Shown one piece after another: positions 1 to 64,000 of a stretch of DNA of 64,000 nucleotides; positions within the stretch are counted from its first letter, which is position 1; every line of letters begins with the position of its first letter. Source of the DNA: Paragordius varius (Eukaryota; Animalia; Nematomorpha); assembly GCA_964247055.1 (NCBI GenBank), contig OZ176056.1, forward strand, positions 3,658,001 to 3,722,000, read 5' to 3'. The translations under genes were made by a program, and so were the position numbers. A model generated the notes under the pieces. It had not been told where the DNA came from. It worked only from the letters and a program-made list of their open reading frames with translations, and made no database searches.

Positions 1-1083
1 AATTTTCTCGTTTTTAAATCTTTTTCGCTAAGTAAACAAATAATTTGTGGCTTATAATACAAATTTTGTTTTAGACCACCAATTTATCTTTAAAATAAAA
101 AAAGAATTAACTCAAAATATTCAATACTTTTTGTTACAGGGGGCAAAAACCCTCAAAAACGGGGGAAGTTAACATTTTTTGACACAAATATTTTTCATCA
201 TCTTATTAAATAAAAACACATTTTATTTTATGTTCTTGGATGTTAATAATGTTTGTTTAATTATAAATATCATTGTGTAATAGCTTTGTGGACTTTAATT
301 TTTAAAAATAAATTTAATTTTTACAGCTTTTTTGTTGTTTTTTTATGTAAAAAATGATTTAATTGACTCAGCTGCATATAATATATTCTTTATTTCATAT
401 GATATTTTTAAATATTTCCCACACCTAAATATAATCTATATCAGCTTTTTCATCGAGAATATATTATTATATACCCAAAATGTACAAAAATATAATACCC
501 AAGTATATATATATATTTATAAATTTAGGATGGACAAAAATAATGTTTGCCATATATGTGGTCAATACACAAAAAACTATTAGTATAAACATTAACACTT
601 ACATAAAAAACTATTTTGTTATATTATGGGGAACCTAGATTTGGGTCCCGAACACCAATGCAATCCAAAGAAATAGCGGCATAGGTGCATTGCGAACTTT
701 TTATCAAAATTTTTTAGGAAATTTAAAAATAACAATTACCTGGAATTAGTTAATCGACTCTTTCTATAGGATGAGTATGTATGTTATTATACCATGTTAC
801 TTAAACATTTAAATTCTTTTTTATCCAACAATATAGGACGCCGCATGAATCCAAAGCTAAATATGGTGAATTCCCATTGTGTTCTCAAAGACGCCAACGA
901 AAGAGCCAAGGGACATAATTTGGAATCTTTCGAAAAAACTATTGAAATAATATAAATTTAATTTGCTTTTATATATATAATAAATAAATTATTATTTTAT
1001 TTTACTTTCATTTAAAATCAAGATAGATTAGTGTCTTTTGCAAAATATACACTTTTAATATTAACTCTAATTAATTGAAGCAT
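1..1083 (+). repeat. Left arm of long inverted repeat
   Basis: Reverse complement of 2151..3220. By eye there are a few substitutions and one ~20-bp indel near 925-945. ORFs 332..583(+) and 2632..2889(-) are near-identical. Confidence 0.97.
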
Positions 1084-1088
1084 GTAAT

Positions 1089-2139
1089 GAGGATTTGCGT
1101 CTAATTCAATATATAATTCTCATTGAAAGTGTTACATGGGGTTTTAATTGAGATGGACGAGGCTTTTGACAGGATGCCTAGATAATCTATTTGGTGAAGT
1201 CTCCGTCGTAAAACGGTCCCAGAAAGTTATATCAAGTTGGTACATATAATGTACGAATCTCACACCTCCAGGATTAAAACTCCACAAGGTTTATCAGAGC
1301 CCTTTTCAATAAAGCACGGAGTCTACAAAGGTCATCACTCAGCCCCTTATTGTTTATAATTGTATGGACGAGATAGCCAAGGTCGTTAATGTATGCAAAT
1401 GACATAATCATCTTGTCTGATTCATTGGCTGAGTTAAAGCAAACGGTAAACAGATGGGTCATTATACTGCATCAATACGGTGTGAAAGTAAACATAGCAA
1501 CGAACTTATTACTTTTGAGGGTCCACAACTTAAAATGGAAGTAGTTGGGTTCTGAAGGGTAAAGAAAGTTGCAAATATTTGGGGGCTAAGTTAAGTTCGG
1601 TTGGATCGTTGACCGATGATATTAATTTTTAAATAAAGAGCAGTTGGATAAATTGCAAGAAAATTTCAAGCCTGTTATGTGATCGAAATATTGATGTTAG
1701 AGTGAAAGGTAAGATATACAGTTCAGTTGTACAACCCACAATGATGTATAATTCACAGACCTGGGGTGTCAAAAAATCAGAAGAAAGACATTTCAACGTG
1801 ACTGAAATGAAATGCTTAGAATGATGTGTGGGGTAACTAGGAAGGACAAAATCGAGAATAGATTTATTCGTGGGAGCACAGATATTAAACCAATAGTGGA
1901 AAGAATGTCAAAAAATAGTGTACGTTGGTTCGGGCACATTGAAAGGAGGGATTCTAATTATATTGCAAAAATAATTGATTGTCATATAGTTGAAGGAAAA
2001 CGAGGACGTGGGCCGCCTAAATCGAAATGGGTGTTCAGTAAAAAGAGTTAGCAGAATACGAGCTTAATTCAGAAGACGCCATAGCTAGACTACTATGGCG
2101 AGACAGGTTGTATAAAATGACCGCTCTCATGAATGAAAA
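1089..2139 (+). mobile_element. 5'-truncated, decayed RTE-clade non-LTR retrotransposon (RT C-terminal half)
   Basis: Frameshifted RT motifs EAFDRMPR..VPESYIKLVHIMY and MYANDIIIL (YADD-like), plus the RTE tail MLRMMCGVTRKDKIENRFIRG..VRWFGHIERR..GRGPPK. Flanked by direct repeat CATGTAAT (1081-1088, 2140-2147), read as a TSD. Confidence 0.85.
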
Positions 2140-2150
2140 CATGTAATTTA

Positions 2151-3366
2151 ATGCTTCAATTAATTAAAGTGAATATTGAATAAAGTGTATATTTTGGTCA
2201 AAAAGACACTAATCTATCTTGATTTTAAATGAAAGTAAAATAAAATAATAATTTATTTATTATATATATAATTGCAAATTAAATTTATATTATTTTCCAA
2301 ATTATGTCCCTTGGCTCTTTCGTTGGCGTCTTTGAGAACACAATGGGAATTCACCATATTTAGCTTTGGATTCATGCGGCGTCCTATATTGTTGGATAAA
2401 AAAGAATTTAAATGTTTAAGTAACATGGTATAATAACATACATACTCATCCTATAGAAAGAGTCGATTAACTAATTCCAGGTAATTGTTATTTTTAAATT
2501 TCCTAAAATATTTTGATAAAAAGTTCGCGATGCACCTATGCCGCTATTTCTTTGGATTGCATTGGTGTTCGGGACCCAAATCTAGGTTCCCCATAATATA
2601 ACAAAATAGTTTTTTATGTAAGTGTTAATGTTTATACTAATAGTTTTTTTGTGTATTGTCCACATATATGGCAAACATTATTTTTGTCCATCCTAAATTT
2701 ATAACTATATATATATACTTGGGTATTATATTTTTGTACATTTTGGGTATATAATAATATATTCTCGATGAAAAAGCTGATATAGATTATATTTAGGTGT
2801 GGGAAATATTTAAAAATATCATATGAAATAAAGAATATATTATATGCAGCTGAGTCAATTAAATCATTTTTTACATAAAAAAACAACAAAAAAGCTGTAA
2901 AAATTAAATTTATTTTTAAAAATTAAAGTCCACAAAGCTATTACACAATGATATTTATAATTAAACAAACATTATTAACATCCAAGAACATAAAATAAAA
3001 TGTGTTTTTATTTAATAAGATGATGAAAAATATTTGTGTCAAAAAATGTTAACTTCCCCCGTTTTTGAGGGTTTTTGCCCCCTGTAACAAAAAGTATTGA
3101 ATATTTTGAGTTAATTCTTTTTTTATTTTAAAGATAAATTGGTGGTCTAAAATAAAATTTGTATTATAAGCCACAAATTATTTGTTTACTTAGCGAAAAA
3201 GATTTAAAAACGAGAAAATTTTGGATATGTATAAATATGGAAAAAGTCCCATATCTCGAAAACAACCTGGGTAAGTAAAAATATTTTTTTCACAATTCTG
3301 ATCACAATTTTATAAGGAATCAGAAAATATTTAAAAATTTTGTCCAGAAAAAGTTGTGTCACAGTG
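2151..3366 (-). repeat. Right arm of long inverted repeat
   Basis: Mirror of 1..1083, plus 146 bp (3221..3366) whose partner would lie upstream of the window. Confidence 0.95.
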
Positions 3367-4040
3367 TAATATTTGGGACATTCGGAGAGCACATCTATTC
3401 ATAATTTTAAAAATATTTTTAGCTTTTTATATGTAGGGACTGATAAATTAAAGCGGATTAACGGATAAACAATTAGCTTTCACCAAAAAATTATTACTCT
3501 TATATTCGTGCAATGTCCTTTTCTGATATGGGTAGTTGCCTCAAAAGTGGCATTTATTTTAAATCACTCATTAGGAAAAATGAAATTTTGATATATTGTC
3601 GATCTTATATAGATTTTTTTGCTGACACTTTGTATATTAATGATAAATGGAAAAAAGCATTTAACCTTTACAAATAAATTAATTTGATTATTGCGGGCTA
3701 ATTTCGAAAACTGACTGAGAACTACGACAAAGATGCAAATATCCCGCATGAGCCTCAAAACCAAAATCACCATGTTAAGTTAAATTACATCTTCTATAAC
3801 AATATGTATATTCCAATATTTAATTTTGTGGACAGTGTTGTATCAGAAAACTTTAAGTTCCTCAAAGAAATTAAAACTTTTTCCAGATAATTCGTCAAAT
3901 AAAAAGAATAATATTTTTAAACGTATAAAGTTTAAAACTGATATGAATATTTGCCACACCTAAAATTATTTTAACCTTAAGTGATAAATTCATTAAAACA
4001 TCCTACCTTTACCATATGCTTATTTAGATCAAACAGAGGG

Positions 4041-7000
4041 ATGGATTTAATTAAAAAACAGGCCACTAACGATGATTGGGATACTGATCCCCATTTTATC
4101 GTATAATTTATGTTATTTTAGAATAATCTAACTGAGGAGGATTCTAGATGGGGATCAAAAACTGTCGAAGGTTCTGGCCATTCTGAATCATTAAAGTAAT
4201 TTTTAATTAGTTTAACCCTTTTTATCGGCCTAATAATTATTTCTTGCTTTATATTTTTAGTATGAATGAATTACGTGATCTAGTCCAAAAATCGCATTCA
4301 GAAGTTATACAAGATAATTTCGCAAAGCACATGCCAAAAGCCTCATATGGATACGGTGGAAAATTTGGCATCGAAACCGATCGAATCGATAAAGTTTTTA
4401 ATTGAATTTATAAAAATTTGGTGAAAATGAAATTTTATATTTTTAATAATTTAATTTAAATATTATTATTTATGGTGGGCATAAGCGACCAAATTAATCT
4501 TGTTTTTTTAATTTTTTAAGCTTCACTTTAAAATAATCGCAACTATTTTTATACTATAATAGTTTATATATGGCTTGAAAAGTGATTAGTAAATTTTTTA
4601 TATTTTGCTGTCATTATTTTACTAATTTTTTTATGTTTTTTCAAATTAGTTTTATATATTTAAGAATAATTTTCATTTTATAACATATTTTAACTTGGCA
4701 TTTTTTTAATTTTTAACTCAATATATTTTATATTGTCACATGGGTAAAAATGCTTTTAGTAAATAATTATCAAATTTTAAATTTTTTTTAAATTTATTTA
4801 AGTATATAATTTTGTTTGGCATAAAGATAATCTTGACAATATTTTATAATTTGACTTTTACTTTCTCATAAAATTTAAATTTCTTTTACAATTAACTATG
4901 TCTTTTTCAAATTTGATTGTATCTATTCAAAAAAATCTAACCTAATAAATATAATTTATGTTAATAATTTTTTTAATTGTGTTCGAATAAACAATAATAA
5001 ATTCATAATATCAACCTATTATAATATGTTTAAATTTTTTATTAACACATATCTCTATGCTTTTTAATTGTTAAATTTAATTAGAAAATATTTCAATTTT
5101 TTAAATTTATCTGTGAACAGTTGTTGTTATAAATATTCTACACATTTAAAAAATTAAATAAATATTATTTATTCTCTTTTGTTGTCTTTAATTCAAAAAT
5201 TTAAAATTACCAATTTAATAATCTTCCTATTTGTAAATATTTTTATTCAAAAACTTTATATTATTTGAAATAATTTTTAGAATGCACATGGTATAGATTA
5301 TATTGCTGATGTTCCCAAGCACTCTTCACAAACAGGTGATTTTACTTTGGACAAAATATTTTTTTTATAAAATAAAAAATTAATCGAAATAAAAAAATCA
5401 AATGCTTAATTAAAAGATTATGTTTTTGGGTTTGGCGGCAAATTTGGACTTCAAAAGGACCGACAGGATGTTTGCGCACATGATTGGAAACATGTGGAAA
5501 AGGTGGAAAAACATTCTTCACAAATCGGTTTTTAGAAACTTTTTTATCAATAAAATTTTTAATTCATCTTTTTTATTAAATATATCTTTTTTTATATTAT
5601 AGTTATAATTTTATTGAAAAAATTATTTATTATATATTTTATAGATTTTAAAATAATAAAATGATATCGTTTACATAGTTTTTTAAAAATTTGATATTAT
5701 TTATATACATAATTTCCATTTGAAAATTAAACAATCCCTTAACATATAAAACACCGTAGGATACGGATTTTAATCATATCTGATATTTATTTTTTATGCA
5801 TACTGTAATATTTGTTCTTTATGACTCATCAATTATGTTAACTTTTATAATTTTTTAACATTTTTGCAATAGTATGTAATTTTTATTTTTGTTTGCCACA
5901 TACTGTTTTTATTTAAAATTTATTAAAATATTATTATGAATCGGAAAAATATGATTAAAAAAATTATTTTCCCGCCTAAGCCTAAAAGATGCAAAAAATT
6001 GATTTAAAAATAAAAAATTTTATAATCTTGATATTCATGAAAAATTTTGTTAATGTATAAATTATCAATTTTTACGCTAATTGGCCGTTTTACTAAAAAA
6101 TCTTTTTTGGATACGTTTAAGATTTTGATATTAAGCAAGCCTTTTTATTTAAAAATTATATCATAGTTTTTTTATTTATTCAATTGAAAACAGAGCCCAC
6201 ACCTCTTAACTACTTAGTTTGCTTATAAAATGCACTTCGATCTTCGAATAATATTCTCATTTTTTAGTTAAAATCATTCAAAGTTGTTTATTTTTTTAAA
6301 AAAACTAGGTATAAATATTGATGAATAGAGTTATTTTAAGACATTATAATTAATAACCAAAAACAATAAAACAATTGATAATACATTTTATTTTTTTGAC
6401 ACACATATATTTTTTATGGAAATTATATATAACTTTGAAATTAAGATATTTTTACTCAAGTTTTTACCAAAAAAATGCGGATAGGGTCACTTCGAAGAGT
6501 GGTTAGTTTTGTTTAATATAATCAAGGATTGTTATCATTTTCAAAAAGCAATAGTTTTTATGATCAACCTTACTTACATATTAATAAATAATTATTTGAA
6601 AATTTAAAACTAAAATTTTCTTGTTATAAAAAATAATTTTAACTAATTTTGGTTTTAGATTATGCAAAAGGTTTTGGAGGCAAATTTGGCGTTCAAAATG
6701 GCAGCCATGATACATGTGCCCTCGCCTGGGATCATAAAGAAACTATTGAACCACATTCTTCACAAAAAGGTTTTTTTTCTACAATATTTGATAATTGATA
6801 AATTTTATTATGACAATTTTTTCAAATTAACGGAATAGTTTGATATTTGCTGTTATTACAGTTGTGAAAATTAAATTAAACATATATATATATATATAAT
6901 TAAAATAAAGTTTAATATTTTAACTTTAAAGTTTTTATAAGGCCATATATCTATATACAGTCAAGCCTATTTTGGTCGGATTTTTTTGTAAGATGACCCC

Positions 7001-9025
7001 TTTTTTACCATTTTTGTAAATCTTTTGTCTTCTGGGTTTATTTTTTAAATGGTAGTAAAAATTTATAAGCATTTGAAATTTTGAACAATATAAGTGTATA
7101 GATCGCCATAATTAATTCAAAATACTTTAATTAAGTTTATACAGTCTTAAAAATTTTAATAAAAATTATTAAGAATTGATAGGGCATATTTTTTCAGGTC
7201 ATTTTTTTATAGGTTATTTTTTTGAAAAACCTTTTAAAGATTTTTTTATTAAATTATTAAAAAAATTAGATTACGCTAAAGGGTTTGGGGGAAAGTATGG
7301 CGTTAATCAACAAAGTTTCGATAAATCAGCCCTGGGTTGGGATTATAAGGCTGAAATTGAATTACATCCTTCTCAAATAGGTTTTTATTTTAAAACAATT
7401 TTTTTCTCTGTTAATCTAATAAATTTTATTACCATTTTTTTATACATAAAGTTTTATTGCTTAATTTGTGAGGTTTAATTATTGTAAAGTAGCTTTTAAA
7501 TTTAAAAATGCTGTTACAATTAGTTGATAAAACAATTCGAAAAGCATCGGAAAAGTCAATATCAACTCCTACACAAAATGTCGATATAATGGGAAAAACA
7601 AAAGGTTTTTTTTACATTTTTTTTTAAGTTGCACAGAAAATTAACTCTAAAATGGTTTATTTTACGATATATTGATTTGTTAAATGTAAAGAGTTTTCTA
7701 AAATTTGATAACATGATAAGATAATCTTTGCAAAATATAAATGGGCCTTACACAATCATAAAATAATTTTTCGTTGTTCAATTAAAAGCTTGTGTAAAAT
7801 TCATTCCTAAATTTTTACAAAAAATCCGTTATAAACTTTAATAATGTTTCACCCGAAAAATTTTCTAACTCCTTTAAAAATTATGTAATTTTATTTATTA
7901 GAATTTGGTAATTATATATTTTCACCCCATTTTAGTATCTACTTTGCAAAACTCCAAAACTACTGCAAGCAATGGTATTAAAACGCATGAAATTGATAAT
8001 AATGTTAAAGCTATTGAAACAAATGGAAATGATTCCAATACAATGATAGATGTTAAAAATGCCAAAAAATATTTTGAAAATGAAATTAGGAGTCAAACTC
8101 AATCGGCCCGAAAGCTTTCTGCTATTCAACTTAAAATTCAACGTTGGGATGCAAAATGTACAAACAATAATTGTAATGGTAATACAATTAATAATAATTT
8201 TAATTCACCCAAAACGAACACTGGTATAAGTAGTATAAAGAAAAGTAATGTGGTTGAAATGGAGAAAGAAAAACATTTAACGAGTAATAGTTTACTAAAG
8301 TATATATGGATTTTATTAAAAAAATTGTTTTAAAAGATTGTATTTGGCAGTGACGAGGGCTATTTTAAGCCATATCTGTATTTTAAATGGATAGTTTATG
8401 AGTTTTTTTGCTAAGTTGAAAATTTTATTAGTAACACTATTGAATTCATTATGAAAAATTAAGTATTAATATTAATGATAAAATGAATTTAAGGCAACAA
8501 TCTAAATAAAATATCCTTTTAACCATTTAAAATACAGATATGGCTAATAAAAGCTCTCGTGACTGTATATGATAGTCAACTTAGGGTAAAAATAAAATGC
8601 ATATATTCTTACAACGCATTAATATATATATATATATTATATATAAATGGGAAATATTATTTGCCTAAAGTTATTTTATGGAATTTTTTTGCCATTAGTC
8701 ATTACTGCTGATATATGCTATCTGACAATATTTATCGTAAAAATTAGCATTGTAATTTTTATTAATATAATATATTATATCAAATTTTTAATTTGTTTTA
8801 AAAGTATTTATTTACTATAGCTTTTTGGGTTTTTAAAAAATGTAATATTATAACAAGCTATTAGCTATAGATATTATGGTTTATTGTTAATTTTGTATGA
8901 TAACATGTTGACTTTAAAATGAAGTAGGGGCATTGGTTTTATTGGGATTAAAGTTATGATGCCACCTAGTATTTTAATATTTTTGGCCAGTTATAAAGTT
9001 TGTCTTTATGCAATATTTCAAAAAA

Positions 9026-9068
<43 letters not shown>

Positions 9069-10862
9069 CATTCCGAAAATACAATATAAAATGCGATTTT
9101 TTCGTTTTCTCTTCCTTTTGTCCATTAATATTTCCTGTAACTGTATATGATTATAAATTTTTATCCTTACTATATATCATGAATCATATATCAAAATGTT
9201 TTTGCATGCATATTATTAGATGGAACAAAACATCAATTTAACCATGATTCTACACCAACGTCTATAAGTAAACCTGAAACCAATAATATTACATCACCCA
9301 ATAAAACTTTTAATGTATACTCAAATCCAAAAACTATTGAATCGACCGATTTCAATCATCAAAATCTTGTAAGTCCTACCCTAATATCAAATGATAATAG
9401 CCCTCAAATAAGCAATGAATTGGATAACATAGAACCAATAAATAATTTATATAATAAAAATGATTTACAAGAGATAAATGGTAATACCACAAGTTACGTC
9501 AAAATTAACGTTAAAGATAAAATTAAAAACTTTCAAAATGGCACACAAACACCAACTAAAAGTCCTGTAGTTAAAAAGGAAGATGGTATATCCAACAATG
9601 AACACGAATTAAAGTGTCATATTGTAAATCAAGTCGAAACAAAAGCAAATAATTTGGAAAATGATTCTCGGGATACATTCAACGATCATAATAACTGCAG
9701 TAAAAATGATATTGCCTTTAAATCAGAATCGTTGAGCAATCAAAATTCACCCCAATTTAATAATTGTAACATAAATTTACCAAACGGAAAAACTACTGAA
9801 CACATATTATCAACTGAAAATAACTATGCACTTTATCAAAATTTGTCTGAAGTTCAAACAACGCCAGAAAAGGAAATTGTTAATAAAAGTAATGGTGATA
9901 TTCATAACATACCACCATCCGAATCTGTATTAACTCATAATACCCACAATGGTTTAAATCATGCAAATTATAATAGCTCATCAGATATTAATGTTGAAAT
10001 TGAATCTTTAAAGACTCCTGAAAATTTGGGTATTAAAGCCATAGCTTTGTACGATTATCAAGCAAGTATGGAAAAAAAGATTAAAAAATATAAATTTATT
10101 TTTTTTAAAAAAAATGGATTTTATTTTTGTTTCCAAAACGGTCAAAATTTAAAATTATTTTTAGAGGATGGAATTGATTATTTTTAACATTTTTTAATTT
10201 TAAAATGTGTTTTATTAGCTTTTTTTGAGAAAAATTGTAATTCAAAGAATATTTGAATAATAATTAATATATTTATGTTTTTTTATTATTGTAGACGAAG
10301 ATGATGAGTTAACATTCGATCCAGGCGAACTTATAACGCATATAAATAAGGTATTTTTTTATATTCAAAAATAATTTATTTATTCAATATACTTTTTTGT
10401 AAAGTATTACAGTGAGCTCCCCTCATAATGAAATTAATAGACGAAGGAATAATTATTTTATGTTGATAAATTTTTACATAACTTAACTCGCTAGTTAATG
10501 AGTATTCTCAAATTATTATGTTAGTTTTTTAGATTTTCAACCAATAAAATATGATAATCATTTTAAGAAAAATCTTAACATGGATAATAACCCATTATAT
10601 ATATTCCTATATTAGCTGAATTATAAGGAGACTACAATAAATTAAATAAATTTTTGTTTCTCATATTTTTATCAATCAAATTTTTATACTTACGTTAGTC
10701 AAAAACAACCTTTTGATATTTTATACCCAAAGATACATTTAAAAATTATTTATTTTATTGGTAATATAGATTGATGAAGGGTGGTGGAATGGAGTTTGCC
10801 GAGGGAAATTTGGCTTATTCCCAGCCAATTATGTACAATTAGTTGAGGAACAATCAAATTAA
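4041..10862 (+). CDS. CTTN: Cortactin, ~672 aa; exons 4041-4100, 4122-4195, 4261-4393, 5281-5335, 5417-5527, 6659-6769, 7270-7380, 7524-7604, 7936-8223, 9220-10065, 10295-10350, 10770-10862
   Basis: NTA motif [22 protein letters not shown]; four ~37-aa cortactin repeats (GYGGKFG/GFGGKFG..HSSQ), three of them on 111-nt exons; C-terminal SH3 ([33 protein letters not shown]). All junctions are GT-AG and in phase; total 2019 nt. The start codon and linker exons are less certain. Confidence 0.95.
8348..8565. mobile_element. MITE with CAGT termini (pogo/Tigger-like) in a cortactin intron
   Basis: ~45-bp imperfect TIRs: CAGTGACGAGGGCTATTTTAAGCCATATCTGTATTTTAAATGG and CCATTTAAAATACAGATATGGCTAATAAAAGCTCTCGTGACTG. 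TA on the right flank only. Confidence 0.7.
9034..9067. repeat. (TA)17 microsatellite
   Basis: Direct reading. Similar (TA)n tracts at 20100-20125 and 55755-55784. Confidence 0.95.
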
Positions 10863-11134
10863 ATTTTATCATAGATGATTATATTTAATCAAAAATATTT
10901 TTTTCACCGCTTTGATGATAATATAAATTTAAATAATAGCGTAGTTTTAGTAAATGAATCAAAAAAATATATTTTATTAAACTATAAATGTAACTATTTA
11001 ATATTTTCCATTTATGCGTTTTACAATCATGTATTCCAGTATCTTCCATTAATTTAGCATTAAAAGGAAATTAATTACAGTGAAAACCTTATGTAAATTG
11101 ACCATATAAAAATGCATTTAATTGTTAAATTAAA

Positions 11135-11415
11135 CCATTCACTGTTCAAATTCACCCTTAAACAATTTAAATTCACCCTCGAACAATTCGATTCACCTTC
11201 AAATAAATTATGTGTTTTTTGAGATTAAAAATTATCAATATTTTTAAATATTTTAAAAAATAAAATGTTGTAAATTAAAATACTGAAAAAATAATAAACT
11301 ATGCCATATATATTTATATTAATAATAAGTTTTAATATTCCGAAAACTCATTATTGTTTTTATGAGTGAATATTGTTCGATGGTGAATTAGAATTGTTTA
11401 AGGGTGTGTAAACGA
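11135..11415. mobile_element. MITE with 21-bp subterminal tandem repeats, degenerate copy
   Basis: CCATTCACTG followed by about three units of TTCAAATTCACCCTTAAACAA; inverted units at the right end; interior similar to 30358..30749. Confidence 0.75.
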
Positions 11416-11719
11416 TATATTGAAAAATTTATTATTACAAATATTTATTGATTTATATATACTAATATTTTTAATTTATATAACTTTATATTCATCCTAA
11501 CCAATTTTTAAGCCATTTTAATATTATATGAGCATGTTTATACTTAATATTTAGTATGGTTTGTAAATTGAATTTTAATAAATATATAACCGTTATTTTT
11601 CACATTAAAATCATTTATTGGATACAAGCATTTCTTTTAGTTTATGAATGGGGTTAAAATTTAACATATTGATATATATTTAAAAGTTTTATATCACAAT
11701 CCACAACAGCGGTCCTCCT

Positions 11720-12025
11720 ATGCACATTGCAGGGGTTTTTAATATAACGGAAAGAAAACTTGTGTATTATATTTTTAAGTATCAAGCAAAATGACTCCAC
11801 TTATCGACTGTTTGCGCACAAATCGTCTGAGATTCAATGGTCATGTGACGCCCATATTATAGTTGCCCGCATGAGCAATTTTTCTACAAGTTTACGAAAT
11901 CGTAAATGGCGACGATTGAGAAGTTGGCTTTCCTTTGTGGAAAACGGCTATTGTAAATCTGAAAATTGAAGATTAACAGGACCGATGTTTATGGCATAAG
12001 GCTATCCACAAAGGGTTACCTTATT
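11720..12025 (+). mobile_element. Short decayed RTE-like 3' fragment
   Basis: TPLIDCLRTNRLRFNGHV resembles the RTE C-terminal RLRWFGHV motif; ends in TTATTATT. Confidence 0.4.
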
Positions 12026-12169
12026 ATTGGTAGAAAAAAACCCTTAAAGACTATGTGTCCAGCAATACTGCCAGGAATTTCATAAAAAGTTACTGTAGTT
12101 TTATGTTAAAGATGTAGTTATAAGTTGTTACAGGTTTAACCAGATGAGACGTGTGTGAAAAACACGCAA

Positions 12170-12872
12170 TCGATTTTACGGACCCCATTTTGATCATTTG
12201 ACTTTAAACGACAAATACATACAAGGTGAGTCCAATATTAGTGTCTTTATTCTATCGTTTAGTAATGCCGAATTTTGCGACTAAGATTTGTGGAACGCAT
12301 TGGCATTAAATGAAAAAGGTTGTTAAAGGTTATCGTTTGCTGGAACAAACATATGGTTAACATGCTTTATCGTTAACAGATGTGAAGCATGGTTTTGAAA
12401 CAATAAAAGTTGTGATTTTAGGCTAAAGAGTGTGGGCGCTCTGGTAGATCACACAACTGCTAAAACGCTATCACCTTCAAGCCGGTTAACATAACCAGAA
12501 GACCATGGTCTGTGTGGTGAGCGGGATTGTGCAATATGAACTTTATAAATTTGGTGAAACCTGATTTTACATGACCAGGCTCCATCTGTGACAGCAAAAC
12601 CAGTGAAAGACAGGCGAATTCGCTTCGTTTCCTCTGAATTTATTTGACTTGGTGCCAACTCACTAATACAATCGCATCAATGGGAAAGACCATCGAAATG
12701 CAGCACAATTTTGAAGAAATGGCTTGGTGGATTGTTTACGCAAAAGATAATCTAGGCTCGGACTCATATTACATGAGAAATGGGCGAAATGTGCAACTGA
12801 TCAATTTAATTTAAATATTTAATTTAATTACATGTTTCTTACCAAAAATCGGTAAAAGCTTTATGCGCCCTG
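12170..12872 (+). mobile_element. Decayed mariner (Mos1-like) relic
   Basis: Frameshifted similarity to Mos1 segments (GIVQYEL..GET, AKPVK, KWLGG..AKD, EKWAKC). The right end ...GCTTTATGCGCCCTG is followed by TA. The left boundary is approximate. Confidence 0.65.
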
Positions 12873-14384
12873 TATAGATAATAATAATCATAATTTTTGC
12901 TATTTTTAATTAGGCTTTTGTGGAAAATCACTCAATTCAACTTGATAAAAAAAAGTTAAATACCATAAAATATATGATCTAGTCTGAAAATCTTTATTTC
13001 CAAATTGTTTTTTTCCGTAAATATCATAAATTTTATCAAATTATTAATGGAAATTGGTTAATAATTTCTTAATAAAACTGTAATATTTTTTTTCAATGCG
13101 GGTTTTAAAAAAGGAAATTTATGTCCTTTAATCTAAAAGGTTGATATAATCTATTCAATCAACCTGAACCTTCATCTAATTGATTTTTTTTGATAATCTG
13201 ATATTCATTACTTTTTTCAAGCCTTTTTAGTGGAGTTTAGGGGCTAAGTATACGGAGGCTATATAATCGCCGTTCTCATATGGACCTAAAAATTAATGCA
13301 CTTTTTTAAATATTGAATTTGATTATTATTGTTATTAATATTCATATGATTTAGCAGTAGTTGTGTAAGATTTATCTTAATAAAATTTTTAATTACTAAT
13401 CTTAATGACTTAATTTGCAAATTATCGATAATAGTTAAAGACCTAATTTATATTCTCTTTTCCCATTTTTAAAGTAAAGCGTTATAAAGTATTATTTTTT
13501 AAAGATATTTCATAAAATTTCAAAAAATACAAGCATTTAAGAAAATTCTATCTTAGCCATCAGTTTTCTTGATTTCGCGAGCTATCTTTTTAATTTTTTG
13601 TAATACAAACATGTGACCAACCCTAGCAGTACTTGAGATGGAAAAAAGCGAATTTATAGCGGAATTCTTAAAAAATTAGATGCAAGTTCAAACGTTAAGA
13701 ATTAAATAAATTTTTTTAATTAAAAATCGATTAGTATTTTTAAATTTTGCATTTCATAAGCTTTGCTTAAGTCGAAACTTATTGAAACACAAGCTTACAA
13801 AAGTAATTATATGATATTGTAAAATTTTCATTCTTATTTAAAGACAAAAATATACTGCAAACCAAATTTTCGGATTTTGATGCATAAATATGAAAATGAG
13901 AACTACGTTTTTGCTAAATTTAACTTATATAAAATGGATGTGAAATTGTTTGATTTATTAACCATTGTTAAACTTCCAATAAAACAATAATATAAGTTAT
14001 GACTATTATTGAGAATTCGGTAAAATATTTTATATATGAAAAAATCTTATAAGTAACTGAAAAAAACAACAATAAAACAAAAATTTTAGTTGAAGAGAAA
14101 AAAGTTTGTATAAATTTATTTAATAAAGACGTTCCATGTATCATTATCCTCTATCCTTGTTATCTGTTAAAGTTACGTTAAATTTCTCTATTGGTTCTCT
14201 TTGGGTAATTATTATAAATGGTACAATTAACATAGTAAAAACGTTATTTCCAAAAATGTTCTGCATATATAAAAATAATCATTAGGCGTTTACATTAATC
14301 AAGGTACTATATGGAACCTTACACATCTCTGGATATAAGTATTATTATAAATAGCTCATAGTTCACCTGGTTCACACTTTGCCA

Positions 14385-14720
14385 AATTGCATAAAACATT
14401 TCGCAACCTTTTTTTATTGTTTACTAGGTGTATTCATAACTTTTAAATAATTTTGGAAAAAAAATCAATTAATTATTTTCCAAATATATTTATCCTTCCA
14501 TACATTTCGCCTTTGTTTCACATATATCAATGCCGTCCATAAAAACAGATTTTGCGGCAAGCCATTTGTCAGGCCATTTTCAACTTGTAAATATTAAACT
14601 GTTGTGCGAGCGTATGGCCCATTGATGCAAAGAGATAATAGTCAAGGAGAGCCAGGTCAGGAGAAACAGCGAATGCGGAAGAAGTTCCCATCAAAGCAAT
14701 TTCGAATTGTTTTCACTAGT
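14385..14720 (-). mobile_element. Mariner relic, 3' part (split by hAT insertion)
   Basis: Minus strand encodes WELLPH..SPDL..DYYLFASMGHTLAQQ..KW..KWLAAK, matching Mos1 WEVLPHAAYSPDLAPSDYHLFASMGHALAEQ. Confidence 0.8.
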
Positions 14721-14728
14721 TTTTAGAG

Positions 14729-16770
14729 CAGTGGTACTCACCAAAAAAATTTGACGGGCCAAATTAAATATATTTTTTTTTCGAGGGCCATGAACCTTAT
14801 AATGGCAGATATTCCATAGTTATTTGACACATAAGCACATAATACTCTAAATTAGCACAATGAATTTTTTGCGGATCATATGTAAATCCAGCTAAAAACT
14901 CGTTTTGCGCCATTTAGTTTAACAATTAAAATATATTGATAACAACATTTATTTTGTTATTAACCAATAATTTTTGACAAATTTGGTTTCGCCTCATGAC
15001 AGGCCAATCTTAATACGTCGTCTATATTATCATCGGTTCGATTGTATGCATTCTTGACATACTTCATTTTTAAATATGCCGTCTCGCATGTGCAAGTTGA
15101 GGGAAAAACAGTTAGGATAACTTGAGCACTTTTTTTTATAATTCTATATTTATTAGGCACATCTTGCCCGCTTTCTTCTGTATGATTCTCCTTAAAAACA
15201 GCCTCCGATTCGGTATCATTTTTAAAATCTACGAATTCTTCAATGATAGACGCCTGATCAAAACCGAAATGCTCAAGTTGCTTAATATTCGATATATCCA
15301 TATACCATGGATTTTCAACGAGTTTTAAGCAATTTTTAATATTTAAATCATGAAATCTAAATTTTATCTTATTAGGTAAAAATATTGAATGATTGTCTAT
15401 TATCAAATTAATCTCCTGGTAAATTCCATATTTTCTTTATGAAACGTTTTAAGTGTAATATAGGAGGGCTTTATTAATAAAATCTTGTTTATATTTATTA
15501 TTTTTTTTGCAAAATTTGACTAGCAAAATGGGTTATTATTTCGCTCCCTTGAAGACTTGTATTAAAAATACTAAGATTATAAATAATATCGCAAAGGTAA
15601 ACTAATAAAACCCACCATTTATCACTATTGATACCGTTAAACATTCTGTTATCTTTTATAAATAATAGAATTTCATGTCTTAAAACAAAAGTTATTTAAT
15701 TTGCTAAGGCTTAGCCATCTCACAGCGGTGTACAAAAGAATATCACCAAATTCACTGTGGATATCTTTCAGATTTTAAATTTTCTGCCACGGATTGTTGA
15801 TAGACATTTCTTCAATGCGTCGAGCCCATATTGGATCAGAAAGTTGAAGTTTTTAATTTGCTTCATGTTTTAATCTTTATTATGGAAATCAAATAAAAAG
15901 TCAACCATTTATTAGACATTCTTTTATTAGTTGGGAATGAGTAAACGGTTTCATATTTTTTCCTAAATATAAAAATTTTATACGAAGCTCTTTTTCCTGG
16001 GAGAAAGCTATGGACATAATAGATTTTTCTTTCTGGTATAATTCCTTAGTCTTTTTATATTTTTCGTTTCTTTCCTAATGATTTTCTGGTAATTAAGGAG
16101 AATGGATTGTAAAATGTCTTTCAATATTGTATTTTTTTATAATTATGTTGTCCTTATATATAAAACAGGAACAAGATTTTTTATTTAAAACGACAGAGTA
16201 TTTTTCTTCCCATTCTTTTTTAAAATAGCGATTTTATCGGATAATTTACGTTTTTAGCATAAGATGTCACATCCTTTAAATTATGTTTAAATATTATGTT
16301 AATTTTTTTAATAAAATACGAATATAATTGAATATGCTATAATATAACACTTGGAAATCTAATGACGTTAAGTTGAAAATATTTTATGGGAATGATTTAT
16401 AAAAAACGATGCAGGATAGCAATGAAATGAACATGAATATGCAAGTTTGGGTAAAAGGCTTGCTTAAATACAAAAAAGAAATGCATTAAAAATTTTAAAA
16501 TAGAAAAGTAATAGAATTCAGAAATAGAAACAACGTGTGCCAAAATTTTGAAATCATTTTCCTGTGGGGGAATTCTTCTACATTTTAAGTAAAAAATATA
16601 AATTACCAAAATTAATCTAAATAAAAGTAATATTAAAATAAGCGAAAATTTTATGTGTATTTTAAAAATTCATCGATAAAAATAACTTGAGTATCAATAT
16701 GGCCATAGGGCAATTTTATAGCACCCTTAGGGCCGCATGCGGCCCGCGGGCCGCGGTTTGAGTATCACTG
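14729..16770 (-). mobile_element. Internally deleted hAT transposon (Buster/SPIN/Charlie-like), 2042 bp
   Basis: TIR CAGTGGTACTCA / TGAGTATCACTG with perfect 8-bp TSD TTTTAGAG (14721-14728, 16771-16778). Minus-strand remnants EWEEKY..KYNIERHF, RRIEEMS, FGDILLYTAVRWLS and the C-terminal VFPSTCTCETAY dimerisation motif. Confidence 0.93.
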
Positions 16771-16778
16771 TTTTAGAG

Positions 16779-17370
16779 TGTGAGACGTAGCATTGTCATG
16801 TAGCTAAATGACTTTGCCATTTATGTTTGGCATGGTTTACTAAATTTTTTGTTGGCGATAGCGTTATGTATTAACGGTTTCCTCAGGCTTTAATTCATAT
16901 AACATATCCTTTCAGTCCCAAAGACACAGAGCATGGTTTTTTTGCCGAAGCGATTTTACTTTGATGTTATTAAACCGGCTTGGCAAGGTAAATTGCGATT
17001 TTCGATTTCTTATCATTCGAATTGTTTGGAACCATTTGCTGAGTTTATTGCTCTTTCCCATTGTAGACGTCTGTTGATTGTTTTTTGCATGTAATCCGTC
17101 TGCAAACCGCTGTTGATGTTCAGACCTTTCAATAACTCTTGCACGTCTTGGCAGTTATGTGGGTTACCAGAACGCCCATTGTTTTTCACATTGAAGTCAC
17201 AATTCCATTGAAACCATGTACATCTTTTAAAAGATAACCATATAATTCTACCAAATTATATGCTGCAACTGTTAACTGTACGTTATCGGGTGCATAATTA
17301 GACATGATTATTAAATGATAAAAAAAGACGCTACCTTTTGGTGGATGTAAATTATAGGAGTTTGTAGTCT
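16779..17370 (-). mobile_element. Mariner relic, 5' part (continuous with 14385..14720 if the hAT is removed)
   Basis: Decayed WVPHEL-region similarity on the minus strand. Sequence near 17330-17370 resembles the end of the relic at 29880-29915. Confidence 0.65.
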
Positions 17371-17410
17371 TAAAGAATTAGAATTTATGCGTTCTATATA
17401 TAGTAAACGT

Positions 17411-17434
17411 CTCTCTCTCTCTCTCTCTCTCTCT
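17411..17434. repeat. (CT)12 microsatellite
   Basis: Direct reading. Confidence 0.95.
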
Positions 17435-18738
17435 ATAATGACTATAAAATTTTGGTGCAAATATATGCTTAGACTAACTACAATTTATACTTTCCATAAA
17501 TAAATATAAAATGATGAACGGTGAGCCCCTTTGTAACTTATCAGTTTGAAAATTTGTTTCATTTACTTAAAAGGGTTATTGCTAACACATAATTAAGTAG
17601 CGAAATATATTTAAAATTATCATCCTAATTTTTGGAAAGACGTCCACTCTTTGAATGGAAGACTGGTAGAGAGGCTCTCTACATCTAAACATTTTTGGTT
17701 TTTAATGTACCTTTATATTATCCAATATCAAATTTTTATACTTACCTTTTTTGTGTAATTCGACTGAATAATTAAGCTACATAAAACGACGAACTTCTTG
17801 CAGATATTATTGTAAAAAGTGATTAATTTTTTAGAGAGCCTTTCCCATTCTTTTCATTAGGGAATTTTGTGTTTAACTTTTTTGAATTCAACCATCAGTT
17901 CTCCACATTTTAGCAAATATATTAAAAGAGAGTATCAAAATACTCTATACTTAATAATGCAAAAATATATACTCGTTATTAAGCCATGTTTACGGTACTC
18001 AAATTATTTTTATATCTCAAAATTATAATCTTGTTAAACACTCATTGCCGTTTTGTGCATTAAGTAATCCAGAAAATACAATATTCTTTTATTTATAGTA
18101 CTACCAAAAACCTACACAATCTATCATGTCCTTACAAAATGATTTTTACCATTAATGCAAAACCAAGTTTTAAAAAATAAAATTACCGCAGAAAAAAATT
18201 AACTGTTAATAGTTTACATAAAACAATGTAACGAAAAGGTATTTTAAAAGCCTTGACACAATACAAACTATATCAATGAAGCTATCATTAATTTAAACAA
18301 TATAAAACAACGGTGGAAAAATTATTTTATCACATTCTTCCCTGTATTCGAACTATAAATCGCCTGCACATAATATAAGGTCGGGTGTGGGTTTATACCA
18401 TAAAAACAAAAGACTTTATTAGTTAGTTAGGTATTCTTGTAAGATCGACTTGGTGAACAATTTAAGAAAGTGAAGACTTTGGATATATTGCAAATTGTTG
18501 GAAAAAAACCATAGCGTTACTTTAAATGCTAGATGGTTTTTTAATTCACTTAACAAATATCATTAGAGACTAAACTTTGACAGAGAGAGTTGTGGTGTTG
18601 TGATATCAATTTTTAAAAAATATAATAATTTTATATGGCATTCATCCTGACAAAGATTCATAAGTTATCTCATTAATTTATTTTTCTTTTAACAATTGTT
18701 GGTCTATATAAACCAAACACACATAGCAATTATATATA

Positions 18739-19054
18739 CCATTTACAGTTCAAATTCACCCTTGAACAATTCAACTTCACCCTTGAACAATTCAAATTCA
18801 CCTTCGAACAATTCAAACCCTAAAAATAAATTATGTCGAACTAGTATAATTCATTATTAATATGAAATATATGTTTATGGTATAGTTTATTATTTTTTCA
18901 GTATTATTTTAATTTAAAAAAACTTTTACTTTTGAAAAATATATAAAATATAGGTAATTTTTAATCTTAAAAAACATATATTTTATTTGAGGGTGAATTT
19001 GAATTGTTCAAGGGTGAATTTAAATTGTTTAAGGGTGAATTAAACTGTAAATGG
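18739..19054. mobile_element. MITE with 21-bp subterminal tandem repeats (three units per end)
   Basis: Termini CCATTTACAG / CTGTAAATGG flanked by TATA on both sides. The interior is reverse-oriented relative to 30358..30749. Confidence 0.9.
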
Positions 19055-19439
19055 TATATTTATAGCTACAAATATAAACATTATTTTTCATTGCGAACTA
19101 ATTTAGGCATCATTGTATTTTTTTTCTCTATAACTTACTCATATATTAAAAAAAATTGGTCAAATCTGCGAGCGCATTCCTATAATGCAAATAGGGTATT
19201 TAGATATTAAATATTTTATAAATAGCACAGACACATAATATCTTAAAATATACATTTTCTTTAAGAATTAACCAAGTTTTGATCCTTTTGGTTGGGTCTG
19301 GATCTAAGGAAATTACAAATATTTGTGGTAATATCTTAATATGTAAAAATCGCAAATTCGCCCACATTATGCTAAATAATTTTTGAGTAAAAGTTTGCTA
19401 CATACCAAAATTTTAAATATATCATACCCCATATTTAAG

Positions 19440-19590
19440 CAATCATTTGATTAACACTTGGATACAAAACATTCATTTCAGTCCTTCGATTAAAATTGGG
19501 GTAGTTGGATACCCCAGGCCTGTCTAAAAAAATTCAGAAAATATGGTAGGAATCGAAACCACGGCAAAAGTTTGCACTTGTTTAATATTA
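19440..19590 (-). repeat. Dispersed repeat fragment, inverted homologue of ~36400..36550
   Basis: The reverse complement (CAAGTGCAAACTTTTGC..CCTGGGGTATCCAACTACCCCAATTTTAATCGAAGGACTGAAATGAATGTTTTGTATCCAAG) aligns by eye with 36417-36546. Confidence 0.65.
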
Positions 19591-20500
19591 AGGAATCAAA
19601 ATATGAAAAAAAAATTATTCTAAAATACTTGATATTAATTATTTTATGGGAAAACTCAAAAGTAAAAATTTAGTCAACGTGACATGTGTGCATGACTAAA
19701 ATTTAAAAATAATACAAAATAAACCACCTTTTCTGTTTCTCTCAATGTTAGATGTGATTATAATAAAAAGATAGCTATTATTTTAGATCTATAAAATAAA
19801 CACGATAATGTGCTAAAATGTTGTAAAATAAAAATAGCGTCGAAGTAGTTTGATATGGAACTTTTTCTTTAAACTAAATTCATTTAGATATTTCGACTTA
19901 TTTATATAATTTTTATTAGGAAAGCATAAATTTAAATTGGCTTAAATATAGCCTCGGGTATTTATAAACCCCAATTTAAATCGAAGTGTTAGATATTATT
20001 TAACGTACAAAATTTTGCGTTTCCATAAAAAAGAATACCACAGTTATAAATAACTTTTAAGGCTATCAAAAGCACCAGAAAATCCTAAATCCTTTCAACA
20101 TATATATATATATATATATATATATCAAGATATTTATATCCCCTGATTTTGTGCACTCTTTGTACAAACAGTGGAAAACATATAATTTGTTTCATTTTTA
20201 AGTGTTTTCAAATATTTTTTATAAGGCCACAAATTGTTGCTACTGGTTTTAAAGATGTTATAACGAAAATGGATACGCCGTTTTGATATAATAGTTATAG
20301 ATTACGGCAAAAATATCAAAATATAAATTATTAAGGATACATATCATAATTTATTTTAAATTAGTCCTTGATGAAATCTAAATAATAATAATTATTTATG
20401 ATGATAATAATTTAATAAAAGGATAAATATTTGGTAACAAAATCGTAAAACTTAGGCTTAATATTAATAAATTTAATTGCACTGTAAAGACATATAATTA

Positions 20501-22075
20501 TTAATATGGTATGTATCCCGATCCTGCATAATCATATTTGTTTTGGGGTTTTTTCGGAGGCTTGACGACTGTTAAATCAATGCGATCAAAAATCTATCAT
20601 TTCGAAAATATTCAAAAATTATCAACTACCGATTAGGTTTAAGATGACCATAAGAAGTATCTTAAATAAAAATTTAATAAATATTAATTGATTTAGATAG
20701 TTACCAGTAAAAATGTGCCAATTTAATAGACACCATCTTTAATACATTATCAACAAAATAACATTTTTTCAAGCTTACAAAATATTTAGTTTTGACCATT
20801 ATCCATTACTTTTTGGGGTAGTTTTAGATCCCAGAGCGATTTCAAATTTGAATATATCTTGAAAAGTATTTAAGTATTTAAGCCGAATTCAAAAATATGG
20901 TTATTTCTATAGCCTTTTAGGGGCATTATACAAAAAAATTTTTAATCTAAAATTGTAGACATTTCCTCATCTTAAACTTTTTGCTGCCATTTTTCTATAA
21001 ATGCACCAGGCAAATAAATATATATTATGATAAAAATGCAAACAATTAATTGGTTATTTTACTAGAATATTTTGAGTCTAATATCAGCTGTTCGTCTCAA
21101 TTTTTGGAGCTGTCTCAGTTTTAGATTTTAGATATAACAAAACTGTAAAAAAGATAAACTTTTTTTATTTAATACATAAAAACACAACTGATAATTTTAC
21201 TAAATTTACTAAACTTTCAAAACTGAAGTTTATAAACAAAATTGAGCTCTTGGATAAAACACACCAATATGTAATTAGCAAAAAGAAAAAGGTCAATAAT
21301 TGTTAATTTCCTGTTAAAAAAATATTTAAAATAAATCATTTTACAAAAAAACAGTCAGCAGGTGGATTTAATAAGAAATTTCAAATAATAATATGTTGAA
21401 ACGGTAAAATCATATCTAAAACCAAACAATTGTCGTCTATGTTAATACCAAAACATAAACGTCTCTAATATTCTTTCACACTTGTTTATAGAAGATACAT
21501 TGATATTACTTAAGTTATACTAATCCAATTATCCAGGTCTTAATTCAACATAATTTGAAAGTTTCTAGCACTTGGGAAATTAGATATCCTTTTAAAATAA
21601 CACTTACATTTCTTTTCGGTTTTAAAACGGGTGTATATTTGATGATCTTGCTTCTCCTACCAAACTTACTAATGTTTGCAGCGATTTTTTTTCCTCCTTT
21701 CAAAGATGGAAGGATAGAATCTACGCGTCGAAATTCCATATTTTTTTCTGCTCTATTTGTCATAGTTGAATTAACTATCGTATAAATCCGACGAACGGTT
21801 TTATAAAGTCCTGGTTGTTTCGAATCATTGCGTTTGACATTAATAGAGGGTGGTGGTTTCGACTGCGGACCGGAGCGCTGCTTACCTGTCGGGATTACTT
21901 TTGTATCAAAACTCCAATCTTCATCCAAAGTCGGTTTTGGTGATTTTCCCTCTGAAATGTATTGAAGCGAAGTGGATTTATCAGTTATGGCGGGAGAAAT
22001 TATTGGTGACAATATGATCATAATTAATGGAACGAAAGTAAGGAAGGACCAAAAATTTCTTGATTTGCCTGGCAT
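20501..22075 (-). CDS. Putative orphan secreted Lys/Pro/Arg-rich protein; exon 22075-21608 plus tentative last exon 20593-20501
   Basis: Long, relatively GC-rich ORF with signal-peptide-like MPGKSRNFWSFLTFVPLIMIILSPIISPA and a consensus donor AAT|GTAAGT at 21607. An in-phase acceptor exon IFDRIDLTVVKPPKKPQNKYDYAGSGYIPY* lies downstream. No recognisable homology; the 3' structure is uncertain. Confidence 0.55.
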
Positions 22076-22982
22076 GGAGATATGTTGAAATAATAATAAT
22101 ATAATTTTTTGCACACTTAATGAGGTTTGTTCATGCAATTGGTTAAATATGATATTTTTAAATGTAGCATATTAAGTATAAGTTAAGGTGTAAAATCAAA
22201 TTAGTCGGTTATATTATAATTGTTTGTTTGGTTTAAAAAATATTTGTAATGGTTCCGTTAATTGGTATTGTGTATGAAGGTAATGGTAAACCACTCTTAG
22301 TGATACACAATTAAAGAAGCTTGTTTATATTTGGCCAAATAGTTTATAAATTAAATGTTTATAAAAATCTACGAAACTTCTAAAATTTTTAATGGCTAAA
22401 ATTTGGTCTTCATTCAAAATATGATTTTATATATCGGGATGAGCATGAGGCCTAAAATATTTACTATAAAAGCTTTAGAGCAAATGTTTGGGACCTGTTT
22501 TAATATAATTTGGAGGATTTAAGGGTTTTTTGCAGGATCGTTTTGATAAAAAGGGAGCCAATTGCAAGCTTCTTCGCATGATTATTTCACCTATATTTTC
22601 CATTAATGTATATATATATTTTTTAGCTGCTTTTACTATTAATTATTTTTATTAAAATATATAATGATAAATATATAGCCATGTTAAGCAATATTTGGAT
22701 AAAATATTTTTATAATATTAATAATGATGTCGAAATTACAAGTTTAGCTAATATTTAATTACAGCACGGCACATTATTGTTGGGAATTTGTAATACCGTA
22801 GCGTATAGGTTAAAAACAATGAATGATAGAAATTACAATTTATTCCTATCTTACTGCATTAAATTTTATTAAATAGTTTACAATATTGACCGACATTAAA
22901 CTTATTACCTGAGTGTTCTGTGTCAACTCCTGAGTTAAATGAAAATTAAACGATAGAGAAGGATTAGTTTTTTTGTCGAAAG

Positions 22983-23258
22983 CAGGAATGTCCAACATGG
23001 CTTCACGCGCCCCATTTTTGGATCAAAAAATCCGATCGACCGCATAAAATATATTGACAAATTTTTATTTGATTTCAAACATAAGACTGTTTAAATCTAC
23101 TACTTTTTTAACAATTTTCGCTAGCTCTCCGAATTCGGCTAAATCAGAAAAATTGTAGTTAAGAAAACCATTTATACCTAGATTTTGTTACATTTTGTAT
23201 TTAAAATTTCGCGCGGGCTTCAAAAATATATTAGAGGGCCGAGTGTTGGACACATCTG
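22983..23258. mobile_element. Old hAT-type MITE
   Basis: Imperfect TIR CAGGAATGTCCAAC / GTTGGACACATCTG with GC-rich subterminal motifs; the 8-bp flanks match at only 5/8. Confidence 0.55.
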
Positions 23259-23301
23259 ATCTTAAGATATCTAATGAAAAAAAAATTATTAGGTTTAATA
23301 G

Positions 23302-23569
23302 TGATATGTAGTGGATACTACAACGTTGCATCATTATATTTTCTTACATCATTTTATTATATTAATCGCATCTGGCGTTTATGTTTGTGCGTCATTATTC
23401 GTGGAATTCTTATATATATATTCGTAGAATAAAAGACATATTCTTACAATTGTGACGCACATGCATGTTAAAATTATCATTAATTAAAAAGTATAAATAT
23501 CACGAAATTCTTAAAAATTATTATTGTTTTGTATTTTCATCACCGATTCGTAATATTCGATACATAATA
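23302..23569 (+). repeat. 5' LTR (268 bp, TG...TA)
   Basis: Appears identical to the 3' LTR except for an extra 17 bp and a 1-bp indel. Confidence 0.95.
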
Positions 23570-23586
23570 TTCTGTCGACGAAGACG

Positions 23587-26500
23587 ATGGATAAAATTTC
23601 AATCGAAGGATACGATGACAATTATGATTTTGCCACCTATATTAGATATGTCAAAAGAGTTATGATCTCCAAAAATGTTGATATTAATGATGATAATATC
23701 AAAGTACTGTTTTTGGCTGGAGCTGGTCTTAAAACAATTAATAAGATCGAAACAATGATTTTTCCGGAATCAATTGATGATGCTCCTTGGTCTAAAATTC
23801 ATGACATTGGTCTTAAACTTTTCTCACCTGCCAAGTCTGTCTTCGCTGCAAGGTTTGAGTTTGCTCGTTTGCGGAGAAATGATGGAGAAACATTCACGGA
23901 ATTTTTGCAAAGAGTCAAGAGTGTGGCGGAAAAGGCTGAATTTCGAACAGAGGTGGAGGAGAGAATTAGAGACAGTTTTGTGGCTGGATTAAACTTGCAA
24001 TCATTGGAAGTGGATCTTTATTCACGATTCTCCATGCGAAGTGTGATGGGAAGGCGGTGTCATTAACCACCATTGTCGACATGGCCTTGGCTCAGGAACT
24101 TGCAAGGGCCGATATTGCCTCCCATGTGTCGTCAAGCAGTATCCTTAAAATTCAAAAGAATCGGTCGAATGATAATAATAATAATAATAATAATCATAAG
24201 AGTAATAATATGGAATATAAAAATGATGATGGCAATAATAATAAATGGAAGCGGAGATGTAGCAAATATGGTAAATCGCATATACCAAAACAATGTCCCG
24301 CGTTCGGAAAAATATGCCACAATTGTAATAAAAAAAATCATTTTCAGGCAATGTGTCGCCATAAGAAACGATATAGTGATAATATAAACGCTAATTATAA
24401 TAAATGGGGCACACAAGCGAACATTTGCGCTATGATTAATGGCCAAGCTGTCAGTATGGTTTTTGATACTGGAGCTGCTGCTTCTTTGATTAATAAAAAT
24501 GTTTGGAAGACGGTGGGAGCACCGTTACTAAAAAGTGCTCCCAGATTACTCTTGGGAAAAACAGTTGTCAATGTAACAATGGGAAATATTACGAAGAAAT
24601 TAGAATGTTTTGTGACGGAAGAAGAGCTATCTCCTATATTTGGGCTGCCGTGGATCATTGGTTGTGGCATGACCTTACCGGATAACGTGAGTGTTAATCA
24701 AATAACATCTAATAATAATAATGGTCATGACAATGTATTCAAGCGATTTCCAAAACTCTTTAACGGGAAATTGGGTTGTTACAACGGTGATCCTGTCAAA
24801 TTGTATGTCCGATCAGATGCAATACCAAAAGTCTGCGCTGCACGGCGAATTCAATTGGCACTACAGAGTAAAGTAGAGATGGAAATACAGAGACTATAGA
24901 CCTGGAAATAGTGAGTCCCGTAGATCCAACACAACACCATGTGGAATGGGCGACTCCTACGGTTAACGTCGTAAAAACTAATGGGGAAATTAGGGTGTGC
25001 GCTGATTTCCGGGTAACTATCAATTCTTTGATGGAGAACATATCTCAGATTATCCCGACATTTGACACGATCGCGTCTAAATGTGCGGGATCCACATGGT
25101 TCTCGTCCATTGATTTAAAGGACGCATACCTTCAAATTCCGGTGGATGTGGAAAGTAAAAAATATTTAGTTATTACTACCCCGATGGGATATTTCCAATT
25201 TAATCGCCTACCATTTGGATTGAAGGTTTCTCCTATGCTTTTCCAGAGAATAATGGATGAGGTACTCAAAGATTGCAGGGGCACAATGGCTTATCTCGAC
25301 GATGTTTTGATTGTTGGTAAAACGAAAGAGGAACACGATAGAAATCTGAGCGAGACCTTAGCAAAGTTACAAAAATGCGGGTTTACACTAATAAAAGATA
25401 AATTAAAACTGTATCAGAAGAATATAAAATTTTTGGGGTTTGAGTTATCAAAACAGGGAATCCGCCCTGTACAAGATAAGCTCGACGCCATTGCTAAATG
25501 TGCAACACCCACCAATAAAACTGAGTTAAGATCATTTTTGGGTTTGCTCAATTTTTATGAACGTTTTATTCCTGGTTTACATATCAAAGTTAGTAATCTA
25601 CATGCACTAACAGGATCCAAAAAGGAATGGAGATGGTCACAAGAACATCAAAATGAATTCAAGCAAGCAAAAAACTTAATATCAAGAGAATCTTTACTTG
25701 CCACTTATAACATAAATAATAAAACAATAATACAAGTGGATGCGTCCACAAAAGGCTTTGGAGCTGTACTTCTGCAAATGGAGAATAAGAGAATGGTACC
25801 AATTGCATTCGCATCAAGAAAATGCCAGAATGCAGAGAAAAATTATTCTGTGATTGAATTGGAAACCAAGGTTTTGTTATTTGGTTTAGAAAAATTCCAT
25901 TATTATATTTATGGACAGAAATGTGAGGTCTGGTCAGATCATAAGCCGTTGGTTCATTTCGGAAACAATCTGAAGTTAAGTGATATTAAAAACTGTAAAT
26001 TGTTAAGATGGATCTACAAGGCCGCCGCGTATGATTTTGATATGAAATATATTGCGGGATCGACAAACATGGCCGATGTGTTTTCAAGACTTCCCGAAAA
26101 GAGTCAGACATCCGTAGACAATGATGATGAATATGTGGCCGAAAAAATCCGACAAATCGCATTCGTGGATTTAAATTTAAATAAAACGCAAATAAAAAAA
26201 GATTGTTTGGAGGATAAACTGTTAAAACAACTACGTATGGCACTTAAAAATAATGATTGGTCAACACCGGAATTATCCGCATTCAAACCCGTTAGAAATG
26301 ATCTCAAACAAGCCGATGGTTTCGTTGGTGATCGGTTGGTTATCCCAACAGTTGCACGAAGACTAATTTTGGCTTGGTTTCATGTTGGACATCCGGGTAT
26401 CGTTGCTATGAAAAACACAGCCAGGTCGGTGGTGTTTTGGCCCGGAATGGATAAGGACATTGAAAAGTTAGTACACGACTGTCAGTGTTGTCAGAGGAAC

Positions 26501-27212
26501 AGGGCGAACGTTGCTGAGAATCCGGTATATAAATGGAACTTTAATGTGGGAATATGGGAAAGACTCCATGTGGACATCGCGGGTCCCATGTGTGGTAAAT
26601 ATTGGTTGGTTTTAATTGACGCGTTATCAAGATGGGTGGAGGTGGAGATACTTAGCAGTATTACATCTGATGTGATTTTGAAACAATTGGAGAAATGGTT
26701 TTCCTCTTATGGTTTTCCAAGAATGCTAGTATCTGATAATGCTACTTATTTCAAATCGTTCAATTTTCGGGATAAGATGACAAACTGGAACATTAAGCAT
26801 GTGACGTCGGCTCCCTACCACCCAAGGACAAATGGTTTAAAGAGTAATTTATACGTTGAAGTCGAGATTCCGTTCCACGATGATGCCTGGCGTGAAGAGT
26901 CAGGAGGCTTTAAATAATGTTTTATTGGCCTATAGTAATTCATGGCATAACGAGATTAAGACGACCCCCGCATCGTTGTTTTTGAAGAGAAACATCAACA
27001 CACCGTAGAATTGGTTGCAAGATAAAGAAACGCCTAAAGAAAGTACACCACCGAGACCCTTAAGAGAATATACACCGGATCAGTCAATATTTATAAAGAA
27101 CGAGACATTAAGAGGATGGCGACCGGGTACGGTGGAAGTAAGGACGGGGCCGTTATCCTATGAAGTAAAGGATGAAGATGGAAAAAGATGCGAAAACATG
27201 CCTATCAACTGA
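23587..27212 (+). pseudogene. gag-pol of the LTR element, broken by frameshifts near 24035, 24897 and 26840 and a stop near 27008
   Basis: Successive ORFs 23587-24066, 24057-24899, 24911-26917 and 27015-27212 join into one polyprotein when the indels are corrected. The integrase GLAE(R) catalytic-Glu region is disrupted. Confidence 0.88.
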
Positions 27213-27285
27213 GATCGGATGTTGAGCAGAGGGAGGCCCCCAGGCGGTATCCAGACCGAGTCCGAAAACCTCCGAAGCGTTTTTT

Positions 27286-27300
27286 AGAGGAGGAAGAGAA
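27286..27300 (+). other. Polypurine tract
   Basis: AGAGGAGGAAGAGAA directly abutting the 3' LTR. Confidence 0.9.
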
Positions 27301-27552
27301 TGATATGTAGTGGATACTACAACGTTGCATCATTATATTTTCTTACATCATTTTATTATATTAATCGCATCTGGCGTTTATGTTTGTGCGTCATTATTCG
27401 TGGAATTCTTATATATATATTCGTAGAATAAAAGACATATTCTTACAATTGTGACGCACATGCATGTTAAAATTATAAATATCACGAAATTCTTAATAAA
27501 TTATTATTGTTTTGTATTTTCATCACCGATTCGTAATATTCGATACATAATA
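27301..27552 (+). repeat. 3' LTR (252 bp)
   Basis: Direct repeat of 23302..23569. Confidence 0.95.
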
Positions 27553-27923
27553 AATAGAGAAGAGAGTTATTAAATATAGAAAAACACGGGGAGTAAGCAA
27601 TGGCGTTTAAAACATTTGTAGCATACTAGTTAAGCGCATTTTATCAGGTATGCAATTAAAAACCGAAATATTAATAAATAATAAACAGCCAAAAAACTTA
27701 AAATATATCTATACACAAACACACACAATTTACATTGTACGACATTGGGATCGTCCTTTAAGGCGTTGTGTATATTGATTAAATATAATAACTACCATGA
27801 CTCAATATTCACTCTATCTAATAAATTTTGTAAAGTAAAACTTTATCTGGTGTTTTTAGATCAACAACTTACGTAAAAAACACAACTGAAACAAATTAAT
27901 GTAAAAAAAACTTAATGGTATTA

Positions 27924-28146
27924 CAGTCATGTATCCTTTATTTTATCAAAAATTTATTTTTTTTGTTAAATGGGTATAAATAGTTGGTAAAGAATGGAAA
28001 AAAACAATATGGTATTTCTTATACTTTTTTGATGAATATGACATTGTTAATACCATAGAGCTCTTGTTTTTTCCATTCTTAAACTAACATTTACACCCAT
28101 TTAACCAAAAAAATAAATTCTTGATAAAATAAAGGATACATGACTG
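27924..28146. mobile_element. pogo/Tigger-like MITE, copy 1
   Basis: TA|CAGTCATGTATCCTTTATTTTATCAA...TTGATAAAATAAAGGATACATGACTG|TA; nearly palindromic overall. Confidence 0.9.
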
Positions 28147-29199
28147 TAATGCTATAAGATTTGGAGAGGCATAGTGTAATTCGGCAAAGTTTGATGTTTT
28201 GACTTAGATTTATATATGGGGATCTACGAACACATAATTATTAAACGGTCAAATATTAAATTCAGCTGGTAAAGGACAGTGTCCATACGCTCACAAAAAA
28301 TATAAGATCCATCAAAATTAGGTAATTATAATATCAAGGTTTACAGTTGCGTCTACAAAAATTATCACTGTTTATAATTGACAATTACATATCTTAATAG
28401 TATTTTCATGATGATTTGACGAAAATTCAGAAATCTTAATAAAGCTATTTATAACAAGTAAATGATATCAACTTCTCATGTTAGAAATTGAATAAAAATA
28501 ATCTCTTAATGTTATGCCTATTTTTACAAAAACAATTATTAATCAAGTCATTTTAACACAGTAAGTTATAGCTTCTTTCCATGTACTTAAATATAGATGT
28601 AAAGCAAAATAGCATACAAAATTTTGTAAAAATATAATTTTTTTGAACCATTACGCATGTAATTAGCCTGTAATTCATCACCGTGTTAATATGTGATTAT
28701 TCAAGTCAACCTTAATTTTGTCTACAAAAACTATTAGAAATGATATAATTGGGTCTATTAAGAATTTACATCTCTATTCCTTATTTTACTACCCAAAAGT
28801 AATTGAAAAAAATGAATTTAAAAAAGTATGGTTGTCTTTTCGTAAAAAATATTTGTTTTTATATTTTTACGTTTTATCCGTATAATTTCAATTTTTACTG
28901 TAATAGTACAAATCGATTGCCTAGCTCAGTTAAGATTAATAAGTCACACTCTATATATGCCTGGAAAATTAATTAAATTTAACAGTCTTTTCTTTCATAT
29001 AAAATCCATTGGTGACGATTTTAACTAAATTTTGGGCAGATCCTATCACCAAGGATGATTATAATGGAAATCGATAATAGTTCTTATCATACGTTAAAAA
29101 TGAACACTAACATAGATTAACAAATTGTGATCAATCAATATATATATTACAAGTCGAATAAAATTTATTAAAAAATATATGTTGTCAGGTGAATCATTC

Positions 29200-29915
29200 G
29201 TTGTATCACCAGAAATTATACGGACAATGTGAAAGATATAAAGGTATCTGCCAATCGTTTTCCTTTTTCAGACTGAGAATTGTCATATAACAAAATCATT
29301 TTGCCGTCTTCTAGCCCATTCCGTTTGTTTTTCGATCAATGCATGGTATGAATTAATCATTTATTGGGAATAGCGTTATGTGACGATTTCATGGGTTTCA
29401 TCAATACATTTATTTTTCCCGTTTTAAAATTACAATATATAGCGTCCCATGATCCGTAAAAAATCGCAAAAATTATTTCGTAGAAATGTTGAAGCTGAAC
29501 TTCACAAGTCACTTTGCGATTTTCGATTTGACACTTATTTAAATTGTTTGGGATCCATTTAACGAGGATATTAGTCTTTCTACTTGCTTATAATCATCTA
29601 TGTTTTTTATGATGCCTGTCGATTTGGTGATAGTTTAAGTTGCCAATTACTTTTACATTGCTTTCACAGTCATGTTATTTGCCTTTCCACACACTGTCTT
29701 TCACAAAATCACAACTTTTAAATTTAAATATTCAACAGGTTTAATTTGATAGAGCTTGTTCAGCATAACTTTATACCAGCAAACGATGAACAATTTTTTT
29801 ATTCTGATAAAATACGAAAATAATGAACAATGTTAATTTTAACAAAATTCGACATGATCACTAAATGTAAAAATATGTTACCTTCTAAAAACCCAAATTG
29901 TAGGAGTTTGTGGTT
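29200..29915 (-). mobile_element. Decayed mariner (Mos1-like) relic
   Basis: Minus strand KWIPNNLNKCQIENRKVTCE matches Mos1 RWVPHELNERQMERRKNTCE; KMILLYDNS matches RVIFLHDNA. Confidence 0.8.
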
Positions 29916-30094
29916 GATCAGATTTACAAAATAGGGTCGGTATTATAATATATATATCTTTTGATTTATCTCTGACTTTTCTTTTTATAAAATGGTAATG
30001 ACCTATTACTATACCTGCAATAGTGTAACATAATGAAGATTCCAATATTTTCACATATATTATTTTACAGTCAAAAACAATATTTTTTAACCAT

Positions 30095-30335
30095 GCGCAT
30101 TTTTTAGGTCAAATGGAACATTTTTTCGAACAAACGCAACGTTTTTTAAGTAAACGCAACATTTTCAAACGCAATATTTTTTCATTAAAAAACATTTTTT
30201 CCGTTATCTTTGCTTCAACAGTTGAATTAAATGAAAAATGTTGTCTTTGCTTGAAGAAATGTGGTGTTTGATTGAAAAATTGTTGCGTTTATGTTGCGCT
30301 TTGTCGAAAAAATGTTGCTCTTGACTGAAAAATGG
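30095..30335. mobile_element. Degenerate MITE with CCATTT-type terminus and AAACGCAAC subrepeats
   Basis: The right end ...TTGACTGAAAAATGG|TATA; its reverse complement aligns with 30097-30140. The left boundary is approximate. Confidence 0.55.
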
Positions 30336-30357
30336 TATAATATCTCGATATTTTATA

Positions 30358-30749
30358 CCATTTACAGTTCAAATTCACCCTTAAACAATTCAAATTCACC
30401 CTTAAACAATTCAAATTCACCCTTGAACAATTCAAATTCACCCTCGAACAATTCAAATTCACCCTCAAATAAATAACATGTTTTTTAAGATTAAAAATTA
30501 CCTATATTTTAATATATTTTTAAAAAATAAAATTTTGTTTTAAATTAAAATAATACTGAAAAAAATAATTAATTATGCCATAAAGATCTATTTTATATTA
30601 ATAATGAGTTATATTAGTTCGAAAACACATAATTTATTTTTAGGGTGAATTTGAATTGTTCGAGGGTAAATTTGAATTGTTTAAGGGTGAATTTGAATTG
30701 TTCGAGGGTGAATTTGAATTGTTCAAGGATGAATTTGAACTGTAAATGG
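30358..30749. mobile_element. MITE with 21-bp subterminal tandem repeats (five units left, four to five right)
   Basis: TATA|CCATTTACAG-(TTCAAATTCACCCTTRAACAA)n ... inverted units-CTGTAAATGG|TATA. Confidence 0.93.
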
Positions 30750-31755
30750 TATATATTAAATATGGTATCAGATCACTACTTTTTGTAACAAAATTATTTA
30801 TGTATGGATTATAATTATGATTATTTTCCTCATAATTTTATAATTATTACATCTTTGAAATAACTTTTATTACCTTATACGGCCGATAAATCCATCTGTT
30901 ATTTGTTGGTAAATATATATTATAATAGCTTATAAGTTTTGTAAAATTTGAGCCAAACTGTTTAGACTTGTCACTTCTAATATAAAAATATAATAATGAT
31001 TTTTCCAGTCCAGGTCCATTTAAATTTTCGATAGCAAATTTGCTTTTTTATTTCGATATTGAACAATTAGCACAGAAAACCGTGTATTATAGTTCTCTAA
31101 TTTTTAAATGGAACCCACATGGTAGAGGGATATATAGGTGCCATCCTAACAATAAATTGGTATTTTTAGTTTCCAGATAATTTTATTATCCTAAACAATA
31201 AAGTCCATAATTTTTTACGGACACCCTAAATCAGATTTTAAAATGTAATCAATAAAGTCCCCAATTTATACGGATCCTATATAATTATTTTACAACGATC
31301 AAATGTTAAAAAGTATTTAATATGTAAATTTTAACGTTTAATAAATTTAAAAATGAAAATATAAATACAATGATCACTTTGTTTTCAAATTTCTTTGTAG
31401 AAAATAACCTTTAAAAAAATTGACTTTCTTTATTTATTTAAATTTTTATAAAATTTGAATCTTCGTTGTTTAAAGGATATATTTGATGGAAAGCGCAAGA
31501 GTTAAATTTAAATGTAACTTTTGGTTAAGCCATATATTGACCTTTTTTGTTCAGATTTATTGTATGTCGTCAAATGTCTTATATCCGATTGTCCAACTTA
31601 ACTATATATGTATTCTAATTTGACTAAATTCCAAGGTATTATATATTTCTACATTCAATAAACATTTTCATGTCCTTTATAATGATATTTTGCATATTTT
31701 TGTTAAAAATAAATGTCATTTATCCTTTTCTATTATAAATAATTGGTACAAAAAC

Positions 31756-31790
31756 TATATAAAGCGACTGTAGTTAGTGAATTATCATTC
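31756..31790 (+). promoter_or_regulatory. TATA box and initiator-like element of the Gly-rich gene
   Basis: TATATAAA at 31756-31763 and TCATTC at 31785-31790, the canonical ~30-nt spacing, ~50 nt before the ATG at 31839. Confidence 0.6.
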
Positions 31791-31838
31791 CATTCCTTTT
31801 TTCAACTCTTTTTTGTCATTACATTTCTAATACCCAAT

Positions 31839-32981
31839 ATGACGGTATGTGAATTCTTTCTTACAACTATATTTTGCTAAATTTTCATTTAACCATATAA
31901 TAATCGTCTAATCTTTATAACCAGATGCAGCAAAAAAGATCAGAACGATCTACCTTCTACACCCTTCTTATCTTCATAATCTTAGCAGCAACATATCAAA
32001 CAGCTCCACCACCTATAAATAGTACGAAAGATGCGGGCGATGGATATGATTCAGGGATAGATTCTGCCCCATATAGCGATTCTGGTTTAAGTGATAATTA
32101 CAAAGGTCCAGTTAAACCCAGCAGCTCATATAACAAACCTAGTTACGGATCTAATAGTTATGGAGGAGGTCGCTCTGGTTATAATGGAAATTCTTATAAT
32201 GCTGGAGGTTATAATCGGGGTAAGTTTAGTTTAATATTCTTTAAACAATATGTTTCTTACTTAAAACACACATTTATATGTTAGGAGGATACAATCAAGG
32301 AGGATATGGTGGTGCAAACTATGGAGGTGGATATGCGCCTCAACCTTACGGCGGTGGTTACAATAGCTATGGGTAATTTTTTGCATTGACTCATAAATAA
32401 TATTGCGTCTGCATTTTTTAATGGTTTTTAGCGGTTATGGCGGCAACAACAATTATGGAGGAGGTGGTTATGGTTCAAGCGGATATGGGGGTAACTATGG
32501 CGGAGGGTATGGCGGAAATAATTACGGGGGCGGATACGGATCAGGCGGTTATGGCGGGAATAACTATGGCGGAGGCTACGGTTCAGGTGGTTATGGATCA
32601 GGTGGCTATGGATCTGGGAATTATGGCGGAAATAACTATGGTGGAGGATATGGTGGAAATTACGCATCCGGAGGCTATGGCTCAGGTGGTTATGGCGGGA
32701 ATAACTATGGCGGAGGTTATGGCGGGAACAATTACGGTGGCGGGTATGGATCTGGTAACTATGGCGGGAACAATTATGGATCTGGCGGTTATGGCGGGAA
32801 CAATTATGGTTCTGCTGGCTATGGATCAGGTGGTTACGGTGGAAACAACTATGGATCTGGCGGTTATGGCGGGAATAATTATGCATCAGGTGGAGCTTAC
32901 GATAATGGCTATAATTCAGGAGCAGGCCCTGCTTACAACTCTGGTGGTGGTGGTGGCTACATTAACTACAAGAAAAAATAG
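31839..32981 (+). CDS. Secreted Gly/Tyr/Asn/Ser-rich repeat protein, ~312 aa; exons 31839-31844, 31925-32219, 32285-32372, 32432-32981
   Basis: Signal peptide (..FYTLLIFIILAATYQTA), then GGY/GGNNYGGGYGSGGYG repeats with varied synonymous codons. GT-AG introns are in phase; AATAAA at ~33190. The 6-nt first exon is tentative (the ATG at 31925 is an alternative start). Confidence 0.88.
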
Positions 32982-34052
32982 GCGGATGAGACCATGAATT
33001 TTGCATTAATCTCCGGCCACATACTTATTTTATATTATTAATATTACTATTATTATAGTAAAAATATATTTGTCTATACATAATGATGCATATTCCATTT
33101 TTCTATATATAACTTTTATATAACAATCACATGAGGCATGCATATAATGCAATAATGAATGATAACTTTCCGTTACAATATTTATTTATTAATAAATTTT
33201 ATGTCAAAAATTTCGATGTTTGCTTGTGTCGGTTTTGTATGATATTAGGAATACTTAATAGATAAAAATTGTTAAAATCACATTAATATTTGCAATAAGG
33301 TAACTTCAAATAAATATGTGCTTTATTGTCTTGTAAGAATATTGAAAAATATTTTTTAAAATTTATTATAGAAAAATTTTATTGTGTAAAATTATTAGTG
33401 AACAAATAATCAAATTTATTATGTTTCTAATCATTTATGAGTGTTATTATATATTTTGACGGTAAATTATTAAATTATATAAAGTATAGCTTTTCATTAT
33501 CCTATACTATAATTTTGCCATAATTCAGATGATAATAGTTAAGTTTTTAAAAATCCCTAGGGTATCATTTTTTTAATAAAAAAGAAAATGTGATGAAACG
33601 CTGAGACCAATATATATTTTTTCGTATATTACATCGCCTATTGTTGCCCATGCCTGGCTAAAATTAATAACTTTAAATAATTTACTATATATTATTGACC
33701 ATTTGTGCTATTGTTAACACATCAGAAAAAACTTGAAAAAGGTGTATGGTTGGAAAGACTTAAATATTTTTGGGTGACATAATTTTTTGTTGCTAAAACT
33801 ATTTGATTGTTCGAAATACTAAAATATATTTGGGTAACACAAATGATTGTAAAAAAAATGATTTTTATTGAGATTATATAAAAACTACAATTTTTTAACG
33901 CTATATTACATATCCCTTAAAATTGTTTTAAGGTTGTTTTATTAGCACAATACTTATAATCAGATGATTATGCCTTTTGGTTTTATTAGCAATATTTTTG
34001 ATATAGGCGTTTGACCTCCGATTCCTATCTAAAGCGATTGATCACTTTAAAC

Positions 34053-35361
34053 CAGGGCTTCTTAATCTTTTGTAATTCCCGACCCCATTTATGGTTGCGA
34101 ATTTCTTAACGACCCCAACAAATTTAAAGAAAAATAAATTAATTTTTTTTATATATTTATTAAGTTACAATATACATATGCATATAATATATAAATTTAA
34201 TTCGTTTTGAAACATATAAAAATCTAAAATTGAAATTTGCACAAAATGTTACAGAAATGTAAGTGGATTATTACCGTCTTAATATTAATACTTGCGTAGT
34301 AAATATTAAATTAAAGTTTTGGTTAAAAATTTAATGAGATGGATGTGCCTGTTTTTTATTGCATAACAAATCAAATCTTGGTGTAATGATTGAAACTGCT
34401 GGACGTAAGACCTCTCTAACATTTTTTATCGCTGAACGATATTGGGATTTAATGTGTGCTAAAGCTGAGAAAGTAACTTCACATAAATATGTGGTGTTGA
34501 ATGGCAGAGTACATTTAAAGCCTTATCGGCCATTGTGTGAAATTCAGTTTTAGGTCTAATCCAAAATTCAGTCAAGGGCTTTTTTTGGAATCGTAGTTTA
34601 AAGTTTGAGTCTTACGAAAGCTCAGCAAATTTTTCTTGAGCTTTAACTGGCAGATGATCAATCTCACTTAAGCCAAACCAAAACGGCTATTGAATACAAA
34701 CTATTTTTCGCATAGCAATATTTAATATAAAATATGGTCGACAATTTAAATAGCCACAAGTCATTTTAAAAAAAGGAGCAAATTCACATTTCGTTCAGTT
34801 AAAAATTCGATCTCGTCCTTTAATAACATAATTTTTTTAAACTTTGACCTCTTGACAACCATCTTACTTCTGCATGTAATAATTTTTTGCTGCAAGAGCC
34901 TCTCGGTGAATAAGGCAATGAGTAACTATAGAAACCTTTTTATTATGTCTTATAGGAAATGTAGTTGATGATAATTAAAAATTTGAACGCAATCATACAA
35001 TGGCTAAATGAAAATAACACCAGATATGTTTATATAGTTTCTTCGAAATAACACTTAGAAATTTTGTTAATAATATTTATCAGGATTATTTTGGTTTTAA
35101 GAGATTGACAAATATAAACATTTTTAAAAATTTCGATAACATCTTCTGATTTATATTAAATTTATACAAGATATTATAATGATCGGAATAGAAATGCTGG
35201 TATAAACAGTTCCGATCCAGAAGAATTTATGATATATTTATCTACAATGATTGTTATTTTTCTTTATTATAATAATTTTACAAATTAAAAAACATTTGTT
35301 AAACTGTATTTATTACTCGCGACCCCAAATGGGGTCGCAACCCATAGTTTAAGAAGCCCTG
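34053..35361 (-). mobile_element. Internally deleted hAT (Buster/Charlie/ZBED5-like), 1309 bp
   Basis: Perfect TIR CAGGGCTTCTTAA / TTAAGAAGCCCTG; flanks CTTTAAAC / ATCTAAAT (decayed TSD). Minus-strand VTHCLIHREALAAK and C-terminal PRFDLLCNKKQAHPSH*. Confidence 0.9.
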
Positions 35362-36589
35362 ATCTAAATAGTAAAAATTACTTTTTCAACGCTTTGTTTG
35401 TCATTCGTAATATAATCTATGGGTAAAATATGAAAATAAGGGTTTAGAGTTGCTGAGTACATATTAAATTATTAATGAATTAATTAGAGATTTAATTTGA
35501 ATTGTAGAGATTAGGTTAAACCCAATCACGGATTAACACACCTTGCAATTAAAATAAGGGTTCTCTTGGCTTATTAATATGAAATCAATAAAAATTATTA
35601 AATAATATACATGTAAAAATTTAATCGGCTAAAAGACTTTAAAAATACCAAATATCGACTTAAGGACAGCAGTTTGTATACCACTGTTTTAAGGTTATTC
35701 TTATGTTTTCTCTTAAAAGGTAACACCTAAATTGAATTAAGGCTTATCCTACTGAAAAAATGGAAAATTAGTGAATAAGGATTGAGTATTTTTCATAATT
35801 ATATGGTTATAATAACTCACAAAACATAATTTGAAAAAATGTTTAGCTTAACTAACTATTAGGATAAAAATCTTGGTTTGCATAAAAGACTAAAATTATT
35901 TCTTAACTTAATTATGTGTTTTTCTCTATAACATAAATCTTGCTAACAAATATCTAGCTCCCTTTATATGCTCGTCTTTAAAACTTCACTTTAATATGAG
36001 GTATCTAAACACACACAATATTTAAGTTGATATTAAAAAAAACGAATAAATGAAACGGTTCAAATTTAAACTTATTCTTCTATTATATAATAAAAATTAT
36101 ATAAATAAGCCAAAAAATCTAAGATAAAATTTAGTTTTGGAAAAAAAGTTCCGTCTCAAACTTGGACGCCAATTTTATTTTACAACATTTTTGCAAAATA
36201 TCGTGTTTGTTTGATTCTAAGCCTAAAATTTTGGTCACATTTTTATAATAATCCATATTGATATAAAAGAAAAAGTGGCATATTTTGCATTATTTTTATA
36301 TTTTTATGCACACATGTCATGTTGGCAAAATTTTTACTTTAGGGTTTAACCTCTTAATAAGTAATTATCAAGTATTGAATGAAATTTATTTCATTATTCG
36401 GTTCATAAATGTTATATAAGTGCAAACCTTTGCTATGGTTCCCAATTATTCCATAATTTTTGAAATATTTAATTTTAAACAATCCTAGGTTATCTAACAA
36501 CCCTAATTCGAATCGAAGGACAGAACTGAATGCGTTGTATCCAAGTAGTTATATTTCTTTTTAATACAATACCTATTTTAAGCTAAATA

Positions 36590-36812
36590 CAGTCATATAT
36601 CCTTTATTATATCAAAAATTTATTTTATCCGTTAAATGGGTATAAATATTTGGTAAAGAATGGAAAAAACTAGAGCTCTATGGTACTTCTTATACTTGAT
36701 GAATATGATATTGTTAATACTATAGAGCTCTTATTTTCTATTCTTTAACAATTTTTTCTACCCATTTAACGAAAGAAAATAAATTTTTGATAAATTAAAG
36801 GATACATGACTG
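36590..36812. mobile_element. pogo/Tigger-like MITE, copy 2
   Basis: Same family as 27924..28146, with TA flanks. Confidence 0.88.
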
Positions 36813-36911
36813 TATAATGATAATTATAACATATGAATCTCAATTTAATTCATTTATATTAAGTGTGTGTGTGATACCAAAAACAGAAGGAATAAACTCA
36901 CATTCAAAAAC

Positions 36912-38298
36912 TCATAATCTAAATGGAATGTTGGGCCATAACGAAGGGTTATGAGTTTGACACAAAGTTTCAAACGTATTTTGCATAGCCGTTTCCATAT
37001 ATGCTATCGTTTGAGCATTTTTAGAGCCATACAGGGTTTTAAGACGTTCTTGACGAATTTCAAGAGGGGCTTTTCCTGCTCTTTCGGAGGTGGGCGTGAA
37101 ATTTTTGTAATACGGATTTACTGGAAGATGTGTGAGTGGGAAAATTTGATAATAAAATGAGGATAATTATATGTGACAAGAAATGTTAAAAATTCTTCTT
37201 TTTGATATCTTTATTATAAATTTTTATGTTTAGTTAAAAAAATGATTCCAAAGGAAGATTAAATACATTGAGCCATTACAGACTTTGTAAACAATTAGGG
37301 TTCTGAATTCTGATTTTATCACATAAATATAAATAAAATCACAAGAATTAAATTAATAATAGATTGAAAACTACATAAAGTTCAGTACTTTCTGGGAAGG
37401 CTTTAGCCTTAGACCAAATTCGAATATCTTAAGAAAAAATTGATTTTATGACCTTTTAGCCATATTAATCAACCAAATCTTTAAAAATGATTATGTCAGA
37501 GTTTGTAAGCAGGTATTTTTTTTAATTCAAATTAGTAAACAGGCATATATTAAAAATTAGTCGTCTTGGCCCAAATTTTTACCTATTAATATGCGTATGA
37601 AATTTTAGAGATTTAGCAAATAAATGTAATTAAAGATTTGTTAATAATTTAAGTTTATATTTTTCAAACCCCTGGGAAACACCCCAAATTTAAGAATATA
37701 TAAAATTAACAATAATCTGGAAAAAATTTCAAATAATATTATTATGAATATTATACTCTCTAGCACATCAATAAATTCGGAGTTTGGGAATTCTAATTCC
37801 CCAGATTTTTTATGATTTGAGGGTATGTGCTTTTTTTCTTTTTCTATAATTTTATATTAAAAATAAACCTCTCTGTTTAACATGTTGACTATGTATTTCA
37901 CTATATTCTAGCCATGTTTGGTTAACAGCAAATTCAACCGCTTCATCGGTATTAATATTATCGTTTAAAATTATTTTTTCATTCATAATTTGTTTTTGAG
38001 CCATACTCCCTTTTAAATTATGTAATTTTTTATTAGGTTTGTTAAAACTTTTAGGTGGTAGTTTTGAGTTATTTATCTTATTCTTACCCTTGAGCCGTTT
38101 ATGTATTATAGGTATGATGGGTTGATTATCTAAATATTTAGTTTTTGATTGATTGATTTCCGGGTTAGGAAAAATATTCGCCACATTTCTTTTAGTCCAA
38201 TTCATGAGTAAAGCATCATTTATCCAGAAATTTTGAAAAATTGGATGTAAAAACCAATATTTTCCTGATAACCGTATTTCATCCCAAACGCTTGACAT
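36912..38298 (-). CDS. GEMIN8: Gem-associated protein 8 (SMN complex), 241 aa; exons 38298-37869, 37843-37757, 37120-36912
   Basis: N-terminal WFLHPIFQNFWINDALLMNW has the same spacing as human [20 protein letters not shown]. C-terminal RQERLKTLYG..IAYMETAMQNTF..LWPNIPFRL* matches Gemin8 EMKRLYG..AMEAAVQLSF..YWPVIPLKF. 726 nt in phase. Confidence 0.88.
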
Positions 38299-38317
38299 TT
38301 TATCGACAGGTGTTATA

Positions 38318-39163
38318 ATGGTACATGCATTAAATCTCCATCTGATTGAAATTTTTCAAAATCTGAAGCCACACAAAGATAATAGCAATTTAAACGATTA
38401 TTCTTACCATTTATGGCCTTCATCTCCGGTTTTAGCCCAATATATATTTTGTAATCAAGAAAAATTTGTGAATAAATGCGTTTTGGAATTAGGATGTGGG
38501 ATCACTTGTTTGCCTTCCCTGGTTAGTTGTAAAGTTGGTGCTAAGCGTGTGATTGGGATGGATATATGTTTTAATAACAGGATTAATTTAGAAAATGTAA
38601 CTATTAAGGAGAAGCTTGTAAGTTTTAACTGTCCTGATAAAAAAGAAAAAGGCGAAAAAATTGTTTTTGATTTCGATAGATTCAAACAATGCACGCTAAA
38701 AGATATCGCCCTACACAACTGCAAATTAAATGATATATCGTGTCATCATTCCGATAATGGAAATAGTTGTCAATTACATTTAGTATCATATGAATGGGGA
38801 ACCAATATAAATACCCCTAGTTTACAGATCCTCCAAAATACCGAGTTTGATTACATAATTGCTTCCGATATATTTTATGATGCTTCAAATTATCATCAAA
38901 TTATGTATACTCTCAAACTTTTATCCCAAATGAACAAACAAGCCACAATACTCATTGCCTATCAACAAAGAGACGTCGCAAATTTTGGGTACGATTCCGT
39001 CACAGGATTTTCCCGTCACCTGATGGTTCTTTTTGAACTCTGGTCCTTCAGATATGAAATAATTCCAAATACCGAATTTAAAGCGGATTTTTCTGATATA
39101 GCAAATACTCAATTACCCGGTCGTCACATAATTAATCTCTATAAATTGACTAATAAAATATAA
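38318..39163 (+). CDS. METTL23: Class I SAM-dependent methyltransferase, METTL23-like, 281 aa, apparently single exon
   Basis: HLWPSSPVLAQY, VLELGCG, IIASDIFYD, AYQQR and the METTL23-type tail FKAD..IANTQLPGRHII. Confidence 0.88.
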   Translation: MVHALNLHLIEIFQNLKPHKDNSNLNDYSYHLWPSSPVLAQYIFCNQEKFVNKCVLELGCGITCLPSLVSCKVGAKRVIGMDICFNNRINLENVTIKEKLVSFNCPDKKEKGEKIVFDFDRFKQCTLKDIALHNCKLNDISCHHSDNGNSCQLHLVSYEWGTNINTPSLQILQNTEFDYIIASDIFYDASNYHQIMYTLKLLSQMNKQATILIAYQQRDVANFGYDSVTGFSRHLMVLFELWSFRYEIIPNTEFKADFSDIANTQLPGRHIINLYKLTNKI

Positions 39164-39226
39164 AAAATGGAATTAAATAAAAAAATAAACAGTCAGAATT
39201 TATTAAATAAAAATTTTGTAAGGATA

Positions 39227-39885
39227 TTAAGAATATATTTTTAATGGCAGTTCCCCTACAATCTTTGAACCGTCTAGATTTAAGGCGTAATTGTGATCTA
39301 CGGGGTTATCAAAGCATTTGATTATTAGATTTTCCAATTGTTCAGGATTTGTTACAAAATGTTTTGAAGTCACCTTAATTTATTAAAAAAAATAACTTCT
39401 AATTCATCAATCTTCGCTTCAACTTTTTCAATGACATCCTTCATATCTAATTTTCTTTGAATAAATACTTGGACTTCTTTTGACACTTTTTCTTGCCATA
39501 CTTTATCTAAATAATCTTGTCTAATAAATTTATATAATTTTTGCTGAATTATTCCATATATAATAATAAAAAATATATTTTACCGTATTAAAGCAACTCT
39601 TTTATTTTCTTTTTGATTAATTTCCAAAAGTTTATCAATTTCTAACTGATGTTTATGGTCTTCCTCGCTTTTTTGTTCGCTTGTATGCGAAGAATCATAT
39701 TTGTTTTCAAAGTAATGCCTGATGGAATTAACCGTTGCTTTGTAATTTAAAAAGTATTCATGTTCTTCATCAGTTTTGACAGGCGATATATTAACTTTGA
39801 ACAATTTTGTTTTTCCAACCTTACGCAATTTGCGGGTAATCGAACGCGATATTAATGTTTGAAAAGTGGAACGGGTTGAAAGCAT
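39227..39885 (-). CDS. MRPS26: Mitochondrial ribosomal protein S26 (mS26), 190 aa; exons 39885-39584, 39520-39397, 39373-39227
   Basis: Basic presequence, RK..KTKLFKV, LLEINQKENKRVALIR and SKHFVT..LENLI..FDNPVDHNYALNLDG, resembling mS26 ([31 protein letters not shown]). 573 nt in phase. Confidence 0.85.
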
Positions 39886-39908
39886 GGCTTTCACTCATAT
39901 GATAATAA

Positions 39909-40453
39909 ATGAATGAATTGAATTTTGTGGAGAAAGAGGAAAAATTGGGATACTTTGATATTCCGCCTATTAAATACGAATTTTTGGATCATCCTGCCGA
40001 TATTCAAATTCATGGTTGGGGTAGCACTTTACCTGAAGCTTTTGAGCAGGTATTAACCAAAGTTTTATAAAGTAAGAGACTGCTATGGGAATGTTTGCTT
40101 ACATGACAGAAATCGAAAAAGTTGACATTCAAACCACTTGGACTGTTGAATGCAGTGGACATGATTTAGAAAGCTTGTTATATAACTTTCTTCAGGAATT
40201 CCTTTACTATTTTTCGGCCGAAAATAATTACATTGCTCGTAAAGTAAAAGTCTTATCCTTTATCAAATCCCAATCACCCATTAATTCGGAAGAAGACGAA
40301 TACGAATATAAAATTACGGCAAAGGGTTTTGGTGAAAGTTTTGACTTGTCAAAACATACTCAAGGGACTGAAATTAAAGCTATAACATACTCTTGTTTAC
40401 AGGTTATTGTGAAAGAAACACAATGTGATACATATGTGATTGTTGATATATGA
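39909..40453 (+). CDS. ZBTB8OS: Archease (RtcB tRNA-ligase cofactor), 171 aa; exons 39909-40049, 40079-40453
   Basis: YEFLDHPADIQIHGWG..EAFEQ|TAMGMFAYMT, GESFDLSKHTQGTEIKAITYS and terminal YVIVDI*. Confidence 0.95.
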
Positions 40454-40547
40454 TATTAAAATAAATTTTGTTTTTATTTTTGGTTTCTTTATATATACAT
40501 ATATATATAAATAATGTTTTTGCTTTACATATTACCACTTCGCAACA

Positions 40548-43443
40548 ATGACAAATCACACTTCGACAGATGAAAAGGATTTGTCTGAAACCACGGACAC
40601 TTCAAAAACTAATGCCGCGCCTCTTATAATTACAACTGAAGAAGAGAATAATATTATTTTGGATGAAATTATAGCTGTTGCGGCAAAATCTAGTCCTCTC
40701 ATATCTCATAATGCCTTGGTAAGTCATGTGTCATAAAAGTGTACTTATCAAAAAATTTTCTCGGACATTATCATTAGAAATATTATTTTTTCATAAGCTA
40801 ATGTGAGTTTCAAAAAATTATGTTTTAGCTAATGTTGCCTCATTGATCTGATAATATATATTAGTACCTGAACCATGTGTTGCTCAGAAATGCGGTTTTA
40901 TAAAATAAGTATTAATACTTAACTCTTTTAAAATAAACTGTAATAGTATTTGTTGTTAGTGGTAAAGGTAGGAAAGTATATAAAGGTTAAAATTCAGAGT
41001 ATAATATATATATATATATAATGTTATTTAGAAAGATATAAATGACAAAAATTTCGAATTGGTAGTCAAAAATTTGAGCATGAAACGGTGTAATTATAAT
41101 TAGGTTGCGACTGATTTTTGTTCAAATCTTTGGAAAAAAAGTTCTCTTACGTAGTTTTGCTTTGGAGCCATTGTTTTTATATTTAAATAAAAATTGCATT
41201 GCCCTTGATTTTATTTTATTCTTTAATATACTAGTTATATGACTAGTATGTATTTGCAATGGAAACCGGACATTTAATTTTATTAAATTTTGAGAAATCC
41301 TAGTAAAATAAGCGTTAAATCATTAAGCATTTGTATTTGAAAATAATGAGCAGTGGATATTATCGAATTTTTATTATAACCACCCAATTTAATGTGCATA
41401 TGTAGTGAAAATATTATTTTAACATCCTCTTCACCATTATAAAAGTTATGTTTTATTTGAAAAGAGTTCGAAAACTAATATTGTATTAGATTCTAATAAA
41501 TTGTAAGGAATTTGCCAGGGGTAGTAATTATTTGCTAACTAATCAAAGACGTCAGATAAAAGCAGGCCAAAATATTATTGTGGATCCCATTTTGTTTATC
41601 TGCCCTTAAAACTACACACATGCGCAATTTAAGTCCGCCAAAAGTAGCGTATTCTTTATTCAGTAATTATATGGAAGCTCGAGCCTAAAAATAACATTTC
41701 CCGCACACTATTCATCAGAGGTAGAAGGCTGTTAACAGTCATCTCTAGTAAAAACATATGATGAACATTCTCCATTGATTAAACATGTGTATGGTTCGTT
41801 GTCATAAAGAGAGTGGGTGCTTTGGTCGAGACCACACAACTGCGAAGGCGCAAAAAACAAATTGACAGAAGCATTACATGTATTACAAAAGACAATTAAT
41901 AGATGTCTACGAGCAATGGGTAAGACCAAAAACTCGGTGATTGTGGAACTCATAAAATTTGAACGAACTTTAAACTGAAAATAGTGACAATAAAAAGCTG
42001 CTTCAACGTCGAAAATATTTTTTGCTCTGAATAGCGAAGGGTGAAGAGAAAAACGCTTTATTTTGGAAAAGTTATGGCTTCTACCTTGCTAAACTGATCC
42101 ATAGACACCTAGGCAAATCGTTTTGTCAAGAATTGCTTTGTTTTGGTGACTCCAGAGCGGTTTGTGCATATTAAACGTTTATAATTCGATAAAATCGTTA
42201 GCCAAAAAATGTATTTAATTAATCAAACCATGTATTAATTGAAACTGACAAAGTGATATGATACATGCAATGCACATAGCAAAACCAGTGAAAACTTTAA
42301 AAATGCTTGAAAGAGAACATTTCCGTTTGCGCCAACCTCTCTTGACCTGACACCCTCTGACTATCACCACTTCCCATGAATGGGCACATACCTGCAAGCT
42401 TAAATAATCTCAAAGACGTTGGAAAATGATTGGACCATATGCCGCAAAAGACAATTAGCTTTTCTGGCATGGCATTCATATATTATTTAAAAGATGGGCT
42501 AAATGTGTAGAAACCGATGAGCAAATTACATTATTTTTACCAAAAAGCCGTTAAAGATTTGATTATTTGTGGTAAATAACTCATTTATGCAAACTAAGCA
42601 AACCGGAGAACGGATATGTTTCGTCTATCATTTTCTATATTTTGTTTAAGGAGTACAATTTAAAATCTTTAAATAATTAATAAAAGGTAAAATGTATTAC
42701 TTTTATATATTAATAGGGATCAACTTCAACCATAGATTTAATTTTGGAGCCATCGCGTGTTCCTATAACTTCTGACATCTCCGTTGGGGTAAAACGGAGC
42801 TTGTCCCCCGACCTGATTAAATCTAGCAGCGATGATGATGATATTAGCAATAAACGATTAAAAAAATCAGCTTCGGAAATTAAAGTAAGACCCGTAACAA
42901 AGAAAAAAAGTCGCAGCAAATCAGCCATAAAATGTGACATTTGTAAAACTAGTATTGGAATCTTAGGTATATTTTTTGAGATAGCTTTATTTCTGCTAAT
43001 TTTTATACAGTAAATATTAAATTTTTTTAAACTACCATATTGAAACTCTGATTTTTTGAAAAGTACCATATTTTTCAAACTTCAATGTTTAATTATATTA
43101 TATCTATCGATTAGGGTTGTGAAATAAGAAGTAGGGATAAAAATTAATACAGTGGTAAATCTAGATGAAATAATTTTGCTTTTTTGGGTCGAAAATTTTT
43201 ATAATCTTTTACTATTTTTATTTAAATTTTATCTTTATAATTTTGTTTTCAGTTTAAGGTTATTAAAAACAAACTTTATGTAAAATAACATTAGGTTATG
43301 ATTGTCGGTGCCAAGGTAAATTTTGTAGTCAACATAGATATCCTAGTGAACATGCCTGCTCTATTGACTACAAAAAGCTTGGAAGCCAAAAAATCGAGAA
43401 AGATAATCCAAAAATAAAACCTATTAAAGTACCAAAAATATGA
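40548..43443 (+). CDS. AN1-type zinc-finger protein (ZFAND3/5/6-like), 189 aa; exons 40548-40718, 42717-42966, 43295-43443
   Basis: CDICKTSIGILGYDCRCQGKFCSQHRYPSEHACSIDYK..KIEKDNPKI matches the AN1 finger and tail of ZFAND5/6. Exons are in phase (570 nt); linkage of exon 1 is inferred. Confidence 0.82.
41700..42580 (+). mobile_element. Decayed mariner (Mos1-like) relic in ZFAND intron 1
   Basis: TEALHVLQKTINRCLRAMGK; HIAKPVKTL; DLTPSDYHHF; FWHGIH..KRWAKCVETD. Confidence 0.8.
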
Positions 43444-43635
43444 AACTCGCACACAAAAATAACTCTCCTAACTATTAAAACAAAACACTCTAATAAAAAT
43501 TAATTATATATTTATTATAATTTATAATATGTATATCATATTAAAGTGATTTTAATTATTAGGAAAGAAATGCGCTCATGTTTGAGAGTGGTAATATATA
43601 TTTAAAATTATGAAACATTATTATAATTGAATCAT

Positions 43636-46600
43636 TCAGTGGAGTGCAATAGTGAAAAGTTTGGACCTGTAAAGAGAGTATATTTTGGGTGGTTCTAAAT
43701 GCCATTTCATTAAAAAATTATGGTTTTATCAATTTTACCTTTAACCTTATATCTAGCAGCAGGATAATTGTGAGATAATAAATTATTTTCAACAGCATCA
43801 TTATTACTATATAATGCAGCATAAGGCATTTGGTTATTAACAAAATGTTCATTATTTATGGGAAACGCTGTTGTAAGATTTAAATCATTTTGAATAAATG
43901 CCGCCGGCGTTGATAGTATATGAGCAAATGGTGGTTGAATTTTATTACCTTTAGAGTTAAAATTTGAAGGTGTGTTAAATGCCAACGAAAATCGATTTCG
44001 ATCGACTATCGCTTTACGAGAAACTAGGGAGTTACTTTTAACGTTTGGCCCATTACCATTAGAATTTTGCAGAGCTGTCGTTGGAATCCTTTTCTCTACT
44101 CCTGAAGCATTATTATATTCGCCTTGAAAATTTTGATTTTCCATCATTGCTGGACATTGAGCTATAACATTGAAATCTGGACAAGATAATCGTTGAAGTG
44201 ATCTGGTTGCATTTATGTACCTGGGGTGAATATCATCTTTAAAGGCTTTAAATTTTGGGATATTTTGCTTTTTTGGATTATATTTTTCTTTTTTGTGTAC
44301 CTCATTTACTTCAATGTTAGGCGGATTTACATGTTTAGTTAACCGTTGTGGTTTGCTACTGCGACTAAATTTTAATGATGGTTTAAATAAATGCCTTCGC
44401 TTAATACCATTAACACAACTTTTTCCTAGAGTTTCTAGGGTATAGTTACCATTTTCTTGGGTGGTTACTTTGCTGATATTTTCGGAATCAAAATTATTAT
44501 GATCGACTTTATCATTCATTTTCATATTTATATCAAAATGGTCATCATTGTTATTTGCGCCATTTGTCAAAGGTTCAGAAGTGTCTTTCGATTGATTTTG
44601 TCGCTTATTACTTGGTTTTGGAATTGAATATATGGCATTTGGATCTACATCAATTTTTCTCTGTAACAAATTAGAGCCATCTGATCGAACCTTCGTACAC
44701 TCGCCCTGTTTTAGGTTACATGTAATGGTTTCCTCGTTGTTGTTTATCTGTGGTTCATTCAAGTTGACTTTTTCTTTTATATTTAAAGTTGTTAAGTTTT
44801 CAGGGTTTTTATCATCTTTTTCTGTGCTAGTGGTATTAGTTGTGGGCTTAGCTATCAAATTATTTTTTTGTTGGAAAAAAGTATGAATTTCATTCAAAAG
44901 TGCGGAATGTTGATTTGCGTTGGTTTCTGAGGTATTGGAATTATTATTTAATGTCCCAGGCTGCTCTGTGATTTCCGTTTCCAAAGGGGACCCATTGGAT
45001 TCATTTCTAACTGTATGATCATTATCGATTAGCGCATCATTTTCACACTCAGATTCTGTGGTTGTAAGGGAGGATTTTAGTTTATTGCTTTTCAATTTAG
45101 TTTCATCAGTATTGTTTTCATTATCAGTCATGCCAATCGATTCAGATTTTATATTTATATCCCTTAATTTTTGAACAAGCGGGCTTTGAACCAATTCTTC
45201 CAATAAGCTGGGTGATTTATTTCCAAAATCATTTGCCGCTGCACCTTTGGATTTAAGTTCATCAGTTTCACACTTTCTTAAAGTCATTTTTTGATTTTCT
45301 TCAGGCTTTTCCATATGGGGTGGCAGATTGCATTTTATTTCACAGCCACTTCTCTCATTCAATGTGGATGGCTCGTTATTGGTTTCTGTTGGTAAAAATT
45401 GATTTTTATTATGGATTTTATTGATCTGAGCTTGTTGTAAATGTTGGTTTAATATTTTCAATGAACCAGTCATTGGTAGCTCATCGCTATTACCTAACAT
45501 TATTGGTGGATTAATGCTAAACTCCTCAATAGAGTTTCGACAATTTTGATCATCGGGTAGAATAATATGGGGTTTTGGTGCTTGAAATGGCGGTGGAATG
45601 GGATATGATTGGGGTGAAATAAAGTTTGATTCTAAGGAGTGTCCCTTTGTAGTTTTTTTATTAGTATTGACTTGTATAATTTGATTGGAATTCAAATCAA
45701 ATGCGACACATTTATTGTTTAGCGGTATTTGAGTAGAACTAATCCCATTGCCATTATGTGCCATGATTGAGTCTTCAAGTGCTTTTTGTGTTTCATGAAA
45801 GCTATGTGGATTCGTCATTTGATTGTGATGTTCAATGAATATGGGATAAGCTTGGACATATTGCATAACTGGGGAAGGTGATGCCATTAATTTAATACTA
45901 TTTAAACTAACTTTTTGTTGGTCTCGATCGTAGTGGGGAACTAAATTTTCCATTTTATTCAAATCTTTTTGGGACAATTGCCCGTTTTCTGGTATGGAAT
46001 ATATGTCATTGCTCAAATCCATCGAAAATCGTGATTGACCATTACCACAAATTTTACTATCTTGTTGATGATGCAAGGTATCAGGTGTTAACTCGCTTTC
46101 ACCAAGTGTAAAGGCCCATGAAGTAGGCAACAAAGATTTATTGTAACGTTTCTTATATCGATCCGGCATTTTAGAGGATGTTAACGAAGATGTGGATAAG
46201 GGGTCCGGCCCAAATGTTAAACCGCTATTGAATCCGGTTCCATTCACATACTTATTGAATTCCTAAACGGGAGCAAAAAATTTATTTTGGATTAAAATGA
46301 ACTAAATATTTTTAGTCTTTGGTCGGGATTTTCACAAATCTTTTCTGAAAAAAAAACGTTTCCTATAATACCGTTTCCCGTATAAATTGCAAAAAAGTTT
46401 TAAATGGTTACAATCCCATTCGTTGTAAAATGGTTCTAATTTAGGTATCATTTTTTAGAATTTACAGAACCGATCTTTGATAGTATGCGAATATCTATCC
46501 GGAAAAATATAAAACATATATAAGCTTTAAATCTTAATTGACTTTTCTCTAAAATCTAACTTCCATGGTCAAATTAAATATAAATTAGTATTAATAAGTT

Positions 46601-49600
46601 TTATAATAAAAATTTTGATTCTGTAACGTTTCTGAAAAATCTTTGCGATTCCTGTTCGAATCGTTAGAAAAAAATGTGTTAAATATGTTACCTTATAATA
46701 CTTTGCTGAAGCTTTGCTCGAGTTACTACGGCCCAAACTGAAAAATTTAAAGGGTGTACTACTGTTAAGACTTGATGTGTTTTTATTTTCCTTTTTGTTG
46801 TTCTTTTTACCATTAAATATCCCGGACGGTAAATCGACATAGGACATATGAAGGGCTTCATTTGCGTCATAATTCATAGGTTTTGAACCCATCATAGAGT
46901 TGTTGGTAAATGTCAAATTTTGTGGATGTGTATTATCATTTATTAAGGAATTGTAATGGCCTCCAAATTTACGTGTTAACCGGGAATTTATGGATCCATC
47001 TATAAAAATAAGAGTCAAGATTAACAATCATACATATACAGTAAAAAGTGAAATTATACGGACAAAACGTCAAAATATAAAGACAATTTTTTTTCTAAAA
47101 GACTATGATGCTTTTTCAATCCTTAATTTATCCAATTAAAATAATTTAATTACAATCGTATGATACATAAATTGCTTGTGTTATCAATTTACATCTATAT
47201 TTGCTACTTTATAGTTTGAAACCATAAGTCATTATTATAAAAATTAAGATTTAAAAAGTATGTTTGTCTTTTAAAAAAAATATTTATTTTTATATTTTTT
47301 ATCCGTATAATTTCAATTTTTACTGTAAAATTTATATGTATAATTAAACGTTTTATTTAGTATTATAATACTAAATAAAACGTTTCATTACATTTAAGTT
47401 CTGAGGGGATATTGGTAAATGTATGATCAACTGGGGTGTGCCCATCATGTAACATGTGCAAATTTGTTGGAATCGATTGATGTATCAATGGTGCAGTGCC
47501 GGGAATATTGTAAAAGCCTACTCCTAAAAATATCGAAAAAATAGAGTATATAAATTCAAGCCCTTACCTTAGGTAAAATAGTTAAGAAACCTGCTAAAAG
47601 TAAAATACTTTTAACTTTTGTATAGTATACTTATATTTTACCTAGCGGGTTTGTTAGATGAGGTGATTTATTAAGAGGTTCATGACCCCAGATTTTTTTA
47701 TTCATACGAGTTGGCAAAGTTTGCATTTTCCAATCATCATTCCCATTATTATATAACGGAGACAGACTCATCTTGTGGGCTGATTTACCATTAAATGTGC
47801 CAAATCTGTTTGCTACATAATGTAAATCATTTTTGTCATTTTTGTTTTTATTCAAGTTAAATGTCGGGGAATAGTGATAATGGTTGTTTGAAAGACTTAA
47901 ATAACTCATGCTGTTTCGATACGTTCTATCCTTGTTAATTTCATTGGCGAGATGGGTATTATTTGATGGCGGTCTGCGTTGCGTTAAAACTGTCATAGTT
48001 AGCGGTTTTTCTGACCCACTTTGGGCAATTAGTTTAGAAACTTGGCCATGGCTAAGGAATTGAATGTGTACACCATTAACCTATATAAAGCATATCGGAA
48101 AATCAAAAATTAAATATATTAATATTTTTTAAATTTTACATTGATTGATAAATATAGGAAGGGTTTGGTGACCCGTCTTAAAAATGACTTGATCTACCAT
48201 ACTAGATTATATTATATAATAAATAAAAGAAAACGGACTGGACTTAAACATTTTATAATTTATACTATTTTTTGGTTATTTTAAATATATATTATATCAA
48301 ATATCCTTATGTTTCAATTTTCATGGTTTTTTTAAGTGAGGTTACCACGGTCATACATGCGTAATGTTTGTAACCTTAAATAAAAAATTTGTGAGATTTG
48401 TCGAATTGAAATAGTTTGCCAATAAATACATGCGCTTTTTGATATTTTGCGCTAATAATATATAAGTTTTATATAAAAAGCAGTCTTTTTTGATGCGCAT
48501 TTGGCGATTTTTTTATCAATTACATAAAAAATTTACTGTATTAGAGATATCGCGCCACTTTTGAATGGTAATTTCTTAAAACTTTTTTACTTACTTCAAT
48601 TATATGATCACCCTCCTTGAGATCAGCTTGATGGGCTGGACTGTTTAATTCGACGCGTAAAATAACGTGTGGACTTTGTTCTATTAAAATTAAATGTAAA
48701 ATTATTTTTAGTGCTATAATTTTGAAAATAAATTCTCCGTTTATTATAAAGGCTTTTTATTACCAGACAAAGTTTGCGGGATATTTTTTGGCCCAGTGAG
48801 GATAAATCCATATCCTTTGATACCTCGATGCAAAAACACTACACGTTGGGCCAGATCAGAAGCGATAGGTTTTAACATGATATTTGATGACTGTGAAATA
48901 TATTTACCACTTAGGTCTAGGTTACTTTTGGACAAACAATCTAAATTGTGCCTTGTATCCATAAGATCATTTGTTTTATCAGATTGTTCCTTATTATTTA
49001 TAATGCTAAGTTGACTATTTCGGAAAGAAATTAATCCATCATTCACATTTTGATTCGTTATTGAAGGGGAGGGCGAAAATGTTTTAGGGCGAGATAATTC
49101 AGGATTTGCACACGATCCGGATGTATTATCGGCATATCGAGTAGTTTTTACTGTTCCAGATATAGGGTCAGTTTCTTTGACCGCTCTATCAAACAGTCTA
49201 GCAACAATATTTTCAGGTGGTGGCGGGTGATTTGGATTTGGGTTGAATGATACTTTACAGGCGGTTGGGGGAGACTCAACACTTGTTGTAGCAATCATAG
49301 TGTATGCTTCTTGATTATGCTGATCAGATTGTTTGCAAACGCTTTTATTGTTGCTTTGTACCAGCGAATTTAACAAAGGTGCAGTCAACGTTTTCGCAAT
49401 ACAACTACTATTAAAGTTTTGACTTGGGTTAACAGTGTACCCATCTGTGTCATCTGTGTCCAACCGAATGGCATTACAAATTTCTTCCAATGAAGACTGT
49501 TGATTTAAATCATCACTGTTTAAGCTTGATCCTTTTCCTATAATCAAATAGTTATAAATATTCATTGTAATGTTGTAAGGGCAAATACTTTTATTAAACT

Positions 49601-52600
49601 TATTTAATGAGGGTAAAAAGCATTTTTGTTTTAAATAAAATGCACGATAAATTGTCAGATTACAGTCCAACTGTGAAAAAACCACCAATAATAAAGTTTT
49701 AACCTACCAAAATTATAAAATATTTTTTCGGGATACATAGTAAAAAAAGAAGAATTATTATAGATATACCCTAATACTAGATAATTTTTTTATCAAACCT
49801 GATGTAACAGAGGAGCTGTTTTTGTCTTCGGTAGAAAGAAGGGATAATAGTGGAGAATCAAGGTTATTTGTGTTAGCCGGTATAGAGATTTCATCACTTC
49901 CCATATTTCTGAATGTTTTAAATGTTTCAGATTCATCATTATCTAAAATCCTATTTGTGGTTATGTGTAAGGGGGCATGATTCATATTCAGATTATTTAA
50001 TTGAATATTATCGTTACCCGGTGTAATGGGATTATAATTAATCAAATTATTAATAATGTTATTATTTATGCTATTATTGTATGCCAAAGTATTCGCTGGG
50101 CTGTTTTCATAAAAAGTATCATCAAATTTTGCATTTGACATTAGGCTTAAATTGTTGTTGTTTAAATGTTGGGTAGATGTAGTCGCCGCATTTATAAATT
50201 GAAAAGCATTATTTGATTCATGGACATAAGGGGAAGTTTTAAACGAATTTTGATTATGATTAATAATACTACTGGGGTTATGAGATAAACGCATGGAATA
50301 ATTTGCGATAAAAGTTGCAAGTTCATGATTTCCATATTCAGTGGCTGTTTGAGAGGGGGTTCGTCCAGCCAGGTTGGCAATTAAAGGGTTTGCACCTTTG
50401 TTCAATAGGAGGCATACACAATCGTTCTATAATACAACATAAAAGTATAATATAAATTAATTTTAATCAGAAAAAGTTTTTGGATCAACCTCAATAATAC
50501 GTTAGTTAAAAATTGTGGTAATTTAATTTAAGCGACAAAAATGATACACAAAATTCAATTTGCACCTGCTAGTTAAAATATTCGTGAATCGTTTTTCGCT
50601 TTACGAACGAGGAGCCTAGAAAGATAAAACTGTCCTACAAATCCATCAGATTAAAAAATGTAAAACTGGAATTAGAATGAGTTTTGCATGGATCGGAACA
50701 AAATTATATCGTAATATTATAAAAATCCATGGTAGTTCTTAGAATTATATAACCAAAACCAGGTTAATTTTCACAATGTCGGAGCTTGCACTTGAATAGT
50801 TCTTGATAGACGAAAATTAATTAGTTTCATCCCTATCGGTTGCTGCTTAGATTTTTAAAGCTTCTGGTTTAAAACACTGATTTAATAGCAATACAATGAT
50901 AATCCCAAAAATTTACCGCTTAACCTCATTATGAATTATCTAAAAATTCAAAATATACTTGGTTATGAATGGCTGCAATGTGGAGAGGGGTCTCACCATC
51001 TTTGTTAGGGCTATTGATATCGGCACCATTTGCAATTAGCATGTCCAAAATTTTGGGTTGTCCATAACGGCAAACCTAAAATTATAAAATATAATAATGG
51101 TTAAAATATATTTGGTAAAAGTTCACAAAAATTCTGTATTCAACAATTCAAAAATGAAAAAAAAACTGGTTTTTAAATATCAACCTTTACCTTATGTCGA
51201 TTAAAATACCGAAAATTTTACCATGATAAATTTATACATATTTAATTATAATTTATACATAATGTATTTCTTGCCATCCCATTTGATCAGAAACAACTTC
51301 AAGCGTGTATCTTTTGTCATTTTCCAGCAAAAGTTTAGCACACAACGGGTCCCCTGAAAAAATTGAAAAAGAAATTGATATTTGCCGAGTTAAAGAAGAC
51401 AATATATAAATTAATTTCACAAAACTTAAATTTAATATATATATTAAATATATCTTAAAATCATTGATTTTACCTTGATTGGAGAGGAGATGGTGTAATG
51501 GTGTTAAGCCAGTCGCGTCTTTAACATTGGGGAAAGCACCAAGTTCCAACAATTTCTAGGGTAAAAAATTTATTGTGATATTAAATATGGATTAAAAATG
51601 AATAAAATATGGATTTAAAATTATATTAAAATGGTTAGCAAGGGGGGGTTAAAATATGCGATTTTTAAAACTAGGGATATAAGTTAGCATAAAAAATCAA
51701 TTTTGCAACTACATCGGCTTAGATATAGCGTTTAAATTGGAGATCTTTGAGAAGCTAAATCAATTACATCTGCATATATTGATTGGTAGGACATACATAA
51801 AATAAAGTAAAATGGTACTTTATACATTATTAAAACAGGTTTTTTAAAATATTAGGCAAAATTTTGTATTAAATCTTAAAATTAATATCAGTATATACTT
51901 TGACAGCTATAGCTTTATTCATTTGAGCGGCAACATGAAGAGGTGATAAGGATTGCGTCGTTTTAGCTCTAAAGTCTATGTGGGCACCACCCTTTATTAG
52001 AGTTTCAATAAGGTCTGAAGGGTCCAGAATTTTTGTGGCAATAATTAATGGTGTATCTGGGTTCAGATGTATTAAAAAAGAAAAAATTTAAAATAATTTA
52101 GCGAAAATTAAAAAGTTTAATAAAGTTTTTGAGATAAAAAAGGAGTTTGTTATCTCTGTGTAATGTAATTTGTGAATGAGGAAATAAATTAACTTTTTCA
52201 CAATATAAAGGCATTGTGAAAATAGCATATAAATATGGATCGTGATTAGATAAAATGGTTTTCGGTTGACCTATTAAATACAATTAACTAACTCACATTT
52301 GTCTAAAAAGATTTTTGTTTTTATAATGTGTTATATGCCGACAATTTGTGACAAAAATAAAAATGTTACCTTTATAAATATTTGGAATTCAATTTTTAAA
52401 CTTTTAATTTTTAATCACACCATATAATTAAAACATAAAAAATATTTGATTGTGTTCATATGTGCGCCCTTGAAGGAGAAAAATTATTTTCTGTAAATTA
52501 ATTTTTTATTTATAAATGCCAGCGGTTCCTTACTTCTTTGTTTAGTTCCACCATGCGTTTCCCAAAAATTAGAATTAAGTTTCTGACATTTGCAAAATAT

Positions 52601-55600
52601 TTTCAACCCCTAAATTTCGAGGTAAAGAGACCGTGCTTCAAGCCTAAACTTTCAAAAATAATTATATTATCCTTTTACTATAAATAAAGAAGATTTATTT
52701 ATTGGAGCATAAATATATATTACATAATACATCTCATATAATAAGGGATAATCTCTCTCTTTCTGTTTCTAAATTTGGGTGGTTTTTCAAATTACAATAG
52801 AGAATATTATTTTTTGGTATAAAAAAAGGTTTATTAATTAGTGAATAGAGAAAAATTGTATAAGATGTAGTTTTCGACGGATTTGTTTTTCGCTAAAATT
52901 TAAGATGAATTCGCATAAAAAGAATAAAAAATTCATATGCATACCACACCAATAATGTTTCACTTACCTACATAAGAGTTTTAGCAAACTAATCTTATTA
53001 TTCTAGGTATCAAGCATCTCAAGACATTGATATATTTGAACATTTTTGTATTGTTAGCACAATTGGGATTTAAGGTGGGGGTGTTGTATATAACAACACA
53101 AATTTCGGGTAGTTTAAAATTTTTTAGAAGACAATAAAAATAAATATAAAAAGGAATGGCATTACATTTTTTTTATTATGGCTTTAAAACCCTTCCGTAC
53201 AAATATAATGCAAAATGAATGCAAAAAACTGTTTTTCCATATACTCAAACCATGCCCATATCAATATATTTATCAGTCAAGTCATAAGTATTTTAAACTG
53301 TTTTAAACCACGTTTAACCGAGGACAGGTAATTGAATGTAAAGCGATGCATTTTACAGTAAATATTAATTACCATAGATATTTTGCATAGTATTTCTAAG
53401 TGACACTAAACTATAACATTGGACTAAATGATATTTAAAATGTAAACTTATTAAACAACTATTTATCCAAATTTTTATATAGATATTACATCTTTACATA
53501 ATATAGGATCAAATTTTTCAATTTTATTTAAACTAAAGCAACCTTTAGAAACCCGTTTCTTAATTATGAATATGAGTATTTCTTAAATTGATAGATCATT
53601 TTTGTTGGCCTTTGCATATTATTTACATTTTATTACCTTTTAATGCAGTTTTATCTCCATTTTTAAATTTAATTGTTATCTCAACAGTCAAATAAATATA
53701 TATTATGGTTAAAAATGTTAATAATTGAACTTACAAGGCATTCAAATCACATTGTCACAAATATCTGATATTTATTGATTTTTAAATTAGCCTTTAATAG
53801 TTATAAAATTGTAAAAAAGTATAAGCTTTTTATAGAGAATCATATTTAAATTATATTAAAAAAACTTTTAACAGGTATTTTTACTAAGTTAAGGCTCTGG
53901 GTGTTTACTAACTAAATTTTAGCTAGTTTTCACAATACTAAAAAAGGAAACAGCTTAAAAAAAGAGCGACCTTATTAAAATCGCGTTAAATTCATTATAA
54001 ACAATTACATTGTTTAAGAACTTTATAATTGATGGTCGATAGATTATTTTTTATTGCTTTTTATTATCGAGTCGACGATTTTATCAGCGAGCCGAAGGCT
54101 CAGGCCATATCGGTTCAATATTTGAAAAACGTAATCGAAATCACTACACAGCGTCTCAATCGGATGTATAAGCCGAAATATTATATATATAGGTTTTTGT
54201 TATGGTCCTTACAAGTGATTTAAGTTATATATGCTCATTTTTTTAAATAAAAGTTTTTTTATAAAAATAAATGTTCATTCCAAAAAACTCACCAAAAAAA
54301 TCATAAACTACATGCAAAAAGCAGAACAATAAACAGCAATATTAAAATTTCAATGACGTGGGTTACAAAAGTTCTAATTAACTCTTATAAAATAAAAGTG
54401 AAAATGCGAAAATTGCGCGATAAAATCTTAAGCATATGCCAAATTTTGCTATCAATTTAAATTGATTTTAAAAAATGCATGTTTTTTAAAATTTAATTTC
54501 AAAATCGAAGCGCACTTCATACTATTTTGAGGTATGATGGACACTGTATAAAAACGCCTTAAGACATTAAAAAAATTTTACATAATTCGATGATGCTGAA
54601 CATTTCTATCGCTTCAAAGTTTTAATTCAAAGGTTCGTCTGCTTTAAAATTTTGATTAATTTTGTAAAAACACACAAATAACTTTTAATATAAATTTGAA
54701 AATTATCATATGTAACAAATTTGTAACTTACTTTATAAATTTATACAAATAATCGAGGTATTTTTGAATTTAAAAATAGTGGGGCAATCATAAAAAAAGC
54801 AACAAATTCAGACCAATTATAAATTAAAAAAACTATAAATATTAGAAACCAATGATGGCTTTAATATTTTTATATTATGGTTTATGTATAACTTACCAAG
54901 ACACGTAGAGATTTTTAGAAATAAAAACTGATGTTAAACAATATATATAAACCAGAAATGCAATATTTTTGAGTGAAAATAGCCATCATTTAAAACTTTT
55001 ACGTCAATGTCATGGTAAATTATTACAAATATCAATATAATATAAATAATATAGATATCGCTCAGTGCACAGTATGGCGAGATAGTAGCAGCTTCTAGTA
55101 AATAATTTTTACAGCCACATAAAATTTCAAATTCTCATCGTTTTTGAAAATGCTTAGAGTCATATTTGACAAATTTAATAACATCTCGGAAAAAAAACTC
55201 GATAAAAGTTCTACGGCTTCTAAAGCTTATAAACTCTGTCCTATTAAATGTTCAAATTGACCAAAATTTACACTTTGAAGTATGAATACAATGTAGGCAC
55301 ATTCAGTTAAAGCACAGAATAAAATTTACTCTTTAATTAAAACAAATGTGTTGTATTACCATTTAGAGGTTAAATGTAGATGTTGTATCAGAAAACAATA
55401 AAAGCGTTAATGATCTTGATATATAGCTAATGTATATAAATTCAGTAATAAACTATTAATCTATATATATAATATTATTCATACTTTCTCATTATCATTA
55501 TTATCATCATTAAAAAGGCATGAATATTTTCACCTATTTTAGTAATATTTTACTATTAAAATGTGACAAAAATTGCAATGTGAAATCATAATATGATATA

Positions 55601-55752
55601 ATGTATTCATCATCCCTTTTTATTTCTTATGAAAAAAAAAATATTTTTTTTACGTATTAATCTAGTTAGCTAGCTCCTCTATTAATCAAACATAAGCTAA
55701 AATTTATCATCATATCAATGACAAATGATGTATAAATTATTAATTATATTCA

Positions 55753-55787
<35 letters not shown>

Positions 55788-57528
55788 GTCGTATGATGTG
55801 AAATATTTTATAAAAAAAATTTGCTAAAATACATATTTTTAATCAAATAAAATGAACACAATGTAATAAAACTTCTTTATGCAATATGGTCACTTAAAAA
55901 TATTAAAATAAATTTGTAATTGTTTAGCTTAAAGCTTCATTAATCACTGTTTAAAAATGACATTGTACCCCTAAAAACCGTGTATCTTATAAATTAAATA
56001 AGGCCAGAAAGCTAACACTAAAAAAATAAATATATTTATAATTATTTTTTATTTGATCTAGCTATCAAATAATAAGTATTTATTAAAATCGCCAATTAAG
56101 TAAAAACCCAAATTCACTAGTTTCGATTCCTCAAACGGGTATTCGCTTTCCGTCGAGATGAATGAATGAATAAAAAATTATCTACTAGTAATGTTAATTT
56201 TTAGACAATCGAAATCAATAATTTTATAATTTTGTTATTATTTTTTATTTGACATTTTTAATTAATATAAATTTATATTTTATTACCTCCTGTAAGAGTT
56301 TCATGGAAGTTTGGATCAATGCCTTTATCACACATGGATTTGACTTTGGCCACGTGGCCCTTGTGCACGTGAGATAAAAACCGTTTTTGTTTCGGGACAG
56401 AATTGATCTCCTTCAAATTTTTTATGTTTGTTTTGGGGTCCCGATATACACGGCGTTTGTATCTCAACTAATATAATAATACAATCACACTTCAGCGTAA
56501 ACAATATCCAATAATAGTTTATTATTTGGGGGAAAAGATGGTTTATATTTAACATTTTTTGAAAACTTGTTATGATAATAGCAATTAAAATATTATAATT
56601 TATTGATTCTTATATCAATCCCTTTCTAACCTAAATAATAATATTTTTATCATAAACTGTCGTCATTTTTGGTAAACATTAATATTTAATACACTATTTT
56701 GTTAATCATAAAAAAATAATGTCTACTTCAAGTGCGGGAGAAGTTTCGTTAAAATTACATTGAATGATTCGAATTTGTTCGTTAAGGAAACCTCCAATAT
56801 AACCATTTCCAGGTGGGAGATATAAACCATAATTAAGGGCTTCGTCTAGGGGCTAATTAATACATATTGTTTAGTGATATTTACTAAAGGTTAGATTGGA
56901 AATCACCCCTGAACTCGTCGATTTCACCAATATATTTTGTGTTATAAAATATCAAAAATTACCTATATTTTTTAATATTTTTAAAATAAGTTTTTGTAAT
57001 ATAACGTAATACAGAAAAAATAAACTATGTTAGTTACGAAGATAATCAAAAATGGGTTAAATATAAAAATATATAATCTATTTTTAGGGTGAATTTAAGT
57101 TTAAGGGAAAATTTTAGGTTTAAATGGCATATTCTCAAATTTTGCAAGGATTTTAGGTAAATGAGCCGGTTCAAGTAGCTTAAATATATTAATAATTTAA
57201 ATAAAAAAAAATTCTATTTTTATGTCTTAAGAAAGTTTCAATGCCTATTTTTTATAATGAAGCATAATTAGATCCTATATGTATTATTTGATTTAGCATA
57301 ATCAAATGACCCTATATCGCTAAAATTTTATTATAAAAAAATATTAAACGCTTATAAATTTTTCGATATATATTAAATCGAATCTTATACCTGACACAAA
57401 TTTTCCAACAATATTTGTTTGATATCTAAAATGGAATGATGCAATTCATAGGGCAGAATTCTTTGAAAATTTAGACATGGAACTTTTATTTTCACAACTA
57501 GCGGTTGTTGTTTAGTTCCGTTTTCCAT
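43636..57528 (-). CDS. SHANK: SHANK/ProSAP scaffold protein, ~2013 aa; exons 57528-57391, 56852-56727, 56467-56287, 52056-51899, 51555-51474, 51353-51259, 51075-50959, 50426-49770, 49703-48764, 48680-48595, 48080-47642, 47523-47392, 46999-46692, 46262-43739, 43694-43636
   Basis: SPN domain (LVVKIKVPCL..LNYGLYLP..LE|LRYKRRVY), KGIDPNFH, ankyrin repeats (TPLHH, GWQEIHY, GETPLHIAA) and a PDZ (GYGFILTG..DLKEGDHIIEVNG..HGQV). All junctions are GT-AG and in phase (6042 nt). The start, the last exon and the 49703 acceptor are least certain. Confidence 0.92.
54060..54230 (-). mobile_element. Possible Penelope-like retroelement fragment in a SHANK intron
   Basis: Frameshifted KSLVRTITK..LCSDFDYVFQILNRYGLSLRLADKI weakly resembles the PLE RT/GIY-YIG linker (L..NGYP..LI). 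Confidence 0.3.
56878..57127. mobile_element. Highly degenerate copy of the 21-bp-repeat MITE in a SHANK intron
   Basis: AAAAATTACCTATATTTT and TTTTTAGGGTGAATTT..TAAATGG segments match 30358..30749. Confidence 0.6.
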
Positions 57529-60500
57529 ATTCAAGTTTTTGACAGAATATTTATTTCTGAATCGAGTGATTTACATTTGTGGATATATATGTTTTTTCGA
57601 TAACTTTCATATTATATGATTCATTCGCCATTACTACATACATATTTAATATCTAAAAAGTATAAAAAATAAAATAAATTTACGGCTAAAAAAGGTTAAC
57701 ATGAAATATTTTTAAAACGTAAGACGCGATTAAAAAGCCAAGGTTATCACATAAATATCTGCGAACTAAAAAAATGGTAAAAATTTTAATTTGTCAAATT
57801 TAAAAAAGATATGTAAGTATATAATTATTGGACATATCTAAAACGCCTATTTTAGATTTAAGGAATATATGATAAATAATAATTTTAATCAAGATATCAT
57901 ACTATAATAATAATTATGCAATATAATTAAAAATTTTATGATGATGAAAAAAAGATAATTTTTATTAAATAAATATATAAAAAAGTTACAGGTAGCAATT
58001 CGTGCTCACTGAGCCATTATAGATAGTTATAAACTATATCGATATAATTATATAATTTTAAAAAACGTAAATTTAAATTTGATTACGATAATAATATGCA
58101 TTTAAATAATGCCATAATAATTGTTTTGGAACATAGATATCAAAATTTATAAATCCCTTAGTTTCCAATGAAATTATTTTATTGTTATATTTTTTTAAAT
58201 CGATCTAAATTACATATTTCAAATGACCTTTAGTTAGAGAGATGGATAGATAGAATAGATGTTACATTATATTCGAAATAGTTTGTAAAAAATAATACCT
58301 TTCTAAAATAGGATATAAATTTATATTACTATTAAAATTTAAGCGATAGCTTAAATCATAAATATATCAAGGTTTTTGAAATAATAACCATACGTCTTCA
58401 AGAAAATTTATTAAAAAAATTTTAAAATATAGAAAGCTGAAACGATTTTCACATTACATTATTTGACAAATACGCAATTGGAGTTTAAAAATATAAACTA
58501 AAGAGCAATTCATTTTTCCATTGCTGTACGTACCGAATTTTATATGTGATCGCCGCTTTAACTTTTTCAAATAAACGTTTATGAATAATGCATATGCATT
58601 ATCTATGGGCTTTAAATTTAATTTTATGGTATTAAAAAATTTTCTAAGATAGCTTTAATAGAAAACATAATTTTAGATTTAGGGAAATTAATTATCTTCA
58701 AAATATCACGTAATGATAAAATTTCACTTATTTAATTGAAAATTAATTTCAAAAATTTTGTAATATAAAACTAACAATCATGCATGCAAATAATAAATAA
58801 ATCAGCTACAACAATTAAAAATCAAAAGTTTGTACGTAATTATTGGCTTATCAGATTTATTTTCACCTTTTTTCCATTCACACCTCTATAACCATAAACT
58901 CACACAACTAACAATAATTTTAAATGACAAAGTTCAAATTTTTATTGTTGAATTTATATATATATATATATATATACATACATATAGTTTAATTTAGATT
59001 TATGTGTAATTATAAACATATAACTTGATTAGATAAACTAAAATGTGATATAACTATTTAAATTATATTATCAAAAAATTACCGCAAATATCCGAAAATA
59101 TAACTTATATTTGGCTCTAAAACTAAGTGATCAAAACTAATGTAAATCCCTAATATACACTGTCCTATGATTCAAATTGGGGTAATTGACGACTTCAGAC
59201 TATTTAAAATGAAATGTATAGTAATATATGAGTATTGAAATTATTTCTATAGTTTGCAAAATTTATAACATTAATGTATGAAAAGGGTTCATTCCAAATG
59301 ACTTATTACTTATTTGTGGATGTAGAAGCAAAAGAGACAACAGCGCATTAAGTAAATTTAAAACATGCTAAGTAAGCCAATTTTTCTATAAAATTAATAT
59401 GGTAAAATTTTGCTTAAAATATAAAAGAGGGGGAAGTTTATGTGGAATTTTTACAAGACTAAATATAAATTGGGGCCACTGGTTGTGAATAATATCATTT
59501 TAAATTGACCTGATGCATCCAGTTATACCAATCAGCATCGAAGGTAATTGCATCTTTTAATATGGCTAATATTTAAACAAACTGCTTGTTTCAAATGAAT
59601 TATAATTCAAACAGATACACATGATTTACCTGTATAACTTTAAAAGATAATGGGCCAACAGTTATGGCCTAAACCAACAACTCGAAACATTAATTATGTT
59701 AATCAGATGACGATATAATCATAAAAGAACCAGCATTTAATTTTTGTCCAAATAATGAAAAAATAATTTCGTGGACAAAACTATTGACTAAAAATGAAAG
59801 CAACTAGATTGACAATGGTTTTACATATTTTTGTTTCTAAAAAAGGATTTTACATATTATATGTTCTATCAATTACGCTCAACACTTATGAGTTCAGACA
59901 TTTGTAATCCTAAGCAGTCAAATACCATATTCGAAAATATATGTTATAACTTAAATTCATTATTAAATTAAACGGCTTCAAACGTTGGTCGATAAGCACT
60001 CAAATTTGCAACAATTATTGCTGAATAACATGTGGTAAACATTAGTTCATAAAATGGTGGTTATTTTTTCAAGCGACCATAGTCATGTTTCACGAAAAAT
60101 CGATAAAATGATTCAATTTATGTAGATGTACTGTAAAATAAGGCGTTAAAACTCTAACTTAGTTATAAAACCACCAATAATGATTATTCAAACATTTTCC
60201 AATTTTTTGACACTGTATACAAACTAAAATAAAAATAGAGTAACATCATAATTGTAAAAATCAAATATAAATTGATTGATGAATTAAACGTAAGTAAGTA
60301 ATTAAAAAACTTACATAATTGTTTTTGTCGGCTTATTTGACGAAACAAAACTAGAAAAAAATGGTTTCAAAGAGCTTCAAAAAACGTTATATTTGTTTTA
60401 GCTTACCAATTTTAACTTTAATTACAAGAATTAAAAGTTAATTTGTAAGTATAAGGTGTTATAAACTTGTAATAAAATGCTGACACATACTGTTAATTAT

Positions 60501-62459
60501 TATGTGTCATAAAGTTCATCTTATATTTCAAAAAAAATTTTTTTATAACGTTTGTGAGGTTGTTTAATAATTATCATTTTTATTAGATTTTAATTATTAT
60601 TTTAGTGAATACGATAAAAAGTTAATCTTATTATGTCAGCTATGCGCATTATATTATTAAAAAAGTTAATTATATGTCTTGTGTTATTTTTAAAATAGCG
60701 CTTATTCTATAAAATTCAAGCTATATAAGTGTCATGAGAAAAACTGGGTAATTGAAAATGATAATATTTTAATAGTAAAAAATTATCCAGACAAATTTAT
60801 TTTTATAAATATATAAATAACTTATCATTTAAAGAAAGATGTAAATTGTTAATAAACTCAATTACATATAATACAAAATTGTAACTAATTAGTTTTATGG
60901 AGAATAATGGTTGTCTTAAACAAAATATTTGTCCTTTTTAAAATTTTATCCATAATTAAAATGAAATCAAAAAAGTATATATTTCATAAAATTAATCGAT
61001 TTTTTGAAAACGTTAACGGTATCCTGGAAACAATCAATCAATTTCATTTTAAATTAAAGTAAAAGTACAAATTTAAGTCTGCCATTAATAAATATATATA
61101 TATATATAAAACTCAATACAATTACAATTTTAACGTTTTTTACTGTTATGCAATAATATTATTTTAGCAGGTGGCTCACAATTCTTTAATAAACGCTTTC
61201 AAAAGTAAATACTATAAGAAGAAAATAAGAATATATTTGATTGAATGATAATTTGCGTTTATGATATGGCATGCAATAATTTGAAAAAAACATTTTTATT
61301 TAAATGTGAATGAATTTAAATATCTAAGGAGATTAGAAATATTGAAAGAACAACTTGAAATTTTTAAGGTCGTTACCTTACCTGTTGAATTCTAAGAGAT
61401 TTTCCATTTTTCTTTATATTAATAAAATGAATGTGTTTTGCATAAAACCTTTTCAATGTAACAAAAGATTTAGGCAGTCTAAATAGGTCGGAACCCATAT
61501 TTTTTAGTAATCCAAAATATATCTACCCTATTCCGTTAAATGCCAATATAATCAATAGATAGAATATAGTGTATTGAAGAAACCCAAATATTGTATGAGG
61601 TTTTTTATTAGACAAATAATTTATATACAATTATCATGATAACAGCTACTAAAATATTACCTGGTTCAATAAAAGCCATGATAAATGGTTTAAGGAATTT
61701 TTAGAATATTACATTAGAGATTTTGCGATTTCGAATAGTAAAATTTTTGATTTTAGGGTATAATTTCATATTACTGAATAAAGCATATTTAATATTTGAT
61801 TTTTTTTTCTAACTATAAAAATCTTTATAACGCAGAGCAGGGAACAAAGAATTTTATTTACGATTCCATCCCATTTCATACCATCTAATCAATGGAATTG
61901 TGATAAAAATTATTCCTTTGAAAAATACTGAACAATGCAATGCAATGCAATATATGAAAAAAGAGGCAATCGAAATTTTTTTCAAAATGTGCTTTCATAA
62001 AATAAGATCGTAAAAAAATAAATTGTTTTTTTTTCAATATATATAGAGAAAGGAACTAGTAGATATATACCTGTTGTAATTACACTATACAGGTAATATT
62101 TTAATTTTTTATTTTCAATTTTTTAAGAAGTATATAAGAAAAAGAAACAAGGATAATTTAATGTATTGTAGAGAAAGAATGATGTTGAAATAGCAGGGAA
62201 AAAAAATTGCTTAATATAATATTCACACCTTGCTGTTAAATTGAGTAAATAATACCTACAAAACAATATATAAAAAATAAAAACAATGTTAGTTTATATA
62301 TACCTAAGGCAAGTGTCTTTATAATAACACCTTATTTATAAAAATTTTCATTGAAATTTCTTAACGTTTCTTTTTTTAAACAAAGTTAATCAGATATATA
62401 GAGATTATTTAAAATATTTAACCACTAATATAAATTACTTAAACCAGATTTAGCCAAAA

Positions 62460-63683
62460 CACTGTGTGCAAAAAAGAGGGTCATTTTGATTTATCGAATT
62501 TTTATTTTTCATGAGATAGCTTATGATCAGGGAATTTTTGCCGAAATTATTATTTGTTGACAACCTAGTTTTTGAAATATTGAGAGAAAATCGAAATCGG
62601 GCAAAAAGTGAAAATTAAGGATAATTCAAAAAAATAATGATAAAATTTGAAATATTATGGTTTATTATCATTTTATGATATAATTTCAATATATAAGCAG
62701 CCTAAAATCAGATAGTTAGGGTTTCTATAATATATCAGCTCAAAAGATGGCGTTTCTCTTTTAAAACCCTCACAACGTAATTTTTTTTATAAAACTATAT
62801 TATGATTTTTTTTAATTATTTATTAGCTAAACTCACTATTAAAATCTTAACCATATTTTATTCAGTGAAAAAATTATATATTAAAATAAAATCAAAAATA
62901 TTGTTCTTTATTTTTACATTTTTTTGTCATCTGGTTTGTGAGTGTATAAAAAATTTATACTGTTTTATTTTAGAATCTTACATGAGTGCGAATTATAAAT
63001 ATATAATTTATGCAAAATAGGATTTAAAATTAATGGAATATTAACTATCAATCGTACAAATCCCAATAAAAATATTAATTTGTCATAAAACAGACTTGTT
63101 ACAGGGATTTGTAAGGATTGTTGGATGATATTCCACTGCTTTTAAATCCTATTTTGCATAAATTATATACTTAATCTTTCCCAAGTAAGAATCTAAAATA
63201 AAACAGTATAATTTTTTATATACTACCAGGTGACAAAAAAATGCAAAAATAAAAAACAATATTTGTTTTATTTTGATTTGAAAGTTTATTTTACTGAATA
63301 AAGTATGAATGTTAAATAGTGAGTTTAGTTAGTAAATTAAAAAAAATTATTTAAATTCATTAAATTTTTTTTGTCTTTTAAGTGTGATAAAAGAAAAACG
63401 CCACCTTTTGAGCTGAAATTTTATAGAAACCCCAACTCTATAATTTAGGCTATTTTTTTATTGAAAATATCTCTTAAAATGATAATAAACCATAATATTT
63501 CACATTTTATCATTATTTTTTGAATTATCCTTATTATCCGTAATTTTCACTTTTTCCCCCTCAATTTTGTCTCAATATTTCACAAACTAGGTTGTCAACA
63601 AATAAAAAATGCTGAAAATGATTCCTCTGGTCATAAGCTATCTCATGAAAAAAAAAATTATTGTTAAAAATTTTTTTGCACAC
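62460..63683. mobile_element. Non-autonomous DNA transposon with ~330-bp TIRs and CACTGTG terminus (Chapaev/CMC-like)
   Basis: 62460..~62790 is an imperfect inverted copy of ~63370..63683. The left terminus is CACTGTGTGCAAAAAA; the right terminus is decayed (TTTTTGCACAC). Confidence 0.7.
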
Positions 63684-64000
63684 CAAATAATATCTATATA
63701 TGTCTTTATTCGCCAAGATAGCATATGGTCGTATCGGGGCTTAAATTAAAAAGTGTATAAAATGAAAATCCATATTAAATATTATAGGGCTTTTCTTCCT
63801 ACCTTATACAAGTTTATCTAAAGACATTTATAAAAATATAAATTCCTAGCTTTGGACATCCGTAAAAGGTTTGTAGGCCCACTCAAATTTAAAAAAAATT
63901 TTTTTATTATTTATTTATTCTCCGACAAAGTGTTGCCAAACTCAGAATCAACCTGTCAGTTAAGCTCCAACCCGTGTAAAAATTCGGGGTCGTTAAATAT

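What the first reader, a model, noticed from the sequence alone, without database searches (positions are those of the whole stretch)
4041..57528. Cortactin and SHANK are linked convergently, as CTTN and SHANK2 are in human
Seen: cortactin (+) and SHANK (-) face each other with ~33 kb between stop codons. Known: human CTTN and SHANK2 are convergent neighbours on 11q13, and Shank2 was first described as cortactin-binding protein 1. Inference: this may be an ancient microsyntenic pair of interacting proteins retained in a fast-evolving invertebrate genome. Caveat: about seven genes lie between them here, so it could be residual ancestral chromosome-level linkage or chance.
Basis: partly seen in the sequence, partly recalled or inferred. 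Interest (0 to 1): 0.72.

Follow-up and report, generated by a model that had tools for sequence, protein, structure and literature searches.

The report
Cortactin and Shank genes lie close
A hairworm-like animal really does carry its cortactin and Shank genes tail-to-tail about 33 kb apart, as humans do, but nothing I could test shows that this is an inherited arrangement rather than a coincidence of gene shuffling.

Summary
Observation confirmed. A cortactin gene (+, 4041-10862) and a Shank gene (-, 57528-43710) face each other, with 32,847 nt between the stop codons and no N in the window.

Interpretation not established. The gap holds at least six unrelated host genes, a gypsy retrotransposon and other repeats. 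Shank's true convergent neighbour is an AN1 zinc-finger gene, whose coding region ends 270 nt from the Shank stop.

The window's closest available relative is the nematomorph Gordionus.
- No Shank exon lies within 10 kb of Gordionus cortactin.
- The archease/AN1-finger pair that abuts Shank here lies 2.0 Mb from cortactin there, on the same chromosome. The neighbourhood has therefore been reshuffled within the phylum.

No Shank lies within 10 kb of cortactin in a tardigrade, a filarial nematode, two rotifers or a louse. Two teleosts also show none, so the 10 kb reach is too short to be decisive.

I could not obtain a Shank protein id, because every stop-free exon is too short for the length filter. 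Shank was therefore never mapped in another genome.

Best reading: chance proximity after intrachromosomal shuffling (about 0.55). Loose remnant of an ancestral pair: about 0.3. Misjoin: about 0.03.

The parts
4041..4100 (+). cortactin exon 1: start codon and acidic N-terminus with the DDW motif
   Evidence: Reading of the sequence. It aligns to the Gordionus cortactin N-terminus.
4101..4121 (+). 21-nt GT..AG mini-intron in cortactin
   Evidence: The sequence shows GTATAA...TTTTAG. The reading frame resumes in line with Gordionus cortactin.
4261..4393 (+). cortactin exon holding the start of the first HS1 repeat
   Evidence: Pfam HS1_rep E 4e-6; splice sites read.
5416..5526 (+). cortactin HS1 repeat, encoded by one exon
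   Evidence: Pfam HS1_rep E 1e-16; alignment A1.
6658..6768 (+). cortactin HS1 repeat, encoded by one exon
   Evidence: Pfam HS1_rep E 3e-14.
7269..7379 (+). cortactin HS1 repeat, encoded by one exon
   Evidence: Pfam HS1_rep E 2e-14.
9183..10073 (+). open frame holding the long low-complexity cortactin exon; the SH3 domain begins at about 10017
   Evidence: 68% identity to Gordionus over the SH3 start.
10294..10353 (+). cortactin SH3 middle exon
   Evidence: Weak Pfam SH3 match; 76% identity to Gordionus.
10770..10862 (+). cortactin last exon: end of the SH3 domain and TAA stop
   Evidence: Pfam SH3_2 E 6e-6; sequence read.
23190..27500 (+). gypsy-type LTR retrotransposon in the gap
   Evidence: Pfam gag, aspartyl protease, RVT_1, RNase H and integrase matches. 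The LTR pieces 23302-23499 and 27301-27498 are 95% alike.
31925..32981 (+). gene for a glycine/tyrosine-rich protein with a hydrophobic N-terminus
   Evidence: ORFs; internal repeats.
37852..38298 (-). unassigned ORF lying head-to-head with the methyltransferase gene (labelled GEMIN8 in a scan note)
   Evidence: ORF listed. No Pfam match supports the GEMIN8 label.
38318..39163 (+). lysine methyltransferase gene (Methyltransf_16, METTL23-like)
   Evidence: Pfam E 1.5e-12.
39230..39894 (-). mitochondrial ribosomal protein S26 gene
   Evidence: Pfam MRP-S26 E 2e-9.
39909..40453 (+). archease gene
   Evidence: Pfam Archease E 4e-28 and 6e-8. The best relative is Gordionus archease at 63% identity.
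42717..43440 (+). AN1-type zinc-finger gene, convergent with Shank; its coding region ends 270 nt from the Shank stop
   Evidence: Pfam zf-AN1 E 3e-9. Its orthologue lies beside archease in Gordionus.
43710..46262 (-). Shank last exon: 845 codons of low-complexity sequence plus the stop
   Evidence: No Pfam family matches it.
47634..49703 (-). Shank PDZ domain, split over three exons (about 48747-48850, 48568-48672 and 47970-48080)
   Evidence: Pfam PDZ_6 and PDZ matches; reading of the sequence.
49761..52087 (-). Shank ankyrin-repeat exons
   Evidence: Pfam Ank families.
56276..56852 (-). Shank N-terminal (SPN) domain and linker exons
   Evidence: Among solved structures only SHANK3 chains match: E 8e-8 and E 5e-4.
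57388..57528 (-). Shank first coding exon, with Met at 57528
   Evidence: Open frame. It has no sequence match of its own.

Best explanation
Both genes are genuine single orthologues, and they do lie tail-to-tail 33 kb apart on one uninterrupted stretch of assembly. The most likely reason is not a preserved gene pair. In this lineage genes tend to stay on their chromosome while their order is reshuffled quickly. Some pairs that happen to be neighbours in humans will therefore also end up near each other by accident.

Shown here:
- the identity of both genes;
- the unrelated genes and mobile elements between them;
- the reshuffling of this neighbourhood relative to Gordionus.

Inferred: that the proximity to Shank arose, or survived, without selection.
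For: 1. The gap holds six unrelated host genes and a retrotransposon. An AN1-finger gene, not cortactin, is Shank's convergent partner.

2. The nearest available relative is Gordionus. Cortactin gives 382 summed bits against 298 or fewer for all other proteins. Archease gives 167 bits against 109.

3. In Gordionus none of the window's genes lies within 10 kb of cortactin.

4. Archease and the AN1-finger gene stay together in Gordionus, 6.5 kb apart and with the finger gene inverted. They sit 2.0 Mb from cortactin on the same 54.6 Mb chromosome. In the window they are 29-32 kb from cortactin.

5. No Shank lies within 10 kb of cortactin in:
- Hypsibius, where a KIF1-like kinesin is convergent instead;
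- Brugia;
- Seison and Brachionus;
- Polyplax.

6. The vertebrate flanking gene liprin-alpha lies upstream of cortactin in cod and pipefish. It is absent from the window.

7. Nematomorphs are among the lineages reported to have lost the bilaterian linkage groups (PMC12359876).

8. Rough arithmetic, with assumed numbers. Two named genes fall within 33 kb by chance with a probability of about 66 kb divided by 107-290 Mb, that is 2e-4 to 6e-4. With a few thousand human-adjacent orthologue pairs, one to a few such coincidences are expected per genome.
Against: For this particular pair the chance is small. The two proteins are known binding partners in mammals. The orientation matches human, and the gap size is close to the human one (about 31 kb, from memory).

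The human paralogues fit an ancestral linked pair that predates the two vertebrate genome duplications. This is from memory and was not tested here: CTTN and SHANK2 on 11q13, HCLS1 on 3q13, SHANK1 on 19q13, SHANK3 on 22q13.

The 10 kb reach of the neighbour look-ups cannot see a Shank 30 kb away. Two teleosts gave the same negative result.

The position of Shank in Gordionus is unknown.
Confidence: 0.55

Rival explanations
1. Loose remnant of an ancestral bilaterian cortactin-Shank neighbourhood. The two genes were adjacent and convergent in the common ancestor. In this lineage they have never been separated by more than local insertions, although other genes and mobile elements moved in between.
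For: The same two orthology groups occur in the same orientation, with a similar gap, as in human. The human order ...PPFIA1, CTTN, SHANK2, DHCR7... is given in PMC3561653.

The chance for this one pair is low. About two thirds of the gap (10.9-31.9 kb) holds no recognised host gene and carries the retrotransposon and other repeats, so it may be recent filler.

The distribution of the vertebrate paralogues fits a pair older than the genome duplications (from memory).
Against: Six protostome genomes show no Shank beside cortactin. No other vertebrate neighbour is shared with the window.

The neighbourhood is already reshuffled by 2 Mb between two nematomorphs. Six unrelated housekeeping-type genes lie in the gap.

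In the microsynteny tables I could search, neither gene name occurs in one table. In another, cortactin occurs only in a cephalopod-only block whose stored gene list is cut off.
Confidence: 0.3
2. Selected proximity. The two binding partners are kept in one chromatin neighbourhood for shared regulation, so the arrangement is maintained or has re-formed under selection.
For: Shank2 was first described as a cortactin-binding protein (established knowledge). The cortactin SH3 domain is well conserved here.
Against: There are no expression data: no RNA contigs lay on 42-48 kb.

Convergent genes share no promoter, and several genes with their own close-set promoters lie between the two.

The only proline cluster in the Shank tail (residues about 219-231 of the last exon) does not fit the cortactin-SH3 ligand consensus as I recall it. 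Adjacency is absent in every other protostome sampled.
Confidence: 0.07
3. Assembly artefact. A false join somewhere in the repeat-rich stretch between 11 and 32 kb brings two unlinked genes together.
For: The stretch is rich in repeats and mobile elements.
Against: The window contains no N. Cortactin and archease, which are 29 kb apart here, lie on the same chromosome in Gordionus, which fits true linkage.

Contigs of a second, independently sequenced sample cover the 42-48 kb part without conflict, except at a repeat at 47.0-47.4 kb. The 11-42 kb part itself was not tested with reads.
Confidence: 0.03

Closest known systems
Human CTTN-SHANK2 neighbours at 11q13.3
   Same: The same two gene families lie next to each other in gene order (order from PMC3561653). 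They are tail-to-tail with a gap of about 30 kb (orientation and human gap size from memory).
   Different: Here six unrelated genes and a retrotransposon fill the gap, and an AN1-finger gene is Shank's direct convergent partner.

The human flanking genes PPFIA1 and DHCR7 are absent. Liprin-alpha does lie upstream of cortactin in cod and pipefish.

This Shank shows no SH3 or SAM domain.
Conserved ancestral microsyntenic pairs (Irimia et al. 2012, PMC3514665)
   Same: Two non-paralogous genes lie close together in two distant phyla.
   Different: Such pairs are defined by adjacency in several lineages. The figure legend I read says only that conserved pairs are enriched for particular orientations. 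That the enriched class is head-to-head is from memory.

Here adjacency is not seen in any of six other protostome genomes, the genes are convergent, and they are not direct neighbours. The paper's main text names neither gene, and its tables were not available.
Chromosome-level linkage with scrambled local order (as in nematode Nigon elements or fly Muller elements; established knowledge)
   Same: Two genes that are 29 kb apart here (cortactin and archease) lie on one chromosome in Gordionus but 2.0 Mb apart.
   Different: Only two gene positions were compared. No genome-wide comparison was made.

Membership tests
Cortactin/HS1 family | Tandem 37-residue HS1/cortactin repeats | tested here: met
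   Pfam PF02218 matches four exon pieces with E from 4e-6 to 1e-16. A profile of three repeats retrieved 1351 proteins, and those whose names I looked up are annotated as cortactins.
Cortactin/HS1 family | Acidic N-terminus with the DDW motif (Arp2/3 binding) | tested here: met
   The sequence [10 protein letters not shown] is encoded in exon 1 and aligns with Gordionus cortactin. Function was not tested.
Cortactin/HS1 family | C-terminal SH3 domain | tested here: met
   Pfam SH3_2 E 6e-6 on the last exon and weaker matches on the middle exon. Identity to Gordionus is 63-76% over the three SH3 exons.
Shank/ProSAP family | N-terminal SPN domain followed by ankyrin repeats | tested here: met
   Two exons match SHANK3 residues 47-75 and 91-149, and the SPN part matches no other family. 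Pfam Ank families match four downstream exons.
Shank/ProSAP family | SH3 domain between the ANK repeats and the PDZ domain | tested here: not met
   No SH3 match in any open frame between the ANK and PDZ exons. C. elegans SHN-1 also lacks it (PMC5432211), so its absence does not exclude membership.
Shank/ProSAP family | PDZ domain | tested here: met
   Pfam PDZ_6 E 4e-5 and PDZ E 9e-4 on one of the three PDZ exons. The match is generic and not Shank-specific.
Shank/ProSAP family | C-terminal SAM domain | tested here: not met
   No Pfam match in the last exon. No SAM-like motif was found on the minus strand down to 27.5 kb. Two possible alternative splice ends give short tails without a SAM domain. 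No RNA was available to fix the true 3' end.
Conserved ancestral microsyntenic pair | The same two genes adjacent in several independent animal lineages | tested here: inconclusive
   There is no Shank within 10 kb of cortactin in Hypsibius, Gordionus, Seison, Brachionus, Brugia, Polyplax, cod or pipefish. The flank is too short, and Shank itself was never mapped elsewhere.
Conserved ancestral microsyntenic pair | No, or very few, unrelated genes between the two members | tested here: not met
   At least six host genes and a retrotransposon lie between them.

The most novel reading that the evidence does not exclude
Cortactin and Shank, two proteins that bind each other at actin-rich membranes and synapses, have been chromosomal neighbours in tail-to-tail orientation since before the split of protostomes and deuterostomes. 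On this reading the pair survived even in a lineage that scrambled nearly all other gene order, which would imply a constraint on the pair.
Probability: 0.2. Interest if true: 0.6.

Novelty: already known. Interest (0 to 1): 0.28.

Why it matters
If the pair were truly ancient, it would be a rare case of two physically interacting, non-paralogous proteins kept as neighbours for more than half a billion years. Such a case would invite a search for a shared regulatory or chromatin constraint at a locus relevant to autism and cancer (11q13).

As it stands, the window shows two ordinary orthologues whose proximity can be explained without any constraint. The useful by-products are:
- a first glimpse that nematomorph genes stay on their chromosome while local order is shuffled;
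- a Shank gene without detectable SH3 or SAM domains.

Tried and rejected
1. Fetching Shank orthologues. Every stop-free Shank exon is too short for the length filter of the word-based protein search. The gene is estimated at about 1900 residues and the longest exon has 850.

2. An alignment that stacked the conserved exons on the long exon, to get round the length filter. I simulated it locally. It scored a SHANK3 fragment at only 6 bits, so I did not submit it.

3. Reaching SHANK2 through compact vertebrate genomes. Cod and pipefish show only transposon remains in the 10 kb after cortactin.

4. Three neighbour look-ups failed because the exact product is not on record: Acropora, Steinernema and Mytilus. 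A second cortactin search aimed at cnidarians returned almost only vertebrates.

5. Published microsynteny and orthologue tables.
- Irimia 2012 and Simakov 2022 have no supplements held.
- Robert 2022 and the sea-anemone paper contain neither gene name.
- The hemichordate orthologue table lacks both genes in the stored part.
- The cephalopod table lists cortactin only in a cephalopod-specific block, together with a RhoGAP gene and a DUF2037 gene among others; the stored gene list is cut off.

6. RNA support for the Shank 3' end. No RNA contig lay on 42-48 kb.

7. The label GEMIN8 for the ORF at 37852-38298 is not confirmed by Pfam.

8. My own recollection that nematode SHN-1 lacks a SAM domain was contradicted by PMC5432211, and I dropped it.

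Spliced protein models were never joined. All searches were made exon by exon, by reference.
Full report
WHAT IS THERE

The window is very AT-rich (21-37% G+C) and contains no N.

Cortactin lies on the + strand.
- The start codon is at 4041, followed by the acidic motif [10 protein letters not shown].
- A 21-nt GT..AG intron lies at 4101-4121.
- Three complete 37-residue HS1/cortactin repeats are each encoded by their own 111-nt exon, with phase-1 introns: 5416-5526, 6658-6768 and 7269-7379. A further repeat is split over 4261-4393 and about 5281-5334.
- A helical region and a long low-complexity exon follow.
- The SH3 domain is split over three exons, and the stop codon is at 10860-10862.
- Evidence: Pfam HS1_rep with E from 4e-6 to 1e-16 and SH3_2 with E 6e-6; exon-by-exon alignment to a Gordionus cortactin.

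Shank lies on the - strand, starting at 57528.
- Two N-terminal exons match, among all solved structures, SHANK3. For the SPN exon, nothing else matches significantly. The exon 56709-56852 matches residues 47-75 (E 5e-4). The exon 56276-56467 matches residues 91-149 (E 8e-8).
- Four ankyrin-repeat exons and a PDZ domain split over three exons follow (Pfam).
- An 845-codon low-complexity exon ends at the stop 43710-43712.
- I found no SH3 domain between the ANK and PDZ exons.
- I found no SAM domain in the last exon, in two possible alternative 3' ends, or on the minus strand down to 27.5 kb.
- C. elegans SHN-1 likewise lacks the SH3 domain but is reported to keep the SAM domain (PMC5432211).
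- No RNA contig was available to fix the 3' end.

The two genes are convergent, with 32,847 nt between their stops.

All searches used single exons by reference.

WHAT LIES BETWEEN

From 10.9 to 31.9 kb I recognise no host gene. The stretch holds:
- three copies of an element with 21-nt tandem repeats (about 11.1, 18.7-19.0 and 30.3-30.8 kb);
- two unassigned ORFs at 14960-15406 (-) and 21545-22138 (-), with no Pfam family;
- a gypsy-type LTR retrotransposon at about 23.2-27.5 kb with gag, protease, RT, RNase H and integrase, whose LTRs are 95% alike.

Genes then follow in this order:

| Position | Strand | Gene | Evidence |
|---|---|---|---|
| 31925-32981 | + | glycine/tyrosine-rich protein | |
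| 37852-38298 | - | unassigned ORF | |
| 38318-39163 | + | Methyltransf_16 methyltransferase | |
| 39230-39894 | - | MRPS26 | |
| 39909-40453 | + | archease | |
| 42717-43440 | + | AN1 zinc-finger gene | |

The coding region of the AN1-finger gene ends only 270 nt from the Shank stop. Shank's direct convergent partner is therefore this gene, not cortactin.

From memory, the human orthologues of the intervening genes lie on different chromosomes and none is on 11q13. The interval is thus not syntenic with the human CTTN-SHANK2 gap.

WHOSE GENOME

Among 150 cortactin-family representatives, the window's exons are closest to cortactin of the nematomorph Gordionus. Summed tblastn scores are 382 bits for Gordionus and 298 or fewer for all others.

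The archease exon also finds Gordionus first, with 63% identity and 167 bits against 109 bits for the next hit. The Gordionus loci are equally AT-rich (27% G+C).

Another agent of this scan independently called the genome hairworm-like. I take the animal to be a nematomorph of a different genus.

IS THE PAIR CONSERVED ELSEWHERE?

The human order ...FADD, PPFIA1, CTTN, SHANK2, DHCR7... is documented in PMC3561653. The tail-to-tail orientation and the gap of about 31 kb are from my own knowledge.

I looked at the called genes within 10 kb of cortactin in other genomes:

| Genome | Genes within 10 kb of cortactin |
|---|---|
| Hypsibius exemplaris | an LSM gene upstream; a 1710-residue KIF1-like kinesin (FHA and PH domains seen in its ORFs) convergent downstream |
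| Gordionus | a PH/IRS gene upstream; four small genes downstream; no tblastn match to any gene of the window |
| Seison nebaliae | unrelated genes; a zf-AN1 gene lies 1.6 kb downstream but gives no tblastn match to the window's AN1 exon |
| Brachionus calyciflorus | unrelated genes |
| Brugia malayi | an alpha/beta hydrolase and a trehalase |
| Polyplax serrata | unrelated genes |
| Cod and pipefish | liprin-alpha directly upstream, as PPFIA1 is in human; only transposon remains in the 10 kb downstream |

Going by the human order, the teleosts should carry shank2 as the next gene. I did not verify that for fish. If it holds, the 10 kb reach is too short to exclude looser linkage.

In the compact protostome genomes, 10 kb spans two to five genes. 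A tightly constrained pair should have shown up there.

THE MOST INFORMATIVE RESULT

In Gordionus, archease lies at 8,798,304-8,798,847 of chromosome OX940785.2. Cortactin lies at 10,799,526-10,810,846 of the same 54.6 Mb chromosome.

The two genes are 29 kb apart in the window and 2.0 Mb apart in Gordionus.

The AN1-finger orthologue (50% identity over the finger exon) still lies 6.5 kb from archease in Gordionus, but it is inverted. MRPS26, the methyltransferase and Shank exons are not detectable within 10 kb of archease.

Genes therefore seem to stay on their chromosome while local order is shuffled quickly. This fits the report that nematomorphs are among the lineages that lost the bilaterian linkage groups (PMC12359876).

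In such a regime an unconstrained ancestral adjacency would rarely survive since the bilaterian ancestor. A constrained one should be tight and visible in Gordionus.

CHANCE

Rough arithmetic, with assumed numbers:
- For one named pair, the chance of lying within 33 kb is about 66 kb divided by the genome size. The lower bound of 107 Mb comes from the 1679 windows of 64 kb noted. The upper figure of about 290 Mb is my recollection of the Gordionus genome size. This gives 2e-4 to 6e-4, or about 1e-3 if both genes are already on one 50 Mb chromosome.
- The pair was noticed in a whole-genome scan. With a few thousand human-adjacent orthologue pairs, about one to a few such coincidences are expected per genome.
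- Matching orientation adds only a factor of about four.
- That the two proteins bind each other makes the coincidence more striking, but that is a post hoc criterion.

VERDICT

The claim of an ancient microsyntenic pair is neither shown nor refuted.

| Reading | Weight |
|---|---|
| Chance proximity after intrachromosomal shuffling | about 0.55 |
| Loose remnant of an ancestral neighbourhood | about 0.3 |
| Selected proximity | about 0.07 |
| Misjoin | about 0.03 |
| Unassigned | the remainder |

Against a misjoin: the window has no N, cortactin and archease are linked in Gordionus as well, and contigs of a second sample cover 42-48 kb. The 11-42 kb part was not tested with reads.

The decisive step is to place Shank in Gordionus and in slowly rearranging invertebrates. 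It could not be done here, because no Shank protein id could be obtained (see Tried and rejected).

HOUSEKEEPING

No contig was taken for human and none was fetched. Primate cortactins appeared only as rows in two hit lists and were not used.

Two short SHANK3 fragments printed by the structure search were used once, in a local scoring test.

Noticed in passing
window 5416-5526, 6658-6768, 7269-7379: Each full cortactin repeat is encoded by its own 111-nt exon, bounded by phase-1 introns. Exon and protein repeat therefore coincide exactly.
   Followed up: partly
window 43710-57528 (-): This Shank gene shows no SH3 domain, as reported for C. elegans SHN-1. It also shows no detectable SAM domain, which SHN-1 is reported to keep. 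The 3' end is unverified for lack of RNA.
   Followed up: partly
window 39909-43440; L009 10001-20544: The archease and AN1 zinc-finger genes are neighbours both here and in Gordionus, where they are 6.5 kb apart with the finger gene inverted. The head-to-head partners seen here (MRPS26 with archease; the unassigned ORF with the methyltransferase) were not found near Gordionus archease.
   Followed up: partly
window 47000-47400: A short element inside a Shank intron is extremely abundant in a related sample. Contig word depth there is about 9000, against about 4 elsewhere. Many inverted and skipping joints suggest a high-copy inverted-repeat element.
   Followed up: no
window 11110-11213, 18714-19041, 30333-30758: Three copies of an element built from 21-nt tandem repeats. 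One copy (30349-30758) forms a 121-nt inverted pair that is 93% complementary.
   Followed up: no
window 23190-27500: A gypsy-type LTR retrotransposon with open gag, protease, RT, RNase H and integrase frames. Its LTRs are 95% alike.
   Followed up: partly
window 31925-32981: A gene for a protein with a hydrophobic N-terminus followed by about 190 residues made almost only of Gly, Tyr, Asn and Ser repeats.
   Followed up: no
L003 13825-14708 (Seison nebaliae): A zf-AN1 gene lies 1.6 kb downstream of cortactin in this rotifer relative. It gives no tblastn match to the window's AN1 exon, so this is probably coincidence.
   Followed up: partly
L007 1-22999, L008 and L010 (cod, pipefish): Liprin-alpha lies directly upstream of cortactin in the same orientation, as PPFIA1-CTTN does in human. 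This vertebrate neighbour is absent from the window.
   Followed up: partly
L001 14458-22710 (Hypsibius): The introns and flanks of the kinesin gene next to tardigrade cortactin are filled with a short GT/C-rich microsatellite. It reads as long 'CLSV' or 'DRQT' open frames on both strands.
   Followed up: no

Follow-up and report, generated by a model that had tools for sequence, protein, structure and literature searches.

A probable 21-nt intron at an ancestral position of an animal cortactin gene that also carries kilobase introns

Introns of 18-21 nt are typical of the Bigelowiella nucleomorph. To our knowledge, introns shorter than about 30 nt were until recently believed to be absent from animals. 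Among ciliates, introns of ~25 nt are described from Paramecium and of 15-16 nt from Stentor (PMC5014332, PMC9505925, PMC13644364). A survey of 51 animal genomes found introns of <30 bp only in the Myxobolidae and in Dicyema japonicum, and predicted that more such lineages exist (PMC13644364, Mol Biol Evol 2026); introns of ~22 nt are described there from myxobolid cnidarians (PMC13644364). The animals known to have introns of <30 nt, namely myxobolid cnidarians and a dicyemid, are extremely reduced parasites. A preliminary description of the DNA analysed here had assigned introns of ~20 nt mainly to extremely reduced genomes such as those of dicyemids, nucleomorphs and some ciliates, a list to which the myxobolid cnidarians must be added (PMC13644364). 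The literature that we searched yielded animal introns of <30 nt from Myxobolidae and Dicyema only, and none for nematomorphs; no nematomorph is named in the main text of PMC13644364, and two papers on nematomorph genomes are silent about introns.

The cortactin gene considered here lies in a window of 64,000 nt, by which we mean the whole stretch of DNA that was analysed, and its locus occurs once in the assembly of 110.6 Mb. Its best overall match is the cortactin of a horsehair worm, Gordionus sp. m RMFG-2023 (P0027/P0267). Archease is likewise closest to its Gordionus counterpart (P0274), with 63% identity as against 53% or less for all others, and the G+C content of the window is ~27%, the value reported for Gordionus being 26.9%. 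The genome thus resembles that of a nematomorph but belongs to a species other than this Gordionus. Between the first two coding exons of the cortactin gene lie 21 nt that we take, with a probability of roughly 90%, to be a genuine U2-type intron of phase 0, an orthologue of vertebrate cortactin intron 3 and a member of a class of micro-introns in this genome. That these nucleotides are actually spliced out is what we infer from the DNA.

The element, GTATAATTTATGTTATTTTAG, occupies positions 4101-4121 of the window on the + strand, begins with GT, ends with AG, lies in phase 0 and has an A+T content of 86%. When 4041-4196 is translated straight through, two in-frame stops fall inside the element, TAA at 4104-4106 and TAG at 4119-4121, and its unspliced reading is V*FMLF*. 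The sequences on either side each translate cleanly alone. The coding part of exon 1 (4041-4100, +) comprises 20 codons from the ATG to the DDW Arp2/3-binding motif, has DPHFI at its C-terminal end and is the counterpart of human exon 3; exon 2 begins at 4122. Of what the preliminary description had claimed for this place, the 21-nt length and the in-frame TAA were both recovered, the TAG being a second stop besides, and the gapless alignment to cortactin that it had reported on removal of the element held up in the searches described below.

Homology searches were run exon by exon, and the joined coding sequence served only for frame and stop counts and for junction peptides. Against the chains of solved structures, residues 8-20 of exon 1 matched cortactin residues 17-29, and residues 1-24 of exon 2 matched cortactin residues 30-53 (E = 1.4e-5). 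Since residue 29 closes exon 1 and residue 30 opens exon 2, the junction 4100/4122 is exact and gapless at residues 29/30. With exon 3 as the query, a full HMMER scan supplied a homologue set of 195 cortactin/HS1 proteins. When such proteins were compared with the window by tblastn, about 55 of them bridged 4101-4121, and in essentially all of these the gap at that place amounts to exactly seven codons. The spacing from DDW to RWG is 17 residues in 52 of the listed homologues, and the window has the same spacing only with the 21 nt removed. A few aberrant gene models (dog, guinea-pig isoforms, a pseudoscorpion and one unnamed protein) break right after residue 29, and these breaks gave the first hint of an old exon boundary. 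Judged from the sequence, taking out the 21 nt is the only way in which the conserved cortactin N-terminus would be restored.

The constancy of this stretch also bears on the proposal that another splice pattern is dominant, for example from the donor at 4101 to the AG at 4135-4136, by which 36 nt would be taken out and NNLTE lost, or by the skipping of exon 2. The acceptor at 4135-4136 would preserve the reading frame, but its use would cost five residues where the length is the same in 52 of the listed homologues, and would break the 74-nt exon size common to vertebrates. We regard a dominant pattern of this kind as highly improbable.

The position of the element can be compared with the vertebrate gene structure. 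In human, chimp, mouse, rat, chick, frog and pufferfish, the ATG-bearing cortactin exon ends TTTGTG/gt (PMC554100 Additional file 1); in human this is exon 3, of 87 bp, with the ATG start and the same TTTGTG/gt end (PMC554100 Additional file 1). The next vertebrate exon opens AATGAT, with one third-codon position differing in rat and chick, and the intron between them is of type 0 (PMC554100). The window junction, TTTATC/GT...AG/AATAAT, falls on the same codon boundary, in the same phase, as that between vertebrate exons 3 and 4. Downstream, the vertebrate gene has exons of 74 bp (phase 2), 130 bp (phase 0) and 55 bp (phase 1), then repeats of 111 bp (phase 1) (PMC554100); the window gene has exons of 74, 133, 55, 111, 111 and 111 nt, with phases equal to those of their vertebrate counterparts. 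A boundary within the SH3 domain, after ...YDYQA and in phase 1, is also common to the window gene and the end of human exon 17. The two introns are alike in their codon boundary (F-V/I, then N), in phase 0 and in the flanking exons of 74, 55 and 111 nt, whereas vertebrate intron 3 measures between 85 bp, as in pufferfish, and 1026 bp, as in frog, the human one having 133 bp (PMC554100), and carries a polypyrimidine tract ending cag; the present element has 21 nt and the 3' end TTATTTTAG. From the shared position, phase and exon sizes, we conclude that the 21-nt element is probably the ancestral cortactin intron, which would have shrunk to near the shortest length verified in this genome.

That the 21 nt stem from an error of sequencing or assembly, or were inserted recently, is extremely unlikely. 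The region is very A+T-rich, which is nothing direct in favour of such an origin, while the GT and AG ends lie exactly at the codon boundary that holds the vertebrate intron, the element resembles 12 verified micro-introns of other genes, and the locus is single-copy.

The full cortactin model has 11 exons from 4041 to 10862 (+), ten introns that are all GT-AG, and 654 codons with no internal stops. Exon 2 (4122-4195) has 74 nt, and its size and end phase (2) are those of vertebrate exon 4. Intron 2 (4196-4260; 65 nt, phase 2) has a junction that is gapless against cortactin residues 53-57, residue 3 of exon 3 matching cortactin residue 57 (E = 3.6e-26). Exon 3 (4261-4393) has 133 nt, compared with 130 in vertebrates, and ends ...DRIDK at the start of repeat 1. 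Intron 3 (4394-5280; 887 nt, phase 0) is followed by exon 4 (5281-5335), whose 55 nt and phase are those of vertebrate exon 7, and by intron 4 (5336-5416; 81 nt, phase 1). Three 111-nt exons of the HS1/cortactin repeat come next, namely exon 5 (5417-5527), exon 6 (6659-6769) and exon 7 (7270-7380); each of them is followed by an intron of phase 1, namely intron 5 (5528-6658; 1131 nt), intron 6 (6770-7269; 500 nt) and intron 7 (7381-7935; 555 nt). Exon 8 (7936-8299) covers the central region, and exon 9 (9269-10065) the low-complexity region as far as the first residues of the SH3 domain (...ALYDYQA). Intron 8 between them (8300-9268; ~969 nt, phase 2) is consistent in frame, and its boundaries are the least certain of the model because the region is poorly conserved. 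After intron 9 (10066-10294; 229 nt, phase 1), exon 10 (10295-10350) contributes the middle of the SH3 domain with 80% identity to Gordionus, and after intron 10 (10351-10769; 419 nt, phase 0), exon 11 (10770-10862) supplies the SH3 end and the TAA stop. The introns of ~1 kb that the preliminary description had placed in the same gene are thus introns 3, 5 and 8. Two other short stretches within the gene were rejected as introns: a 17-nt candidate at 7885-7901 belongs to the tail region of intron 7, and to remove a 32-nt GTAAGT...TAG at 9369-9400 would throw exon 9 out of frame.

With the 21 nt left in the transcript, translation would stop after 21 residues at the TAA at 4104, and the gene would be N-terminally truncated or dead, or would give a DDW-less protein from the ATG at 4262. 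Retention draws some support from splice signals that look weak. Against it, exon 1 keeps the DDW-TDP-F motif together with the exact ancestral exon boundary, the remaining gene is an intact frame of 654 codons, and stretches of this kind have to be taken out of many other genes as well; we consider retention very unlikely. Excision, the reading that we prefer, would join the exon with the DDW Arp2/3-binding motif in frame to exon 2 and would yield an intact cortactin of 654 codons.

As for the splice signals themselves, cortactin intron 1 starts GTATAATT; the 5' splice site, GTATAA, is a poor partner for pairing with U1, and only a run of four T precedes its AG. The sole TAAT of the intron occupies positions 4-7, adjoining the 5' splice site, and is probably too near that site for a likely branch. 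By position only, A15 and A10 are candidate branch points. The 13 micro-introns resolved in this genome have 71-90% A+T and all have GT-AG ends; eight of them start GTAT and nine end TAG. Among the nine longer cortactin introns, four start GTTTTT and three GTAT, and their ends are TAG or AAG; with 13 introns compared with nine, there is no clear difference in splice-site style between the two groups. TAA(A)T/C occurs in 11 of the 13 micro-introns, compared with 8.6 expected from shuffles, which is no enrichment (P = 0.13).

The preliminary description had called for an inspection of the spliceosomal snRNAs, and those found look canonical. The best U2 match scores 177.7 bits with GUGUAGUA intact, U1 scores 124.3 bits with ACUUACCUG intact, and a U6 gene is present (114.4 bits). 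These results can be set beside the idea that the major spliceosome takes no part and the 21 nt are lost or skipped by other means, by U12-type splicing, by cleavage of the IRE1/XBP1 type or by translational bypass. The length of the element is near that of the 26-nt XBP1 intron, and standard branch and polypyrimidine signals are not evident. However, introns of the U12 type are marked by the 5' splice site RTATCCTT, the branch site TCCTTAAC and U12 snRNA; cortactin intron 1 does not start with RTATCCTT, and no U12-type signal is seen in the micro-introns; U12 snRNA had no match among the part of the candidates that was scored, a result that does not prove its absence. An intron of the IRE1/XBP1 type would have twin stem-loops that present the cleavage sites, and 4081-4141 does not fold stably (-5.2 kcal/mol, z = +1.04). 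The GT-AG ends of 13 of 13 micro-introns in unrelated genes argue in the same direction. A route outside the major spliceosome appears extremely improbable, and the micro-introns would most likely be removed by the ordinary major spliceosome via intron definition.

Verification by continuity of Pfam profiles or by alignment to orthologues added 12 introns of 21-33 nt from other genes. One is a 29-nt intron of phase 0 in the archease gene (40050-40078, +). The upstream archease exon covers positions 1-25 of PF01951, and residue 2 of the downstream exon is position 27, hence residue 1 is position 26, and the profile is continuous at 25/26; the junction is also gapless against Gordionus archease P0274.

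The other 11 belong to the Ras family, in which a genome-wide scan returned many exon matches parted by only a few bases. Frame-preserving GT..AG pairs were enumerated, and the continuity of PF00071 profile positions was checked for each exon. A Ral-like gene holds the second 21-nt case (L036:1570-1590; profile positions 23/24) and an intron of 24 nt (L036:1713-1736). Two micro-introns were likewise resolved in a Rho-like gene (L039:1903-1925, 23 nt; L039:1729-1752, 24 nt) and in a Rab11-like gene (L042:1486-1510, 25 nt; L042:1358-1381, 24 nt), and one in a Rab1-like gene (L041:1480-1505, 26 nt). A Rab8-like gene has three, of 27 nt (L054:1563-1589) and 29 nt (L054:1473-1501), both on the basis of alignment and frame logic only, and of 28 nt (L054:1384-1411). 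The longest, of 33 nt, is in a Ras-like gene (L055:1616-1648) and was verified on its downstream side only. Four of the 11 are in frame without any stop, and their retention would add 8-9 residues to the G-domain core.

Other short candidates in the window were considered. For a 23-nt candidate at 39374-39396, the downstream exon alone matches MRP-S26 (Pfam), and searches of solved structures gave no matches; for a 25-nt candidate at 37844-37868, a family match was looked for and none was found. A frame break at 24868-24890 was rejected as an intron, as it sits within the pol region of an LTR retrotransposon.

The range of intron lengths in the genome was gauged from 79 junctions in CCT, Ras and Arf genes, with lengths estimated, within ~3 nt, from the coordinates at which neighbouring exon matches end and begin; the estimates agree with exact lengths where both exist. 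As the sample is small and drawn from three gene families, its proportions are indicative only. Estimated lengths of 19-31 nt were obtained at 19 junctions (~24%), of 32-45 nt at none, of 46 nt at one, of 50-99 nt at 12 (15%), of 100-299 nt at five, of 300-999 nt at 26 and of at least 1000 nt at 15; one Arf junction, with a negative estimate, is not interpretable, and the length classes thus cover 78. Junctions of at least 100 nt number 46 (58%). Micro-introns are common in the Ras and Arf genes and were seen at 0 of 28 CCT junctions. The shortest exactly verified introns are the two of 21 nt, in cortactin and the Ral-like gene; a Ras-like gene at C5:5361143-5361730 has junctions of ~19-22 nt by coordinate estimate. 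A census of 122 kb that used open reading frames only found no excess of GT..AG pairs bridging open frames over control dinucleotide pairs, in a sample that is too small and noisy to inform, and the short candidates that it gave in CCT genes have mostly non-coding flanks.

On these figures, a discrete class of 21-33 nt, with 13 members resolved, would exist beside introns of 50-90 nt and others of 0.2-3 kb, sometimes within one gene. The conserved position of the cortactin intron, the 12 further micro-introns beside long ones and the canonical U1, U2 and U6 make it reasonable to infer a single spliceosome that would handle both ultra-short and long introns, as the supported reading of the sequence. 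A further proposal is that the introns of 21-33 nt form, in a large animal of complex anatomy, a separately recognised class of substrates and are not the tail of one length distribution. It is built on the gap in length at ~32-45 nt and on 21 nt as the shortest exactly verified length. The branch site would lie at most ~15 nt away from the 5' splice site, with no polypyrimidine tract; the proposal would imply a lineage-specific recognition of the 3' splice site or branch (e.g., U2AF-independent) and a third independent origin of animal introns of <30 nt. We hold this proposal to be doubtful.

Comparative gene structure lends good support to a real spliceosomal intron of 21 nt, and ultra-short animal introns would here occur in a new lineage, as a minority class beside long introns. 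The 21-nt intron stands at a position traceable to vertebrates, and in a genome of ~110 Mb the gene that holds it also retains kilobase introns. Should RNA data confirm the splicing, this would be the third animal lineage with introns of <30 nt, extreme intron shortening would need no overall reduction of the genome, and a gene with both micro- and long introns would lend itself to asking how a canonical spliceosome recognises the two. There would also be consequences for annotation: gene finders with a minimum intron of 30-40 nt would mis-annotate many genes of this genome, and the several micro-introns that keep the frame open would pass silently as insertions of 8-9 residues.

The closest described systems are those of the ciliates and the Bigelowiella nucleomorph, on the one hand, and of Myxobolidae and Dicyema, on the other. 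With the former, the introns described here share their length, A+T-richness and GT-AG ends, together with a recognisable spliceosome; essentially all introns are tiny in those genomes, whereas the present host is an animal with at least three modes of intron length. Myxobolidae and Dicyema are more directly comparable as animals with GT-AG introns of ~20-30 nt at conserved positions, with reduced splice-site motifs, a canonical U2 and no real polypyrimidine tract. Micro-introns dominate there, with medians of 22-27 bp, whereas here they make up ~24% of the 79 junctions and stand beside introns of 0.3-3 kb, in a host that lies outside Myxozoa and Dicyemida and has its closest homologues in the nematomorph Gordionus.

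Intron lengths in the Paragordius varius genome appear to fall into three modes, at about 19-31, 50-99 and more than 250 nt, and to leave a gap between about 32 and 45 nt. This spectrum is estimated from exon-match coordinates in whole-genome scans for the CCT, Ras and Arf families. By these estimates, micro-introns are frequent in Ras and Arf genes; none occurs at the 28 junctions sampled in the CCT chaperonin genes.

Four micro-introns, 24-27 nt long, contain no stop codon and keep the reading frame. They lie in separate loci, in a Rho-like gene (L039:1729-1752), a Rab11-like gene (L042:1358-1381), a Ral-like gene (L036:1713-1736) and a Rab8-like gene (L054:1563-1589). Gene finders would read through these four silently, producing insertions of 8-9 residues in the conserved G domain.

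At the lower end of the size range, a divergent Ras-like gene (assembly G000, contig C5:5361143-5361730) gives four exon matches only 1-4 bases apart, a spacing that implies introns of about 19-22 nt, which may be under 21 nt. Two further candidates lie on the minus strand of the window: one of 23 nt (39374-39396) in an MRPS26-like gene, and one of 25 nt (37844-37868) in the adjoining gene. The flanks of both look coding, and a family match was obtained for one side of one candidate only.

Two Arf-like genes have no introns and lie on different contigs (C10:1742354-1742869 and C11:1307069-1307584). Both score 256.6 bits, and the pair could represent a recent duplication, retrogenes or uncollapsed haplotypes. 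In the window, a G+C-richer block at about 23970-26914 (+) is the pol region of an LTR retrotransposon, comprising aspartyl protease, reverse transcriptase, RNase H and integrase; a frame change near 24868-24890 separates the protease from the reverse transcriptase part.

Exon 9 of cortactin contains a perfect consensus donor, GTAAGT, followed 32 nt on by TAG (9369-9400, +). Since splicing at 9369 would shift the frame, this donor is probably unused, or used in a minor unproductive splice.

Among the spliceosomal RNAs, no U12 snRNA match was found in the genome in the part of the candidates that was scored. Large clusters of U2 and U1 genes or pseudogenes occupy C3:257000-527000 and C6:565000-633000; U2 has 46 matches, many of them degraded, and U1 has 17. 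Of the nine longer introns in cortactin, four (starting at window positions 4394, 5528, 6770 and 7381) begin with GTTTTT, a poor pairing partner for the canonical 5' end of U1 (ACUUACCUG) encoded in the genome.
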